In this document: positions 1-64,000 of the stretch, in pieces
Position numbering within the stretch: the first letter of the stretch is position 1
Layout: the number at the start of each line of letters is the position of its first letter
NCBI GenBank assembly: GCA_045863235.1
Contig: BTUM01000014.1
Coordinates: 58,878 to 122,877, forward strand
DNA length: 64,000 bases
Origin: Candidatus Xenobia bacterium
GTDB lineage: Bacteria > Vulcanimicrobiota > Xenobia > Xenobiales > QWHO01
Direction: 5' to 3'
Program-made: the position numbers and the translations under genes
Notes under the pieces: generated by a model
The model's database searches: none
Seen by the model: only the letters and a program-made list of their open reading frames with translations
Told to the model about the DNA's origin: nothing

Positions 1-1
1 G

Positions 2-154
2 ATCGGCGCGTCCTCCGGCCGAATGCTTCACCAGAACGCGGTCGCCCTGGTGGGAGCCGCCGTCCTCAGCGTGCTGATCTTTCCCATCCTGGCCGATCGC
101 ATCAAAGGAGCCGGCCCGGCAGCCTCCTCGTTGCCGTCACATCGCTCCTCTTAG
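2..154 (+). CDS. C-terminal end of a membrane protein, probably a cation:proton antiporter (truncated by window edge)
   Basis: Frame 2 reads IGASSGRMLHQNAVALVGAAVLSVLIFPILADRIK...; stop TAG at 152-154; resembles the last TM helix of CPA-family antiporters. Confidence 0.45.
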   Translation: MGASSGRMLHQNAVALVGAAVLSVLIFPILADRIKGAGPAASSLPSHRSS

Positions 155-177
155 ACCGCGGACCGAGCGTGAGGTGC

Positions 178-214
178 TTGCCTATCCTTCGGGGACGCCT
201 CCACACAAGTCTGT
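178..214. repeat. 37-bp dispersed intergenic element, copy 1
   Basis: TTGCCTATCCTTCGGGGACGCCTCCACACAAGTCTGT, 34/37 identical to 25127-25163. Confidence 0.8.
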
Positions 215-291
215 CGGCGCAAGTTCCCAGCAAGCACGCACTTTACAAGCCGGCAACCTCGGCGAGCCCGGTGGTATGGCATTCTCAGTGT

Positions 292-900
292 ATGGTCATC
301 TCCGAAGCAGCAGTCCAATGGCAGCCCCGTCAGCCTTCCAGGCCGTGCACAGCCAGCAGCGGCTGGGGAGTGGACCGGGTCGAGCTTTCAGGCTGGCAGG
401 GTTGGGCACCAGACCCGGATCGGCAACGCCAGATCGAGGTGGTGAAAGCCGAGATCGAACGCCTGAGGGCCAGCATCGGCAACCTGGACGCCAAGAAGCG
501 AGATGTCGATCAGCGGCTCTATTCGCTGGCCAACGAGATCTACGGCCTGAGAAACGGGATGGACCAGATCAACTACGAGATCGAGAGCCTTCGTTACACC
601 ATCCAGACCATCCAGGACCGGAAGGAGACCGTGCGCTGGCAGCTGGAGAGCGCCCGAGACCCTCAAGAGAAGGCTGCCCTGCGGTATCAGCTCGACCAGC
701 TCAACGAGGAAATCCAAAACAATCGCTACCGACTCGACGATCTTCGCTACAAGAAGAGCGACCTCGAGTCTCGGATCCGCGACCGGCACTCCCAGAGGGA
801 CTCACTCTTGCGCGAGCAGCAGTACTATGAGGACCAACTCCAGCGCGAGCGCTACCAACTGGTGAGCCAGCAAGAGTTGTTACGACAGCTGCAGCGCTGA
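292..900 (+). CDS. Hypothetical long coiled-coil protein
   Basis: ORF 169..900, likely start ATG 292; E/Q/R/L heptad pattern over about 160 aa after a low-complexity N-terminus containing VDRVELSG. Confidence 0.7.
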   Translation: MVISEAAVQWQPRQPSRPCTASSGWGVDRVELSGWQGWAPDPDRQRQIEVVKAEIERLRASIGNLDAKKRDVDQRLYSLANEIYGLRNGMDQINYEIESLRYTIQTIQDRKETVRWQLESARDPQEKAALRYQLDQLNEEIQNNRYRLDDLRYKKSDLESRIRDRHSQRDSLLREQQYYEDQLQRERYQLVSQQELLRQLQR

Positions 901-937
901 CCCCCCTGACCCTGCGAAGAAGGGTCTGCAATAGGCA

Positions 938-966
938 AAGAGGACCGCCCGATGGGCGGCCCTCTT
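938..966. terminator. Hairpin between convergent genes, probable terminator
   Basis: AAGAGG-A-CCGCCC-GAT-GGGCGG-C-CCTCTT. Confidence 0.6.
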
Positions 967-973
967 CAGCTTC

Positions 974-3487
<2,514 letters not shown>

Positions 3488-3565
3488 AGATTCTCCTCCT
3501 TAGTGTCCTGTCAGACAGGCCCCGAGGGAAACACTTCGCAATCTTCGCCCGAATCCTTCTCGAAG

Positions 3566-5098
3566 CTACGTCGGTTTGGGACGCAAACGTACGTTCACCT
3601 TCGCCTCGCGCGGATAGTGGGAAACGTCGGAGGCGGACTGAAAGCCTGAAATGGGCTCAAGCTCAAAACGCTGCAGGAACCGGCCCAGGAAGACGGTCGA
3701 CTCCAGCCGGGCCAGGTTCTGGCCCAGGCAGAGCCGGGTCCCACCGCCGAAGCCAAACATCTTGGCTGCCTGACCCCGAAAGCGCTCGGGACGAAACTGC
3801 TCTACGTCCTCCCCCCAGGCCTGCCGGTCTCGATGCGACTCGAGGGGGCTCATGACCAGGGTGGTGCCCCGCGGGACGAAAGTCTGGCCCAGGTAGGTAT
3901 CCTCCTCGGCGACCCGCGCCAGCAGGTAGGCCGGGGAGTGGAGCCGCATCGTTTCCAGCAAGACCGCCTTGATCTCGCCCGACTGCCCGGGGCGAGGCAG
4001 ACCGTCGTCCAGCGAGCCCCGAAGCTGCTGCTGGACTTGCGGGTGATGAGCCAGCTCCAGCAGGGCCCAGCTGAGCAGGCTGGCGGTCGTTTCATGGCCG
4101 GCCAGCATCAAAGTCAGCACCTCATTGCGAAGCCGCTCCTGGCTCAGCGGCGGATCAGCCGCCAGCAACGCCCCCAGTGCATCCTGGCGCTGCTCTCCCG
4201 CGTCGCGCCGGTCAACGATCAACCGGTCGGCCAGAGAACGCAGGCGCTGATGAGCGTCTGCCAGGGAGGAGGCCCCCAGGTGGGCCAGGCTCAAGCCGGT
4301 CGGATTGAGCGTCTCGGCGGCCAGCGTCTTACGGACCACCGCAAAGTCCTCCAGGGTGCCGTCCAGCTCGGCATCCGAGAGCCTGGCTCCAAACAGCATC
4401 TGGAAGGCCGCATCCAGGGTGGCCCGCTGGGTCAGGCGGCGAAGGTCGAGCTCCCCCTCCCCCACCGGATCGAAGTGGCGGTCGAAGACCCCGGCCAGGT
4501 GCTCGATGTTGGCCTGAGTATGGATCTGGCTGCCACGCAGGACGGGCTCGAGCAGCTCCCGGCTGGTGCGCCAGGCCTCGCCAGTGCCGGAGAACACGTT
4601 CTCGGTGCCGAACAGATGACGAAAGCCGTGGGCCAGCTCGGGCGTCTTCTCCCAAACGCCCTGACCCTTCTTGTTGCGGGTGCCGGCCAGGGCCTGGTGC
4701 ATCACCTCGGGGCGCGAATCAAACAAGAGCAAGGGCTTGCCCGGCAGCCTGACCTGGAAGTGGCTGCCGTGGCGCTGGTGCAGTTCGCCCAGCACCTGGC
4801 GAGGATCGTCCAGGTGGCGCACCACGCTGCCGATCAGCTCCAATCCGCTGGCTCGCGGAGTGGCCGCCAGGTAGGGACAGTTGCCCCCCGTAGCGCGAGC
4901 GAAAAGACCGAGTAACGGCGCCGCGGCCTCAGCTGCCGTGCGGCGGCCTTCCCCGGCCAGTCGCTGACTGGAGGGGCCCGACAGCTCGACCCCAGACAGG
5001 TCAACCGACTCGACTGGCTCGGATCCGTGCGCCGCGAAAGCCCGGCTGGGCTGATACGTCGGGGCGGGCATGAACGGGCTGGCCGCATAGAGCTGCAT
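3566..5098 (-). CDS. Cytochrome P450 with N-terminal extension
   Basis: I-helix AGHETT, ExxR (ETMR), PERF, heme motif FGFGGGTRLCLG. Confidence 0.93.
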   Translation of the reverse strand: MQLYAASPFMPAPTYQPSRAFAAHGSEPVESVDLSGVELSGPSSQRLAGEGRRTAAEAAAPLLGLFARATGGNCPYLAATPRASGLELIGSVVRHLDDPRQVLGELHQRHGSHFQVRLPGKPLLLFDSRPEVMHQALAGTRNKKGQGVWEKTPELAHGFRHLFGTENVFSGTGEAWRTSRELLEPVLRGSQIHTQANIEHLAGVFDRHFDPVGEGELDLRRLTQRATLDAAFQMLFGARLSDAELDGTLEDFAVVRKTLAAETLNPTGLSLAHLGASSLADAHQRLRSLADRLIVDRRDAGEQRQDALGALLAADPPLSQERLRNEVLTLMLAGHETTASLLSWALLELAHHPQVQQQLRGSLDDGLPRPGQSGEIKAVLLETMRLHSPAYLLARVAEEDTYLGQTFVPRGTTLVMSPLESHRDRQAWGEDVEQFRPERFRGQAAKMFGFGGGTRLCLGQNLARLESTVFLGRFLQRFELEPISGFQSASDVSHYPREAKVNVRLRPKPT

Positions 5099-5104
5099 AG
5101 CCTC

Positions 5105-5135
5105 AGTCTACCTACCAGCCTGGAACAAAGCCTGA
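5105..5135 (-). promoter_or_regulatory. Shared TCAG/-10 promoter motif (P450), probably leaderless
   Basis: Minus strand TCAGGCTTTGTTCCAGGCTGGTAGG-TAGACT, then 6 nt, then ATG. Confidence 0.6.
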
Positions 5136-5140
5136 AAGGC

Positions 5141-6193
5141 CTACCCTCCCAGCTGCTGGCGAAGCAACGCGGCCCGGGCCGTGTCCCGCTCGTGGGCCTC
5201 CAGCGGCCGGCCCACCTCTTCTTGCAGGTTGGCCGGCCGGATGGCCACGATCAGGCGATTGAGAACCGTGCGCGAGACCGGCGGAAGAATCCACAGCTCG
5301 ATGCCCAGTCGCACCATGGAGAGGTGCTCGAGGGCCTCAGCCGTTGTCATCAGACGAGCGTGACGCGCCACGCCCAGGCTACGCCAGGCCCGATCCTCGA
5401 GCAGGGCGCCCAGGTGCTGGCGCAGCTCCTCGCGGGCCTTCAGCTCGTAGCTCACGAGCTGCTCGGTCACCATCTGCACCCTCCCCACGATCTCTTCCTC
5501 GCTGCTGCCCAGCGTCACCTGGTTGGAGATCTGAAAAAGGTTTCCGGAAGCTTGCGTGCCTTCGCCATAGAGCCCCCGCACGGTCAGGCCCATCTGGGCG
5601 ATCTGGCCCACGATGCGCTGCATGGCGCCGGTCTTCCAGACATCCCAGTTCAGGGCCGGCAAGTGCAGCATCGCCGAAGCTCGCAAACCGGTGCCGACGT
5701 TGGTGGCGCAGGTGGTCAGATAACCCAGGCGATCGTCGAAAGCGTAGTCGAGGTGACACTCCAGGCGGTTGTCGGCCTGGTCGACCAGTCGCCAGGCCTC
5801 CTCGAAGGCCGAGCCGGGCAGAAGGGCCTGGATGCGCAGGTGGTCCTCCTCGTTGACCATCACGCTCAGGGTGCCGTCGTTGCGAAAACCCAGGGCCCGT
5901 GCCTGAAAGTGGGCCAGCAGCGCCGGACTGACCAGGTGACGCTCGAGCAAGAGATGATGCTGCAGCTCGTTGAGCTTGTCGAGCCGCATCAGCCGAAGGC
6001 CCAACCTGGGCCCCTCGGCCTTCAAGGCCGAGCTGACGCGCCCGAGCACCGCCTCCAGCCAGGGGAGGTCGGCCCGATTGGGAAAGGGGTGGCCCTCCAG
6101 GTTGCGCGCGAGCCGAATTCGGGTGGACAGAATGATGCCGTCCGAGGCTCCGCTGTCGGTCAGCCAGGCCAGGTCTTCGAGCTTCTGGCTCAT
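5141..6193 (-). CDS. mcsB: Protein arginine kinase McsB
   Basis: STRIRLARN, VNEEDHLR, GYLTTCATNVGTGLRAS, GLYGEG, FQISNQVTLG; next to mcsA and near clpC. Confidence 0.95.
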   Translation of the reverse strand: MSQKLEDLAWLTDSGASDGIILSTRIRLARNLEGHPFPNRADLPWLEAVLGRVSSALKAEGPRLGLRLMRLDKLNELQHHLLLERHLVSPALLAHFQARALGFRNDGTLSVMVNEEDHLRIQALLPGSAFEEAWRLVDQADNRLECHLDYAFDDRLGYLTTCATNVGTGLRASAMLHLPALNWDVWKTGAMQRIVGQIAQMGLTVRGLYGEGTQASGNLFQISNQVTLGSSEEEIVGRVQMVTEQLVSYELKAREELRQHLGALLEDRAWRSLGVARHARLMTTAEALEHLSMVRLGIELWILPPVSRTVLNRLIVAIRPANLQEEVGRPLEAHERDTARAALLRQQLGG

Positions 6194-6651
6194 CCGCTCG
6201 AAAGCTCCTGAATCTTGTCGCGCAAACGGGCCGCCTCTTCATAGCTCTCAGCCTCGATGGCCTGCTGCAGACGCTCCTTCAGCTCTCGAATCACCTGGCG
6301 GTCACGCTCGCTGCGACCCTTGCGCACGGGCACTTTGCCTCGATGCAGGTCGTTGCCCTGCACCCGCTGCAGCAGCGTCTCGAGATGGGCCCGGTAGAAG
6401 GTGTAGCAGTGACTGCAACCGAGCGTGGTGCTGTGACAGATGGACTGGAAGGCTACCCCGCAGCGGGGACAGGTTTGCACGGCGGGGAGCTGCACCTGGA
6501 ACATGGTCAGGGCGGTGGTGACCGGATCGGCGGCCACCGGCAGGTCCTGAGCGCAAAAGTCGCAAAGCCGCAGGGGCAGGCTGTAGCCCATCTGGGGATG
6601 GGCGATCACCCGGGTGGCCGGACGCTGGCCGCAGCGGTCGCATGGCAGCAC
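6190..6651 (-). CDS. mcsA: McsB activator McsA
   Basis: Four CxxC motifs, HRGKVP, C-terminal UVR domain (YEEAARLRD). Confidence 0.92.
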   Translation of the reverse strand: MLPCDRCGQRPATRVIAHPQMGYSLPLRLCDFCAQDLPVAADPVTTALTMFQVQLPAVQTCPRCGVAFQSICHSTTLGCSHCYTFYRAHLETLLQRVQGNDLHRGKVPVRKGRSERDRQVIRELKERLQQAIEAESYEEAARLRDKIQELSSG

Positions 6652-6664
6652 CAGGCGATTTTCT

Positions 6665-7603
6665 CTACTGCCGCGTCGGAGCCTCTCGCGGCTGGAAGGT
6701 GCGCAACACCCGGCCGCCCCTGACCTCTACCCGGCCTACCGTGGCCGGCAGGACGCGGGCCTCGCCTTCGGCCAGGCGCTCGCCGCCGGAGCGACTGACC
6801 AGCTCGGCCTCGCCCTCGAAGGCGGTCAGTATCTCGAAGCGCTCCGGGGTCCAGGCGTGCTGTCCGGTCAGCTCCTCGACCACGAAATAGGGCGTGTTGA
6901 CCCGCACCGCGCCTACCGTGCCCTCGGGCACGGGCGGAGCCAGGTAGGGGGGAACCCGGCGCAGAACCGCCAGAGCTTCCTCCCAGTGCAGGGGGCGAGG
7001 CTTCCCATCCAGACCGGGTCGATCCCAGTCGTAGAGCCGGTAAGTCAGGTCCGAGCTCTGTTGGATCTCGTACAGGAGCAGGCCCGGCCCCAGAGCGTGC
7101 ACAGTGCCGGCGGGGGTCAGGAAGACGTCTCCCGCGCGGGCCGGGCGATAGTCCAGATGCTCGATCATGCTCGGGTCGCAAGACAGGTCCTCGGGCCGCG
7201 TCCCGGCGACCAGCCCGTGCACGAGGCGAGCCTCGGGCTCGGCCGAGCGCACGAACCAGCACTCGGTCTTGCCCCGCTGGCGCGGATCGCCGCTCAGCTC
7301 ACGGGCCAGCTGGTCGTCAGGGTGCACCTGAACGCTCAGCCAATCCTGACAATCGAGCCACTTGGCCAGCAGCGGGAAGCTGTCGCTCTCGCACCCCGGA
7401 CCTAGCAGGGCCGAGCCCAGCTCTCGCACCAGCTCGTCCAGGGTCCGGCCGGCCCACTCCCCGCTGGCCACCATCAGCTCTCCGTGCACTTCCCACGATT
7501 CGCCCACGGGACCGGGAGGCAGCTCGCGACCCAGCTTCTCCAGGCCCCTGCCTCCCCAGACGCGGCTCTCTGGCCGGGGTTTGAGGGTGATCGGCGCCAG
7601 CAT
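6665..7603 (-). CDS. manA: Class I mannose-6-phosphate isomerase
   Basis: RVWGG, GESWE, FPLLAKWLD, LSVQVHP, GKTECW, PAGTVHA, EIQQSSDLTYRLYDW; start ATG 7603. Confidence 0.92.
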   Translation of the reverse strand: MLAPITLKPRPESRVWGGRGLEKLGRELPPGPVGESWEVHGELMVASGEWAGRTLDELVRELGSALLGPGCESDSFPLLAKWLDCQDWLSVQVHPDDQLARELSGDPRQRGKTECWFVRSAEPEARLVHGLVAGTRPEDLSCDPSMIEHLDYRPARAGDVFLTPAGTVHALGPGLLLYEIQQSSDLTYRLYDWDRPGLDGKPRPLHWEEALAVLRRVPPYLAPPVPEGTVGAVRVNTPYFVVEELTGQHAWTPERFEILTAFEGEAELVSRSGGERLAEGEARVLPATVGRVEVRGGRVLRTFQPREAPTRQ

Positions 7604-7661
7604 GGGCGGCAAGTTCGGCCCGGGGGAGGTTGGCCCTTCCCAGGGCGAGAACTCCTCTGGC

Positions 7662-8249
7662 ATGCGACGTGGATTCTCGCTGATCGAGATCGCTGTAGCC
7701 GTGGCCATCCTGGCCCTGCTTCTGGGCATCGGTTTGCCCTATCTGGCTGGCCTTCGCGAGAGCAATCGGATCGAGGCGGCCTATCAGCTGATCCACGGAA
7801 CTCTCGAGTTCGCCCAGCAAGAGGCGCGCACCCAGGGATTGCCCCCCCTGGGTCTCACCGGCGCCGGCGCAGTGCCCCCGTTTCCCGACACCGACCTCTA
7901 CTGCCGGGTGGTTCGCAAGGAGCTCGGCCAGCCCGCCCGGATCCTCAAGGAGTATCCGATAGGACGTGGCTTCAGTTACCTGGTCAACGGCGACGTGGTC
8001 TCGCTGGACGCAGACGGAGGGGCCACTCAGGGCATCATCTTCCAGATCGCCCCCAAGCTGCTCTTCACCTCCGGCACATGCATCGTGTTCGGCCAGAACG
8101 GCCAGCCCGTGACCATGCCTGCCGGCGCTCCGGTGGTGGCCGTCAATGCTCCCACGGTGATCTTCGGCACCAAACGCCGGGCGGTGGAGATCAAGATGCT
8201 TCCCACCGGGGCACTGCAATCGACCACCATGGCGGCCAACCCGCTCTGA
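7662..8249 (+). CDS. Type IV pilin-like protein (GspH/FimT-like)
   Basis: Class III signal MRRG|FSLIEIAVAVAILALLLGIGLP. Confidence 0.85.
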   Translation: MRRGFSLIEIAVAVAILALLLGIGLPYLAGLRESNRIEAAYQLIHGTLEFAQQEARTQGLPPLGLTGAGAVPPFPDTDLYCRVVRKELGQPARILKEYPIGRGFSYLVNGDVVSLDADGGATQGIIFQIAPKLLFTSGTCIVFGQNGQPVTMPAGAPVVAVNAPTVIFGTKRRAVEIKMLPTGALQSTTMAANPL

Positions 8250-8830
8250 CCATCGAGACCGTCGTGGGGTCCGAGCTCGCGCCCTACCTGCCCGAGGTGG
8301 CTCGCCTGCGGATCGAGGTCTTCCGGGCCTGGCCCTATCTCTATGCCGGCACCCTGGAGTACGAAGCCGACTACCTCAAGACCTACCTCAACTCACCCGA
8401 GAGCCTGACCGTTCTGGTTCGCGACGGCGAGCAGGTGGTGGGCGCCTCGACCGCGCTGCCTCTCGACCACGAGACCGAGCCTTTCACCCGGCCTTTTCGG
8501 CAGGCTGGCTACCGCCCCGAAGAGTTCCTCTACTTTGGCGAGTCGGTGCTCCTGCCCGCCTATCGCGGTCGCGGTCTGGGGGGTCGCTTCTTCCAGGAGC
8601 GCGAAGACCACGCCCGCCGACTCGGTCGCTTCCAGCAGACCTGCTTTGCAGCCGTGGAGCGCCCCCCCACCCACCCGCTCCGCCCGGCCGATTACCTCCC
8701 CCTCAATTCTTTCTGGGAGCGGCGCGGATACAAGCGTCAACCCGAGTTGGCGATGGAGCTTGCCTGGCAGGACGTAGACCAACCCCAGGAGACCGAAAAA
8801 CGTCTCGTGTTCTGGCTGAAGCCGCTTTGA
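8246..8830 (+). CDS. GNAT-family N-acetyltransferase
   Basis: LRIEVFRAWPYLY, ESVLLPAYRGRGLG acetyl-CoA motif; start inferred as CTG overlapping the upstream TGA. Confidence 0.85.
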   Translation: MTIETVVGSELAPYLPEVARLRIEVFRAWPYLYAGTLEYEADYLKTYLNSPESLTVLVRDGEQVVGASTALPLDHETEPFTRPFRQAGYRPEEFLYFGESVLLPAYRGRGLGGRFFQEREDHARRLGRFQQTCFAAVERPPTHPLRPADYLPLNSFWERRGYKRQPELAMELAWQDVDQPQETEKRLVFWLKPL

Positions 8831-9693
8831 GGATCGCCGCGGCCCAGTACGCCCTGGCTCGACCCGGCAGTTGGGACGAGTATGCCACAGGCCTGCGAGA
8901 GCGGCTGCAGGGCGTCCAGGCCGAGGTGATCTTGTTCCCCGAGTACGCCGGTCTCGAAGTCCTGGCCTTCCTGGCTCCCGGCGCCCCCCTGGAGGCCCAG
9001 CTGAGAGCCCTGGACCTGGAGCGCTATCGCGGGGTGATGTCCGAACTGGCCCGCGAGCGCGGTGCAGTGGTGGTAGCCGGCTCGGTGCCCGCCCCCGAAG
9101 GAGGCAGCTATCGCAACCGGGCCTACCTGTTCTGGCCGGACGGCTCCTCCGGCTATCAAGACAAGCTGGTTCTGACCCCCTGGGAGCGCTCCACCGGCCT
9201 GCTCTCTCCTGGTGAAAGGTTGCACGTCTTTGCAACTCCCTTCGGATGCCTGGCCATCAACGTTTGCTACGACTGCGAGTTCCCCATGCTGGCCTGGCAG
9301 CAAGCCCGGGCCGGCGCCGAGGTTCTGCTCGTGCCCAGCTGCACCGAGGGCCGCACCGGGTATCATCGAGTGCGTCTGGCCTGCCGGGCTCGAGCTCTGG
9401 AGAACCAGATGCTGGTGGTCCAATCCAGCGTGGTGGGGCGCTTTCCCCAGTGCGAGTTCATCGACCGCAACACGGGCGCGGCGGCATTCTTCGTGCCGCC
9501 CGACATCGGGTTTCCCGATGATGGGGTGCTGGCCCGAGGCAAGTTGAATCGGGCCGCGTTCGTCACCTGTCAGGCCCCGCTTCAGCGCCTCGAGCTGCTG
9601 CGTCGAGAAGGCGGCGAGGTTGCCACGGTTCGCGATTGGACAGAAGCTCGCGGGCCAGTGGAACGAATAGCAGGCTCCCACGCTGCCGGGTGA
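8827..9693 (+). CDS. Carbon-nitrogen hydrolase (nitrilase family)
   Basis: Catalytic triad contexts FPEY, QDK, VCYDCEFP; ARALENQ. Confidence 0.9.
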   Translation: MRIAAAQYALARPGSWDEYATGLRERLQGVQAEVILFPEYAGLEVLAFLAPGAPLEAQLRALDLERYRGVMSELARERGAVVVAGSVPAPEGGSYRNRAYLFWPDGSSGYQDKLVLTPWERSTGLLSPGERLHVFATPFGCLAINVCYDCEFPMLAWQQARAGAEVLLVPSCTEGRTGYHRVRLACRARALENQMLVVQSSVVGRFPQCEFIDRNTGAAAFFVPPDIGFPDDGVLARGKLNRAAFVTCQAPLQRLELLRREGGEVATVRDWTEARGPVERIAGSHAAG

Positions 9694-9705
9694 GAAAGCA
9701 GCCTC

Positions 9706-11442
9706 GTGTCTGAGAGTCCGATTCGAAACCCTTATGCATGCGGTCATCCGGTTCAGGGCTGGGAGTTTTACGGTCGCCAGGACGAGCTCAGCCGGCTCTT
9801 CACCCAGATCGCCCGGGGAGGCCACTACTCGGTGGTGGGCGGTCCGCGCACGGGCAAGACGTCTCTGCTTCAGCACATGGCCGTGGAGGGCGTGGCTGAG
9901 CGCTATGGAGTCAGCGGCCAGGACAGGCTGTTTGCCTACTGCAACCTCAACGCCCTGCCCGCCGGCAAGTCCATGGGCGAGAGCCTCTCGCGGGCACTCC
10001 AGGAAGCCCTGAAACGACGCCTGGCCGGCCAGGGGCACCAGAGCGGACTGGACAACCTGCTGGAAAGCCTGGAGCAGTATGACCCCACCGGGCACCTGAG
10101 GCGAGGCGTGGAATCGGCCGGCCAGCTGGCCGGCAAAGCTTTCTCGGCCGTGTTCAAGAACGTAAAAGAGCACCTGTCCCTGCCAACTCCTCCGCCCGAC
10201 CCGGACGGTCTGCTCCAGTTGAGCAAAGCCTTCGACCAGCTGCAGGCCAGGAATCTCAAGCCCGTCTTGCTCTTGGACGATGCCGAGCCCCTGTTCTCCA
10301 TCGCCAGCGACCTGCGCAAGCTATTTGCGCACTCCGGAGTCAGCTTCGTCCTGGCCACCTCCCGCAGCCTCAAGCAGCTCGTCACGGGTGAGCCGCCTCT
10401 GGAGGCTCTGCGCCTGAGATTGGGGGCCATGGACGCAGACGACGCCCGCACGCTTCTGGTGCAGCCAGCCCGAGGGGCCAAGGTGGAGTACCCGGCCGAT
10501 TGGGTCGAGCGCACGGTGGCGTTCACAGGGAGCCACCCCTATTTGCTGCAGCTCTACGCCTTCCATCTCTTCCCAGCTCTGCGCGACGGCAAGAGCCCTG
10601 ACCGACAACGGCTGGAAGCAGACGTGCTGGACGAAGCCCGCACGGTTCTGGAGGAGCAACTGGCGGGCCTGAGCCCGGAGGAGCAGCAACGCCTGCACCA
10701 GCGAATGCAGGGACCTGTCAGCGACGACCACGAGGCCGACGGGCGCCTGCGAGTCGAGGGGATCCTCACCCCCGAGGGGGAGATCGCCCTGCTTTATCGC
10801 CGCTTGGGCCCTGGTCGGCCGGCCCCGATCCTCGCCCCGGCTCCCACCGCGACGCCCGTGCCTGCGAGCGCCGAGGAACGGTCTCTGCTGGAGGTCATCG
10901 AAGAGCGCATTCGCCTGGATACCTATCTGCGGGAACGGTTCACCCAGGTCGGGACCTTTGTGGACATCGACGTGGCCGGATCGACCGCCCTCAAGTCGGG
11001 AGAGGACGACTACGACATCATCTACTCATTCGAGGAGTTCCATCGCTTCCAGCGCGAGACGATCGAGTCGTTCAAGGGGCGGGTGCTGAACGCCATCGGG
11101 GACGAAACCATGAGCCTCTTCGCGGAGCCCGAGGAGGCCATCTCCTGCCTCAAAGGGCTGATGGGTGCCTTGCCCGAGTTCAACCGCACCCGCAACCGGC
11201 TCAAGAATCCCTTCCAGGTGCGGGCCGGCGTCCACCTGGGCGAGCTGATCCGAGACAACAAAGAGGAACGGGCTTACTCTCGGGTGCTCGATGTGGCCGG
11301 CCACTTGCAAAAGCTGGCCGAGGACGGAGCGGTGGTGGTGTCGCAGCAGGTTTACGAGGCCCTGGGACAGCCGGCTTACCTGACGCCGTTCAAGTACTCC
11401 GAGCGGGACGGAGTGATGACCTTCGTGCTGCAGCTTGGATAA
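9706..11442 (+). CDS. P-loop (STAND/AAA-like) ATPase fused to a class III nucleotidyl cyclase domain
   Basis: FYGRQDEL, Walker A GGPRTGKT, Walker B LLLDDAE; C-terminal FVDIDVAGST, IGDE, RAGVHLGE. Confidence 0.8.
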   Translation: MSESPIRNPYACGHPVQGWEFYGRQDELSRLFTQIARGGHYSVVGGPRTGKTSLLQHMAVEGVAERYGVSGQDRLFAYCNLNALPAGKSMGESLSRALQEALKRRLAGQGHQSGLDNLLESLEQYDPTGHLRRGVESAGQLAGKAFSAVFKNVKEHLSLPTPPPDPDGLLQLSKAFDQLQARNLKPVLLLDDAEPLFSIASDLRKLFAHSGVSFVLATSRSLKQLVTGEPPLEALRLRLGAMDADDARTLLVQPARGAKVEYPADWVERTVAFTGSHPYLLQLYAFHLFPALRDGKSPDRQRLEADVLDEARTVLEEQLAGLSPEEQQRLHQRMQGPVSDDHEADGRLRVEGILTPEGEIALLYRRLGPGRPAPILAPAPTATPVPASAEERSLLEVIEERIRLDTYLRERFTQVGTFVDIDVAGSTALKSGEDDYDIIYSFEEFHRFQRETIESFKGRVLNAIGDETMSLFAEPEEAISCLKGLMGALPEFNRTRNRLKNPFQVRAGVHLGELIRDNKEERAYSRVLDVAGHLQKLAEDGAVVVSQQVYEALGQPAYLTPFKYSERDGVMTFVLQLG

Positions 11443-11602
11443 CGCGCCAACCGGGAGGGTGATATCTTACGTTCCCCGCCCTCCCGTTGGAGTCTCACCC
11501 AACTTTTCTCGGCGGTTCTGCCTCCGCCCGAAGCGGCCCGAAGCCGCATGGACACGTAAAGTGGGTTCGCTCCGTAGTTGGCGCGTTCAGGAGCCATTAT
11601 AC

Positions 11603-11959
11603 CTATTCGTGTGAGTTTGACAACCCCTCGCCAAGCTCGGTGTACTTCAGGTTTCGTCCCCGGCTCAGCGAAACCGGGTATTTCTCCTCGTTGTGGGCCA
11701 TCTTCTGGTCCAGGGCCCGCACCAGATCGACCCCCGCTTCGTGGGCCAGCAGCAACACGAAGTAGAGCACGTCGGCCAGTTCGTCCGGTAGCCCCTCCAG
11801 CCTGGCCTCCTCCACGCTCTTGAAGCGGAAAAGCTCCAGGACCTCCGCGGCCTCCACGCTCAAGGCGATAGCCAGGTCCTTGGGATTGTGGAACTGACGC
11901 CAATCGCGCCGATCGCGAAACTCCAGAATGCGCTCGGTCAGCTCGCGCAGCTCGCTCAT
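11603..11959 (-). CDS. MazG-like nucleotide pyrophosphohydrolase
   Basis: RDWRQFHNPKDLA, EAAEVLE, ELADV, KMAHNEEKYP. Confidence 0.92.
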   Translation of the reverse strand: MSELRELTERILEFRDRRDWRQFHNPKDLAIALSVEAAEVLELFRFKSVEEARLEGLPDELADVLYFVLLLAHEAGVDLVRALDQKMAHNEEKYPVSLSRGRNLKYTELGEGLSNSHE

Positions 11960-13068
11960 GGGTCGTGGGGCGGCGTGGCCGACGGTTGAGGGCGAATTGG
12001 CTCTTCTTTGCTGCCCTTGACGTTCTCGGGGACGGTCTCCGGCTCGTCTCCTCCCCGGAGCGGCTGCTGGAGCGAGGGCTGTATTGGCGACGGCGAGGGC
12101 TGCGTGGGCGACGCCTCAGGCTGGGGGGATGGCGAGGGCTCGGGCCCCAGCCGCGCCAGGGCTTTGCGAGCCTCTTCCAGGTTGGGATCGGACTCCAGCG
12201 CTTTGGCGTAGGCCGCTCGGGCTTCAGATGGCTTGCTCATCTTCTCGTGCAGCTTGCCTTCCAGCATCATCATCTGGGTCAGCTCATCGTTTTTGGCCAG
12301 GGCCATCCGGGCCAGTTTTACGGCCTTGTCGTTCTCGTTGGCCAGATAGGCCATGTAGGCGGCCGCGGCTAGAGCCAGGTCGGCGCGCTGGTTCTGCTGC
12401 ATGACGTCGTTGAGATAGCGCCTGGCTTCGCCGGAGCGGTTCATCTCCACCAGCTGAATGCCCAGATTCAGCTTGTAGCTGGGAGACTCGGGCTGCAGGC
12501 GCACCGCGTCTTGAAACTCGGACAGGGCCAGCGGCTGATTGCCGGCCAGCTGGTGCAAGATTCCCAGATTGTTGTGGGCGGCGGCCATGCCCGGATTGGA
12601 CAAGATGGCCTGCTTCCAACGTTTCTGCGCTTCCGCCAGGTCTTGCTGGGCATAGGCCACCACGCCCAGCGAGTATTCCGCCGTGGCCTGCCCCCCCGGC
12701 ACCATCAGGAGCTTGGAGAAATGCTTCTTGGCCTCCTCGTAATTCTTCTCAGCCACGTAGCTGTAGCCGACTTGCTGATAGGCGGGCATGAACTGAGGCT
12801 CGAGGCTGATCACGAGATTGAGAGACTCGCGAGCTTTGGGATAATCCTTCAGGCCCAGGTAGCACAGGCCCTGGAGATAGAGGGCATCCGCATGGCGCGG
12901 GTCTTGCTTGAGCATGGCCTGGGTCACCTTGAGCGCCTCGTCCCACTTGCCCGCCTCCGCGAAAACCTGGGCTCGCTTGAGGTCGGCCTTGGACACGACC
13001 GACCCTTGAGCCACCACACCGGCCCCCAGCAGGACCAGCGCTGCCAGGAGGAGCGAGAAGCGTTTCAT
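11956..13068 (-). CDS. Exported TPR-repeat protein
   Basis: Sec signal MKRFSLLLAALVLLGAGVVA, multiple TPRs (AHNNLG, YSLGVV), Pro-rich tail. Confidence 0.85.
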   Translation of the reverse strand: MKRFSLLLAALVLLGAGVVAQGSVVSKADLKRAQVFAEAGKWDEALKVTQAMLKQDPRHADALYLQGLCYLGLKDYPKARESLNLVISLEPQFMPAYQQVGYSYVAEKNYEEAKKHFSKLLMVPGGQATAEYSLGVVAYAQQDLAEAQKRWKQAILSNPGMAAAHNNLGILHQLAGNQPLALSEFQDAVRLQPESPSYKLNLGIQLVEMNRSGEARRYLNDVMQQNQRADLALAAAAYMAYLANENDKAVKLARMALAKNDELTQMMMLEGKLHEKMSKPSEARAAYAKALESDPNLEEARKALARLGPEPSPSPQPEASPTQPSPSPIQPSLQQPLRGGDEPETVPENVKGSKEEPIRPQPSATPPHDP

Positions 13069-13349
13069 GGACCAGCCTCCGACAACGACAAATTGGGATG
13101 GCCGACGAATTTCACTTGAAAGTGCTGAGCAGCTTGCCGCTCGGGGAGGTCAGCATTGGGAAAGATGGAGAAGAGGGAGGGCGCGCTCAGGCCCCGGGTG
13201 GTCAGCTCCAGCCGAATCAGCTCCGAGCCCCGGTCGAAGTGGTAGATCAGCGCCACCTCGCCCTTGACCCTCCGGCCCGACAGTGATACCAGCCGTGCTC
13301 CCTGCTCGCGCAGGGAGTGGGCTTCTCGCAAGAACCGCTCTTCGGTCAT
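13065..13349 (-). CDS. Small NuoC/EchD-like protein
   Basis: LIYHF, PSLFSIFPNADLPER, KFVGHPNL resemble the complex I 30-kDa subunit signature. Confidence 0.7.
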   Translation of the reverse strand: MTEERFLREAHSLREQGARLVSLSGRRVKGEVALIYHFDRGSELIRLELTTRGLSAPSLFSIFPNADLPERQAAQHFQVKFVGHPNLSLSEAGP

Positions 13350-14158
13350 CCGACCCGTGCCTCTCGCAGGGCCTGCAGCGCCAGCTCCGGAAGCCGCATC
13401 TGGCCGAGCTCGGCTGAGCCTCCCGGCCCGTGAAAGTCGGAGCCCCCGGTGGTCAGCAGGCCGTGACGCCGAGCCAGAGAGAGAAAGTGGGCGATCTGCT
13501 CGCTCGAGTGCGCCGGGTAATAGACCTCCAATCCGCGCAAACCACCCTGGACGTAACCGGCCAGGAACTCGTCGGTGCCGATCAAACCGGGATGGGCCAA
13601 CACCGGCAACCCGCCGGCCGCGGTGATGACCTCGATAGCCTCCTGGGGTCGCAGGCTGTAGCGAGGCACGTAAGCCGGTTGTCCCTGGGCCAGGTAGCGG
13701 TCGAAGGCCTGGTTGACGTCCGCCGCCAACCCGCGGGCCACGAGCGCGCGGGCCAGATGGGGCCGGCCCATGCTGGGGCCCCGCGCGAAGGCCCGCACAT
13801 CCTCCATCCCGAGACCCAGGCCCAGGCTCTGCAGCCGCTCCACCATCTGGGCGACCCGACCCTCGCGAGCGGTGCGAATCCGGGCCAGGACCGCCTGCAT
13901 GGCGGCGTGGTTGGGGTCGATGAAATAGCCGAGCACGTGCACTTCGTAAGGCCCGGGCTCAGAGCAGTTCATCTCGATGGCCGGCCACAGCTCGAGGCGG
14001 CCCGCGGCCGCCTGGCGGGCTGGCCCGATGGCGTCCGTGGTATCGTGGTCGGTGATGGCCAACAGCTCGACTCCTTGCGCCAGAGCCCGCTCGACCAGCT
14101 CGGCTGGCGAGAGGGTCCCATCGGAGGCTGTGGTGTGGCAGTGCAGCTCGGTGATCAT
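13346..14158 (-). CDS. PHP-domain phosphoesterase (TrpH/YciV-like)
   Basis: ELHCHTTASDG, AITDHD, HVLGY, GRPHLA, LAHP, GGSDFHG; start ATG 14158. Confidence 0.92.
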   Translation of the reverse strand: MITELHCHTTASDGTLSPAELVERALAQGVELLAITDHDTTDAIGPARQAAAGRLELWPAIEMNCSEPGPYEVHVLGYFIDPNHAAMQAVLARIRTAREGRVAQMVERLQSLGLGLGMEDVRAFARGPSMGRPHLARALVARGLAADVNQAFDRYLAQGQPAYVPRYSLRPQEAIEVITAAGGLPVLAHPGLIGTDEFLAGYVQGGLRGLEVYYPAHSSEQIAHFLSLARRHGLLTTGGSDFHGPGGSAELGQMRLPELALQALREARVG

Positions 14159-14967
14159 CCCCGCCCCAAACGACGTACCAGGCGCTGAATCGAATGAGCT
14201 CGGCCCTTCGGTCCGACCTCCACCAGAGTGGCCATCAAGGCGGCGTCCCCGCCGGCCACCTCGGCCTTGTGGGGCATCCCCGTCAAGAAGCGCTTCAAGG
14301 CGATGTCGGCGTTCATCCCGATCACCGAGTCGAGGGGCCCGGTCATTCCCACGTCGGTCTGATAGGCCGTCCCCCCCGGAAGCAGGCATTCGTCGGCGGT
14401 GGGAACGTGGGTGTGGGTGCCCAGCACCGCGCTGACGCGTCCATCCACGTAGCGACCGTAGGCGATCTTCTCCGAGGTGGCCTCGGCGTGAAAATCGACC
14501 AGCACCGTCGTGCCCGCGGGCAGGCCCTGCAAGATTTCGTCCCCCACCCGAAAGGGACAATCGAGAAAGTTGGGCATGTAGACCCGTCCCATCAAGTTGA
14601 GCACGGCTACCGGCCGCCCTCCCCGGGCCTGGCCGCGAAAGAGCCCGACTCCCGGTGCACCGGGAGGGTAATTGGCCGGTCGGATCAGGCGCGGCTCCAG
14701 GTCGAGGAACTTGCCGATCTCGCGCCGAGCCCAGGTGTGATTGCCCAGCGTCACGCAGTCGGCCCCGGCCTCGAACAGCTCGGTGGCCATCGGCCTGGTG
14801 ATGCCGGCCCCCTGGGCGGCATTCTCGCCGTTCACCACCGTGAAGTCGACCTCCAGCTCGTCCAGCAGGTCGGGCAGTAACTGCGTCACCGCCTCGCGGC
14901 CCGGCCGGCCGACCACGTCCCCCACCATCAGGATCCGGAGCAGCTCAATCGCCCCCTTCGGAAGCAT
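14155..14967 (-). CDS. ymdB: YmdB-family metallophosphoesterase
   Basis: GDVVGRPG, NGEN, TLGNH, RPANYP, DFHAEATSEK, GTHTH, TDVGMTG; true start possibly CTG 14943. Confidence 0.93.
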   Translation of the reverse strand: MLPKGAIELLRILMVGDVVGRPGREAVTQLLPDLLDELEVDFTVVNGENAAQGAGITRPMATELFEAGADCVTLGNHTWARREIGKFLDLEPRLIRPANYPPGAPGVGLFRGQARGGRPVAVLNLMGRVYMPNFLDCPFRVGDEILQGLPAGTTVLVDFHAEATSEKIAYGRYVDGRVSAVLGTHTHVPTADECLLPGGTAYQTDVGMTGPLDSVIGMNADIALKRFLTGMPHKAEVAGGDAALMATLVEVGPKGRAHSIQRLVRRLGRG

Positions 14968-15505
14968 AGATCAACACCCGCATGTCGTCGCGAAAACCGG
15001 TCAGGTCGACCTCCTGCGACTGCCCGCGGACCAGCTCCAGGCTGCGGTGCACCAGATCGTCTTGATACTCCTCGTCGTCTTCTTGCATCTCCTCGTTGAT
15101 CGCCAGGTCACGGCCGAAGCGATCCGAGACCAGGGAAACCACCAGCGAGAGCTCCTCCACGGTCATGCTCTCCACGTCGCGCACGATCTGGATCGAATCC
15201 ACCTCTTGCGATCCCTCCTCGCCCGAGTGCTCGAAACTGCCGCGACGCGTATCGGTGCGGCGAAACTGAGTCTCGCGGGCGCGCACCCGCTGGAGTGAGA
15301 AGAAAACCTCCCACGACAGGCGCAAATTCTCTTCGAACTCGCTCAGCTCTGCTTTCTTCAGGCGACGGGTCAGATAGAAGTCGAGCGCCAGCAACTGGCC
15401 GTTGTGGGTGAGCGTAGCCGAGCCGACCTCCGGAAAGCGCACCAGCAGAGCAGTGAGGAAGTTGACTCCCTCGGAGGAGTCACTGCTCGAGCGCCGCTCC
15501 ATCAC
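14945..15505 (-). CDS. Acidic hypothetical protein between rny and ymdB
   Basis: ORF overlaps both neighbours; GC-typical codon usage. Confidence 0.75.
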
Positions 15506-17046
15506 CGGGCGAACTCAAACGACCGGGTCTCTCGGATCACGGTCACCTTGATCTGGCCAGGATAGTCCAGGTCTTCCTCGATCTTCTTGGCCACCTCCCG
15601 GGCCAGCCGCGTGGCTCCCAGGTCATCCACCACGTCGGGCTTCACCAGGATGCGCACCTCGCGCCCGGCCTGGATGGCGTAGGTCTGCTCGACACCCTGG
15701 AACGACTCGCACAGCTTCTCCAGCTTCTCCAGCCGCTTGACGTAGGTCTCTACGTTCTCGCGGCGGGCACCGGGACGCGCCGCCGAGATGGCGTCGCAGG
15801 CCTGTACCAGCATGGCTTCGATGGTCCGCTGCTCGACGTCCTCGTGGTGGGCTTCCACCGCGTGCACCACTTCCGGGCTCTCACCATACTTCTGGCAGAA
15901 GCGAGCCCCGATGATCGCGTGAGGGCCCTCGATCTCCGCCGTGAGGGCCTTGCCGATGTCGTGCAGCAACCCGGCTCGCTTGGCGGTCTCGATGTCAGCG
16001 CCGAGCTCGGCGGCCATGTGCGAGCAGAGGAAGCTCACTTCCAACGAGTGGTAGAGGACGTTCTGGCTGTAGGAGGTGCGGAAGCGCAGCCGCCCGAGCA
16101 GCTTGACCAGCTCGGGGTGGAGCCCGGAGACCCCGGCCTCCATCACCGCCTTCTCGCCCTCGGACACGATGCGATCGTCCATCTCCTTGCGCGAGCGCTC
16201 CACCATCTCCTCGATCCGCGCGGGATGGATGCGCCCGTCCTGCACCAGCTTCTCAAGCGCCATGCGGGCGACCTCACGGCGGATGGGATCGAACCCGGAC
16301 AGGATCACCGCTTCCGGCGTATCGTCGATGATCAGGTCGACCCCCGTCAGGCTCTCGAGCATGCGGATGTTGCGACCCTCACGGCCGATGATGCGCCCCT
16401 TCATCTCGTCGGACGGCAGGTTGACCACCGAGACGGTGGATTCGACCACTTGATCGGTCGCCCACTTCTGAATGGCCGTGGTGATGATCCGCCGGGCCCG
16501 CCGATCGGCCTCCTCGCGCGCCGCCTCCTCGCCCTGACGAATGCGCATGCCCAGAGCAAGCTGGTTCTCGCGCTCGACCTGAGCGAACAGCTCCTCCCTG
16601 GCCTGGTCGGCGGTCAGCCGGGCCAGCTCTTCCAGACGCTTGCCAAAGCTCTGCTCTCGGGACTCGAGCTCGAGCTTGAGACGCCCGAGCTCCTCCTCGC
16701 GGTCCGTGGTCTTCTGCTCACGCCGCTCGAGTTGCGCGACCTTGCGGTCCAGACCCTCCTCGCGCTGCACCAGCCGCTTTTCGGCTTGTTGCAGCTCGTT
16801 TCGACGCTCTTCACGCTCTCGCTCGGCTTCCGTGCGCAGCTTCAGAATCTCGTCCTTGGCCTCGATCAAGCGTTCTTTCTTGATCGCTTCGGCCTCGCGA
16901 CGCGCCTCCTCCAGCAGCTTCTCGGCATCCTGCTGACCCTCGACCTTTTTGCCCGAGCCACCGCGCAGCGCGAAGGCCTGACCCAGAGCAAACCCCACCG
17001 CCAGTCCGAGGAGCAGGGCCATGGACACAAATACAGGGTTGGGGAT
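15502..17046 (-). CDS. rny: Ribonuclease Y
   Basis: N-terminal TM helix, coiled coil, KH domain ([13 protein letters not shown]), HD domain (LLHDIGK); start uncertain (ATC 17046 behind AGGAGGT, or ATG 17022). Confidence 0.96.
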
Positions 17047-17155
17047 GGCCCTCCACCTCCTATCCGGTTCCCGCAAAGGTTCACCGGTGAACGCCCCGTT
17101 TCGCACGGGGCAGGGAATTCTGATCCGTCCTTCGCTCGCTGCTCGTCGCGGTCCT

Positions 17156-17614
17156 TTAGTGGAAACGGACGGCTACCAGCTGATCCCAATCCAGAACGGG
17201 CGCCTGGGGGCTGGAGCGGTTGAAACGCTGCTGGAGCTGCTTGGCGAAGACCAGCAACGCGTTAAAGGTCTCGTCGCGAAAGGCGCCCGCCTTGACGCGG
17301 TTGTCGGCATACAGCAAACCGACGGTCTGGTCGGCTCCGTTCTTGATCGGCACCCCGATGAAGGCTCGAATCTCCGCCAGCATGACGCTGGTTCGCTGGC
17401 TCAGGCTGGGGTCGTTGGAGGCGTCGATGGAGTTGAGCGGCTCGCTGGCCTCGAGTGCCTGACGCAAGATGTGATGGCTGATCGGGGCCGCCAGCCAGAG
17501 CTGCTCGGCCTCAAGACCGTGCACTCTGCCCGCGGACCCGAGCACGACCAGGGCCCGTTCGGGCTTGAGGTGCTCGAGAAGGTAGTCCATCGCCTCGTCG
17601 ATCAGTTCCGACAT
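17156..17614 (-). CDS. GAF-domain protein
   Basis: [18 protein letters not shown]...LLVFAKQ GAF pattern. Confidence 0.8.
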
Positions 17615-17653
17615 GAGCTAGGACGTTTGAGTCTTCTCCGAGGAATCCCTCCC

Positions 17654-18487
17654 TCAGGCACAGACCGCCCCCAGCACCTCGTCGCAGAGCACCACACTCT
17701 GGCCCCCCTCCGCCCCCACCACCCGGAGATCGCAGTGCAGGGGAGCTCCCCAGCCCCCATCCAGGGAGGTCACCGCATAAAGGATTCGGCTGCCATCGGG
17801 AGTCAAGGCGGGGCGCCGATATTCGGGATAATCGTAGACCCGCTCTTCACCAGCGCTGTGCTTGACCAGTCGATCGCTGCCGGTGTGAAGCTCGAGCACC
17901 CGCAGCTGGCAGCCGTGGGCGTCGGGACGCAGATAGACAAGCTGGGACCCGTCGCGAGAGACGGAGAACTGCTCGAAGGTGCCCCGGGCCAGCTCCACCA
18001 ACGACCCGTCCGGCTCGAGCCGGTGCAGAGCGTCACGGTCGGCCATCAACAGCTGGCCCTCGGGCGTGTAGGCGAGGTGGCGAGGCACCCGCTGCCCCAG
18101 CTCCTGGCATCGGGGCGAGCGCCCCGGAGCGACCCGATAGAGCGAATCGTCGGCCACGAAAGCCCACTCTTTCCCGTCTGGCCTGGCTGCAAACTCGTCG
18201 ATGTCGTTGCGCAGCAGGACGGGCCTGGCGAGGCCATCCTGGAAGCGATAAAGACCGGCCCGCTCACGCTCGCTGTGATAGCCGACCGAGCCGTCGCTCA
18301 AGGCGATGGGATGGCGCTCGTCGGAGGACGAGTCGACCAGCGCCCGCAGGCGATGGACCCGATCGAGCGCAGGCTCGCTCGCCTGGTAGTACTCGGCCCG
18401 GTACAGGTCGGCCGGTCGGCCCTGGTCGATCAAGGGCTGAGGGACCTCGAGCAAGAGTGGAAAGCGTTTCCCGACGGGTTGAATCAT
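17654..18487 (-). CDS. TolB/PD40-like beta-propeller protein
   Basis: Repeats RPDGKEWAFV, TPEGQLL, SRDGSQLVY, TPDGSRILY. Confidence 0.7.
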   Translation of the reverse strand: MIQPVGKRFPLLLEVPQPLIDQGRPADLYRAEYYQASEPALDRVHRLRALVDSSSDERHPIALSDGSVGYHSERERAGLYRFQDGLARPVLLRNDIDEFAARPDGKEWAFVADDSLYRVAPGRSPRCQELGQRVPRHLAYTPEGQLLMADRDALHRLEPDGSLVELARGTFEQFSVSRDGSQLVYLRPDAHGCQLRVLELHTGSDRLVKHSAGEERVYDYPEYRRPALTPDGSRILYAVTSLDGGWGAPLHCDLRVVGAEGGQSVVLCDEVLGAVCA

Positions 18488-18647
18488 TGTTCACGCACCT
18501 CATTGCTGGATGTGGCGGCGCACGGGACAAGCCCTGCACCCGGTTCATCATGCAGGCCGGGCAGGTTCGATTTCCGCCTTCGGCGTGATCGGGACGTAAA
18601 CAGAGGGTGTCCGGAAAGTTAAATCCAGATGAACGAGTCCTGGCGGC

Positions 18648-18678
18648 TCAGCTTTTTTTCAGCCTCCGGCTCTACCCT
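18648..18678 (+). promoter_or_regulatory. Shared TCAG/-10 promoter motif
   Basis: TCAGCTTTTTTTCAGCCTCCGGCTC-TACCCT; TCAG repeated at 11-bp spacing. Confidence 0.65.
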
Positions 18679-18706
18679 GATCGGAGTAGTGCTCGGAGGG
18701 TATCCC

Positions 18707-21091
18707 ATGGACGTGCAGCTCGTCAGACCGCGGCCGATCCCCAGCTCCGTCACCCGTAGCAGCGGGGTCGTCAGCCAGGCCGAACCGGAAAAGCTCGACG
18801 CCGATGATTATCGGCCTCGCCACCTGGGCAAAACACTGGCCCGCGTGGGTGGGTGGACCCTGCCGGTGGCCGGAGGCGTTCTGGCCTATATCGCGGCGAG
18901 CTCTGCCAACCCCTGGGCGGGCGCCGCCGTTGGAGCGCCGGTGGGTCTGGCGGTGGGGCTGGCCATCGGCGGGGCGGCCGACCTGATGAAGTCCTTCGGG
19001 GGCAGCAGCCGGGGCGTGGGGCGAGCCACCGTCCTGGGAACCCTGATCGGAGGAGCCATCACCGGTGGTCTCTCGGCCTGGCTGGTAGGCAGCGGAGTCG
19101 GTTGGGGCATTCCCGTGATGGCCGGGGTGGGCGTGCTGCAGGGCGCCGCATTGGGCGGACTGGTGCATCTGCTCACTCGCCCACGCGAGACCGAGGCCCA
19201 GCGCCTGGTCGAGCGCATCAATGAGGATCCGGCCAAATACAATGCTCCCAAAGCCAAGCCATATCTCGACGCCATCCACGACCTCGAGAAGCGGGGCTGG
19301 GACGTGAGCGGGCACACGCTGCTCGACTATCAGGTCAAGCCTGACCCCAACCTGACCGTCTCGGTCTCGGAGAAGTCCGGCTCCTCCAATGACATCCCCA
19401 TCGAGCAGCTGCCAACCCTGATCAAGGTGCTCAACGGCGAGCAGGCCAGCCTGCCGCACTCGGAGCTCTTCCAGCGCCTGAGCGACCGTCCCCTCATCAG
19501 CCAGGCCCGAGCGGCCAACCTGCCTTATGGCGGTGTTCCTCCCGCCGAGAGCAAAGGCTGGTGGCAGGTGGAGCACACCAAGGCCTACCACGACCTCAAG
19601 GAAGGCAAGGCGCTCCACTACGCTCACCGGGAGATCACCTTCACCTACGATCCGGCCGCCCCGCCCCCGCTGGACGAGTTCATCCAGGACGCCAAGGAGA
19701 CGGCTGAGACGTACGAACGGGCTTTCCGGCCAGCCATCCAGACCTACAGACTGGATGCCTCGCAAGGTCAGGCTCTGTGCAACACCATGGTCGAGCTGGC
19801 CGAAGCGAAGCGCTTTCCCGACCTGGCCAGCGCCGGCCAGGCCATGGCCCGCTGGGCCAACCAGAGCGAAGGGTCCTCCAGCGAGAACACCAAGGCTTTG
19901 CTCTCGCTCCTCTCCCCGGGACGCCCCCCCGAGACCCTGGCTTTGATGGACAGCCTGGTTCCGGACTTCGGTCTGGTCCAGACCGTTCGGGCGGCCGACT
20001 ATCTCAGCACCCGCCTGCCCTTGCTGGGTCCGTCCGAGCAGGCCGGAGCCCGCGACCGCTTTATCCGCCTGGCCGGGTCGCTGGGCGAGGTGGAGCAGGC
20101 GGTGCGCATGGATGGTATTCTGGGCGCGATGAGCGCTCCCGTCTACGACCACTATCTCGGCGTCTGCGAGCAACTGGCCGAGAAAGGAGGCGAGCGCAAG
20201 CCAAAGGACCTGTTGCTCGATTTTGCGATGCTGGGGGCCTACGCCCAGACGCCTCATGACCTGCAGGTCCAGGCCCACGAATTCTCCCGATTGCTCGAGC
20301 CCCTGGCTGCCGCCGGTCAGGCCGACCAGGCGGCCCCCGTGTACGCTTTCCTCAAGAGCCATAAGCTCTCTCCCGATGGCTTCCTGACCACCATGGAGCA
20401 GACAAAGGATGCCCGGGCAGCCTGCCAGCAGCTCTCCGGGTCCCAACCGGGACCGGCCAGCACCCTGGCCATCGACGAGAAAACCTATGAGCCGGTGCTG
20501 GGCTACTCGGCCCGCCAGGCCGTCCAGCATCTCGAGCAAGAGCGAGGCCATCTCGATGCGGCTGGCTTTGAGCGTTACCGCAGGACCTTCGACCGGGTGC
20601 TGAACGCTTCCACCGACCTGGAGGTGGCCAAGCGCGCCAGTGGAGTGCTGCAAAACCTGCCCCCCAACCGGGCCGAGGTCCACCTGGGATTGATGGAGGA
20701 CCTGACCCGCCGTCGGGGTGAGGCCAGTCCTTCCGTGCTGATCGACTACCTGTGCACCGTCACCGGCCGATTGCCGGGCCAGACCCTGCAGGACGCCGCC
20801 CGCGAGTACGGCGACCTGCTCGGAGGGTGCGCGGGCGCAGGTCTGGCCGACGAGGCGGCCCCCACCTTCGCCCTGATCCGCGACGGCATCGCCAACGGCA
20901 AAGCCGGCAAGGACACCGTGCGCGACCTGACCGACCGCTACGTGAAGTCGCTCCTGCTCACCAAAGACGGCGAGAAATCGCGCCACCTCATCTTTACCGG
21001 GGAGGCCCACAGCTCGGTTCAGGAGGACCAGTCCGGCGTGACCGTGGGCGGCGTGCGCATTCGTCGACGCCCCGGCGCGAGGGGAGAATGA
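18707..21091 (+). CDS. Large hypothetical protein: Gly-rich hydrophobic N-region, helical body, C-terminal GGV tail
   Basis: ATG 18707 after GGAGG; ends VQEDQSGVTVGGVRIRRRPGARGE. Confidence 0.8.
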   Translation: MDVQLVRPRPIPSSVTRSSGVVSQAEPEKLDADDYRPRHLGKTLARVGGWTLPVAGGVLAYIAASSANPWAGAAVGAPVGLAVGLAIGGAADLMKSFGGSSRGVGRATVLGTLIGGAITGGLSAWLVGSGVGWGIPVMAGVGVLQGAALGGLVHLLTRPRETEAQRLVERINEDPAKYNAPKAKPYLDAIHDLEKRGWDVSGHTLLDYQVKPDPNLTVSVSEKSGSSNDIPIEQLPTLIKVLNGEQASLPHSELFQRLSDRPLISQARAANLPYGGVPPAESKGWWQVEHTKAYHDLKEGKALHYAHREITFTYDPAAPPPLDEFIQDAKETAETYERAFRPAIQTYRLDASQGQALCNTMVELAEAKRFPDLASAGQAMARWANQSEGSSSENTKALLSLLSPGRPPETLALMDSLVPDFGLVQTVRAADYLSTRLPLLGPSEQAGARDRFIRLAGSLGEVEQAVRMDGILGAMSAPVYDHYLGVCEQLAEKGGERKPKDLLLDFAMLGAYAQTPHDLQVQAHEFSRLLEPLAAAGQADQAAPVYAFLKSHKLSPDGFLTTMEQTKDARAACQQLSGSQPGPASTLAIDEKTYEPVLGYSARQAVQHLEQERGHLDAAGFERYRRTFDRVLNASTDLEVAKRASGVLQNLPPNRAEVHLGLMEDLTRRRGEASPSVLIDYLCTVTGRLPGQTLQDAAREYGDLLGGCAGAGLADEAAPTFALIRDGIANGKAGKDTVRDLTDRYVKSLLLTKDGEKSRHLIFTGEAHSSVQEDQSGVTVGGVRIRRRPGARGE

Positions 21092-22311
21092 TCCACCTCG
21101 AGTGCACCCTGTGCTCGAAACGCTACCAACCCGGCGAAGTGCGCTACGTGTGCCCGGCCTGCGGTCCGGACGGCCTGCTCGACCCGCTCTACGACTATGA
21201 GCGCGCCCGGGGCGACTTCCCGCGCGCCCATGCGGCGGGAATCGCCCGCTACCTGTCCATCCTGCCGATCAAGAACCCGGCTCACCTTCCCCCCCTGCTG
21301 GTGGGGGGAACACCCCTGACGCGGGGCGACAGGCTGGCGCGGGAACTGGGCCTGCAGCACCTGTTCTTGAAGGAGGACAACCGCAGCCTGACCGGATCGT
21401 TCAAGGACCGGGCCAGCGCTGTGGCCGTCGCGGCCGCCCTGGACGAAGGCGAGCGGCTCATCACCGGCGCCTCCACGGGCAACGCCGCCTCTTCGCTGGC
21501 AGGCATGGCGGCGGCGCTGGGCCTGACCACGGTCATCTTCGTTCCAGCTCGAGCGCCCAGAGCCAAGATCACCCAGTTGCTGGTCTACGGGGCCCACGTC
21601 CTGCTCGTGGACGGGAGCTACGACGACGCCTGCGACCTTTCGCTCGAGGCCACCCGGCGCTACGGCTGGTACAACCGCAACACCGGCTACAACCCGGTCT
21701 GCCTGGAGGGCAAGAAGACCGCCGCCCTGGAGATCTGGGAAGACCTTGGCCGCGAGGCCCCCGAGGCGGTCTTCGTTCCGGTAGGTGACGGCTGCATCAT
21801 CGGCGGCATCGGCAAGGGCTTCATGGATCTCCGCCGGATGGGCCTGATCGACCGCCTTCCCCGCCTCTACGGTTGCCAGGCCGAAGGCTCGGCGGTGCTG
21901 AGCAAGTGCCAGGACGGGCGCATCGTGGCCGAGCCCGATGCTTCCACGGTGGCCGACTCGATCTGCGTGGGCTACCCCCGGGCGGCCAGCCAGGCCCTGC
22001 GGGCCGTGCGCGAGAGCCAGGGCAGCTGGCTGGTCGTGACGGACGACGAGATTCTCGAGGCCCAGCAACGGGTGGCCCGGAGCACGGGCGTGTTCGGCGA
22101 GCCCGCCTGCTCGGCCGCCGCCGCCGGGCTCTTCCAGGCCGTGGAGAAGGGCCTGGTGGGCGGCGACGAACGTATCGCCATCATCGTGACCGGCAGCGGG
22201 CTCAAGGACGTGGAAGGAGCGATGAAGGGCCCCTGCGGCCAGGGCATTCCCGTTCCCCGCAACCCGGAGGGACTGGAGGCCGCCTTGCGGCAGATTCCGG
22301 GGCTACTTTAG
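21088..22311 (+). CDS. thrC: Threonine synthase (PLP-dependent)
   Basis: N-terminal CxxC pairs, TGSFKDR, ASTGNAA, EGKKT, VPVGDG, TGSGLKD; ATGA overlap with upstream gene. Confidence 0.9.
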   Translation: MIHLECTLCSKRYQPGEVRYVCPACGPDGLLDPLYDYERARGDFPRAHAAGIARYLSILPIKNPAHLPPLLVGGTPLTRGDRLARELGLQHLFLKEDNRSLTGSFKDRASAVAVAAALDEGERLITGASTGNAASSLAGMAAALGLTTVIFVPARAPRAKITQLLVYGAHVLLVDGSYDDACDLSLEATRRYGWYNRNTGYNPVCLEGKKTAALEIWEDLGREAPEAVFVPVGDGCIIGGIGKGFMDLRRMGLIDRLPRLYGCQAEGSAVLSKCQDGRIVAEPDASTVADSICVGYPRAASQALRAVRESQGSWLVVTDDEILEAQQRVARSTGVFGEPACSAAAAGLFQAVEKGLVGGDERIAIIVTGSGLKDVEGAMKGPCGQGIPVPRNPEGLEAALRQIPGLL

Positions 22312-22383
22312 GCCCGTTGCACTTATGGTGCAGTGCTTTGCGGTCAAGCGGGAACCGCCAGGCGCCGCGCGAATTTTCCCTGG

Positions 22384-22665
22384 ATGCGAGGAGAGTTCCG
22401 GGGCAACGAGTTTCCGATCACAGTCGAGGTGAACCGGCCTCAATTGCTGGGGATTGCAGCCTCGTTTCTGGCCGTGCTGCTCGCCCTGGTCGTCGTGTGG
22501 AAATGGCCGGTTCTGGGGCCGCTGGTGCTGGTCTGGCTTCCCTGCTGCCCGGTACTGGGCGTCTGGTTGGCCGAGCGCTTGACCCGGCGCCAACACGCTA
22601 ACAAGTTCTGCACGCACGCCTCAGCCTCACCGTATCGCTGCGATCGGTGCGGACAGCGCCTCTGA
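22384..22665 (+). CDS. Small membrane protein with C-terminal Cys/His cluster
   Basis: Two hydrophobic segments, then CTH...CDRCG; start uncertain (22333 or 22384). Confidence 0.5.
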   Translation: MRGEFRGNEFPITVEVNRPQLLGIAASFLAVLLALVVVWKWPVLGPLVLVWLPCCPVLGVWLAERLTRRQHANKFCTHASASPYRCDRCGQRL

Positions 22666-22832
22666 TTTGCACAGGTTGGTGACGAAAGTCCGCTCCACCT
22701 GATCCGGCGCCGGGGCCCTCGGGCAACCGACTTGAGGCAGAAGGCCGTTCCCGCCCCACCCATCTGGCTGATGAAAGGAACGGTGTGTCGCGTGAGGAAC
22801 CCTGTCCGACCAATTGTGGGGAGGAACCGCCC

Positions 22833-23645
22833 GTGGCCACGATCACACCCGAGATGCGAGCACTCAAGGACAAACTCAAAGCGACCTGGATGTCCGGGGA
22901 TTTCCATCAGATTGCCCGCACGTACGCTCCCGGCGCAGTGGAGTTCGTGGAGCGGCTCGCGATTCACTCCGGTATGAAGGTGCTCGACGTCGCCTGCGGC
23001 ACGGGCAACCTGAGCCTGCCCGCGGCTCGCGCTGGCGCAGAGGTGACCGGGGTGGACATCGCGGCCAACCTTCTGCAGAAGGCTACCGAACTGGCGGCGC
23101 AGGAGAAGCTCAGCGCGAAGTTCGAGGAGGGGGACGCCGAGCAACTGCCCTATGCCGAAGGCTCGTTTGACGTGGTGATGACGATGTTCGGCGCCATGTT
23201 CGCGCCCCGGGCGCAGCAAACCGGTCTCGAGCTGGTGCGCGTTTGCCGCCCCGGCGGCCGCATCGCGATGGCCAACTGGACGCCCGCCGGATTCATCGGA
23301 CAGATGTTCAAGCTGACCGCCTCGCACGTGGCCCCACCGCCCGGGGTCGACTCGCCGGTGGGCTGGGGCAACCGCGCCCTCGTCCCGGACCGCCTCCCGG
23401 GCGTAGCCGATCTGAAAATGACCGAGCGCCTGATCACGTTCGAGATCCCGCTCTCGCCACCCGAGGTCGTCGAGTTCTTCCGCACCTGGTACGGACCCAC
23501 GATGCGCGCTTTTGCTGCCCTGGATGGCGAGAAACAGGTTGCCCTTCGGCACGATCTCGAGGAGCTTTGGGCGGGACACAACCAGGCCAAGGACGGAACC
23601 ACGCGCGTGGAATCGGAGTATCTGGAGGTCATTGCCACGCGTTGA
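22833..23645 (+). CDS. Class I SAM-dependent methyltransferase
   Basis: VLDVACGTG, GDAEQLP, FDVV, FGAMFAP, RPGGRI; GTG after GAGGA. Confidence 0.92.
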   Translation: MATITPEMRALKDKLKATWMSGDFHQIARTYAPGAVEFVERLAIHSGMKVLDVACGTGNLSLPAARAGAEVTGVDIAANLLQKATELAAQEKLSAKFEEGDAEQLPYAEGSFDVVMTMFGAMFAPRAQQTGLELVRVCRPGGRIAMANWTPAGFIGQMFKLTASHVAPPPGVDSPVGWGNRALVPDRLPGVADLKMTERLITFEIPLSPPEVVEFFRTWYGPTMRAFAALDGEKQVALRHDLEELWAGHNQAKDGTTRVESEYLEVIATR

Positions 23646-23753
23646 GCTGGGATCTTGTCGCTCACCCGGGAGTAATAGCCAGAACGAGACTCTGTCTCAC
23701 GGAGAGGACCCGCAAGCTCGTTCTCGGATGACTTGCCCGCTACGACCGCAGAG

Positions 23754-25076
23754 TCAACCCTCGAACGACAGCAAGAACGGCTGCTCCAGCGCCGAGCACA
23801 CCCAGCGGAGGAAGCGGGCCGCGTTGGCCCCGTCGATCAGCCGGTGATCGTAGGACAGGCTGAGCGGCAACATCAGGCGCGGGACAAACGCGTTGCCGTC
23901 CCAGACCGGCTCCATCCGAGAGCGCGAGACGCCCAGGATGGCCGCCTCGGGCGGGTTGACGATGGGCGAGAAAGCGGTGCCGCCGATGCCGCCCAGGTTG
24001 GTGATGGTGATGCAGGCCCCCTGCAGGTCCTCCATGCTGGTCTTGCGATCGCGCGCCTTCTCGGCCAGGGCCTGCAATTCTGCGGCCAGCTCGAGGATGT
24101 TCTTGCGCTCGACGTTCTTGACCACCGGCACCAGCAGGCCGCTGGGCGTATCCACGGCCACGCCTACATTGAAGAACTTCTTGTAGACGATCTCCTGGCT
24201 GTCCAGGTCGATGCTGGCATTGAAGTCGGGGAAGCGCTTGAGGGCCGAGGCCAGCACCTTGAGCAGGATGGCTGTGACAGTCAGCTTGCCGCCCGCCTTC
24301 TCGGCCCGCGGGGAGAGTGAGACCCGCAGCTTCTCGAGTTCGGTGATGTCGCACTGGTCATACTGGGTGACCTGGGGGATGGTGGTCCAGGCCAGGGTCA
24401 TCTGCTCGGCCGTCTTCTTGCGCACGCCCTTGAGCGGCTCGCGCGAAGTCTCACCCCAGCGGCTGAAGTCGGGCAGGCTGACGCGCGGCAGGGCGGGCGC
24501 GCCGGCGGCCGGCGCGACGGCCAGCGTCCCGGCCAGCATCTGCTTGGCGGTGCGCTTGACATCCTCGGCCGAAATGCGTCCACCCGGGCCGGTGCCCTGC
24601 ACCTGGGCGATGTTGACCCCGATCTCGCGGGCCAGGCGCCGCACCGAGGGGGCCGCCGGGGCTGAGGGACCGGCGGCCACGGGAGCGGTCTTGGAGCTAC
24701 CGTTGGTCTTGACCGCCGGGACGACCGGCGGGGGGGGCGCCTCGCGGGTCGCCACGGCCGGCGGCTCGCTGCGGGGGGCGGGAGCGGGCTCGCTCCGGGG
24801 CGAGGGAGCGGGGGCCTTGCTGCTGGCAGCCGGCGCCGAGCCTCCGGTTACCGTCAGGATGACCTGGCCCACCCGGGCCCGCTCGCCCGCCTTGACCAGC
24901 ACCTTCTCGACAGTACCCGCAACCTCGGCCGGCACCTCCACGGTGGCCTTGTCGGTCTCCAGTTCGACGACGGCGGTTTGAGCCGTGACGGTGTCGCCCG
25001 GTTTGACCAGCACCCGCAGCACGTCGGCGCCGTCGATGTTATCGCCCAGGTTGGGCAGCTTGACTTCGGTGGCCAT
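23754..25076 (-). CDS. aceF: Pyruvate dehydrogenase E2 (dihydrolipoamide acetyltransferase)
   Basis: One lipoyl domain (ETDKA), PSBD (PSVRRLARE, GTGPGGRI), catalytic DHRLIDG. Confidence 0.95.
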   Translation of the reverse strand: MATEVKLPNLGDNIDGADVLRVLVKPGDTVTAQTAVVELETDKATVEVPAEVAGTVEKVLVKAGERARVGQVILTVTGGSAPAASSKAPAPSPRSEPAPAPRSEPPAVATREAPPPPVVPAVKTNGSSKTAPVAAGPSAPAAPSVRRLAREIGVNIAQVQGTGPGGRISAEDVKRTAKQMLAGTLAVAPAAGAPALPRVSLPDFSRWGETSREPLKGVRKKTAEQMTLAWTTIPQVTQYDQCDITELEKLRVSLSPRAEKAGGKLTVTAILLKVLASALKRFPDFNASIDLDSQEIVYKKFFNVGVAVDTPSGLLVPVVKNVERKNILELAAELQALAEKARDRKTSMEDLQGACITITNLGGIGGTAFSPIVNPPEAAILGVSRSRMEPVWDGNAFVPRLMLPLSLSYDHRLIDGANAARFLRWVCSALEQPFLLSFEG

Positions 25077-25126
25077 GTTCTAAACCTTGCTCCGATCACT
25101 GTGTTGAGCGTTACGTGCTGAAGGTT

Positions 25127-25163
25127 TTGCCTACCCTTCGGGGGCGCCCCCACACAAGTCTGT
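25127..25163. repeat. 37-bp dispersed intergenic element, copy 2
   Basis: TTGCCTACCCTTCGGGGGCGCCCCCACACAAGTCTGT, enclosed by inverted repeat GCTGAAGGTTT/AAACCTTCAGC. Confidence 0.8.
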
Positions 25164-25175
25164 AAACCTTCAGCC

Positions 25176-27872
25176 TTAGGAAATGAGCGGATTGCGCTTC
25201 TCAGGAGAGATCTTCAGCTCCTTCATCGCCTTCTCCACTTTGGCCGCTTCGAGCTGACCAGCGTCGGCCAGGCCCTTGAGGGTGGCCAGCACGATGTGGC
25301 GCGCATCCACCTCGAAGAAGTCGCGCAGCTCCTCGCGGGTCTCACTGCGCCCGAAGCCGTCGGTGCCGAGTGCGATCAAGCCGGGGATCCATTTTGCCAG
25401 GGTCATGGGCACAGCCTTGAGATAGTCGGAGGCGGCCACCACCGGACCCTCGGCGCCCTTGAGGGCCTGCACCAGGTAGGGCACGCGAGCCTTCTTGGTG
25501 GGATGCAGGCGGTTGTGGCGCTCGCAGTCCTGGGCCTCGCGATACAGCTCCTTGTAGGAGGTGGCGCTCCAGACATCCGCCGACACGCCGTGCTCGGCCA
25601 ACATCTCCTGGGCTTTGAGAACCTGCAGCATGATCGGTCCGCTGCCGAACAGTTGGGCCTTCAGCTTGCCCTTGTCGCCTTTCTTGAACAGGTAGAGGCC
25701 TTTGAGGATTCCCTGCTCGGACCCGGCCGGCATCGCGGGGTGGACGTGATTCTCGTTGGTCACGGTCAGGTAGTAGAAGATCGGCTCCTGCTCGATGTAC
25801 ATCCGGCGGATACCGTCTTGGATGATGACGGCCAGCTCATAGGCAAAGGCAGGGTCGTAGGCCATCAGATTGGGCACCGGATAGGCCAGCAGGTGGGAGT
25901 TGCCGTCTTGATGCTGCAGGCCCTCACCGTTCAGGGTCGTGCGCCCCGAGGTTGCCCCCAGCAAGAAGCCGCGGCAGCGCATGTCGGCGGCGGCCCAGAT
26001 CAGGTCGCCGATGCGCTGGAACCCGAACATCGAGTAGAAGATGAAGAAGGGAATGGTGGGGATCTGGTGGGTGGCGTAGGCCGTGCCAGCGGCGATGAAG
26101 CTTGACATGGAGCCGGCCTCGGTGATGCCCTCCTCCAGGATCTGCCCGTCGAGAGATTCCTTGTAGTAAAGCAGACTGGCCGCATCCACCGGCTCGTAGA
26201 GCTGACCGACGCTGGAGTAGATGCCTACGGCCCGGAACAGCGATTCCATGCCGAAAGTGCGGGCCTCGTCGGGGACGATGGGCACCAGGTACCTGCCCAC
26301 GCTGGGATCGCGCAACAGCTTGGACAAGAGCCGCACGAAGGCCATGGTGGTGGAGAGCTCGCGGTCGCCCGAGCCGGGGTGGAACTCCTGGAATGTCTCC
26401 GGGTCGGGGGGTTGGATGGCCGGGCAGCGATCCTGTCGGTGCGGCACCGAGCCGCCCAGAGCCTTGCGGCGCTCGAGCATGTACTGCACTTCGGGGCTGT
26501 CCGGGGCCGGCCGATAGAAGGGGGTATGGGAGCACTGCTCGTCGTCGAGCGGAATGCCGAAGCGGCTGCGGAACTCCTTGAGGCTGTCGAGGTCGAGCTT
26601 CTTCTGTTGGTGGGTGATGTTGCGGGCCTCGCCCGAATCGCCCATCCCGTAGCCCTTGATGGTCAGGGCCAGGATCACCGTGGGCGAGCCGCGGTGCTCC
26701 ACGGCCGACTTGAAGGCGGCGTAGACCTTCTCGGGGTCGTGACCGCCCCGGCGCATGCGCTCGAGCTGCTCGTCGGAAAGATGCTCGACCATCTTGAGCA
26801 GGCGCGGATCGGCCCCGAAAAAGTGCTCGCGGATGTAGGCCCCGCCCTCGACCACGTACTTCTGGTATTCGCCGTCGACCACCTGGCCGCAGCGCTCGAC
26901 GAGCACGTGGTCCTTGTCCTTCTCAAAGAGCGGATCCCAGTCGCCGCCCCAGATCACCTTGATCACGTTCCAGCCGGCGCCCTTGAAGGCCGCCTCCAAC
27001 TCGCGGATGATGCTGGAGTTGCCCCGCACCGGGCCGTCCAGCCGCTGCAGGTTGCAGTTGACCACGAAGATCAGGTTGTCGAGCTTCTCGCGCGAGGCCA
27101 GCGTGATGGCCCCCAGGCTTTCGGGCTCATCGGTCTCGCCGTCGCCCAGGAAGGCCCACACCTTCTGGTGGGTGCGCTCTTTCAGGCCCCGGTTGATCAG
27201 ATACCGGTTGAAGCGAGCCTGATAGATGGCCATAATGGGGCCCAGCCCCATGCTGACGGTGGGGAACTCCCAGAAGTTGGGCATGAGCCAGGGGTGAGGA
27301 TAGGAGCTCAGCCCTCCCCCGTCGGCCAGCTCGCGGCGGAAGTTCTCCAGGTCTTTCTCGGTCAGTCGGCCCTCCAGGAAGGCTCGGGCGTAGACGCCCG
27401 GGGAGGAGTGGCCCTGGAAGTAGATGAGATCGCCGTGGCAGGGATGGTCCTTGCCTCGGAAAAAGTGGTTGAAGCCCACTTCCAGCAGGGTTGCGGCCGA
27501 CTGGTAGGTAGCGATGTGGCCGCCGATGCCGGGGGTCACCTTGTTGCCCCTCACCACCATGGCCATGGCGTTCCAGCGGATCAGGCTCTTGATGCGCCGT
27601 TCGATGTCACGGCTGCCCGGATAGGGAGGCTGGAAATGAGCCGGAATGGTGTTGATGTAGGGGGTGTTGGCGGTAAAGGGGACGCGTACGCCCTTCTTCC
27701 GAGCATGCACCTGCAGGCGGCGCAAGATCTCTACCACCCGCTCGGGGCCCTGGCTCTCCAGGATGTAGTCGAGCGACTCGAGCCATTCGCGGTCTTCGAT
27801 CTCGCGAAGCAGGCGGCTTTCTTCGGATTCTCCTTCGGGGGTGCCCGCGCGGGCAGTGGTCGTGTCAATCAT
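25176..27872 (-). CDS. aceE: Pyruvate dehydrogenase E1, homodimeric type
   Basis: GGHIA, SSYPHPWLMP, TVSMGLG, GDGETDE, NLQRLDGPV, GEGLQHQDG. Confidence 0.97.
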   Translation of the reverse strand: MIDTTTARAGTPEGESEESRLLREIEDREWLESLDYILESQGPERVVEILRRLQVHARKKGVRVPFTANTPYINTIPAHFQPPYPGSRDIERRIKSLIRWNAMAMVVRGNKVTPGIGGHIATYQSAATLLEVGFNHFFRGKDHPCHGDLIYFQGHSSPGVYARAFLEGRLTEKDLENFRRELADGGGLSSYPHPWLMPNFWEFPTVSMGLGPIMAIYQARFNRYLINRGLKERTHQKVWAFLGDGETDEPESLGAITLASREKLDNLIFVVNCNLQRLDGPVRGNSSIIRELEAAFKGAGWNVIKVIWGGDWDPLFEKDKDHVLVERCGQVVDGEYQKYVVEGGAYIREHFFGADPRLLKMVEHLSDEQLERMRRGGHDPEKVYAAFKSAVEHRGSPTVILALTIKGYGMGDSGEARNITHQQKKLDLDSLKEFRSRFGIPLDDEQCSHTPFYRPAPDSPEVQYMLERRKALGGSVPHRQDRCPAIQPPDPETFQEFHPGSGDRELSTTMAFVRLLSKLLRDPSVGRYLVPIVPDEARTFGMESLFRAVGIYSSVGQLYEPVDAASLLYYKESLDGQILEEGITEAGSMSSFIAAGTAYATHQIPTIPFFIFYSMFGFQRIGDLIWAAADMRCRGFLLGATSGRTTLNGEGLQHQDGNSHLLAYPVPNLMAYDPAFAYELAVIIQDGIRRMYIEQEPIFYYLTVTNENHVHPAMPAGSEQGILKGLYLFKKGDKGKLKAQLFGSGPIMLQVLKAQEMLAEHGVSADVWSATSYKELYREAQDCERHNRLHPTKKARVPYLVQALKGAEGPVVAASDYLKAVPMTLAKWIPGLIALGTDGFGRSETREELRDFFEVDARHIVLATLKGLADAGQLEAAKVEKAMKELKISPEKRNPLIS

Positions 27873-27916
27873 AGCCCGAGCAGCTTCGCTTCGAGGCGGA
27901 AAGTTCCCCCAACTGG

Positions 27917-29416
27917 TCAGGAGAGAGGGAATCCGGCCCGAACCAGCGTGCCCTCGCCGGGCCGGCTCTCGATCTGCAGCCAGCCGCCCAGCAGCTCGAC
28001 CCGCTCGCGCATACTCTGCAGCCCGACGCCCTCGGGAGACTGCTCGGTGTCGAAACCCACGCCCCAGTCCTGAAACTCCAGCCGGATCTCGCCTTCCTCC
28101 AGGCTCAGCCTGAGGGCCACCCGCTCAGCGCGCGAATGGCGCCGGGCATTGCTCAGGCACTCGCCGGCAATGCGATAGAGTCCGGTCTCCAGGGCGCCCG
28201 GTATGTTCGTGCCCCCCAGCTCGTTGCGGAAGGTGACCTCCCAGCCCAGCTCCTGGCGCGCATCCTCGAGCTGGCGGCGCAGGGTTTCCACCAGTCCCAG
28301 CTGCTCGAGAGCCGATGGCCGAAGGTCGTAGATCAGCCGCCGACCCTCCTCCACCGAGCCTTTGAGGAACTCCACCGCCCGAGCCAGGCTCTCCTCTCCC
28401 CGCCTTTTCTTGAACATCTGCAACTGCAGGTCGGCGGCGATCACATACTGCAGCATTCCGTCGTGAAGGTCGCGGGCCACCGAGCGGCGCTCCTCCTCCT
28501 GGGCGGTGATGAGCCGGTCGAGCAGCTCGCGCAGGCGCGCCTCTTTGACGGCCAGGCGCGACTCGGCCTGCTTGCGGTCGCTGATGTCCTGAGCCACCGT
28601 GACCAGGGCTTTGAGCTCACCCGACTCCCCCGAGACCAGAGAGCAAGACATGAGCACCGGGATGGGAGAGCCGTCTCGAGCCCGATAGACGGCCTCCAGG
28701 TTGCGACAGGAAGCCATCGTGACCGGACTGGAGCTGCTTTGCAGGATGGATTTGAAGGGCTGGCCCACCAGCTCTTCCTCGGAGTAGCCCAGAACGTTGC
28801 AGGCCACGCCGTTGACCGCCCGCACGATTCCATCCGCTCCGACCACCACCAGCAGGTTGCTCAACGAGCGCAACACCCGGTCGGCATAGGGATGGGTAGA
28901 GAGGGGCAGGGGCTCGGGAGTGAGTCGGCGGCCGGGCCAGGAAAGCAGCGCCATCAAGACCAGAGCCCCTGCAGCCAGCAGGGCCCCCTCCCAATCCAGG
29001 GCCTGGCGACTGGCATAGACAGGTGGGTCGGGGGGCAGGGAGCCGGCCAGCTCGCGGGCAGCCGGCTGGATCTTGGACAGCAGGAGCATCTCGGAGCGCT
29101 GCTGTTGTCCCGACTGAACCAGCGCCAGAGCCTCGGCCCCGTACTGGACCAGGCGAGACAAGGCTTCGCGTCCGGAGGGAGCCAGCGGCGCCAGCCTGGT
29201 CAACTCGGCCTGAAGAGTGCGAATGCGCGACCGATCACCCCCGGACTCGAGAATCAAGGCCGTGTACTCATCCTCGAGTTGAAACGCCAGCAACCTCATC
29301 CTCTGCTGGTCGCGCTGACGCTCGAGCTCGCCGGCCCGGGTCTGCCAGGCCCAGCTCCAGTGCGCTCCTCCCAGGATCAAGGCGGCCAGCAGGCCGTACG
29401 TGAGCCTGACTCTCAC
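27917..29416 (-). CDS. Membrane PAS sensor histidine kinase (HisKA_3/NarX-like)
   Basis: Two TM segments, PAS-PAC, EERRSVARDLHD, LRPSAL, NARRHS, DWGVGF, GLQSMRER. Confidence 0.92.
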   Translation of the reverse strand: MRVRLTYGLLAALILGGAHWSWAWQTRAGELERQRDQQRMRLLAFQLEDEYTALILESGGDRSRIRTLQAELTRLAPLAPSGREALSRLVQYGAEALALVQSGQQQRSEMLLLSKIQPAARELAGSLPPDPPVYASRQALDWEGALLAAGALVLMALLSWPGRRLTPEPLPLSTHPYADRVLRSLSNLLVVVGADGIVRAVNGVACNVLGYSEEELVGQPFKSILQSSSSPVTMASCRNLEAVYRARDGSPIPVLMSCSLVSGESGELKALVTVAQDISDRKQAESRLAVKEARLRELLDRLITAQEEERRSVARDLHDGMLQYVIAADLQLQMFKKRRGEESLARAVEFLKGSVEEGRRLIYDLRPSALEQLGLVETLRRQLEDARQELGWEVTFRNELGGTNIPGALETGLYRIAGECLSNARRHSRAERVALRLSLEEGEIRLEFQDWGVGFDTEQSPEGVGLQSMRERVELLGGWLQIESRPGEGTLVRAGFPLS

Positions 29417-30675
29417 GCTCGCTCCATGGCGGCCCGCAGAGCGGCGGCTGCCTCGTTGATGTCGCGGTAGCGATCGCGGGGGCTGGCGGCCAGCATGCGG
29501 TGCAGGACCCGGCTGAGCTGCGGCTTGCCCGGCAGCTCGGGGAGGGGCTGATGGCGACGACGCAGCATCTCGACCAGGTCGGCGGCCTGAAAGGGATGCT
29601 GGCCGGTCAGCACCTCCCAGGCCAACACGCCCAGGGAATACTGATCGCCAGCTCGGGTCGGCCGTCCGCCGTGCAGCAGCTCGGGCGCCACGTAGGACGG
29701 TGCGGCCGAGGTCTGGCCGGCGCAGAAATCGATCAGGCGGGGTCGCCCGCGCTCATCCACCAGCACATTCTGAGGACGAAGGTCGCCGTGCACCACTCCG
29801 AACTCGTGGGCATGACAGACCACTTCCAGCAGTCCGCTCAGGCAAGAAGCCGCCTCCTTTCCGCTCAGGCTGGCCAGGCTGGTACCGCGCACCAGCTCGT
29901 AGACGACGAAGAAACGCCCCTGGAAGGTGCCGTAATCGAGCATCGGGACGAGGCCGGGGTGAACCAGGCGCCCCGCCACCCTGGCCTCGTGGTGCCCCTG
30001 AGCCTCGTAACCGGGCCGGAACAGCTTCAAGACGACCTCCGGGCCGTGGGGAATCAGCTCGTCGGCTACCGCCCGATAGGCAACGCCATGGGCACCCTGG
30101 CCCAGACGCTCGAGCAGCCGCCAGCTCGCCACCCGGGACAGGACGAGCGGATCCTCGCCGGCTGGCCATCCGGCCAGGTACTCCTGGCGTATCCGACGCA
30201 GGCTCTTCCGTCGCTCTCGCCGCGCCAGCCAGATCCCAAGGAATCCAAGCAGCGAGGCTCCGGCCAGTAACGGATAGACGTGCTGGCGCATCCACTCAAC
30301 GCTGGTGATCGGGGTGAGCCTGACGGGGCGACCAGGCGGCCAGACCCGCTCGCTTTCGAAGAAGCCGCTCGGGATCGTCAGGATCTCTTCGCGAAAGCCC
30401 TCTTTGTAGCATCGAATGCGCAGGGTGGAGACCCGGCGCGCCTCGGTCAGATCGAGCCAGAACCACTCACCCGAGCGGCCCAGGTAGGAGCCTGCCGGGC
30501 TCGAGCCGGAAACGTCCAGATAGAGCCGGGCACCGGGGGGCCTGGTCTCGATTCGAACCTGCACCGCGTCCAGGCCGTCGGCCCGGGCAAACAGCAGCAG
30601 GGCAACCAGAAAGAGCACGCGCTTCAAGGTCGTCTTTCGGGCCGAGCAACGACCTGACGCAGCGTGGTGGCACAA
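29413..30675 (-). CDS. Membrane Ser/Thr protein kinase with N-terminal PEGA-like domain
   Basis: ETRPPGARLYLD, TM, LGQGAHG, VVLK, HGDLRPQN, YVAPE, DQYSLG; true start probably near 30624. Confidence 0.85.
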   Translation of the reverse strand: MCHHAASGRCSARKTTLKRVLFLVALLLFARADGLDAVQVRIETRPPGARLYLDVSGSSPAGSYLGRSGEWFWLDLTEARRVSTLRIRCYKEGFREEILTIPSGFFESERVWPPGRPVRLTPITSVEWMRQHVYPLLAGASLLGFLGIWLARRERRKSLRRIRQEYLAGWPAGEDPLVLSRVASWRLLERLGQGAHGVAYRAVADELIPHGPEVVLKLFRPGYEAQGHHEARVAGRLVHPGLVPMLDYGTFQGRFFVVYELVRGTSLASLSGKEAASCLSGLLEVVCHAHEFGVVHGDLRPQNVLVDERGRPRLIDFCAGQTSAAPSYVAPELLHGGRPTRAGDQYSLGVLAWEVLTGQHPFQAADLVEMLRRRHQPLPELPGKPQLSRVLHRMLAASPRDRYRDINEAAAALRAAMERA

Positions 30676-30685
30676 AGGGCGAACT

Positions 30686-31321
30686 TCAAGGCTCGTTCCT
30701 CAAGAATACGTCTCGGCTCAGCTCGAAGCGTTCGGGGCGGCTGTGCAGGATTGGCTTCTCGAGCACCAGCCGGAGGCTCAGGGGCTGGGCTGGAGTCTCG
30801 GCCGAGCCGGCCAGGGAGGCTGCGAAATCGACCACGCCCGATGCCACGCAAACTTCGCCGTCATCGCGCTCGGAGGCAACCAATCGCATGAGTGGTGCAG
30901 GCAGTTTGCTGGGGTGCTTGCGGGCCAGCTTCAGGGGAGGGCCGTTCCCTTTGGAGGTTCCGCTGGCGGCCCGACTGCGACGCCAAAGCTTGCGCTCGGC
31001 CGGGGCCCAGGAGTAGACGATGAGGCGCTCTTCCCACAACTGCTGGCCATCGGTGCCCACATCCTCGAGCCTGACCAGCGCCAGCGCGGCACCTTCGGCC
31101 CCACTGGTCGGCACCAGGCTCACCCCGCCGGGGGCCGACAGGCGCGCGTCATCGGCGATTCGACCCAGCGCCATGGCGGCCATCTGCTGCAGCTCCACCC
31201 GGGTGGAAAGTCGCGACCACTCGTGCACCGTGAAGCGATAAAGGGCCAGGAGCAGCCCCAGAATGAGCAGGGACAGGGCGGCCCCCACGAGCAGCTCGAT
31301 CAGAGTGTATCCTCGTCTCAT
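30686..31321 (-). CDS. Minor pilin/pseudopilin (PilW/GspJ-like)
   Basis: MRRG|YTLIELLVG class III signal; ATG 31321. Confidence 0.85.
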   Translation of the reverse strand: MRRGYTLIELLVGAALSLLILGLLLALYRFTVHEWSRLSTRVELQQMAAMALGRIADDARLSAPGGVSLVPTSGAEGAALALVRLEDVGTDGQQLWEERLIVYSWAPAERKLWRRSRAASGTSKGNGPPLKLARKHPSKLPAPLMRLVASERDDGEVCVASGVVDFAASLAGSAETPAQPLSLRLVLEKPILHSRPERFELSRDVFLRNEP

Positions 31322-31701
31322 CGCCCCACCGTCGAAATCCAGAGCTCGCGCGACAACTGCTGGGGGCGGCCCCGCCAGCTCCAGCTCACGCGTACCTCCA
31401 GGCCGCGCAGATAGTCCGGATCGCGACCGCTCACCACGAAGACCTCCACCTGGCGGCGATACTCCAGGCCGTGGCGGGTAACCGCCGGCAGCTCGCGCTG
31501 ACCCAGGCCGAGAGCCGCAAACGATTGTCCCCGCAGCTGGTCGAGGGTGGACTCGGCCAGGCTCTGAGCCTCCAGGCGCTGGCGGCTGGACTCGATCGAG
31601 ATGCCCGTCATCGGGTAGAGCGTGCACAGCATCACGATCACCAGGGCCAGCACGGCGATCGTGACCACGCTTTCGAGAGCGGAGAGGCCCCGGCGGCTCA
31701 T
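31318..31701 (-). CDS. Minor pilin/pseudopilin (PilV/GspI-like)
   Basis: MSRRG|LSALESVV; small size; VRVSW motif. Confidence 0.8.
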   Translation of the reverse strand: MSRRGLSALESVVTIAVLALVIVMLCTLYPMTGISIESSRQRLEAQSLAESTLDQLRGQSFAALGLGQRELPAVTRHGLEYRRQVEVFVVSGRDPDYLRGLEVRVSWSWRGRPQQLSRELWISTVGR

Positions 31702-33365
31702 TCCTGCTGTTGCCTCCAGAGCGTGATCTTCATCCGCTGCTCGAAGGGCAGGAAGCGGCTCAGGTCGAGCTGCACCGGATCAACCGGGGCCGGCGGGGGA
31801 GCTTGCAAGAGCGCCCGCAGGGCGGCATCCACCTCGTCTCGGGTGGGAACAGCGGCCGCTCCGGCTACCTGCTCGACCACCAGCATCACGCGGCTGATCG
31901 CTTCCTCGTGCGTCAGCCCACTCTGACTCTCCAGAGTGAGCGGATTTTGCACCGTAAAGGTGGGATTGTCAAAGCGCACGGGAATTCGATAGCCGCCCGG
32001 GAGAGCAAGCTCGCTCATTCCACCCGGAACCAGGTCCAGGGCGGTCGCCTGGGGGGCCTGGATCAGAGTGACCCCGTTGAGGACCACCGAGCCCCGGGCC
32101 ACCAGACTGCCGAGCACCATGACCTGGGTGGCTCGGAAGTCACGGTCGGAGTACAGCATTCCCTGGAAGTGGGAGTTGGGCCCGCCCACAATCTGCACGT
32201 CCCCGCCCGAGACCAGGGCCACCTGGTTGTCGCTGGCCAGGGCGGAGCCACCGTGAAGAACGGTGTCCCCCGTGACGAAGATGGCGCCCACCCCGTGCGC
32301 GCCGCCGTCGATACGAAGATTCCCGTCCACGAACAGCACCCCGTTGTCCAGGGCCAACCCGTCGCGGATGCGCAGGTCGCCCTGACGGCGCACGAAGCCG
32401 ATCAGGGCCGGATCGGACAGCTCGTCCACGGCCAGATGGCGAACCTGGCTTCGTCCCTGGGCCACCGGGTCATAGTCCCGAACGTCCAGGCGGGGCAGGC
32501 TCACCGGGGCCAGGTTCTGCTTGACCTGACCGCCCACCCGACTGCCGCGCGGGTCGACCAGCACCTCGCCCCCGGCCCGCAGGTCCCCGGTCACGCGCGA
32601 GTTGGGGCCGAGCACCAGCGAGCTGGACCCGGGCGCATTGCTGAGCAGGTTACCCGGACCAAGCTCCTCTTCCAGACGCAGGTCCAGGGCCGTCGTGTCC
32701 GTTCCCGCGGGAACCGAGCCCACCAGCAGGTTTCCGTTCGAGCGCAGGCTGCCTCCGGCGGCGACCGCATAGGGGAAGGCGGGCATCTGCAACAGGATCT
32801 CCACGTTGCGCGTGACCCCACCCACGGTAGCACAACCGATCAGGTGGGAGCTGGCGGGCGGAACGGCGCGGCCCCAGCCAGGGACAGCCACGTCGCCGGC
32901 CAGGTTGTTGGTCGAGCAGGGGATGGAGTGTTGCGCGGCCAGGAGCGGGTCGAAGGTCAGAAGGGCCCGACCTGGACCGGTCCGAGGGCGCATTTCGAGC
33001 AACCCTCCCCGGTTGGCCGGGGTGCCAAAGGTGACATCCGTGCGCAGATGGTCGGTCGCCAGCGCGATGACCGATTCGGAAAGAGCGCGCCCCTGCTCGA
33101 GCGACTCGAGTCTGGTGGTGAAGCTCAGATTGCTGACCCCCACCCCCGCCAGGGCAAACGACAAGGTGACCAGCACCGCCACCAGCATTAGAGTGCTGGC
33201 CAGGCTGGCTCCACGCCCTCCCGGACGTCTTCTGGCGGGAGAGAGCAATTTGCTCGACACGGTTGTGATCAGTACGTAGCACACTACCCGAGGATCTTCA
33301 ACCAGAGAGCCGGTACATTGCAAAAACGATGCCACCCGGTTGGGTACACCGGGACCCAGCGCCAT
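31698..33365 (-). CDS. Large minor pilin (PilX/GspK-like) with beta-rich C-terminus
   Basis: RG|ASLASTLMLVAVL lacking Glu5; GxLxI/V repeats; true start likely near 33250. Confidence 0.75.
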   Translation of the reverse strand: MALGPGVPNRVASFLQCTGSLVEDPRVVCYVLITTVSSKLLSPARRRPGGRGASLASTLMLVAVLVTLSFALAGVGVSNLSFTTRLESLEQGRALSESVIALATDHLRTDVTFGTPANRGGLLEMRPRTGPGRALLTFDPLLAAQHSIPCSTNNLAGDVAVPGWGRAVPPASSHLIGCATVGGVTRNVEILLQMPAFPYAVAAGGSLRSNGNLLVGSVPAGTDTTALDLRLEEELGPGNLLSNAPGSSSLVLGPNSRVTGDLRAGGEVLVDPRGSRVGGQVKQNLAPVSLPRLDVRDYDPVAQGRSQVRHLAVDELSDPALIGFVRRQGDLRIRDGLALDNGVLFVDGNLRIDGGAHGVGAIFVTGDTVLHGGSALASDNQVALVSGGDVQIVGGPNSHFQGMLYSDRDFRATQVMVLGSLVARGSVVLNGVTLIQAPQATALDLVPGGMSELALPGGYRIPVRFDNPTFTVQNPLTLESQSGLTHEEAISRVMLVVEQVAGAAAVPTRDEVDAALRALLQAPPPAPVDPVQLDLSRFLPFEQRMKITLWRQQQE

Positions 33366-33783
33366 GCACCGTAAGGTCCCACGACTCTCGCCCCGGGAGG
33401 GAAGCGCCGGAAGGCGTTATCGGGTATACTGATGATCGTGCACACTGCAAGTTCGTCCTACCCTCAAGGGTGCGCGGTCGGAAAGCCTTGACACAGTTTC
33501 CGGACGCGCGACGCCCCACGTGTTGTGCTGAAAGTCCGGCCGCCTGCACATCTTGGGGTGGCGGAGGCGGGGGGAAGCCCCCCCGAAAGCCCGAGGACGC
33601 ACAGGGAGGCGGCCGCCGGACTTCCAGGAGCGCAGGCGACGTTGGTGGTGGAGGTCTCCTCCGACATCCCAGGGGGGTTGCGGCCGGGCTCCTGGGAACG
33701 AGCTTGGCGGACAGTGCACCAGAAGGTCGGATCCTTCACAACCGGATCCGTCCCACGGCCAAACCTGAGGGAGAGAACATCGC

Positions 33784-34452
33784 ATGGTAGAGCTCGAGGT
33801 GAACAAGACGACACAAGTTCTGATCGTCGACGACCATCGCATGGTTCGCGAGGGTCTGCGGGCTCTGCTCGCCTCCGAGGATGACATCGAGATTGTCGGA
33901 GAGGCCTCTAGCGGCGAGGAGGCGCTCGAACGGGTCCGAGAGCTGATGCCGGACGTCGTGGTGATGGACCTGCAAATGCCTGGCATCGGAGGACTGGAAG
34001 CCATTCGCCGGGTCAAGGACCTCTCCCCGGCCACCTCCATCGTGGTCCTCACCGTTGACAACGCCGAGCTGGTTCTACTGGAAGCGATCCGAGCCGGAGC
34101 AGCCGGTTACGTGCTCAAGGATGCCTCGGCCGAGCTCTTGCTCCAGTCCATCCGGCTGATCAAGGAAGGCGGCACGCTGTTGCCCAACGACCTTCTGGTC
34201 AAGGCGCTGCGCGGCGTGACGATTCGCGGACCGCGCCAGGACCGGCCCCCGGAGTTCGAGCAGCTGACCCCTCGCGAGCAGGAGGTGCTGCTACTGGTAG
34301 CCCGGGGAATGGGCAACCAGGAGATCGCCGAGTCGCTCAGCCTCTCCAAGGTCACCGCCAAGAAGTACGTGCACAATATCTTGCGCAAACTGCAAGTTTC
34401 CGACCGTACCCAGGCAGCTCTGATGGCTGTGCGGCTGGGCTTGACCGACTGA
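33784..34452 (+). CDS. NarL/LuxR-family response regulator
   Basis: VDDH, MDLQMP, GYVLK, LTPREQEVL, HTH. Confidence 0.95.
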   Translation: MVELEVNKTTQVLIVDDHRMVREGLRALLASEDDIEIVGEASSGEEALERVRELMPDVVVMDLQMPGIGGLEAIRRVKDLSPATSIVVLTVDNAELVLLEAIRAGAAGYVLKDASAELLLQSIRLIKEGGTLLPNDLLVKALRGVTIRGPRQDRPPEFEQLTPREQEVLLLVARGMGNQEIAESLSLSKVTAKKYVHNILRKLQVSDRTQAALMAVRLGLTD

Positions 34453-34522
34453 ACTTCCAGGGCGAGCTTTCTCCCCCACCGCCACCCATGGATCCCAAGG
34501 GTTCCCCTCATTGACCCCAAGG

Positions 34523-34531
34523 TGATATAAT
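34523..34531 (+). promoter_or_regulatory. Extended -10 promoter of the second pilin cluster
   Basis: TGA-TATAAT about 30 nt before ATG 34563. Confidence 0.6.
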
Positions 34532-34562
34532 CGGGCTCAACTGAGTAACCCAAGGGGGATCC

Positions 34563-34994
34563 ATGAGAGTCCGAAAGCGCGGATTCAGCCTGATTGAAGT
34601 GCTGATCGCCATGGTTGTCCTGGCCGTCGCCTTCCTGGCGCTGATTCAAATCTTTCCCAGTGCCTACCTGACGGTCTATCGAAGTAAGGACCAGCTGGTG
34701 GCCGTGCAACTGGCCCAATGCTACATGGACGAGACCCGGGCCATACCCTACGGGCAGATGGCCTCCTCGGCCCAGTACGACATCCCCGTCGAAAGTGTCA
34801 TGAACGACGTGACCACCAGGGTGACCTACCACGTGGTGGTGGATGTGTCGCCCGCCTCGCCCGCCGGAGTCCCCCTGGCCGATTCCGATCTGGCTCGCAT
34901 CCGGGTTTCGGTGCAGTGGCCCCAGAAGAGCGCCTCGGGCTTCGTGATGCTGCGCAGTGTGCGGGCCGAGTCGAGCCGGCTGAGAGATTCTTGA
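34563..34994 (+). CDS. Minor pilin (PilV-like)
   Basis: RKRG|FSLIEVLIAM; IRVSVQW. Confidence 0.88.
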   Translation: MRVRKRGFSLIEVLIAMVVLAVAFLALIQIFPSAYLTVYRSKDQLVAVQLAQCYMDETRAIPYGQMASSAQYDIPVESVMNDVTTRVTYHVVVDVSPASPAGVPLADSDLARIRVSVQWPQKSASGFVMLRSVRAESSRLRDS

Positions 34995-34995
34995 G

Positions 34996-35739
34996 ATGAG
35001 GAAAAGAACCGGTTTCTCGCTCATCGAGCTGGCCATCTACAGCTCCCTGGTCCTGATGCTGATGGCCATCATCATCCCGATGTACCTGGCCTGTCGTCGC
35101 TACTTCGAGATCTCCAGGGCCTCCGTCGGGGTTCAACAGGCGGCCAACCTGGCCGCCTACCGACTCAATCTCGAACTGATGGAGAGCAGCCCTTCCTCGG
35201 TGGAATTCTATCCTCGGCCCAGCGACCCGAGCGCGCCTGTAGGGGTGGTGTTCTTGTCGGCGCGGGGCAACGATCGACACTTCACCATCGACCCGACGAC
35301 CGGAACTCCTTCGTGGCAGCGGGTGGTGGGCTACTACCTGGATACCGACCCCATGTACCCCACCAACTCGCAGGTGCGAGCGCTCTACCGGGCCGAGCTC
35401 GTCCCCAACGGCTTTCCTCGCAGCGACGGGGTCGCCCCTTCGACGCTCAACCCCAGAGTCACCACCGAAACGCTTCGGACCAATGGTATCAATCGAAGGC
35501 TGATCGCCCACGACGTGCTTGCTCCCGCCGCTGCGGGTGACCACGGTGGCTTCGATATGTTTGCCAGCGACCAGAATCCCTGGACGACGCCCGGATTCGT
35601 GCCCAATTATGCCAACTCGGGCCCGCGCGTCTATCTGCGCATGAGAATGTTCAACAACACCTCGGGAGTGGCCAGCGTGTCCACTCGCCGAGTCGTCAAC
35701 CAGGTCGAGACGCGCAGCTCGATCTTCATTCGCGGCTGA
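34996..35739 (+). CDS. Minor pilin (PilW-like)
   Basis: RKRTG|FSLIELAI. Confidence 0.85.
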   Translation: MRKRTGFSLIELAIYSSLVLMLMAIIIPMYLACRRYFEISRASVGVQQAANLAAYRLNLELMESSPSSVEFYPRPSDPSAPVGVVFLSARGNDRHFTIDPTTGTPSWQRVVGYYLDTDPMYPTNSQVRALYRAELVPNGFPRSDGVAPSTLNPRVTTETLRTNGINRRLIAHDVLAPAAAGDHGGFDMFASDQNPWTTPGFVPNYANSGPRVYLRMRMFNNTSGVASVSTRRVVNQVETRSSIFIRG

Positions 35740-35755
35740 CCGGAGGGCCACAGAA

Positions 35756-37102
35756 ATGACAAGATCGCGTGGAATTGCACTGGCGATGACCCTGGTGGTC
35801 ATCCTGGTGATCTCGGTGGTGGCGGGAGCCATCGTGCTGCTCGGCGTGAGCAACCAGGCCCAGATCGGGCAGAACCAGCAGGAGACCTTGCTCCTGCACA
35901 TCGCCGATGGGGGTGTGCACGAGGCCATGGCAGCCATCTATGCCAACCCCGCCTACCAGTCGGACGGCTCGGGGCAGTACACCACCAACCTGGTCAACGC
36001 CAACTACTGGTGGACGTTTAACAACAACGGCACGGGGCCCTGGTGCGTGAACAACATGAACGGGACCACCACAGTGAATGGCCCGAGCCCGGCTGGGGGC
36101 ACCCCGGTCCAGGTCCCCCCGGGCACCGCCTTCATCGTGGTGAGCGCCTCAGCCGGTGGAGTTAACGGGCCGGCTCCGGTGCGGGTGGCTTCCATCGTGA
36201 CCAGCGTCTATCCCTACGGCATGGCTTCAGACGGAAAGATCCTGATCAACGCCTTCCGGGGCGCAAACGCTCCCGGCTCGATCCGATCCAACCTGGTCGG
36301 CGGCAATCCCAACATCGACATTCGCACCACCCTGAGCGGCACGGCGATCTCGCGCGACGGGGAAGGCAGTATCACCGGCACCGGGGGAACCAAGCTGTTC
36401 AACCAGCCCCCGGTCGGCATTCCCAACATCCCGATCGATCAGATCGTGGCCAGTTGGGGCAGGACCACCGGTCCCTATCCCCACGGCGGGCCAGCCACCT
36501 ACCGGGTGAACAGCTCGGTCGACTTCAGCGGCAACCCGCCCAACCGGATCATCCTCGGGCCGCCGGTCAACCAGACCGTCAACGCTCCCCCTCCCGGACA
36601 GGAGGTCACGATTTACGTGGACGGCAACCTGACCTTGCAACATGCCACCCTCCCTAAAGGGGTGCACCTCTTCGTCAGAGGCGACCTGCGCTCCAACGGC
36701 CAGCTCGAAACGGTCAACTCGGCACCCGTTCAGCCCCATCCCTCGGCCCAGATCGATCCCAACTCGAACTATGTCTTCGTGGGAGGCAGCACCACCACCA
36801 ACGGAGCCAGCGGCCCCAACCTGATGCTCTTCTCCACGGGAGACATTCGCTACAACGGCAACACCACCGGTCTGACCGGTTTCATGTATGTCCGCAACGG
36901 CAACATGACTTTGAACGGTCGGGGAACCTTTCAAGGAATCGCTCTGGTGAGAACCAATCCCGGCTCGACCAACGGGAACGTCACGGCACGGAACGTCGAA
37001 GTGATCTTTGACCCTACCAGACTGCCCGAGATGGTCCCCTTCGGGGTCAACATCCCCACCCCCATGCGAGCCCTATCGTGGTGGGTGTGGAGCCGGAAGT
37101 AG
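35756..37102 (+). CDS. Large minor pilin (PilX-like), Asn/Gly/Pro-rich adhesin-like body
   Basis: RSRG|IALAMTLVV lacking Glu5; IADGGV; IYVDGNL-type repeats. Confidence 0.82.
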   Translation: MTRSRGIALAMTLVVILVISVVAGAIVLLGVSNQAQIGQNQQETLLLHIADGGVHEAMAAIYANPAYQSDGSGQYTTNLVNANYWWTFNNNGTGPWCVNNMNGTTTVNGPSPAGGTPVQVPPGTAFIVVSASAGGVNGPAPVRVASIVTSVYPYGMASDGKILINAFRGANAPGSIRSNLVGGNPNIDIRTTLSGTAISRDGEGSITGTGGTKLFNQPPVGIPNIPIDQIVASWGRTTGPYPHGGPATYRVNSSVDFSGNPPNRIILGPPVNQTVNAPPPGQEVTIYVDGNLTLQHATLPKGVHLFVRGDLRSNGQLETVNSAPVQPHPSAQIDPNSNYVFVGGSTTTNGASGPNLMLFSTGDIRYNGNTTGLTGFMYVRNGNMTLNGRGTFQGIALVRTNPGSTNGNVTARNVEVIFDPTRLPEMVPFGVNIPTPMRALSWWVWSRK

Positions 37103-37114
37103 CCCCCGAAGGAT

Positions 37115-37151
37115 AAAACAAAAAAAGGCCCCCGCGGGGAGAGCGGGGGCC
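37115..37151 (-). terminator. Rho-independent terminator of hsp20
   Basis: GGCCCCCGC/GCGGGGGCC stem preceded by an A-run (U-tract on the minus strand). Confidence 0.8.
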
Positions 37152-37174
37152 CGGTCAACCGCCAGGGGAGGTTT

Positions 37175-37585
37175 TCAGTTGACCTTGATGCTGCGCGGCT
37201 TGACGGCTTCCTGCTTGGGGAGGGTCAGGGTCAATACGCCGTCGAGGTATTCAGCTTTGGCGCGATCCGTATCAACCGGGAACGGCAGTTTGAAGCTGCG
37301 AGTCACCTGCCCGAAGGCCCGCTCCCGCAACAGGTAGCGAGTGCCCTCCGGGTGGCCGTTGCTCTGCGGCAGCTCGGCCTTGATGCTCAGAATCTCGTTC
37401 TGATAGTTGATGTCAAACTTCTCCTTGCTTCCACCCGGAAACGATGCCCGGACGATCAGCTCGTCGGGGGTCTCCAGGACGTCGATGGGCATCAGCAGAG
37501 CTTGACCGCCGTTGCGATAGTTGTCCTCAAACATCTTGTTTACCGCATCGCGCAGGCTGGCGGGCTCCCACAAGGTCAGTGCCAT
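37175..37585 (-). CDS. Small heat shock protein (Hsp20/alpha-crystallin)
   Basis: PIDVLET, ERAFGQVTRSFKLP, AEYLDGVLTLTLPK; SD AAGGAGG before ATG 37585. Confidence 0.93.
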   Translation of the reverse strand: MALTLWEPASLRDAVNKMFEDNYRNGGQALLMPIDVLETPDELIVRASFPGGSKEKFDINYQNEILSIKAELPQSNGHPEGTRYLLRERAFGQVTRSFKLPFPVDTDRAKAEYLDGVLTLTLPKQEAVKPRSIKVN

Positions 37586-37620
37586 TTTCGATTTCCTCCT
37601 TGGAATTGGCTTCGAGAACA

Positions 37621-37675
37621 ATCTTAACTGGAACTCGTTAGAGCCCCGCAAGAGGGGAGTTAGATCTGAGTTAGA
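37621..37675 (-). promoter_or_regulatory. hsp20 promoter with 11-bp-phased TCTAAC repeats
   Basis: GTTAGA at 37637, 37659 and 37670; -10 TAAGAT (minus) at 37621-37626. Confidence 0.55.
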
Positions 37676-37687
37676 GAACACGAGTGC

Positions 37688-39223
37688 GTGGATGAATCCC
37701 CCACCCTGAAACTCTCCCTCGAGCTCGGCGACAGCCCCGAGTCGCTGCGAGCCTTGCAAGAGCTGCTCACCACCGTGGTGCAGGCGGCCGGGGGCCAGGC
37801 CGGGGTGATCGCCACGGTGGGCAACGGCTCGGCCGTCTATGGCCTGGACGAGACGACCAGCCGGGCTCTGGCCCCTATCTTGGAGCAAGCCGCCCGGGGC
37901 GTGTCCCAACACGGCACCAATCCAGGCCTGCTCCAGCGGGTGCAAGAGGAGGTGCGCCGGGCCGGCAACCTGAGCGACAACCTGGTCACCATCCCGGTGC
38001 GCACCCAGGGCCAGACCATCGGCCTGTTCTGCCTGGTGCACCCCGACGACGCCCCCCGCCTGTTGAAGGAGTCGCCAGGCGTCTACAACCTTCGTATCGA
38101 CAAGCTCGAGCTGGTGATGGAGAACGCCCGACTCCTCGAGCGGCTGCTGCGCGAGCGCCGCTGGCTGGAAGCGGTGGTCAAGCACAGCTCGGACGGGGTG
38201 GTCATCTTGGACCGGGAGGGGCTGGTGGTGGGCTACAACCAGACCATCGCCCGCCTTTCGAGCTGGGAGGAAGGAGAAGCGGTCGGGATGCCCGGGCACG
38301 AGGCCTTCCCCGTCTCGCTCGACCCCCTCAACGTCTCCAGCAGCATGGCCCTGCGCCCGGTGTCCCAGTCGTTCGTCTACCAGACCACGGCCCCCGTGGA
38401 GGGCCGCCTGTTGACCCGCGACGGCCAGCTCGTCGACGTGGAGATGAGCGGCGCTGCCCTCTGGGCCGAAGACGGGACCTCGCTGGGCTGGGTGATGACC
38501 CTGCGCGACATCCGGGTGCGCAAGGAAACCGAGCGGCTGCAGAAGGTCTTCCTCTCGGCTGTCTCCCACGAGCTGCACACCCCCATCGCCATCATCAAGG
38601 GCTTCGCCGGCCTGCTCTCGGACCCCGAGATGAAGTGGACCCCCGAGCAGGCCCGCGACAAAGCCGGCATCATCCTCGAGGAGAGCCGGCGCCTGGAGGA
38701 GATGGTGGAGCAGATGCTCTACGCCACCCGCATTCAGGCCGGCAAGATCCTGCTGCAGAACGAGACCGTGGCCCTGGACCGGCTGCTCAAGCGCACCCTG
38801 CAGAAGCTCGAGCCCATGGCCGAACAGGCCGGCGTCACCCTGAGCCTGTTTCTGCCCAATGAGGTGCCGCCCGTGACGGGTGACCCCGAGCGCTTGCAGC
38901 AAGTGGTCATCAACCTGGTCGAGAACGCCTTCAAATACGCCCCGGAAGGCCAGGTCGAGGTGGCCGTGCACGTGCAGGAGCGCGAGGTGCTGGTGGAGGT
39001 GACCGACAGCGGACCGGGCGTCAAGGAAGAGGACAAAGAGCGCATCTTCACCCCCTTCGAGCGGGGAGCCGAGCACCTCAACACCCGCATCCGGGGCACC
39101 GGGCTCGGCCTGTACATCTGCAAAGCCATCGTGGAAGCGCACGGAGGCAGGATCGGAGTGGAAAGCCTGCCGAACGGGGGGCGATTCTTTTTCACCATTC
39201 CCCGAGAAGAGTATCGACGATGA
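37688..39223 (+). CDS. Cytoplasmic PAS sensor histidine kinase (HisKA)
   Basis: PAS, SHELHTP, NLVENAFKY, DSGPG, GTGLGL; no TM segment. Confidence 0.93.
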   Translation: MDESPTLKLSLELGDSPESLRALQELLTTVVQAAGGQAGVIATVGNGSAVYGLDETTSRALAPILEQAARGVSQHGTNPGLLQRVQEEVRRAGNLSDNLVTIPVRTQGQTIGLFCLVHPDDAPRLLKESPGVYNLRIDKLELVMENARLLERLLRERRWLEAVVKHSSDGVVILDREGLVVGYNQTIARLSSWEEGEAVGMPGHEAFPVSLDPLNVSSSMALRPVSQSFVYQTTAPVEGRLLTRDGQLVDVEMSGAALWAEDGTSLGWVMTLRDIRVRKETERLQKVFLSAVSHELHTPIAIIKGFAGLLSDPEMKWTPEQARDKAGIILEESRRLEEMVEQMLYATRIQAGKILLQNETVALDRLLKRTLQKLEPMAEQAGVTLSLFLPNEVPPVTGDPERLQQVVINLVENAFKYAPEGQVEVAVHVQEREVLVEVTDSGPGVKEEDKERIFTPFERGAEHLNTRIRGTGLGLYICKAIVEAHGGRIGVESLPNGGRFFFTIPREEYRR

Positions 39224-39942
39224 GCGACGATTTCAGAGGCCGAAGAATTCTGGTGGTCGAGGACGAGCCCCACATGCTCGACCTGATTCGCATCACCTTG
39301 GAGCAGGCCGGGTTCGTGGTCTCCGGCGCCACCACCGGGCGCGAGGGCATCGAGCGACTGCGCGAGGAGATTCCCGACCTGGTGCTGCTCGACCTCAACT
39401 TGCCCGATACGACGGGCTTTGAGGTGCTGCGCGAGGTGCGCAACGCCGCCCCGGTGCCGGTGATCATGCTGACGGTGCAGGCGCGCGAGGAAGACCGGGT
39501 GCTGGGCCTGGAGCTGGGGGCCGACGACTACATCGGCAAGCCCTTCGGCCACCGCGAGCTGGTCAGCCGCATCAAGGCCGTGTTGCGGCGCACCGAGATG
39601 CCAGCCCCGGTGACCCGGGGCATCGTCAAGGTGGACGACGAGCTCGAGGTGGACCTCGACCACCGCCAGGCCATCGTGCGCGGCGAAAGGGTCCACCTGC
39701 GGCCCACCGAGTTCAAGCTGCTGCACCACTTCCTCAACCAGCCCGGCCGACTCTTGACGCACGAGTCCCTCTTGAGCCGGGTGTGGGGCCCGGAGTACCG
39801 CGACGACACCCAGATCCTGCGTCTCTACGTCACCTACCTTCGCAAGAAGCTCGAGCGCGATCCAGCCCATCCGCGCTACATCACCAACGAGCGCGGACTG
39901 GGCTACCGATTTGTGGACTACACCAACAATCAGGGGAGCTGA
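39220..39942 (+). CDS. OmpR/PhoB-family response regulator
   Basis: VEDE, LDLNLP, GADDYIGKPF, winged helix LRKKLE...GLGYRF. Confidence 0.95.
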   Translation: MSDDFRGRRILVVEDEPHMLDLIRITLEQAGFVVSGATTGREGIERLREEIPDLVLLDLNLPDTTGFEVLREVRNAAPVPVIMLTVQAREEDRVLGLELGADDYIGKPFGHRELVSRIKAVLRRTEMPAPVTRGIVKVDDELEVDLDHRQAIVRGERVHLRPTEFKLLHHFLNQPGRLLTHESLLSRVWGPEYRDDTQILRLYVTYLRKKLERDPAHPRYITNERGLGYRFVDYTNNQGS

Positions 39943-39948
39943 AACCCG

Positions 39949-41338
<1,390 letters not shown>

Positions 41339-41355
<17 letters not shown>

Positions 41356-42643
41356 CCTCACCTACCACCAGGGTCGCTTTCACAGCGGCCTGGTGGTGGA
41401 GATCGAGGACGGCCTGATCGCCTCGGTTGCGCCTGGCTCGGATGGCCAGCGCCTGGCCGGTCAGGCGCTGGTGCCGGGCGCCGTCAACGCCCACAGCCAC
41501 ACCTTCCAGAGGGCCATTCGCGGGCGCACCGAGTACCGCGTGCTGGGCCGAGAAGACTTCTGGACCTGGCGCGAGCGGATGTATCACGCCGCCAACGCCC
41601 TCAGCCCGGAGGAGATAGAGCTGGTGGCTCGCCTGTGCTTCGTGGAGATGCTGCAGGCCGGCACCACCAGCGTGGGCGAGTTCCATTACCTGCACCACAA
41701 TCCCGACGGCACGCCCTACGACAACCCCGACGAGCTGGCCCTGCGCATTCAGGCGGCGGCCGAGTGGGCCGGCATCCACCTGGTTCTCTTGCGCTGCGGC
41801 TATGCCCGGGCCGGCTTCGAGCGAGAGGCCAATCCGCTCCAGCGGCGCTTCATCGACCCCGATCCTGACTTCGGCCTGGCCGCCGTGACCCGGCTCAAAG
41901 CCCGGGGCCTTGCGGTAGGACTGGCGCCCCACAGCTTGCGGGCGGTTCCCTTCGACTGGTTCCGCCGCTGGGCCGAGTATGCCCGCAGCCGCCAGCTGCC
42001 GCTCCACATGCACGTGGCCGAGCAGCCACGCGAGGTGGAGGAGTGCCTGGCCGAGCACGGGGCCCGCCCCATCGAGCTGCTCGACCGCCACGGCTGGCTC
42101 GACGAGCGCTTCGTGGGGGTGCACGCCATTCACCTGACCGACGACGAGGTGGCCGCGCTGGGACGCTCGTTCGTGTGCTCGTGCCCCACCACCGAGCGCA
42201 ACCTGGGCGACGGCATCGTGCGGGCCGACGAGCTGATGGCAGTGGGCACGCGGATCTGTCTGGGGACCGACTCGCAGTGCCAGATCGACCCCTACGAGGA
42301 CGCCCGCCAGCTGGAGTACCACCTGCGCCTTCGAAAGCGCGAGCGGGCGGTGCTGGAGGCGTCCCGGCTCTGGTCGACGGTGCACGCTCACGGGGCGGCC
42401 AGCCTGGGGCTTGCGGCCGGGGCTATCGAGGCGGGCTTGCGGGCCGACCTGGTCGCGGTGGACCTCGAGGACAGCACCCTGGCCGGCAGCACGGTCGAGG
42501 ATCTGCCCGCGGCCATGCTGTTCGGCCTGGGAAGAAGCGCCATCCGCCAGGTCTGGGTGGGGGGCAGGGCCGCGCTCGACCCCGAGAAGGCTCGCCGGGC
42601 GGCCTGCGACTTTGCCCGGGTGATGGGCGTGCTGGTGAGCTGA
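41339..42643 (+). CDS. hutF: Formimidoylglutamate deiminase
   Basis: NAHSHTFQR, FWTWRERMY, EFHYLHH, APHSLRAV, HVAEQ, CPTTERNLGDG, GTDS. Confidence 0.9.
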
Positions 42644-42664
42644 AGCAGTTCCGGGGGGGACGAT

Positions 42665-43681
42665 ATGCGGAGATTTCGAACCTGGTTCAACTGGAAGAGG
42701 CGCCTGCTGGTCTGGCTGGGCATGCTGGTGCTGGTGGCGGGCCTGGTGGCCTGGATGGTGGTGATGCCAGGCAAGAGCCACCGGGGAGAGCTGGCCCCGC
42801 TGACGGCCGACGAGCAGGCCCTGGCAAGCGAGTTGGAAGCCCATGTGCGGGAGCTGGCCGAGACCATCGGGCCGCGCAACAACCACACCCTGGCCGCCCA
42901 GCAGGGGAAGACCTCCGAGCTGGACCGCGCCGCAGCTTACATCGAGGAGCGACTACCCGGTCCGGTGAGGCGCCAGAGCTACAAGACGGGTGGGCGAGAG
43001 TACGCCAACCTGGAGGCGCGGGTGGGCTCGGGGCCCGCGGTGGTCATCGTGGGAGCGCATTATGACAGCTACCCGGGCACCCCGGGGGCGGACGACAACG
43101 CCAGCGGGGTGGCGGCCCTGCTGGCCCTGGCCGCGCGAGTCAAAGACCCGGGGTGCGAGCTTCGCTTCGTGGCTTTCACCAACGAGGAGCCCTACTTCTT
43201 CCAGACCGAGGAGATGGGCAGCCTGGTCTATGCCCGCGAGTGCCGAAGCAAGAACGAGCCCGTCCGGGCCATGCTGAGCCTGGAGACCATGGGCTACTAC
43301 GACGAGCGGACCGGGAGCCAGCACTATCCGTTCCCGCTGGGGGTACTCTACCCCGACCGGGGCGACTTCGTTGCCTTCGTGGGCAACGTGAGCTCACGCG
43401 AGCTGGTGCACCGCTCGGTAGAGAGTTTCCGCCGCCAGGTCCGATTCCCGTGCGAGGGGGCCGCCCTGCCCTCGCGGCTGCCCGGTGTAGGCTGGTCGGA
43501 CCACTGGTCGTTCTGGCAGGTGGGCTATCCCGCGCTGATGGTCACCGACACGGCACCCTTTCGCAATCCGCACTACCACCAGATGGAGGATACTCCCGAC
43601 AAGCTCGATTACACCCGCATGGCCCGGGTGGTGGCGGGGCTGGAGTTGGTGCTGCGCGAGCTCTGCGGGGCCTCCAGGTGA
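42665..43681 (+). CDS. M28-family peptidase with N-terminal anchor
   Basis: GAHYDS, GADDNASG, NEE, SDH, YH. Confidence 0.88.
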   Translation: MRRFRTWFNWKRRLLVWLGMLVLVAGLVAWMVVMPGKSHRGELAPLTADEQALASELEAHVRELAETIGPRNNHTLAAQQGKTSELDRAAAYIEERLPGPVRRQSYKTGGREYANLEARVGSGPAVVIVGAHYDSYPGTPGADDNASGVAALLALAARVKDPGCELRFVAFTNEEPYFFQTEEMGSLVYARECRSKNEPVRAMLSLETMGYYDERTGSQHYPFPLGVLYPDRGDFVAFVGNVSSRELVHRSVESFRRQVRFPCEGAALPSRLPGVGWSDHWSFWQVGYPALMVTDTAPFRNPHYHQMEDTPDKLDYTRMARVVAGLELVLRELCGASR

Positions 43682-43938
43682 ACGCACGTCCAGCTCTTCC
43701 TTCATAACGACCCGCCAGGCTGATGGCGACTCATACAGGCTCCGAGATGCACGATCTCCGGTGATCGGACGAGCTCCCCTGCGGCGCCCCGATAGAGGTG
43801 CAGCCGCGTCAAAATCGCGCTTGAGCTTGACCGCGAGTGGACTTACGAAGACCAGTTGCCGCTACGAGAAGCGCCACCACGAAAACAAAGGCGGCGCTTG
43901 CTGAAGTAGACCGCCGGCTCGCCGGCGAAGGGCCTCCG

Positions 43939-45045
43939 ATGCTCTCGACCCTTCTGCGCGATCTGGTGGCCATCGACTCGGTCTCGGCCCGCTCCAACCT
44001 GCCCATCGCCCATCACCTGCAGTCCCGCCTCGAGAAGCTGGGCTTCGAGGTGAGCCTGCGGCCTCACACCGAGGGCAAGGTCAACCTGCTGGCCCGCGCC
44101 GGCCCGCGCCGCGAGGGGGGCCTGGCCCTGGTGGCCCACACCGACACCGTGCCCTACGACAGCGCCTGGGACGAGGCGCTGCAGCTCACCGAGCGGGAGG
44201 GTAAGCTCTTCGGGCGGGGATCGGTGGACACCAAGGCGGGTCTTGCGTGTGCTCTGTGGGCGGTGGAGCGGGTCGACCTGTCGCTGCTACGCGAGCCCCT
44301 CTGGGTGGTGGCCACGGCCGATGAGGAGATCGGCTGCCTGGGCGCGCGCCGCCTGATGGAAGAGCGGGCCCTCAGCGTGGAGCACGCCCTGGTGGCCGAG
44401 CCCACCCGGATGATCCCGGTCTTCGCCCACAAGGGTTACTGGGCCGCCCAGGTGGAGGTGCACGGGGTCGAAGGCCATAGCGCCTTTCCCGAGACGGGCG
44501 TCTCGGCGGTGTGGAAGGCGGCCCGCCTCTTGACCGCGCTCGAGCAGGTGGCTCACGAGATGAAGGGCCTGCAGCATCCGGATTTTTCGCCTCCCTACAC
44601 CACCTTGAACGTGGGCACGCTGGAGGGGGGCAAGGCTCGCAATGTGATCGCCGGCAGCGTGCGTTTCCCGCTCGAATGGCGCCCCCTGCCCGGGCAGGAC
44701 GGAGAAGAGGTGGCCCACCGGGTGCGCGCCGCCATCGCCAGGCTCAGCGCCGAGGACCCCGAGTTCCGGGCCACCTTCGAGGTGATCCGGCGTGACCCGG
44801 CCGCTTCCAGCCATCCCGGCGCTCCCCTGGCTCAGCTGGTCAGCCAGTTGACCGGGAAGGCTCCCGGGACCATCCCCTTTGGCACCGAGCTGCCCTACCT
44901 GGTAGGCCTGGGGGCGCAGGCCGTGGTCTTCGGCCCGGGTGACATCCGCGAGGCGCACAAGACGGGGGAGTTCGTGCCCGCAGACGAGCTCGAGCAGGCG
45001 GCCGGGGTGTATCTGGAGGTGGTCCGCCGGTTCTGTTGCGGGTGA
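43939..45045 (+). CDS. argE: Acetylornithine deacetylase (M20 family)
   Basis: HTDTVP, GRGSVDTK, DEEIG, EPT, HKG, GHS, FGTE, AH; ATG 43939. Confidence 0.85.
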   Translation: MLSTLLRDLVAIDSVSARSNLPIAHHLQSRLEKLGFEVSLRPHTEGKVNLLARAGPRREGGLALVAHTDTVPYDSAWDEALQLTEREGKLFGRGSVDTKAGLACALWAVERVDLSLLREPLWVVATADEEIGCLGARRLMEERALSVEHALVAEPTRMIPVFAHKGYWAAQVEVHGVEGHSAFPETGVSAVWKAARLLTALEQVAHEMKGLQHPDFSPPYTTLNVGTLEGGKARNVIAGSVRFPLEWRPLPGQDGEEVAHRVRAAIARLSAEDPEFRATFEVIRRDPAASSHPGAPLAQLVSQLTGKAPGTIPFGTELPYLVGLGAQAVVFGPGDIREAHKTGEFVPADELEQAAGVYLEVVRRFCCG

Positions 45046-45118
45046 GTAACCAGCGGGGAACCCGCGCGTGATATCGACCCTCAGAAGCGAGGGGGGTCCG
45101 GTCCCGCGCGCGCCCACA

Positions 45119-45172
45119 CTCGAACATCTGTTCCAAATTTGAACCGGCGGTTCACGAACATCTGTTCCCGGC
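45119..45172. repeat. Isolated copy of the repeat head with two LexA-box-like GAAC-N4-GTTC sites
   Basis: CGAACATCTGTTCC at 45121 and 45155; TGAACCGGCGGTTCA at 45140; homologous to 49666-49720. Confidence 0.8.
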
Positions 45173-45306
45173 ACGACCATCAGTGCTGCGTCCTGCAAGT
45201 TCGTGACCACGAAAAGCACCTGATATCCCCGGCATCCCCCATCTTCCTCTCCTCGCTTGGGAATCTCGTTCAAGGACCGGTCGCCAAGACCGCCGAATTG
45301 CCACAG

Positions 45307-46005
45307 GTGCTGGAGAGACAACAACTGGACAGGCTGTGGCAACTGTTGAGCCAGACCTGCCTGGCCGATCACCTCGTGCTGGTGGGCTCGGCGGCTGTGT
45401 ATCGCACCCCTTCTTCGCTGCCACCGCTGACCACCGACGCCGACTACGCGATTGACCAGTCCATCCTCCGCCAGCATCTCGACGAGTTCCTGGCTCAACT
45501 CCAGTCGTTGGGGTTCGAGCGGGTGGCGGACACCTCAACCTTCGTCCATCCTGACGGCTTCAGCTTCGACCTGCTTGGACTCGATGCCCCTGGACTGGGC
45601 GACCGGGTGGCCGACTTCTCGAATTTCTCGGCGATGGTTTTCGAGGATCTGTGCCAGGTTGTTGCCGAGCCGGGTGCGATCCGGGTGGGGCCCGACCAGG
45701 GCAGGGTCCTGTCCCCCCCAGCTCTGGTGCTCTCCAAGCTGAGGACCTGGCGACGCGAGAAGGGCATTAAGGACAAGCTCCAGGCTCTGGCGCTGGTGGG
45801 CGAGTTGGGCCAGTCGGCAGAGTTCCAGTCCCAGCTAGAGCTGATGGTCGGTCGCCTCTCCGGGGAAGATTGGCAAGACCTGCTCGCTGATGCGCAGGCA
45901 GCCTTCATCGGGTTGGGCCGCGAGGAAGGCCGAGAGTATGCGCACTATGGACCGCTGGTCGAGCGAGGGTTCCAGATGCTGATCGCGCTGAGGCCCGCAC
46001 TTTGA
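45307..46005 (+). CDS. Nucleotidyltransferase-fold protein (AbiEii/DUF1814-like)
   Basis: LVLVGSAAV...TTDADY resembles the G[GS]...DxD NTase motif; K...KD near C-terminus; start uncertain. Confidence 0.6.
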   Translation: MLERQQLDRLWQLLSQTCLADHLVLVGSAAVYRTPSSLPPLTTDADYAIDQSILRQHLDEFLAQLQSLGFERVADTSTFVHPDGFSFDLLGLDAPGLGDRVADFSNFSAMVFEDLCQVVAEPGAIRVGPDQGRVLSPPALVLSKLRTWRREKGIKDKLQALALVGELGQSAEFQSQLELMVGRLSGEDWQDLLADAQAAFIGLGREEGREYAHYGPLVERGFQMLIALRPAL

Positions 46006-46523
46006 GTCTGCGGTCGCAGCACAGAGAGTTGCAGCGCTCGCTCCGTGAAAGAAAGCGCGCGCATCTGACCCGTCGTGCCTACCCTTCCGTCTACCGAGCC
46101 GTGGCCCATCTCGTGCCGGTCGTGCTCCCGCTCGTCGGACGGATGCAGGCTTACCCCCTGACGGCGCCCGCTCGAGAAGTGCTCGATCGGCTGGCGCCGC
46201 AGAGCGTGCTCTGCTTCGAGACGGCTCTGGAGGCCTGGAAGGGCCGTCGGCTCCTGACCGCGCGAGACCTGCACGCCTACACCACCGATGCCAACCTGGC
46301 CGAGAGCTTGCCGGGACTTGGTCCCGAATGCGTCCCGCCAGACCTCACTCCGATTTTTCCCAGGGACCCCCACCTGTTCTTGTGGGTCCTGCAAGCATGG
46401 CCAGAGCACGTCGAGTTGGAGGGCGTCCGCGTCGTGACGGCGGAAAGACTCTTGCGCGAGTATCTCGGCACAGTGGGTCAGCGCTTCGACTTGCTCGCGG
46501 TTCTGGTCCACCTGCTCGGATAG
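46002..46523 (+). CDS. Hypothetical protein, possibly AbiEi-like partner
   Basis: TTGA overlap with upstream gene; EGVRVVTAERLLREYL resembles the AbiEi C-terminal domain. Confidence 0.45.
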   Translation: MSLRSQHRELQRSLRERKRAHLTRRAYPSVYRAVAHLVPVVLPLVGRMQAYPLTAPAREVLDRLAPQSVLCFETALEAWKGRRLLTARDLHAYTTDANLAESLPGLGPECVPPDLTPIFPRDPHLFLWVLQAWPEHVELEGVRVVTAERLLREYLGTVGQRFDLLAVLVHLLG

Positions 46524-49472
46524 ATGAGGCTCGCCCGCGGCCTGGTGTGCGCCCTCTTGCTGCTGGGCCTGGCAGTGGCTCAGGAGGTCCCTGAGGAGCC
46601 CTGGCAGGCTCTCAGAATCCTCCGGCAGAAAGAACGCCAGGGGGATCTCCAAGCAATTCGCAGGCTTGGGCGGGCCTGGGAAACGGCCCTGCCCCGGTGG
46701 GACCAGCGCGACCACAGCACGCGCGAGGTGCTGGCTTGCCTGGCTGAGCATGGCGAACTCGAGTTCTTGCGACGGCTGGTGGCCAGCCTCCCGGACGGCC
46801 CCGGGCGCGCCCAGATCGCCCGGCGGGTGGCCGGAAGCTGGGGGAGTCTCCCGCCGGCCTCTGCGCGATGGCTGAACCTGCCCCGGGGAGCGCTGGCCCT
46901 GCCCGCCGCCGGGGCCACCTGCCTGGCCTCAGATGATCGATTCGTGTACGCGGGCGCATCCTGGGGCCTGACTGTCTACGCTCACGACCTGACGCCGCGC
47001 GCCCGGGTCGCGCTGGGCCGAGGGGTGCTGGACCTGGAGGCTCTGGGCGGTTTTGTGTGGGCGGCCACCGGCGAAGGCTTGCTCCGGATCGACCCCGATA
47101 CCGGCCAGGTCCGCCGGATTGCGCTCGAGCCGGGCTCGATTCAGGACCTGTTTCGCCAGGGAGAGCTCCTCTGGGTCCTGACCGATCAGCACCTGCAGCG
47201 GCTGGACCCGAGCACGATGGAGCTCTTGCTGGTCCGAGCGCCGGGTTACGGTCTCCGACGGGGACTTTCGGCCGGCAACACCGTCTGGGTCGAATTGTCA
47301 GGCAATCTCGGCGCTCCCCTCGGAATCTATAGGCCCGATCAGGACTCGTGGAAGATCTTGTCCGGCAACCTGGGGCTCCTGGCCTATGCCGATGGACGGC
47401 TGTGGGGTGCGCGACGGCGGGACGAGAAGAGCTGGCCCGTCCTGCTCGGCCTGGACGGCAACGTGACCGAGCCGTCCCCTGGGCTGGCTCGCTGGTCGCG
47501 TTGGGAGAGCTACGCGGGGAGCCAGGGGGAGCGGACTATCTTCGCGTCCTGCTCTTACGACTCAGGCCGACAGACTTTCGTGCCCGCAGGCTTATCCCCG
47601 CGCGGCGTCGCGGCCGACCTGCTGGAGCCGGGTCCTTGCCGACGGCTCCCCAGAGGATCGGGGACGCTCGTCCCCGGGCAACTGCTGCAAGCGACCTCGG
47701 ACAGCCTGCCCGGTCGACTGTCGAGCTGGGTGCAGTTTCCGGGTGAGTCCCTCTGGCAGTCCGGTGACCGCACGGCGGTGGTGACTCCGAATCTGACGGT
47801 GGCGGCCTGGATCGGCGAGCCGGAGGGAAGGCCTTCCTTCGAGCGGGGGCTCGAATTTCAAGGTCGAGCCTATTTTGCGGACTTCGACGGGGTGGTGGCC
47901 TACAATCCCCGCACCCGGGTCTTTCGCGCCTTCCCCATGCCCTGGGAAGAGGAGGTGGATGACGACGGCCCCTCCCTCTTCCTCCTGACCGACACGGGAA
48001 CGATCGAGGCCCGGGGGCAGCGGCTCTGGTGGGTGGGAGAGAAGGTGGAGCGATCCTTTCGCCCAGAGACCGGAGGCTTTGGGCCCCTGCAACCCCGGAG
48101 CAGCCCCCCCGAGCCCCGCTCCCAGAGCCATTTGCCTTTGCTGGGTGGGCCGCTCCGAGGGGAGTCGGTGATCGAGGGGAGACGATTGCTCTGGGGCGAC
48201 CACGGTCTGGTCCTGCTCGACGGCCCGACGCAGCCGCTGGAGTTTCAGGTCCTGAAGCCCGAAGTCCGCCTTTCCCGGGACGCGGTGTGGCAGCTCGAAG
48301 CCGACCAGGTGCGAGAATCCAACTACGGGACCGAGAATCTCAACGGCTATCTCGAGAGCGAGAATCCCTATGTTCGGCGCTGGGCCCTGCAAGAGTCGAT
48401 CGTGTGGCACAATCGGAAAGTTCCGGTCCCCTCGGAGAAGCTTCGCAGGTGCCTGTCCGATCCCGACGGGGAGGTGCGCCGCCTGGCCCTGGTAGGGCTG
48501 GCCGAGCGACCGGCCGACGCGGGCCCGAAGCTCTTTCAAGCCGCGCTCGCGGACCCCGAGCCGGAGGTGCGCGTCGCGGCAGCGTGGGGCCTGGTGCTCC
48601 GACGGCAGCGACCGCCCACCGAGTTGCTCGAGCCCGTGGCCAGGCGGTACGCTGTTCGCGGGGAGATCTTCCTGGTGGCGGGCTCAGAGGACCTTGCCTT
48701 GCTACTCAGGCACGCCTGGTCCGAAATCAAACCCGTGCGCGAAGCCCGGGAGCTGCTCCTGGCGAACCCCCGGTGGCTGCCGGCCCTGCTCTCGCAGGAA
48801 GAACCGTCGTCCTTCACCGACCGCTGGTTCGAGGTCTCCTGCCCGGAGATCTTCCCCCTGCTTTATCCGCAGCTTCGCTCGGCCGACCCGAAAGTTCGCG
48901 CGGGAGCCGCACGATTGTGCTTTCGCTTCCCGCGCCCGGAGTCGGGACCTCCCCTGCTGGCGGCCGCCCGGCAGGAAACCGACCGGGATATCCAGGCCCG
49001 GCTGATCGAGGCCCTGAGCCGGACGGGCTACCACCAGTCGCTCCCCTGGCTTCTCGGCCTCCGGGACAGCCCGGACGCCGCTCTGGCGGTCTTCCGTCTC
49101 GATCCCGCCCGGGGCGAGCCTCTGCTGGTCGGGCTCTGCCGGCACAAGAGCGCGAGAACGCGGCTACGGGCGGCGAGAGAGCTGATCACCTCTCCCCCGG
49201 GCCCGGCCGGGATCGCGTGTTTGCGACGGTTGCTCTACGACCCCGATCGGGACGTCCGGCTGGTGGCGGCCCTCGTGCTGTTGGAGTGGGACGATCCAGC
49301 CGGCCAGCAACGCGTCCTCAGCTGGCTTCGGCTCCCCACCATCGACCTGCTCAGGGCACTCATGGCAGTAAGGCCCGAGCGACTCGAGTTCGCGCGGGAG
49401 GCTCTCGAGCGCATCGCCAGGACGCCGAGCGCGGAGGCGGAGCTTGCCTGGCGGCTGCTGAGGGGGCGATAA
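46524..49472 (+). CDS. Exported beta-propeller plus HEAT-repeat protein
   Basis: Signal MRLARGLVCALLLLGLAVA; WAATGEGLLRID; HEAT repeats DPDGEVR, DPEPEVR, DPKVR, DPDRDVR. Confidence 0.78.
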   Translation: MRLARGLVCALLLLGLAVAQEVPEEPWQALRILRQKERQGDLQAIRRLGRAWETALPRWDQRDHSTREVLACLAEHGELEFLRRLVASLPDGPGRAQIARRVAGSWGSLPPASARWLNLPRGALALPAAGATCLASDDRFVYAGASWGLTVYAHDLTPRARVALGRGVLDLEALGGFVWAATGEGLLRIDPDTGQVRRIALEPGSIQDLFRQGELLWVLTDQHLQRLDPSTMELLLVRAPGYGLRRGLSAGNTVWVELSGNLGAPLGIYRPDQDSWKILSGNLGLLAYADGRLWGARRRDEKSWPVLLGLDGNVTEPSPGLARWSRWESYAGSQGERTIFASCSYDSGRQTFVPAGLSPRGVAADLLEPGPCRRLPRGSGTLVPGQLLQATSDSLPGRLSSWVQFPGESLWQSGDRTAVVTPNLTVAAWIGEPEGRPSFERGLEFQGRAYFADFDGVVAYNPRTRVFRAFPMPWEEEVDDDGPSLFLLTDTGTIEARGQRLWWVGEKVERSFRPETGGFGPLQPRSSPPEPRSQSHLPLLGGPLRGESVIEGRRLLWGDHGLVLLDGPTQPLEFQVLKPEVRLSRDAVWQLEADQVRESNYGTENLNGYLESENPYVRRWALQESIVWHNRKVPVPSEKLRRCLSDPDGEVRRLALVGLAERPADAGPKLFQAALADPEPEVRVAAAWGLVLRRQRPPTELLEPVARRYAVRGEIFLVAGSEDLALLLRHAWSEIKPVREARELLLANPRWLPALLSQEEPSSFTDRWFEVSCPEIFPLLYPQLRSADPKVRAGAARLCFRFPRPESGPPLLAAARQETDRDIQARLIEALSRTGYHQSLPWLLGLRDSPDAALAVFRLDPARGEPLLVGLCRHKSARTRLRAARELITSPPGPAGIACLRRLLYDPDRDVRLVAALVLLEWDDPAGQQRVLSWLRLPTIDLLRALMAVRPERLEFAREALERIARTPSAEAELAWRLLRGR

Positions 49473-49665
49473 TCTCGCGCAGAGACTCAAGTTCTCCCCT
49501 GTCCGACCTGCTCCGAAAGGTCCACGCCAACGGCCGTCTCGTCGGCGTCAGGCCCGGCACCTGGGACAATCCGGCGCTGCTCGCGTCATTAATGGAGCGG
49601 TTGGGCGCCTCGGCGGGCGAATCAGCGCAACGCCCGGGTCGCGTTCCCGGTCGCCCGGCCCTACG

Positions 49666-49948
49666 CTCGAACACTTATTCCAAATTTGAACCGGCGGTTT
49701 ACGAACATCCGTTCCTGGCGAGGCGATCCAATCCCGTGGTTGTGGCGATGCGACCGGCATCCCGGTCGTTCGGCCTCTGAACCGGCGGTTCACGAACGTC
49801 TGTTCCCGGCAAGGCGATCCAATCCCGTGGTTGTGGCGATGCGACCGGCATCCCGGTCGTTCGGCCTCTGAACCGGCGGTTCACGAACGTCTGTTCCCGA
49901 CAAGGCGATCCAATCGCGTGGTTGTGGCGAGGCGACCGCGTCCCGGTC
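49666..49948. repeat. 91-bp tandem repeat, about 3 copies
   Basis: Units start at 49687, 49778 and 49869 (TGAACCGGCGGTT...); contain GAAC-N4-GTTC and the hairpin CGACCGG-CATC-CCGGTCG (degenerate in copy 3). Confidence 0.92.
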
Positions 49949-50010
49949 CCTGGGCCGTCCATACCCGATCGATGCCGTCCACGCCCGAACGAGCTCGAGG
50001 CCCCCCGAGC

Positions 50011-51051
50011 TCAGGCTTGCTCAGGGCTGTAATAGCGTCGGCGGAAGTAGAGCGACAGGTTGACCAGGGCGATCAGCACCGGCACCTCCACCAGAGGACC
50101 GATGACGGCCGCGAAGGCCGCTCCCGAGTGAATCCCAAAGACGGCCACGGCCACGGCGATGGCCAGCTCGAAGTTGTTGCTGGCGGCCGTAAACGCCAGG
50201 GTGGCGCTCCTGGCATAACCCGCCCTGGCATGGTAGCTCAAGAAGAAGCTGACCAGGAACATCACCAGGAAATAGATCAGCAGGGGGATGGCGATACGCA
50301 CCACGTCCATGGGAATGGTGACGATCAGACTCCCCTTGAGGCTGAACATGACCACGATGGTGAACAGCAGGGCCACCAGGGTGATGGGGCTGATGGCCGG
50401 GACGAAGGTCTGGTGATACCACTGCTTGCCCCGGGCCCGAACCAGCAGGTAGCGCGTGGCTGCTCCGGCCAGGAACGGAACGCCCAGGTAGAGGAAGACG
50501 CTCTGCGCGATCTGACCCATGGAGATCGAGACCAGCGCCCCCTGCATGCCCAGCAGCGGGGGCAGCACGGTGATGAAGAACCAGGCGTACAGGCTGAAGA
50601 ACAGCACCTGGAAGATGCTGTTGAAGGCCACCAGCCCGGCGGCATACTCGCAGTCTCCCTCGGCCAGGTCGTTCCAGACGATGACCATGGCGATGCAGCG
50701 GGCCAGCCCGATCATGATCAGGCCCACCATGTACTCGGGATAATCGCGCAGAAAGGTGACGGCCAGGAGGAACATGAGCACGGGGCCGATCACCCAGTTC
50801 TGGAGCAGCGACAGACCCAGGATCTTCCCGTCGCGAAAGACGTCCCCCAGCTCTTCGTAGCGAACCTTGGCCAGGGGCGGGTACATCATCAAGATCAAGC
50901 CGATGGCAATGGGCACGTTGGTGGTGCCGACCTGGAATCGGTCGATGACCTCCCCGATCTGGGGAAAGAAGTAGCCCAGAGCGACTCCCAGCGCCATGGC
51001 CAGGAAGATCCAGAGGGTCAGGAAACGGTCCAGAAACGAGAGCTTCTTCAC
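50011..51051 (-). CDS. acr3: Acr3-family arsenite efflux transporter
   Basis: [45 protein letters not shown] 51051. Confidence 0.95.
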
Positions 51052-51479
51052 AGCTCGGCAGGCCAGTCGGGCAGTTTCTCGAGCAACCGTCGGCAGAGCT
51101 CGGCGAGCTGGTCGCGCACCTCGCGCCAATGCTCCAGGTCGTGGCCGCTGGGGTCAGGCACGCAAACGTGGTAGCGGCGGGTCTGCCCGGGAAAGAGCGG
51201 GCAACTCTGATTGGCGCTGTCGCACACGGTCCACACGGCATCGAAGCGGTCGAGCTCGGGCACTTCCTCGAGGGTCTTGGAACGGTGCGAGCTGAGGTCG
51301 ATGCCTGCTTCGCGCATGACCTCGATGCCTTCGGGCTTGACCCTGGTCTTCTCTGAGCCGGCCGACCAGACTTCCAGCGCCAGGCCCCGCTCAGCCGCCA
51401 GGAAGCGCAACCAGCCCTCGGCCATCTGGCTGCGAGCCGAGTTGTGAGTGCACAGAACCAGGATTCGCTGGGGAGACAT
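51048..51479 (-). CDS. arsC: Thioredoxin-type arsenate reductase (LMW-PTP fold)
   Basis: [16 protein letters not shown]...CP, DP. Confidence 0.92.
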
Positions 51480-51521
51480 CGGAAGAGCTGAACCTCACGG
51501 ACAACCTATCGAGGAGTATCG

Positions 51522-51836
51522 ATGGATTCCTGCTGCAACTCCGCTCCCCCGCCCGCCATGCCCTCCCCACAGGCTCTGAGCGAGCAGGCCCGGCTCTTCA
51601 AAGTACTGGCCGATGCCAGCCGGCTCTGGCTGCTGCATCGGCTTCTCGAGGGCGAGGTGTGCGTCTGCGACCTCCTGAGCGAATTGCCGCTCAGCCAGGC
51701 CACTCTCTCACACCACCTGCGGGTGCTCTCCGAGGCCGACCTGGTCAGCTCGAGCAAGAGAGGACGCTGGAACTTCTACCAGACCACAGCCCGCGGTCGG
51801 GCGCTGGTGGGGAGGGTTCTCAGCTGCTGCCCATGA
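51522..51836 (+). CDS. arsR: ArsR/SmtB-family repressor
   Basis: FKVLADASRL, CVCDL, SQATLSHHLRVL; divergent from arsC-acr3. Confidence 0.92.
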   Translation: MDSCCNSAPPPAMPSPQALSEQARLFKVLADASRLWLLHRLLEGEVCVCDLLSELPLSQATLSHHLRVLSEADLVSSSKRGRWNFYQTTARGRALVGRVLSCCP

Positions 51837-52038
51837 GGGGCACGAACCGAGGCAAGGCCGCCCTGCTCGCCAGGAAGCCCTCCCGCAATGGAGGGCGCCC
51901 TCGCAGATCTCGTCGCGCATCATCGCACGACCTGACTCGCCGCAAGCAGTGCTCACCAGCTCAATCGCCTGGCCATCGACCAGGCTGGTCAGGGTAGCTG
52001 GAGAGGGCTCACGCTCGTCGCGCCAATGGCGGGCCCCA

Positions 52039-53148
52039 TCACGGGGGCACTCTTCGGCGTAGACCTTCCACCTCGACTTCGGTCTCCAAACCGAGGTCGT
52101 GCCGAAGAACCTGCGTGGACAGACGGTCCGGTGCCTGGCGCAGCGCCGCCTGAAGCCACTGCGCCGCCATGTCCGGTCGGCCCGCCCCCGCCCAGGCCAG
52201 CCCGAGCAGGTGCAGGGCATCCGGGGTGGGCTCGCGCTTGACCGCCTGGTGAAGCTCTTGCACCGCCTCGGCGAAGCGCCCGGCGCGGTAGAGAGCTGCC
52301 CCCCGCATGAAGGGCTGCTTCAGCAGCTCAAGCGCCCGCGCATAGTTCCCCTCGCGATAGCAGATCATGCCCTGAAGATAGCGACTCTCCGGGCTGTCCT
52401 CCAGCTCCAGGGCTCGCAGGGCCTGGTCTGCCCAGCCCAGCCGAAACAGGGCCGACCCCCGGTCCAGAGGGGATTCGGGCACATCCAAACCCGGATGCTC
52501 GATTCCAAAGCAGCGTAACAGAGCCGGTCCCATCCAGCACGCCTCCTGGGGAGTGTACCCCCCGTGCACCGAGCTAGCCACCGTGAGAACGTCCGGTTGC
52601 AGCTCTCCCAGCTCGCTCAGGAGCTCTTGCGGCTGTTGCCAGACCTCGCGCTGCTCGTCGATCAGGTAGTCGAGATCGATGTCGAGCAAGAGCGGGTGAG
52701 AGCAGACGGGCAGCGAGGTCGCCCGGCAGAGCGTGAGCCGTCGCCCTCTCAGAACCCCTTCCACGCGGCCTTCAGCCCACTTGAGGCTGCGATACTCCGT
52801 CAGCGTCAGGTCGACCCAAAGTTGCAGCTCGCGACGCGCCCCCTCCAGCGATAGCTCGATCCAGGGAGGGAGCACGCAAACCAGGTGCTCCACGATCCCT
52901 TCGAGCAGGGCGGGGGTCAGGTAGTTGCCACAGTTCAAACCCCGCCCGGGCACGTAGGTGCTGCCCAGGAAGGGCTCCATCTCTGCCTCGCTCCGGGCCC
53001 GCGCAAGCCCCGCCAGGCGTGCGGGGGTGAGGCCTGCGTCGCCCACGTCCAGGTGCGCGTCCACATGCACGCAGGTCGCCCCGCGCACGCCAAGCTCTTT
53101 CCAGAACATATAGGCGCGACAGTGATCCTCGGCCAGCAGGGAGTGCAT
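52039..53148 (-). CDS. UPF0489-like protein with C-terminal TPRs
   Basis: EDH, HVDAHLD, CGNYL, LDIDLDY, GGYTP, then TPR helices. Confidence 0.75.
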   Translation of the reverse strand: MHSLLAEDHCRAYMFWKELGVRGATCVHVDAHLDVGDAGLTPARLAGLARARSEAEMEPFLGSTYVPGRGLNCGNYLTPALLEGIVEHLVCVLPPWIELSLEGARRELQLWVDLTLTEYRSLKWAEGRVEGVLRGRRLTLCRATSLPVCSHPLLLDIDLDYLIDEQREVWQQPQELLSELGELQPDVLTVASSVHGGYTPQEACWMGPALLRCFGIEHPGLDVPESPLDRGSALFRLGWADQALRALELEDSPESRYLQGMICYREGNYARALELLKQPFMRGAALYRAGRFAEAVQELHQAVKREPTPDALHLLGLAWAGAGRPDMAAQWLQAALRQAPDRLSTQVLRHDLGLETEVEVEGLRRRVPP

Positions 53149-53212
53149 CTGAGGAGGGTATCATGCCTGTGGCCCTACTTCCAGGGCAGACCGCTCCAGA
53201 CGGCGAAACACA

Positions 53213-55225
53213 ATGGGCATGGACCTGAGCCGGATGAAACCAGGAGAGAGCAGGCCGCAGCGCCCGCAGCCACCTGTTCCGGACCTCAAAGTCGGACAGC
53301 AGGTCGCCTTGAACCCCGAGCACCGCCAGGCCGACGCCCGGGACGAGGACTTCTTCCACTCGGGCCCCGTCTTCATCGAAGAGCGCTACGCGAGCAGTCC
53401 CAATCAGTTCTACCGCGTGGTCAACTCGCTCGGTCAGGTCCGCTCCTATCTTGGCCACTGGTTGCAGCAGGCCGCCCCCGTGATGGGGGCGATGGTCCCG
53501 GGGCCGACCCTTCCCGTGGTGGGATCTGTAGTGCGGCTGAACCTGGAGGGACTCGAGTTGCCCGGCAGGGTCGAGTACTTCCAGACCGGGCCGGTGGTCG
53601 AGACGATCTCTGGACACGTCGCCAGCCTGCGCAATGCGGCCGGGCAGACCGGGCATTACAACCTCAGTCTTTTGCAGCGGCAGGCCCGAGACAGCGCCAT
53701 GCAGGCGACCGGAACGGCCATTCCCGGAATGGGCCCGCTTCATTTACTGATCGACCAGAGCGAAACGATCGCCGAGCTCAACAGGCTGGTGGGGCAAAGC
53801 GGCGACGAGCAAGCCATGGAGCGAGTTCAAAAGTGCCTGCAGCATGCACCGGAACGGGCGGGCGGAGCCAACCTGGCCCTCAAAGCACTGCAGATTCCGG
53901 GCGGGCTTGCCCTGGTCGAGAAGCTCCTGGAAACGGGCGACGAAAAGGCCCTTCAATCGGCTCATCACGGCCTGGATCTGACCCGTGAGCTGGCCGTCTC
54001 CGCCGAGCAGACCCCCTGGCTCCTGGAGGTCTTGAGCTGGGACAAAGGCTACGCGAGCAGCCGGACCATCCTGCAGAGCTTGCTCTCGGTTCCCGAGCCG
54101 GAACGTCGTCTGAGGTCCGATGTCATCAAAGAGCTCCTGGCTCCCCGGTTGTTTGAGTCCCCGACGAAGACCGCGGAGCGAGCCGTGAGCCAGGCGGGGG
54201 AGGTCTTTTCCCTGGACCTGCCCGAGGAGTCGATCCGCCCCTTTGCCTCCTTCCTGGGTGGATGGTCCGAGACCGGGACACCCCTGGAAGCCTTTCAGAA
54301 CTCAGGACTGTCCGAGCCTGAGCAACGGTCCGCCTGGCAGACCTACCGGGACCTCGGATTCTCCAGCAAATCGGCTCTGGAGCTCGTCGAGTTCGGCCGC
54401 AAGCTCCCCGAGGAGGAGCTCCGCCAGGCTCTGGCCAGTCTGGCCGCCACCGGGAATTACAGCTCGTCCTCCATCCTGATCAAGGATTTCAGGCACCTGG
54501 AGAAGCTCACGCAGAGCCTGCCGGAGCGCCTCAGCCTGATGGGGTGTGTAGCCCGGCTGGCCCGCCTTCGAAGCCACTCCGAGCGCTACGACTTCTTACC
54601 CACCTTGACCATGGACTTTCCCGACCACGAGGCCACAACCCGGGACCTGGAGGCGCTCCCCCTCACCTTCGGAGAAGGACGGGTGGGGCCTGAGCAAGAT
54701 ACCTGGAAGACCGTGGTCACCCATCGCTACAAGGGGGAATCGGTGGCGGCAGCGGGCCAACGCCTGAAAGAGCTGGAAAGGGACATGCCCATTCGCCTGG
54801 ACACCTCGATCCTGGCCACCTCATTCCAGTGGCTTTCGCAGCAACCCCGAGAGCACTACGAAGCTTACAAGCAGGCGCTGCTCACCCGCCTGGAGGCCGA
54901 GTGCCCCCTGGTCCAGGCCCAGTCCGAGCTGGACCTGGCCAGGCAAGCCCCCGAGCCCGTTCCCCAGGCTTTGAAGACTTTGCTGGCTCTGGCTGAGGGC
55001 GAGCTGGCCGAGAAGGGCTTCCGGGAAACCCTGAGCTGGGTTTACTCCCAGCCTCCGCAAGACTATGCCGATCTGGCCGGGCGGCTGATCGCCCAATCCA
55101 AACTGAACGGTTCTCTGGAGAGGGCCATGGAGGTCCTGGAACGGCCTGCCACGGGCGTGCGCGAGGAGGCCGGCGGGGTGACCTTCGGTGGCGTGCGGTT
55201 GAAACGGCGCAACCCCGCGGGCTGA
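53213..55225 (+). CDS. Large helical hypothetical protein with C-terminal GGV tail
   Basis: 670-aa ORF; ends VREEAGGVTFGGVRLKRRNPAG. Confidence 0.8.
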   Translation: MGMDLSRMKPGESRPQRPQPPVPDLKVGQQVALNPEHRQADARDEDFFHSGPVFIEERYASSPNQFYRVVNSLGQVRSYLGHWLQQAAPVMGAMVPGPTLPVVGSVVRLNLEGLELPGRVEYFQTGPVVETISGHVASLRNAAGQTGHYNLSLLQRQARDSAMQATGTAIPGMGPLHLLIDQSETIAELNRLVGQSGDEQAMERVQKCLQHAPERAGGANLALKALQIPGGLALVEKLLETGDEKALQSAHHGLDLTRELAVSAEQTPWLLEVLSWDKGYASSRTILQSLLSVPEPERRLRSDVIKELLAPRLFESPTKTAERAVSQAGEVFSLDLPEESIRPFASFLGGWSETGTPLEAFQNSGLSEPEQRSAWQTYRDLGFSSKSALELVEFGRKLPEEELRQALASLAATGNYSSSSILIKDFRHLEKLTQSLPERLSLMGCVARLARLRSHSERYDFLPTLTMDFPDHEATTRDLEALPLTFGEGRVGPEQDTWKTVVTHRYKGESVAAAGQRLKELERDMPIRLDTSILATSFQWLSQQPREHYEAYKQALLTRLEAECPLVQAQSELDLARQAPEPVPQALKTLLALAEGELAEKGFRETLSWVYSQPPQDYADLAGRLIAQSKLNGSLERAMEVLERPATGVREEAGGVTFGGVRLKRRNPAG

Positions 55226-55228
55226 GCC

Positions 55229-57217
55229 TCAGCGAGAGCCCTGACGCTTGCGCACGGTGACCCCCCCCACCTGCACCCGCTCCACCGTCTCGATGACCCG
55301 ATTGCCGGCCCCCGGGTCGACAGCTGCATCGCCTTCGTAAACCCGGTCGCCTTCCCGGCGAGGGGGCTCGATGACCAGGTGGGTGCCGTCCTCGGCTCCC
55401 ACCACCAGACGTCCGTCCGAGAGAGCCATGCTCCTGATATCCGAGTCCAGATCGACCTGTATCAAAGCTTCCCGCTCGTTCAGGTCAAAGAAGAAGACCT
55501 GCTTGCGGTCGTTGGCCGCGCACAGATAGTAGCGCTCGCCCACCTGCACCGGCTGGGCGTGGGTCCAGCTCTCCTCCCAGTGAGTCCCCCCGCCGAAATC
55601 CTCCCACTCGCACACCAGCGAGAAACTGCGGAACTTGTCCTCACCGGTGGGCAGCTCGACCGTCAGCTCGTGAGCCGAGGTGCGCAAGAGCGCTCCGCCC
55701 GGCCCACCAAAGGGCAGCACGCCCTCCTTCAAGGCCTGGTTCTCATCCACGCTCAGCAGGCTCTTGACCACGGCCGCCTGGCTCTGACGCGAGAGGTCAG
55801 GGCCTGGCAGACGCTCGACCGGGGCGCCCGGGAACTCGAGCGTGTTGCCCGGAACGCCCCCCTGTCCTCGGTAGAAGCGATCCAGCTCGGCCTGGGGGCG
55901 AATGGAAATCACGCTGCGGAAGGCCCCATCCAGGTCGCTCGAGTTGGGGCTCAACAAGTTGTCGCTCGTATGCAACCGGGCTCCCGGACCCAGGCGGGCC
56001 TCCAGAGCGGCCTGATCGCCCACGGGCCGGCCGTTCAAGAAGGCGCCCCGACGCTCCACCACCACCAGGTCGCCGGTAGGCAGCACCCCGGCCACCAGGC
56101 CTTCCTTCTCGGGCACCGAGTGCACCACGGTCTGCCCGTGCTCGTTGCCGAGCAGCTGGCCCAGACGGGTGCCCAGACCATCCTCCTCCAGGTCGAAACG
56201 CACCAGATCGGTGGAGGTGGTCTTGCGGTGCCAGCGGTCGATGGTGCCCAGCAGAGACTTGCCGTCGGGAGTGGCCTGCAGGTCTTCCATGCAGCCGTCC
56301 TTGATGGCGAATCGCTTCTTCTCGCTGCCATCGCTTTCGAGCACGATCAGGTCGGCTCGGGTGAGATCCGAGCGCACGTGCACCGCCAGGTCGCCGTTGG
56401 CCAGGGGGAGCAGGTCCTCGAGATAGCCCTTGAAGGGGAAGCTGGTCTTGCGAGCGGTGCTCACGTCGTAAGTGTGAACGGCGTCCTCGGCGGAATAGAC
56501 CAGCTTGCCGCTGGTGGACAGGGAGGCTTGCATCGTGCGGCTCGGGGTGGCCAGCGTCTGCTTGCCTTCGGGGTCGAAGACCCTTACCACGGAAGCTTGC
56601 CATTCCTCGACCGCGGTGTGCCCCGAGGCCAGCTCGGCCACCCGGCTCACCGGTCCGCCCACCTTCAGGCTGGGGCCGCCCAGCTTCTCGAGGGTCTCAT
56701 CCGAGGAAAGATAGATGCTGCCCGTGTTGGCCATGAGGAGGGTCTGGCCGGGAGCCGTCGGGCGGGTCATCAGGACCTGCCCGGTGGGGTCGAGCTCTTG
56801 CAGCATCCCATCCGTCAACACGAAAACATGGCCATCTTCAGGGCGAACCTGCAGCCCTTTGAGCCCGCTCTGAGGCAGCGGGTTCAGGAAGTTGAGCCGC
56901 CCACCGCTCTGCACCGAGTGCAGGCCATCCTGGTTGGGAAAGATGAAGCTGGTCTTACCCTCCGGGAAACGGCTGAGCACCGGGCGGGCGTAACGGTCGA
57001 TGGGAAACTGGTGCACTTCCTGGAACCCCTCAGCACAAGGAACATAGGTCCTGATCTGCAGAGGGACCAGAGCGGGTGCCGGGGCGCCAGGGCCAGAGGA
57101 GGGTTCCAGGCCCTGCTCGGTCGGTTGAAAGCTATCCTGAACCTGCTTGGGGCGGGCCACGTAGGCAGCCGTCGAAGGCCGCGACAGAGCTTGAAAGGTC
57201 ACCAGAGAAACGTTCAC
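55229..57217 (-). CDS. Beta-propeller-like hypothetical protein with C-terminal GGV tail
   Basis: Blade-like repeats (LDPTGQ, FDPEGK, ESDGSE, TPDGKS); ends VIETVERVQVGGVTVRKRQGSR. Confidence 0.8.
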   Translation of the reverse strand: MNVSLVTFQALSRPSTAAYVARPKQVQDSFQPTEQGLEPSSGPGAPAPALVPLQIRTYVPCAEGFQEVHQFPIDRYARPVLSRFPEGKTSFIFPNQDGLHSVQSGGRLNFLNPLPQSGLKGLQVRPEDGHVFVLTDGMLQELDPTGQVLMTRPTAPGQTLLMANTGSIYLSSDETLEKLGGPSLKVGGPVSRVAELASGHTAVEEWQASVVRVFDPEGKQTLATPSRTMQASLSTSGKLVYSAEDAVHTYDVSTARKTSFPFKGYLEDLLPLANGDLAVHVRSDLTRADLIVLESDGSEKKRFAIKDGCMEDLQATPDGKSLLGTIDRWHRKTTSTDLVRFDLEEDGLGTRLGQLLGNEHGQTVVHSVPEKEGLVAGVLPTGDLVVVERRGAFLNGRPVGDQAALEARLGPGARLHTSDNLLSPNSSDLDGAFRSVISIRPQAELDRFYRGQGGVPGNTLEFPGAPVERLPGPDLSRQSQAAVVKSLLSVDENQALKEGVLPFGGPGGALLRTSAHELTVELPTGEDKFRSFSLVCEWEDFGGGTHWEESWTHAQPVQVGERYYLCAANDRKQVFFFDLNEREALIQVDLDSDIRSMALSDGRLVVGAEDGTHLVIEPPRREGDRVYEGDAAVDPGAGNRVIETVERVQVGGVTVRKRQGSR

Positions 57218-57223
57218 GATCGG

Positions 57224-57255
57224 ATCCTAACCCCGATCTCTCAAAGAATCCTTGA
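57224..57255 (-). promoter_or_regulatory. Shared promoter motif, probably leaderless
   Basis: Minus strand TCAAGGATTCTTTGAGAGATCGGGGT-TAGGAT, then 6 nt, then GTG. Confidence 0.6.
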
Positions 57256-57451
57256 AAGTGGGCTCGGGAATGTGAACGCGAGGTGAAAACCTGCCACGTC
57301 GGACACCCACAGTGCCACCGAAACGCCGAAGACTGTAACAGTCTGGCATCGATTTTGAGAATCTTGTGAGTCCCCGCTGACCTGCGCTTGAGGGACATCA
57401 GCTACCCTCGTCCCAGAGGGGATGACCCCTCGAGAAACAGGAGGATCAAGG

Positions 57452-58261
57452 ATGCCCGCACTGACAGGAATCGCCAACCAGGGAAGCTTCGAGGGAACCA
57501 ACCGACGTGGCCAGACCATCGTGGGCGAGAGGGTCGCCCCGGGCCAATGGAGTGGCACCAACACGGCCACCGGGGCGAGCTTTGAGGCCACGAGAACCAG
57601 CAATCCCCCCGGACCGACCAGCCACTGGGACGTCACCCGGACCGGTCCGCTGGGCTACCAGCAGCACAACGACTTCACCGTGGTCAGCCGTCCCGACGGT
57701 AACGGAGGCACGCAGGTGCGAGCCTACGACCTGAATCGCAGCGGCTTCGAGCCCCTCCCCGGCAGCCCGCTCGGCAGCAAGGAGTCGTTCGACACCACCA
57801 TCACCGGCGATCCGCACTTCACAGTGAACGGGAGCATCAACGGCCAGAACGTGGATGCTGCCTTCGACAACCAGGACGTGGGCACCCGGACCCAGTATCG
57901 GGGAGCCGGATTCGGGCTGCAAACCACGACGGTGCCGTGGGGCGGCAACGAGGGCACGGCCGTGGTCGACTCGGCCACCGTCAACACCGGGTTCGGCCGG
58001 GGGCGAGACGCCGTGACCGTGGACTCCAGCGGAGCTCTCACCGTGAATGGCGAGGCCGTCACGCTCGAGGAAGGCCAGACCATGGACCTCAACCGGACCT
58101 CCTCGGTCACGATGCAGGATGGTGCCTATACCGTCTCCTCGCGCAACGGCAAGGTCACGAACACGCTCACTCCGATGGAAAACCCGAACGGGAACTACCT
58201 CAACATCAGCTCCTCGGTCGACAACGTGCAGACCGTGGGCTGGCTGCAGAACCAGGTCTGA
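57452..58261 (+). CDS. Thr/Gly/Asn-rich beta protein with VWD-like GDPH motif
   Basis: SD AGGAGG before ATG 57452; TITGDPHFTV; no Sec signal. Confidence 0.72.
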   Translation: MPALTGIANQGSFEGTNRRGQTIVGERVAPGQWSGTNTATGASFEATRTSNPPGPTSHWDVTRTGPLGYQQHNDFTVVSRPDGNGGTQVRAYDLNRSGFEPLPGSPLGSKESFDTTITGDPHFTVNGSINGQNVDAAFDNQDVGTRTQYRGAGFGLQTTTVPWGGNEGTAVVDSATVNTGFGRGRDAVTVDSSGALTVNGEAVTLEEGQTMDLNRTSSVTMQDGAYTVSSRNGKVTNTLTPMENPNGNYLNISSSVDNVQTVGWLQNQV

Positions 58262-58312
58262 CGCTGAACGTCTGTCCCGCGATGAAGCGGAGTCAGCAAC
58301 GCTAGCCTGACC

Positions 58313-58337
58313 GGCGCCGGGCGAAAAGCCCGGCGCC
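58313..58337 (+). terminator. Strong GC hairpin after the GDPH gene
   Basis: GGCGCCGGGC-GAAAA-GCCCGGCGCC, no clear U-tract. Confidence 0.5.
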
Positions 58338-58368
58338 CATTCGGACCTGAGAAAGGACCTGATCCAAG

Positions 58369-58791
58369 ATGACTCTGGCCTATGAGCTCTTCCAGTCGCC
58401 CAACCAGAACCACCAGGCCCGGGACAGCTCCCTCATCCTCTGCTTTCGCGAGCTGTGGGAGCGCATTGCCCACGGTTCCGAGCCGACGGAGCTGGACCTG
58501 CGACAGATCGACCACATGGCTCACTGGCTGCAGGGCAAAGTGCAGATGTATCAGGAGACGCCTCCCTCGATGCAGCAGTTGCAGCCTCTCCTGGAGACCG
58601 CCCAGCAGGGGTGGGAGCTCATCCTGGAAGGTGTCGCCTGCCTGGCAGACTTCCTCGAGTTGGGACAGCCCGAGCTGCTGGAAGAAGCCCGCAATCTCAG
58701 CGAAGAAGGAGAAGCGATGCTCAAGGAGCTCGAGGAGGGGATCGTGGCCTCACGCGACGAGGATGCGCTATGCGACGCCTACATTGGTTGA
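58369..58791 (+). CDS. Acidic helical hypothetical protein
   Basis: 140-aa ORF with AAAGGA upstream. Confidence 0.7.
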   Translation: MTLAYELFQSPNQNHQARDSSLILCFRELWERIAHGSEPTELDLRQIDHMAHWLQGKVQMYQETPPSMQQLQPLLETAQQGWELILEGVACLADFLELGQPELLEEARNLSEEGEAMLKELEEGIVASRDEDALCDAYIG

Positions 58792-58795
58792 TCGT

Positions 58796-58826
58796 TCAGC
58801 TTTCTTTCAGCCCTCCAGGCTAACCT
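58796..58826 (+). promoter_or_regulatory. Shared TCAG/-10 promoter motif
   Basis: TCAGCTTTCTTTCAGCCCTCCAGGC-TAACCT. Confidence 0.65.
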
Positions 58827-58862
58827 GACGATCCAATTTGTACCCTGGAGGACCCCAGCATC

Positions 58863-59699
58863 ATGCCTTCCAGCGCCTCGTTCCGGGCCGAGAACCAGAT
58901 CCTCTTCTCGCTCCCTTTGATCCGCAACACCCGCATCGAGAAGGAGATGCAGGGGCGCACCGTGGGCATCGGGCCGGTAGACATCCTGGACGTCAACAAG
59001 AACCAGGTGGCCGACGTGACCGTGCAGGAAGGTAGCGGTGAGCGCCCCATCAGCCAGCTGGCCATCGGTGAGCCGGTGGTGGGCACCCAGGATCGCCCCA
59101 ACCTGCAGATGCTGGCCGCCCTCAAACCCGACCAGGTGGTCACCCAGGACCAGCTCCATCCGGGCTGGCTGGTGGCCCGCCAGGCCTCGGTCATCTCCTC
59201 GGGTCCGGCCAGCCAGGTGGTGGTGCACGACACCCAGCCGCTGGAGGTGTTCAGCCAGGTGCTCGGCTTCAAGGAGAGCGACGTGCGCTACGCCATCGAC
59301 CTTTCCAGCAACGAGTTCCTGATCTACAAGCCGGGAGAGCAGGCCGCTCCCACCCCCGCTCCGGAGGGCGTGGTCAAGACGGCCTCGGGCCTGGAGTACG
59401 AGATCGTGCAGAAGGGCGAAGGGGCGCCCGCCCGCCTGGGCCAGAAGGTCAAGATGCACTACACCGGCAAGCTCGAGGACGGCACCGAGTTCGACTCCAG
59501 CCACAAGCGCAACCAGCCCTTCGAGTTCCAGCTCGGGGCCGGCAAGGTCATCCGCGGCTGGGATGAAGGCGTGGAGGGCATGCAGCCGGGTGAGGTGCGC
59601 AAGCTCAAGATCCCGGCTCACCTGGGCTACGGCGAGCGAGCCGTGGGCTCGATCCCCCCCAGCTCCACCCTGCACTTCGAGGTCCAGTTCCTGGGCTGA
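58863..59699 (+). CDS. FKBP-type peptidyl-prolyl isomerase with an unknown N-terminal domain
   Basis: [42 protein letters not shown]. Confidence 0.92.
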
Positions 59700-59713
59700 T
59701 GTTCACAAATCGC

Positions 59714-59744
59714 TCATCTTTCTAACCTGAGGCCGGCGTATTCT
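59714..59744 (+). promoter_or_regulatory. Shared promoter motif (subtilase)
   Basis: TCATCTTTCTAACCTGAGGCCGGCG-TATTCT; a further TCA 11 bp upstream at 59703. Confidence 0.55.
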
Positions 59745-59771
59745 CCAGGCGAATTCAGCCCGGAGGACGCC

Positions 59772-61847
59772 ATGCAGATCAACCCCCAGGTCGCCCAGAC
59801 CCTCAAGAATACCGCCCGCGAAGCCGCTTCGCTGGCCAGCAAGCTGCCCGAGCACGTGGAAGGGGAAGTGCTGGTGAAGCTGCAGGACGGCGTGCAACTC
59901 GCCGACCAGGTGGCCTCCGACTACGGGGCCGAGGTGGCCACGCGCTTTGAGTTCCCGGCTGTCATGCAGCAGAAGATGGGCGGACAACTGGTCAAGCTGA
60001 AGCTGCCCGAGGGAATGAGCACGGCCGAAGCGATGGCCGCTCTGGGCAAGGACGACCGGGTGGCCTACGCCGCCTCCAACGACATCCGGCGCGCCTTCGG
60101 GGCCCCCATCGTGCCCAACGACCTGGACCCGCGCCTGTGGGGCCTGAACAACACGGGGCAGGACAACGGCACGGCCGGGGCCGACATCCAGGCTCCCAAG
60201 GCCTGGTCCATCACCACCGGTTCGCGCACCGGCCCCATCATCGCCGTGGTCGACACGGGCGTGGACTATAACCACCCGGACCTGGCCGCCAACGCCTGGG
60301 TGAACGCGGGTGAGATCCCCGGCAACGGCATCGACGACGACGGCAACGGGGTGATCGATGACGTGCACGGGTTCAACGCCATCAACGACTCGGGCGACCC
60401 GATGGACGACAACTCCCACGGCTCGCACTGCTCGGGCACCATCGGCGGCGAGGGCAACAACGGCCAGGGCGTGGTAGGCGTGAACTGGCAGGCCCGCATC
60501 ATGGGCGCCAAGTTCCTCTCCGGCTCGGGCGGCGGCTCGGTGGAAGACCAGATCAAAGCGCTGGCCTACGCCACCGCCAACGGGGCTCGCATCACCTCCA
60601 ACAGCTACGGCGGAGGCGGCTTCAACCAGGCCGAGTACGACGTGCTGGCCTCCTCGCCGGCGCTGCACATCTGCGCCGCCGGCAACGAGTCGAGCGACAA
60701 CGACGGCTCCAACCCGTCCTACCCGGCCAGCTACGATCTGCCCAACATCATCTCGGTGGCGGCCAGCGACCGCAACGACCAGCTGGCCCGCTTCTCCAAC
60801 TACGGCGCCACCTCGGTGGACATCGCCGCCCCCGGCGTGGACATTCTGTCCACGACCCCGGGCGGTAACTACAGAAGCTTCAGCGGCACCTCCATGGCCA
60901 CCCCGCATGTGGCCGGCGTGGCCGGGCTGATCGCCACCGCCTACCCCGACGCCACCAACGAGCAGATCCGCTCGCGCCTGCTTGGCGGGGCCGACACCCT
61001 GGCCCAGCTCTCGGGCAAGGTGGCCGGGGCCGGTCGCCTCAACGCCGCCAACGCGCTCGAGAACGACCAGCTCGCTCCGGCCGCTCCCAACGACCTGGCG
61101 GCTGCCTCGGCTCAGGCCAACGGCGTGACCCTGCAGTGGACCGCCACTGGCGACGACGGCTGGTGCGGCCGGGCCTCGGGCTACGACCTGCGCGTTTCCG
61201 AGCAGCCCTTCAGCGACCAGTCCTCCTTCGAGCAGGCCGCCCAGGTGACTACCGGGTCCCCCTCGGCCACCGGCACCATCGAGAACGCCCGCATCACGGT
61301 GCTGCCTTCGAGCTCCGAGCGCACCCTGCACGTCGGGCTGAAGGTGCGCGACAACGTGGGCAACCTGTCGGCCCTGAAGACCATCGAGGTCACCGTGCCG
61401 GCCGCGGCAGTGGCCTTCGAGGACAACATGGACGCAGCGTCGGACAACTGGACCGCCGAGGGCAGCTGGGGCCAGGCCGAAGAGCCGGGCCGCGGGCTGG
61501 TCTTCACCGATAGCCCGGCCGGGAACTACGGCGACGACCAGAACATCTCGCTCACCAGCCGGGCCATCTCACTTGAGAGCCTGACCGGCAGCACCCTGCT
61601 CTTCGACGCCAGCTACGACCTGGAGAACCGCTACGACAAGGTGCACGTGGAAGTCAGCGAGGACGGCCAGACCTGGAACGGCCTCAAGCAGTTCACCGGC
61701 TCGGGCGGCTGGGCCACCCACCAGGCGGACCTGTCGGCCTACGATGGCAAGAACGTGCAGCTTCGCTTCCGGCTCGAGTCGGACGGCTCGGTGGCCAAGG
61801 ATGGCTTCAAGCTCGACAAGCTGGTGATCGCCGGCAGCCCTCGTTGA
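59772..61847 (+). CDS. S8 subtilase with FN3 and C-terminal jelly-roll domain
   Basis: VDTG, HGSHCSG, AAGN, SGTSMATPH; WTATGDD FN3; LRFRLESD. Confidence 0.93.
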   Translation: MQINPQVAQTLKNTAREAASLASKLPEHVEGEVLVKLQDGVQLADQVASDYGAEVATRFEFPAVMQQKMGGQLVKLKLPEGMSTAEAMAALGKDDRVAYAASNDIRRAFGAPIVPNDLDPRLWGLNNTGQDNGTAGADIQAPKAWSITTGSRTGPIIAVVDTGVDYNHPDLAANAWVNAGEIPGNGIDDDGNGVIDDVHGFNAINDSGDPMDDNSHGSHCSGTIGGEGNNGQGVVGVNWQARIMGAKFLSGSGGGSVEDQIKALAYATANGARITSNSYGGGGFNQAEYDVLASSPALHICAAGNESSDNDGSNPSYPASYDLPNIISVAASDRNDQLARFSNYGATSVDIAAPGVDILSTTPGGNYRSFSGTSMATPHVAGVAGLIATAYPDATNEQIRSRLLGGADTLAQLSGKVAGAGRLNAANALENDQLAPAAPNDLAAASAQANGVTLQWTATGDDGWCGRASGYDLRVSEQPFSDQSSFEQAAQVTTGSPSATGTIENARITVLPSSSERTLHVGLKVRDNVGNLSALKTIEVTVPAAAVAFEDNMDAASDNWTAEGSWGQAEEPGRGLVFTDSPAGNYGDDQNISLTSRAISLESLTGSTLLFDASYDLENRYDKVHVEVSEDGQTWNGLKQFTGSGGWATHQADLSAYDGKNVQLRFRLESDGSVAKDGFKLDKLVIAGSPR

Positions 61848-62176
61848 CCGATTACCGGTCCATCGAGCTCGAGGACGAGGTGATCTCGTTCGTCACTCAC
61901 GAGGTGAGCTACATCGCGTTCACCCGTGAGGGACGACGGCTGGACATCCTCAAGTCCTCGAGCTTTCAGCCCGAGATCAAGGACAGCGAGGACTACTTCA
62001 CCTATATGTGGGTGAAGGCTCTGCAGGGGTATTTTCTCTTGCGCCAGCGCTATGTCGAGTCGCGTCCTCAGGAGTGGTTCGTGATCCGCGAGCTCGAGCC
62101 GGAGAGCAACTACCTGTTCTACGAAGAGTTCCTCGATGAGCTGCCCCAGTACCTGGAAGGAATGCCCGCCGCGTGA
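61844..62176 (+). CDS. Small acidic hypothetical protein
   Basis: Overlaps the subtilase stop (TTGA) and the cupin start (GTGA). Confidence 0.65.
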   Translation: MTDYRSIELEDEVISFVTHEVSYIAFTREGRRLDILKSSSFQPEIKDSEDYFTYMWVKALQGYFLLRQRYVESRPQEWFVIRELEPESNYLFYEEFLDELPQYLEGMPAA

Positions 62177-62655
62177 AGCCCTTCATGAACCTGGACGAGT
62201 TGGAGTTCGAGAGCAGCGAGCAGGGGATCTACGGTGAGAGCTGGGCGGTCATCTCCGACCGCATCGGTGCGAAGAAGCTGGGCTACAGCCTGACCATCCT
62301 GCCCCCGGGCAAGCGGGTCTGTCCCTATCACAACCACCGCATCGACGAGGAGATGTTCTTCATTCTCGAAGGCAGCGGCACGCTGCGCTTCGGGGACAAG
62401 ACCTATCCCGTGCGGGCCAACGACATCATCGCCTGCCCTCCCGGCGACCGCTCGGTGGCCCACCAGATCGTGAATACGGGCGACGTGCCCATGAAGTTCC
62501 TGGCCCTGAGCACGCGCGAGCAGCACGATATCTGCGAATATCCTGACGCCAACAAGGTGGGGGTCTTCTGCCGGGCCGAGGGCAGGGAGAAGATGCGCCA
62601 CTTCTTCAAGGTCGACCAGGCGGTGGATTACTTCGAGGGCGAGCAGGGGGCCTGA
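62173..62655 (+). CDS. Cupin-domain protein
   Basis: PYHNHRIDEEMFFILEGSG, AHQIVN, EYPDANK. Confidence 0.9.
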   Translation: MKPFMNLDELEFESSEQGIYGESWAVISDRIGAKKLGYSLTILPPGKRVCPYHNHRIDEEMFFILEGSGTLRFGDKTYPVRANDIIACPPGDRSVAHQIVNTGDVPMKFLALSTREQHDICEYPDANKVGVFCRAEGREKMRHFFKVDQAVDYFEGEQGA

Positions 62656-62786
62656 GAGCGACACTCCCGCGCGTTCACGAGCCGATGTTGCCCGCACATT
62701 TCGTTGCTATCGGTAGGCAGCCAGGGCCGGTGGGGACCTGTTGACCGCTGCCGCCTCGCCTCACGAAGCGCTCAACGCGTCGCGAC

Positions 62787-63767
62787 TCAATCCTCGAGCC
62801 GCTTGGCGTAGTCATTCTCCCAGCGCTCCTTGGCCCGGTCGGCGAAGACCTTGAGGCTCTCGCGCTGCATCTCGATGAAGGTGGGCTTGTCGATCTCGCC
62901 TAGAGCCAGCTTCTTGGTGGCATCGTCCTGCCAGGTCTCGGGCTCGGCTCCGGAGATCTTGTAGTAGAGGGCCTCGAGCTTGCGCCAGCCGTCGTACTTC
63001 TCCATCAGCGGGTTCCACATGCCGTTGACGATGCAGTAGTTGGTGGCCCACGGCATGTCGTGGTGCTCGGCGTGATTGCGCTTGCTCTGAGCCAGGTGCA
63101 GCTTCTGCATCAGCTTGCCGATGGGGGGCGGATTCTCGGTGTGGGTCCAGCGATGCGAGCCCTGGGCGATGAAGCCCCCGGCCAGGAAGCTCAGAGCGAA
63201 GGCTCCCACCGCGAAGTGCGGGTTGGCCAGCCCGGTGGCGGCCATCATCGGCGCCATCAGGATGCCGGTGCGCGAGGTGTTGCCCAGAAAGTGCGTGTGC
63301 AGCAGGTTGTAGTGGTCGCGGTGGTGGCCCTGGAACTCGGCTGCCAGCTTGCCGATGTAAGGCGTGCTCGGCTTGGGATAGTTGTCGATCCAGTGATGGA
63401 AGACCCCGCTGGCCAGGTCTGCGCTGGCGTAGCCCGCTACCAGCGAGCCGGCCACGACCGCCCCACCCACCAGCTTGGCCGTGAGCCCCGGGAGAGCCGC
63501 CACCTGGGTGGCGATGTTGACAGCCGTGAGCAGCGCTCCCCCCGCCATCACCCCGGCCACCGCGTAGTCGAGCTTGGTGGGCTTGACGTCCTTGTACTCG
63601 GCCTCGGTCGCGGCCGAGTTGTCGTAGCGGCCGCCGCGCAGGAACTCGCCGTTGTAGACGATGACGTCGCGCGAGCTGGCCTCTTCGGCTTTGGGCTCGG
63701 CCTCGGCGGGCCGAGAGTTGGCTGCCACGGTGGGCAGGCGGAATCCGGCTGTTGCGGTCAGTTGCAT
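62787..63767 (-). CDS. CarF/TMEM189 (PEDS1/FAD4)-family lipid desaturase
   Basis: His boxes DLASGVFHHWID, FQGHH, SHRWTH, HAEHH, plus NYCIVNG. Confidence 0.85.
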   Translation of the reverse strand: MQLTATAGFRLPTVAANSRPAEAEPKAEEASSRDVIVYNGEFLRGGRYDNSAATEAEYKDVKPTKLDYAVAGVMAGGALLTAVNIATQVAALPGLTAKLVGGAVVAGSLVAGYASADLASGVFHHWIDNYPKPSTPYIGKLAAEFQGHHRDHYNLLHTHFLGNTSRTGILMAPMMAATGLANPHFAVGAFALSFLAGGFIAQGSHRWTHTENPPPIGKLMQKLHLAQSKRNHAEHHDMPWATNYCIVNGMWNPLMEKYDGWRKLEALYYKISGAEPETWQDDATKKLALGEIDKPTFIEMQRESLKVFADRAKERWENDYAKRLED

Positions 63768-63776
63768 TGCGTCCGC

Positions 63777-63807
63777 AGCCTAAGCGATGCACCCTAAAGA
63801 ATCCTGA
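63777..63807 (-). promoter_or_regulatory. Shared TCAG/-10 promoter motif (desaturase)
   Basis: Minus strand TCAGGATTCTTTAGGGTGCATCGCT-TAGGCT, then 9 nt, then ATG. Confidence 0.62.
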
Positions 63808-64000
63808 AAACTCGAGCTTCGCTTCCCACGGGCTGCGGGTCTGGGAAAACTTCACCGATGGCGGCGCTCGGCTCGCTTACAATGAATTCAGAGGTTCCCC
63901 GAACCCGCACGAAACGCAAGAATCGTCGCTCCTACCCGGGGAACTTACATGGGGACTCTTCGATGGCGTCCTGACCGGGTTTGCGGGCTGGCTGGTGGCT

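Follow-up and report, generated by a model that had tools for sequence, protein, structure and literature searches.

Time and again, portable tags at the C-termini of proteins have been the lead by which new sorting enzymes and secretion systems were discovered. In the flagellar late substrates and the translocators of injectisomes an N-terminal signal is combined with a C-terminal recognition region. Flagellar type III cores that are retained without flagellin are reported to have been proposed as exporters of other proteins, as in the basal bodies of Buchnera (PMC8109811), in Lysobacter enzymogenes OH11 (PMC7688988) and in the Cia secretion of Campylobacter (PMC2764114). The window analyzed here, i.e. 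the whole stretch of 64,000 nucleotides from an uncultured Candidatus Xenobia bacterium, encodes three members of a set of more than 100 otherwise unrelated proteins with a portable C-terminal tail, a set that suggests a system of protein addressing not described before.

All three window proteins end in the motif V-x-E-x4-V-x-[VF]-G-G-V-x-[ILV]-[RK][RK]R, with the stop codon four to six residues further on. Protein 1 (18707..21091, forward strand; 794 residues from the methionine at 18707, the longest ORF starting at 18629) displays Gly-zipper-like hydrophobic segments near its N-terminus followed by a helical body, recovers no Pfam or NCBIfam family, and belongs to the largest cluster of tail carriers, which has 23 members. 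It ends in VQEDQSGVTVGGVRIRRR (21017..21070, forward strand), the top-scoring tail of the genome in HMM searches (31.6 bits), followed by PGARGE; these six residues and the stop occupy 21071-21091. Protein 2 (53213..55225, forward strand; 670 residues, starting at residue 33 in a public gene call) has no assigned fold and ends in VREEAGGVTFGGVRLKRR (55157..55210, forward strand; 26.7 bits), after which only the four residues NPAG precede the stop. Protein 3 (55229..57217, reverse strand; 662 residues) is beta-propeller-like, weak propeller hits being its only matches in Pfam and NCBIfam, and terminates in VIETVERVQVGGVTVRKR (55244..55297, reverse strand; 21.1 bits) and QGSR, with these four residues and the stop at 55229-55243. 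The genes of proteins 2 and 3 are convergent with stops 3 bp apart, and this pair is also kept in a congeneric genome (G001:C153). The initial annotation had recorded the three ORFs, the position of their common tail and the convergent arrangement just as we find them, but the distant paralogy that it considered for proteins 1 and 2 finds no support: BLASTP aligns them only over the 20-residue tail (E 0.002), with the bodies at E 0.8 or worse.

Genome-wide scans with a regular expression and an HMM, which the initial annotation had called for, recovered the tail far beyond chance. The strict motif has 10 six-frame matches in the genome, nine of which lie no more than 8 residues from a stop, while a looser core, [VILF]GGVx[ILVM][RK]3, has 39, and in all but one of these at most 24 residues separate it from a stop. 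At a cut-off of 12 bits or more the HMM matched 110 ORFs of the 8.36 Mb genome, as against 2 in a reversed-sequence control. In 106 of the 110 the tail is no more than 30 residues away from the stop, whereas the gene lengths would lead one to expect about 14% there. Between 0 and 11 residues, variable in sequence, follow the tail among the carriers, and double or tandem tails are also found (e.g. in a protein of contig G000:C10 and in P0017). At the invariant G-G-V all four glycine codons and several valine codons are in use; this variation in synonymous codons indicates that it is the protein sequence that is conserved, and rules out a DNA repeat.

The cores of the 99 carriers in the gene set sort into 59 clusters that are unrelated to one another, of which 49 are singletons, and the carriers hence extend well beyond a single paralogous family. 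They include propellers, giant proteins with MAM domains (the longest carrier has 1838 residues), helical proteins and small two-helix membrane proteins. Among the 40 carriers scanned against Pfam, 30 lack any Pfam family and eight contain extracytoplasmic-type domains, namely PQQ/PD40 propellers, InhA-like MAM and F5/8-C domains. A crude hydrophobic-window test, complemented by reading the N-termini of carriers by eye, detected a Sec-like signal in just 1 of the 99, as opposed to 955 of 5120 other genes. Hydrophobic segments are present in 38 of the 99, which may be no more than residents of the inner membrane whose tails face the cytoplasm. Among the 29 carriers that do not exceed 320 residues, 24 possess paired segments.

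When modeled alone with AlphaFold, the tail is predicted to form a three-strand beta-meander (pLDDT of about 88), in which the V-x-E strand, the V-x-V strand, a G-G turn and a second V-x-V strand are followed by the three basic residues that form a cluster at the end. The module appears as a self-contained unit of about 20-25 residues, often preceded by a helical segment and a flexible linker. In a full-length model of one carrier the propeller core is confidently predicted, and the tail is appended without packing against it, at a pLDDT of only about 51-55; the N-terminal 34 residues are disordered in the same model (pLDDT below 50). No match to the tail was recovered in Pfam (40 plus 3 whole proteins and 43 tails), in NCBIfam (3 whole proteins and 15 C-terminal 50-mers) or among PDB sequences, and literature searches found no paper describing it. 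Several further proposals of the initial annotation are thereby borne out, i.e. that the tail is portable across folds, occurs on proteins without Sec signals, lacks a TM helix (18-23 residues with charged positions, then the short variable end), is predicted to form a beta-hairpin or meander running into a basic cluster and matches no family in these databases; the same is true of its lineage-specificity, considered below.

Among related genomes the tail is abundant in one genus only, with 59-110 matches per genome, being sparse elsewhere in the phylum (apparently Eremiobacterota) and absent or rare in 35 of the other genomes of the order when searched with this profile. It is kept in an ortholog of protein 2 (58% identical overall, in genome G001) and in orthologs of protein 3 at 90% and 56% identity; in the orthologs at 56-58% identity it is nearly unchanged and more conserved than the bodies. 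A homolog of protein 3 from another genus, only 23% identical, has a degenerate tail without the GGV or the basic cluster.

The carriers also possess an N-terminal feature, which the initial annotation had overlooked. This N-motif, M-[QNHI]-[IV]-x-[PST] with a P/S/T-rich stretch, has no hydrophobic h-region and is not Sec-like. It scores at least 9 bits in 123 genes of the genome, versus 14 in an internal control window, and the approximately 120 proteins with it include 27 subtilases. It is strongly enriched on tail carriers: a matrix built solely from 85 tail-less proteins recognizes 24 of the 99 tail proteins, as against 8 of 6126 other genes, and none of the 99 in their internal window. 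In the window, the N-terminus of protein 3, VNVSLVTFQALSRPST...QDSFQPTE, matches the motif type, while the putative N-motif region of protein 1 (18707..18820, forward strand; M-D-V-Q-L-V-R-P-R-P..., P/S/T-rich) is a weak example whose score is not above threshold.

Subtilases elsewhere need a signal peptide. In this genome 27 S8 subtilase paralogs constitute one family, which is expanded across the whole order, and tail-less subtilases with the N-motif were read by eye in representatives of 10 of 10 genera. One of them lies in the window (59772..61847, forward strand), combining a Fervidolysin prodomain, a Peptidase_S8 domain and an InhA-like MAM domain; it begins with the N-motif MQINPQ..., lacks both a Sec-like signal and the tail, and is, judged by its sequence, a putative member of the same Sec-independent exported set as the carriers. 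As the N-motif is also found on tail-less subtilases throughout the order, it is the better candidate for an export signal, with the tail as an accessory.

A survey of the export machinery revealed a flagellar-type type III core comprising FlgB/C, FliF/G/H/I/J/K/M/N/P/Q, FlhB and FlhA (G000:C27); the export apparatus proper (FlhA/B, FliPQR, FliI/H/J, FliF) is thus represented, with FliR falling in a gap of the gene calls. No match to Flagellin_N was obtained in the 97.6%-complete genome. FlhA is present in 41 of 41 related genomes and flagellin in only 8 of them. As this core occurs in all 41 and the tail is abundant in a single genus, the export machine evidently does not need the tail. A paralog consisting of a soluble FlhA C-domain (G000:C3:26976-28256) has true orthologs in the tail-rich genus only, a correlation among close kin. 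The tail genes are spread over 64 contigs, none of them adjoining export genes or the FlhA_C paralogs; no neighboring family is clearly enriched around them, and searches of the neighborhoods and the genome found neither a reader nor a linked gene. Substrates of type I secretion have an uncleaved C-terminal signal with a dedicated ABC/MFP/TolC system and, in many cases, RTX repeats; no RTX families occur among the Pfam matches of 43 carriers. Type VI cargo was also considered, and was rejected on zero genome matches to the contractile sheath protein TssC/VipB (PF05943).

The best reading of these observations, which we put forward tentatively, is that the N-motif serves as the primary export signal, the tail being an additional tag at the C-terminus, for sorting or docking. 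The tail module has been appended to at least 106 unrelated proteins (59 core clusters in the gene set), which are part of some 200 with the non-hydrophobic N-motif in place of a Sec signal; according to this reading they might be exported by virtue of the N-motif. The most likely route would be the flagellin-less flagellar-type type III apparatus kept in every genome of the order, a choice that we infer from the absence of alternatives and from general rules of type III signals. The tail could then act as a second address, presumably read before export by a cytoplasmic adaptor or by the export machinery itself, and thereby sort membrane-inserting, propeller and giant MAM-domain cargo apart from freely released subtilase-like enzymes. 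Export of the carriers is itself suggested by their sequence features. It is conceivable, if rather unlikely in such detail, that the order-wide apparatus is a general exporter reading the N-motif, to which one genus added a hairpin/polybasic tag on more than 100 cargos, read by the soluble, genus-specific version of the cytoplasmic domain of FlhA or by some comparable adaptor; no type III secretome with two addresses of this kind has been described, as far as is known.

Nearly as likely as a sorting tag is the possibility that the tail acts after export, as a cationic amphipathic beta-hairpin binding anionic surfaces, be it on the producing cell itself (its outer surface or LPS) or on a target cell (its envelope or membrane). 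Proteins with the tail would then remain bound or be brought to membranes while enzymes lacking it diffuse away, and no dedicated reader would be needed, which is in keeping with the failure to find a reader or linked gene and with the occurrence of N-motif subtilases without the tail. The tail is reminiscent of cationic beta-hairpin antimicrobial peptides: hydrophobic residues alternate on its two or three short strands and are followed by the three basic residues. The variable 0-11 residues beyond it fit such a role, and indicate that a free C-terminus is not recognized; the paired hydrophobic segments of the smaller carriers are likewise what membrane-acting proteins would have. However, binding by charge leaves unexplained the invariant G-G-V, the conserved acidic residue eight positions upstream and the near-constant terminal position of the module. 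Even if it only binds surfaces after export, the tail would still be a compact natural targeting peptide.

That the tail is an assembly element, entering a partner sheet by beta-strand addition or forming a foldon-like homo-oligomer to yield a surface layer, filament or pore, appears doubtful. The high local confidence of the autonomous meander, its unpacked position in the full-length model and the tandem tails would be compatible with this role, but no partner is known, the strongly basic end would be self-repelling in a homo-oligomer, and the number and size range of the cargos make a single ordered assembly unlikely. Less probable still is a signal for processing or turnover. Dibasic and tribasic sites are classical targets of subtilases and kexins, and the tail does offer an [RK][RK][RK] end with a short dispensable extension in a genome with 27 subtilase paralogs that could cleave it; yet the cut would release just 0-11 residues, what is conserved precedes the putative site, and the subtilases are expanded order-wide, unlike the tail. 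The other version of this idea makes the tail a degron that a cytoplasmic protease would recognize, and known degrons are usually located at the extreme terminus. Finally, a tail with no tag function, i.e. an ancestral remnant of one paralogous family or an accidentally translated DNA repeat, is highly improbable, for although the cluster of 23 attests to some spread by gene duplication, this reading is already contradicted by the many unrelated clusters and singletons, the varying synonymous codons, the in-frame position of 106 of the 110 matches at the ends of long ORFs against 2 in reversed sequence, the conservation of the tail above that of the bodies in orthologs, and the alignment of proteins 1 and 2 in the tail alone.

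The preferred reading, an N-motif with a C-terminal sorting tag, can be set against the known systems. The analogies with T9SS and T4SS substrates drawn by the initial annotation fail on defining features. Like the T9SS CTD (TIGR04183/PF18962), the tail is a portable, lineage-expanded C-terminal label on unrelated folds in about 1-2% of the proteome, but T9SS cargo has a Sec signal and a CTD that is a beta-sandwich of 70-100 residues, as opposed to a module of 20-25 residues on almost entirely Sec-less proteins, and the Pfam and NCBIfam searches listed above yielded no CTD-type match on the carriers. T4SS substrates (VirB/D4, Dot/Icm) share a Sec-independent, positively charged C-terminal signal; however, their tails are not a conserved beta-hairpin, and the VirB4-family ATPase (PF03135) has no match in the same 97.6%-complete genome. 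LPXTG, PEP-CTERM and GlyGly-CTERM proteins likewise place a short motif and a basic cluster near the C-terminus of many proteins per genome, but add a Sec signal and a TM helix of their own between motif and basic end, neither of which the tail has, and the curated NCBIfam models of sorting domains do not match it. Encapsulin cargo-loading peptides are also short and C-terminal, with small and hydrophobic then basic residues behind a flexible linker on unrelated cargo. Their motif spacing differs from that of the tail, the family-1 shell (PF04454) has no match in the genome, and the cargos here exceed 100, reach 1838 residues and in many cases have membrane segments.

There is also a resemblance to the flagellar late substrates and injectisome translocators, with which the carriers would share two signals on one protein, a non-hydrophobic and putatively disordered N-terminus and, apart from it, an element at the C-terminus, in a genome that encodes an export core and, in the case of the translocators, also the paired hydrophobic segments of some carriers. 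The known C-terminal regions are, in contrast, amphipathic helices serving one or a few substrates; they are bound by FliS/FlgN/FliT-type chaperones or act as signals specific to translocators. Of these chaperones, FliS (PF02561) and FlgN (PF05130) have no match in this genome at an E-value of 0.1 or better, and here a beta-hairpin is found on more than 100 proteins. The excerpted accounts of the Buchnera, Lysobacter and Campylobacter systems mention neither a common C-terminal tag nor a conserved N-terminal motif. The tail is thus unusual in being a 20-residue beta-hairpin instead of a helix or domain, in its association with proteins lacking Sec signals, in the co-occurring N-motif and in its occurrence in an almost uncultured phylum. 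If a flagellar-derived exporter reads the tag, this would represent a new way for type III machines to select and classify their cargo, and a simple sequence rule would then list what these possibly predatory bacteria with large genomes export as their arsenal, including proteases, membrane-acting proteins and giant adhesin-like proteins.

Three large ORFs that share a C-terminal tail, a module of the form V-x-E-x4-V-x-[VF]-G-G-V-x-[ILV]-[RK][RK]R, are present in the window as the initial annotation described them: protein 1 (18629/18707..21091, forward strand), which ends in VQEDQSGVTVGGVRIRRR-PGARGE, protein 2 (53213..55225, forward strand), which ends in VREEAGGVTFGGVRLKRR-NPAG, and protein 3 (55229..57217, reverse strand), which ends in VIETVERVQVGGVTVRKR-QGSR. 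The genes for the last two are convergent with their stops 3 bases apart, a layout that recurs in a congeneric genome, and their orthologs at 56-58% identity retain the tail nearly unchanged. A 23%-identical homolog from another genus has a degenerate tail that lacks the G-G-V and the basic cluster. Searches of Pfam and NCBIfam recovered no family above threshold for any of the three proteins, and the ESM Atlas offered no usable relatives of protein 2. The suggestion that proteins 1 and 2 are distant paralogues was not upheld: their BLASTP alignment is confined to the 20-residue tail (E of 0.002), with no detectable relationship between the bodies. The surroundings in the window are ordinary housekeeping genes, among them a Clp/McsB operon, RNase Y, pyruvate dehydrogenase and two-component systems. 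At 977-6651 on the reverse strand a ClpC-like AAA+ gene is followed by genes for a P450, a McsB-type ATP:guanido phosphotransferase and a UVR-motif (McsA-like) protein; arginine-kinase/Clp modules are best known from Firmicutes. At 9706-11439 on the forward strand a STAND-type NTPase (AAA_16/nSTAND1) is fused to an adenylate/guanylate cyclase domain.

Six-frame scans of the draft genome that holds the window (G000; 8.36 Mb, 65.8% GC, 166 contigs) with the strict pattern of the initial annotation gave 10 matches, nine of which lie no more than 8 residues from a stop, and the looser core [VILF]GGVx[ILVM][RK]3 gave 39, with 38 lying within 24 residues of one. A 23-column HMM made from the G000 tails recovered 110 matches at a cut-off of 12 bits, as against 2 in reversed sequences, and bore out the proposed C-terminal placement, with 106 of the 110 no more than 30 residues from the stop (gene lengths predict about 14%). 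With the cut-off lowered to 8 bits the C-terminal fraction is 132/139, and since even the weak matches (8-12 bits) nearly always sit at the C-terminus, this genome probably has 120-130 carriers in all. The invariant G-G-V positions are encoded by all four glycine codons and several valine codons, which argues for selection on the peptide and not for a DNA repeat. The residues downstream of the basic cluster are mostly 0-11 in number (median 4) and are not conserved. In four G000 proteins the motif is internal, at a distance of about 190-220 residues from the end, and one of these also has a terminal copy: in the two-tailed protein (G000:C10:924-2963) the terminal tail follows the internal one by about 190 residues, and in the other three the tail lies about 195-220 residues upstream of the stop. 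In another protein (P0017) two tandem tails occupy the C-terminal end.

The carriers are highly diverse. Crude GC3-based calling gave 6310 genes in G000, which include 99 of the 106 C-terminal tail ORFs. Once their first and last 45 residues were removed, these 99 fell into 59 single-linkage clusters (E below 1e-5), of which 49 are singletons, confirming the claim that the tail is portable across unrelated proteins; the largest comprises 23 proteins, protein 1 among them, and the next in size 8 PQQ-type propellers. Pfam searches with 40 carriers detected PQQ_2 propellers in four, an InhA-like MAM domain in three, PD40 in one and two sub-threshold oddities, and found no family for 30 of the 40. 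Carrier lengths range from 159 to 1838 residues. Hydrophobic segments are present in 24 of the 29 carriers of up to 320 residues, typically as two closely spaced segments in mid-protein. In one class of carriers of 160-320 residues an N-terminal coiled or helical part precedes two such Gly/Ala-rich segments (e.g. G000:C111:1439-2263, C2:61290-62108 and C25:27149-27709), a two-lobed layout reminiscent of secreted proteins that insert into membranes. The tail genes are spread over 64 contigs with only seven close pairs, and all-versus-all BLAST of the neighbors (four genes on either side) of the 99 genes yielded no convincing linked family. Small-protein families found near three of 5-6 members proved to be DUF433-like, antitoxin-like or of no known kind. 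Nothing machine-like was seen in the tail-gene neighborhoods of three tail-poor genomes (G030, G034 and G040), where gene calls are crude and poor.

In an alignment of 40 residues, a segment that is often helical is followed by a P/G/S/T/Q-rich linker and then by the conserved [GS]-[VI]-x-E-x4-V-x-[VI]-G-G-V-x-[VIL]-[RK]3. AlphaFold predicts three short strands for the tail alignment alone (56 sequences), with a pLDDT of about 88 across the last 20 residues. The model of a full-length propeller carrier (14 sequences) has a confidently predicted core and a disordered N-terminal stretch of 34 residues, and its tail forms a helix and three strands appended to the core at a pLDDT of 51-55. These predicted strands make "beta-hairpin plus basic tail" a fair description; an intramolecular pairing of the N-terminus with the tail is unsupported by this arrangement. 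The tail matched no family in Pfam or NCBIfam, in line with the earlier remark that it was not recognizable as a named family, and its profile had no match among PDB sequences at an E of 10 or better. Foldseek with the tail model likewise returned nothing from the PDB at an E of 0.001 or better, its top rows being GAPDH beta-meanders at an E of 0.7 or worse, which are not meaningful.

A 28-column profile (E of 0.01 or better) found 59-110 tails in each of the five genomes of the window's genus among the matches listed, none in 30 of the 35 remaining genomes of the order, 1-2 in the other five, and eight in one genome from another family of the class. On inspection the outlying matches are genuine C-terminal variants (e.g. 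...V-x-I-G-G-V-R-[LIV]-P-R-R). Across the phylum sample 17/301 genomes have a match, and among the matches listed tails are numerous in one genus only; eight genomes flagged as unpublished have no match (0/8) and enter this sample as denominator only. A 40-column profile run against 1.84 billion representative proteins gave 31 matches at an E of 0.001 or better, beyond which it cannot reach; 25 of them stop no more than 13 residues short of the C-terminus, and in one (P0017) two tails lie in tandem. Of the 31, P0020, a repeat protein, was matched falsely. Candidatus Eremiobacterota is the NCBI label of a close homolog.

The reported lack of a Sec signal holds for the carriers as a whole, in that a crude test flags a Sec-like N-terminus in 1/99 of them as against 955/5120 other genes. 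Inspection of their N-termini instead showed that many start with M-[QNHI]-[IV]-x-[PST] and a P/S/T/A/R-rich stretch of about 35 residues (hereafter the N-motif), often followed by D-x-V-x-L-S or D-R-F-x-P. A position matrix for this motif at 9 bits or more selected 123 genes versus 14 in an internal control window, and 38 of the 123 have the tail (Fisher odds ratio about 45). As this matrix had been seeded on tail proteins, a second was trained on the 85 tail-less matches only; it recognized 24/99 tail proteins (0/99 in the internal window) as against 8/6126 remaining genes. The matrix is unspecific near its threshold, and a lipid desaturase in the window (62790-63767, reverse strand), which scores 9.5 bits, has probably been picked up by mistake. 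Among the tail-less members are 27 subtilases of one family, built from prodomain, S8 and MAM domains; one is encoded in the window (59772-61844, forward strand; Fervidolysin prodomain, S8 and InhA-like MAM) and has 26 paralogues elsewhere. In this family a P/S/A-rich N-terminus of the form M-x-I-x-x... with D-x-V-x-L-S stands in place of a signal peptide. Homologs of the window subtilase were found in 41/41 related genomes, and among 30 loci judged by eye, representatives of ten of ten genera have N-termini of the N-motif type without a hydrophobic signal peptide, although the D-x-V-x-L element is missing from several of the shorter ones. This occurrence on tail-less subtilases across ten genera indicates that the N-motif extends through the order and does not depend on the tail, which makes it a better candidate than the tail for the primary signal of a predicted export. 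An aliphatic residue at position 3, nearby Pro/Ser, few acidic residues and a Ser/Pro-rich stretch appear to resemble published rules for type III signals.

Searches of G000 for a T6SS sheath, VirB4 and family-1 encapsulin found none; three secretins are present. Outside the window, a flagellar-type type III export cluster (G000:C27:54000-79400) with one full-length FlhA encodes FlgB, FlgC, FliF, FliG, FliH, FliI, FliJ, a lytic transglycosylase, FliK, a short FlgE/F/G-like protein, FliM, FliN, FliP, FliQ and FlhB; flagellin, FliS and FlgN were looked for in this genome and not found. It is followed downstream by three identical helical genes of 81 aa and one gene of 533 aa that shares their C-terminal sequence; the products of all four have no Pfam match and only chance-level PDB matches. 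FlhA is present in 41/41 genomes of the order and flagellin in only 8/41, these eight having a second full-length FlhA; the apparatus conserved across the order is therefore flagellin-less. Precedents for flagellin-less flagellar systems in secretion are reported from Buchnera, Lysobacter and Campylobacter. Since FlhA occurs in 284/301 genomes of the phylum, its distribution cannot discriminate between hypotheses. Five additional genes encode the cytoplasmic C-domain of FlhA alone (G000:C80:28015-29436, C3:26976-28256, C1:377634-378896, C106:14866-16854 and C107:13661-15910), two of them fused to FliG_N, amid unrelated housekeeping genes. Soluble copies of this kind occur throughout the order, at least one in each genome and as many as about 18 in large ones; true orthologs of the C3 paralogue are restricted to the window's genus, the tail-rich one. 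A complex prediction for this genus-specific paralogue (residues 90-427) with the tail alignment scored 0.01 in a run without controls, a value that weighs neither for nor against binding.

Against this background we tentatively favor, as a possibility well short of probable, that the tail might serve as a second address, recognized ahead of export or in the course of it, which would keep one class of cargo apart from freely released enzymes. Its analogues would be the regions near the C-terminus by which flagellar late substrates and injectisome translocators are recognized. However, the apparatus is universal in the order and the tail is not, no positionally linked reader was found, and the sole phyletic lead, the soluble FlhA C-domain paralogue, amounts to a correlation within a group of close relatives. 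A role after export that needs no reader is nearly as likely; here a cationic amphipathic hairpin would hold the cargo on anionic surfaces or membranes. Oligomerization or strand addition through the tail seems rather unlikely, and a function in processing or degradation more unlikely still. Explanations by chance, by a DNA repeat or by one paralogous family are excluded by the C-terminal concentration against two reversed-sequence matches, the codon variety at G-G-V, the 59 core clusters, the tail-only alignment of proteins 1 and 2 and the persistence of the tail in diverged orthologs.

We found no published description of the tail: its peptide and motif strings had no match in the literature, and titles and opening lines of abstracts on Eremiobacterota secretion systems mention no such signal; TXSScan was run on a related family by Paoli et al. 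2022 (PMC9259500). In its apparent mode of action the tail resembles other portable C-terminal tags, but it lacks what defines T9SS CTDs, sortase-type tripartite signals, T4SS tails and encapsulin cargo peptides. What sets it apart is its size, its co-occurrence with a non-Sec N-terminal motif and the accompanying flagellin-less export apparatus.
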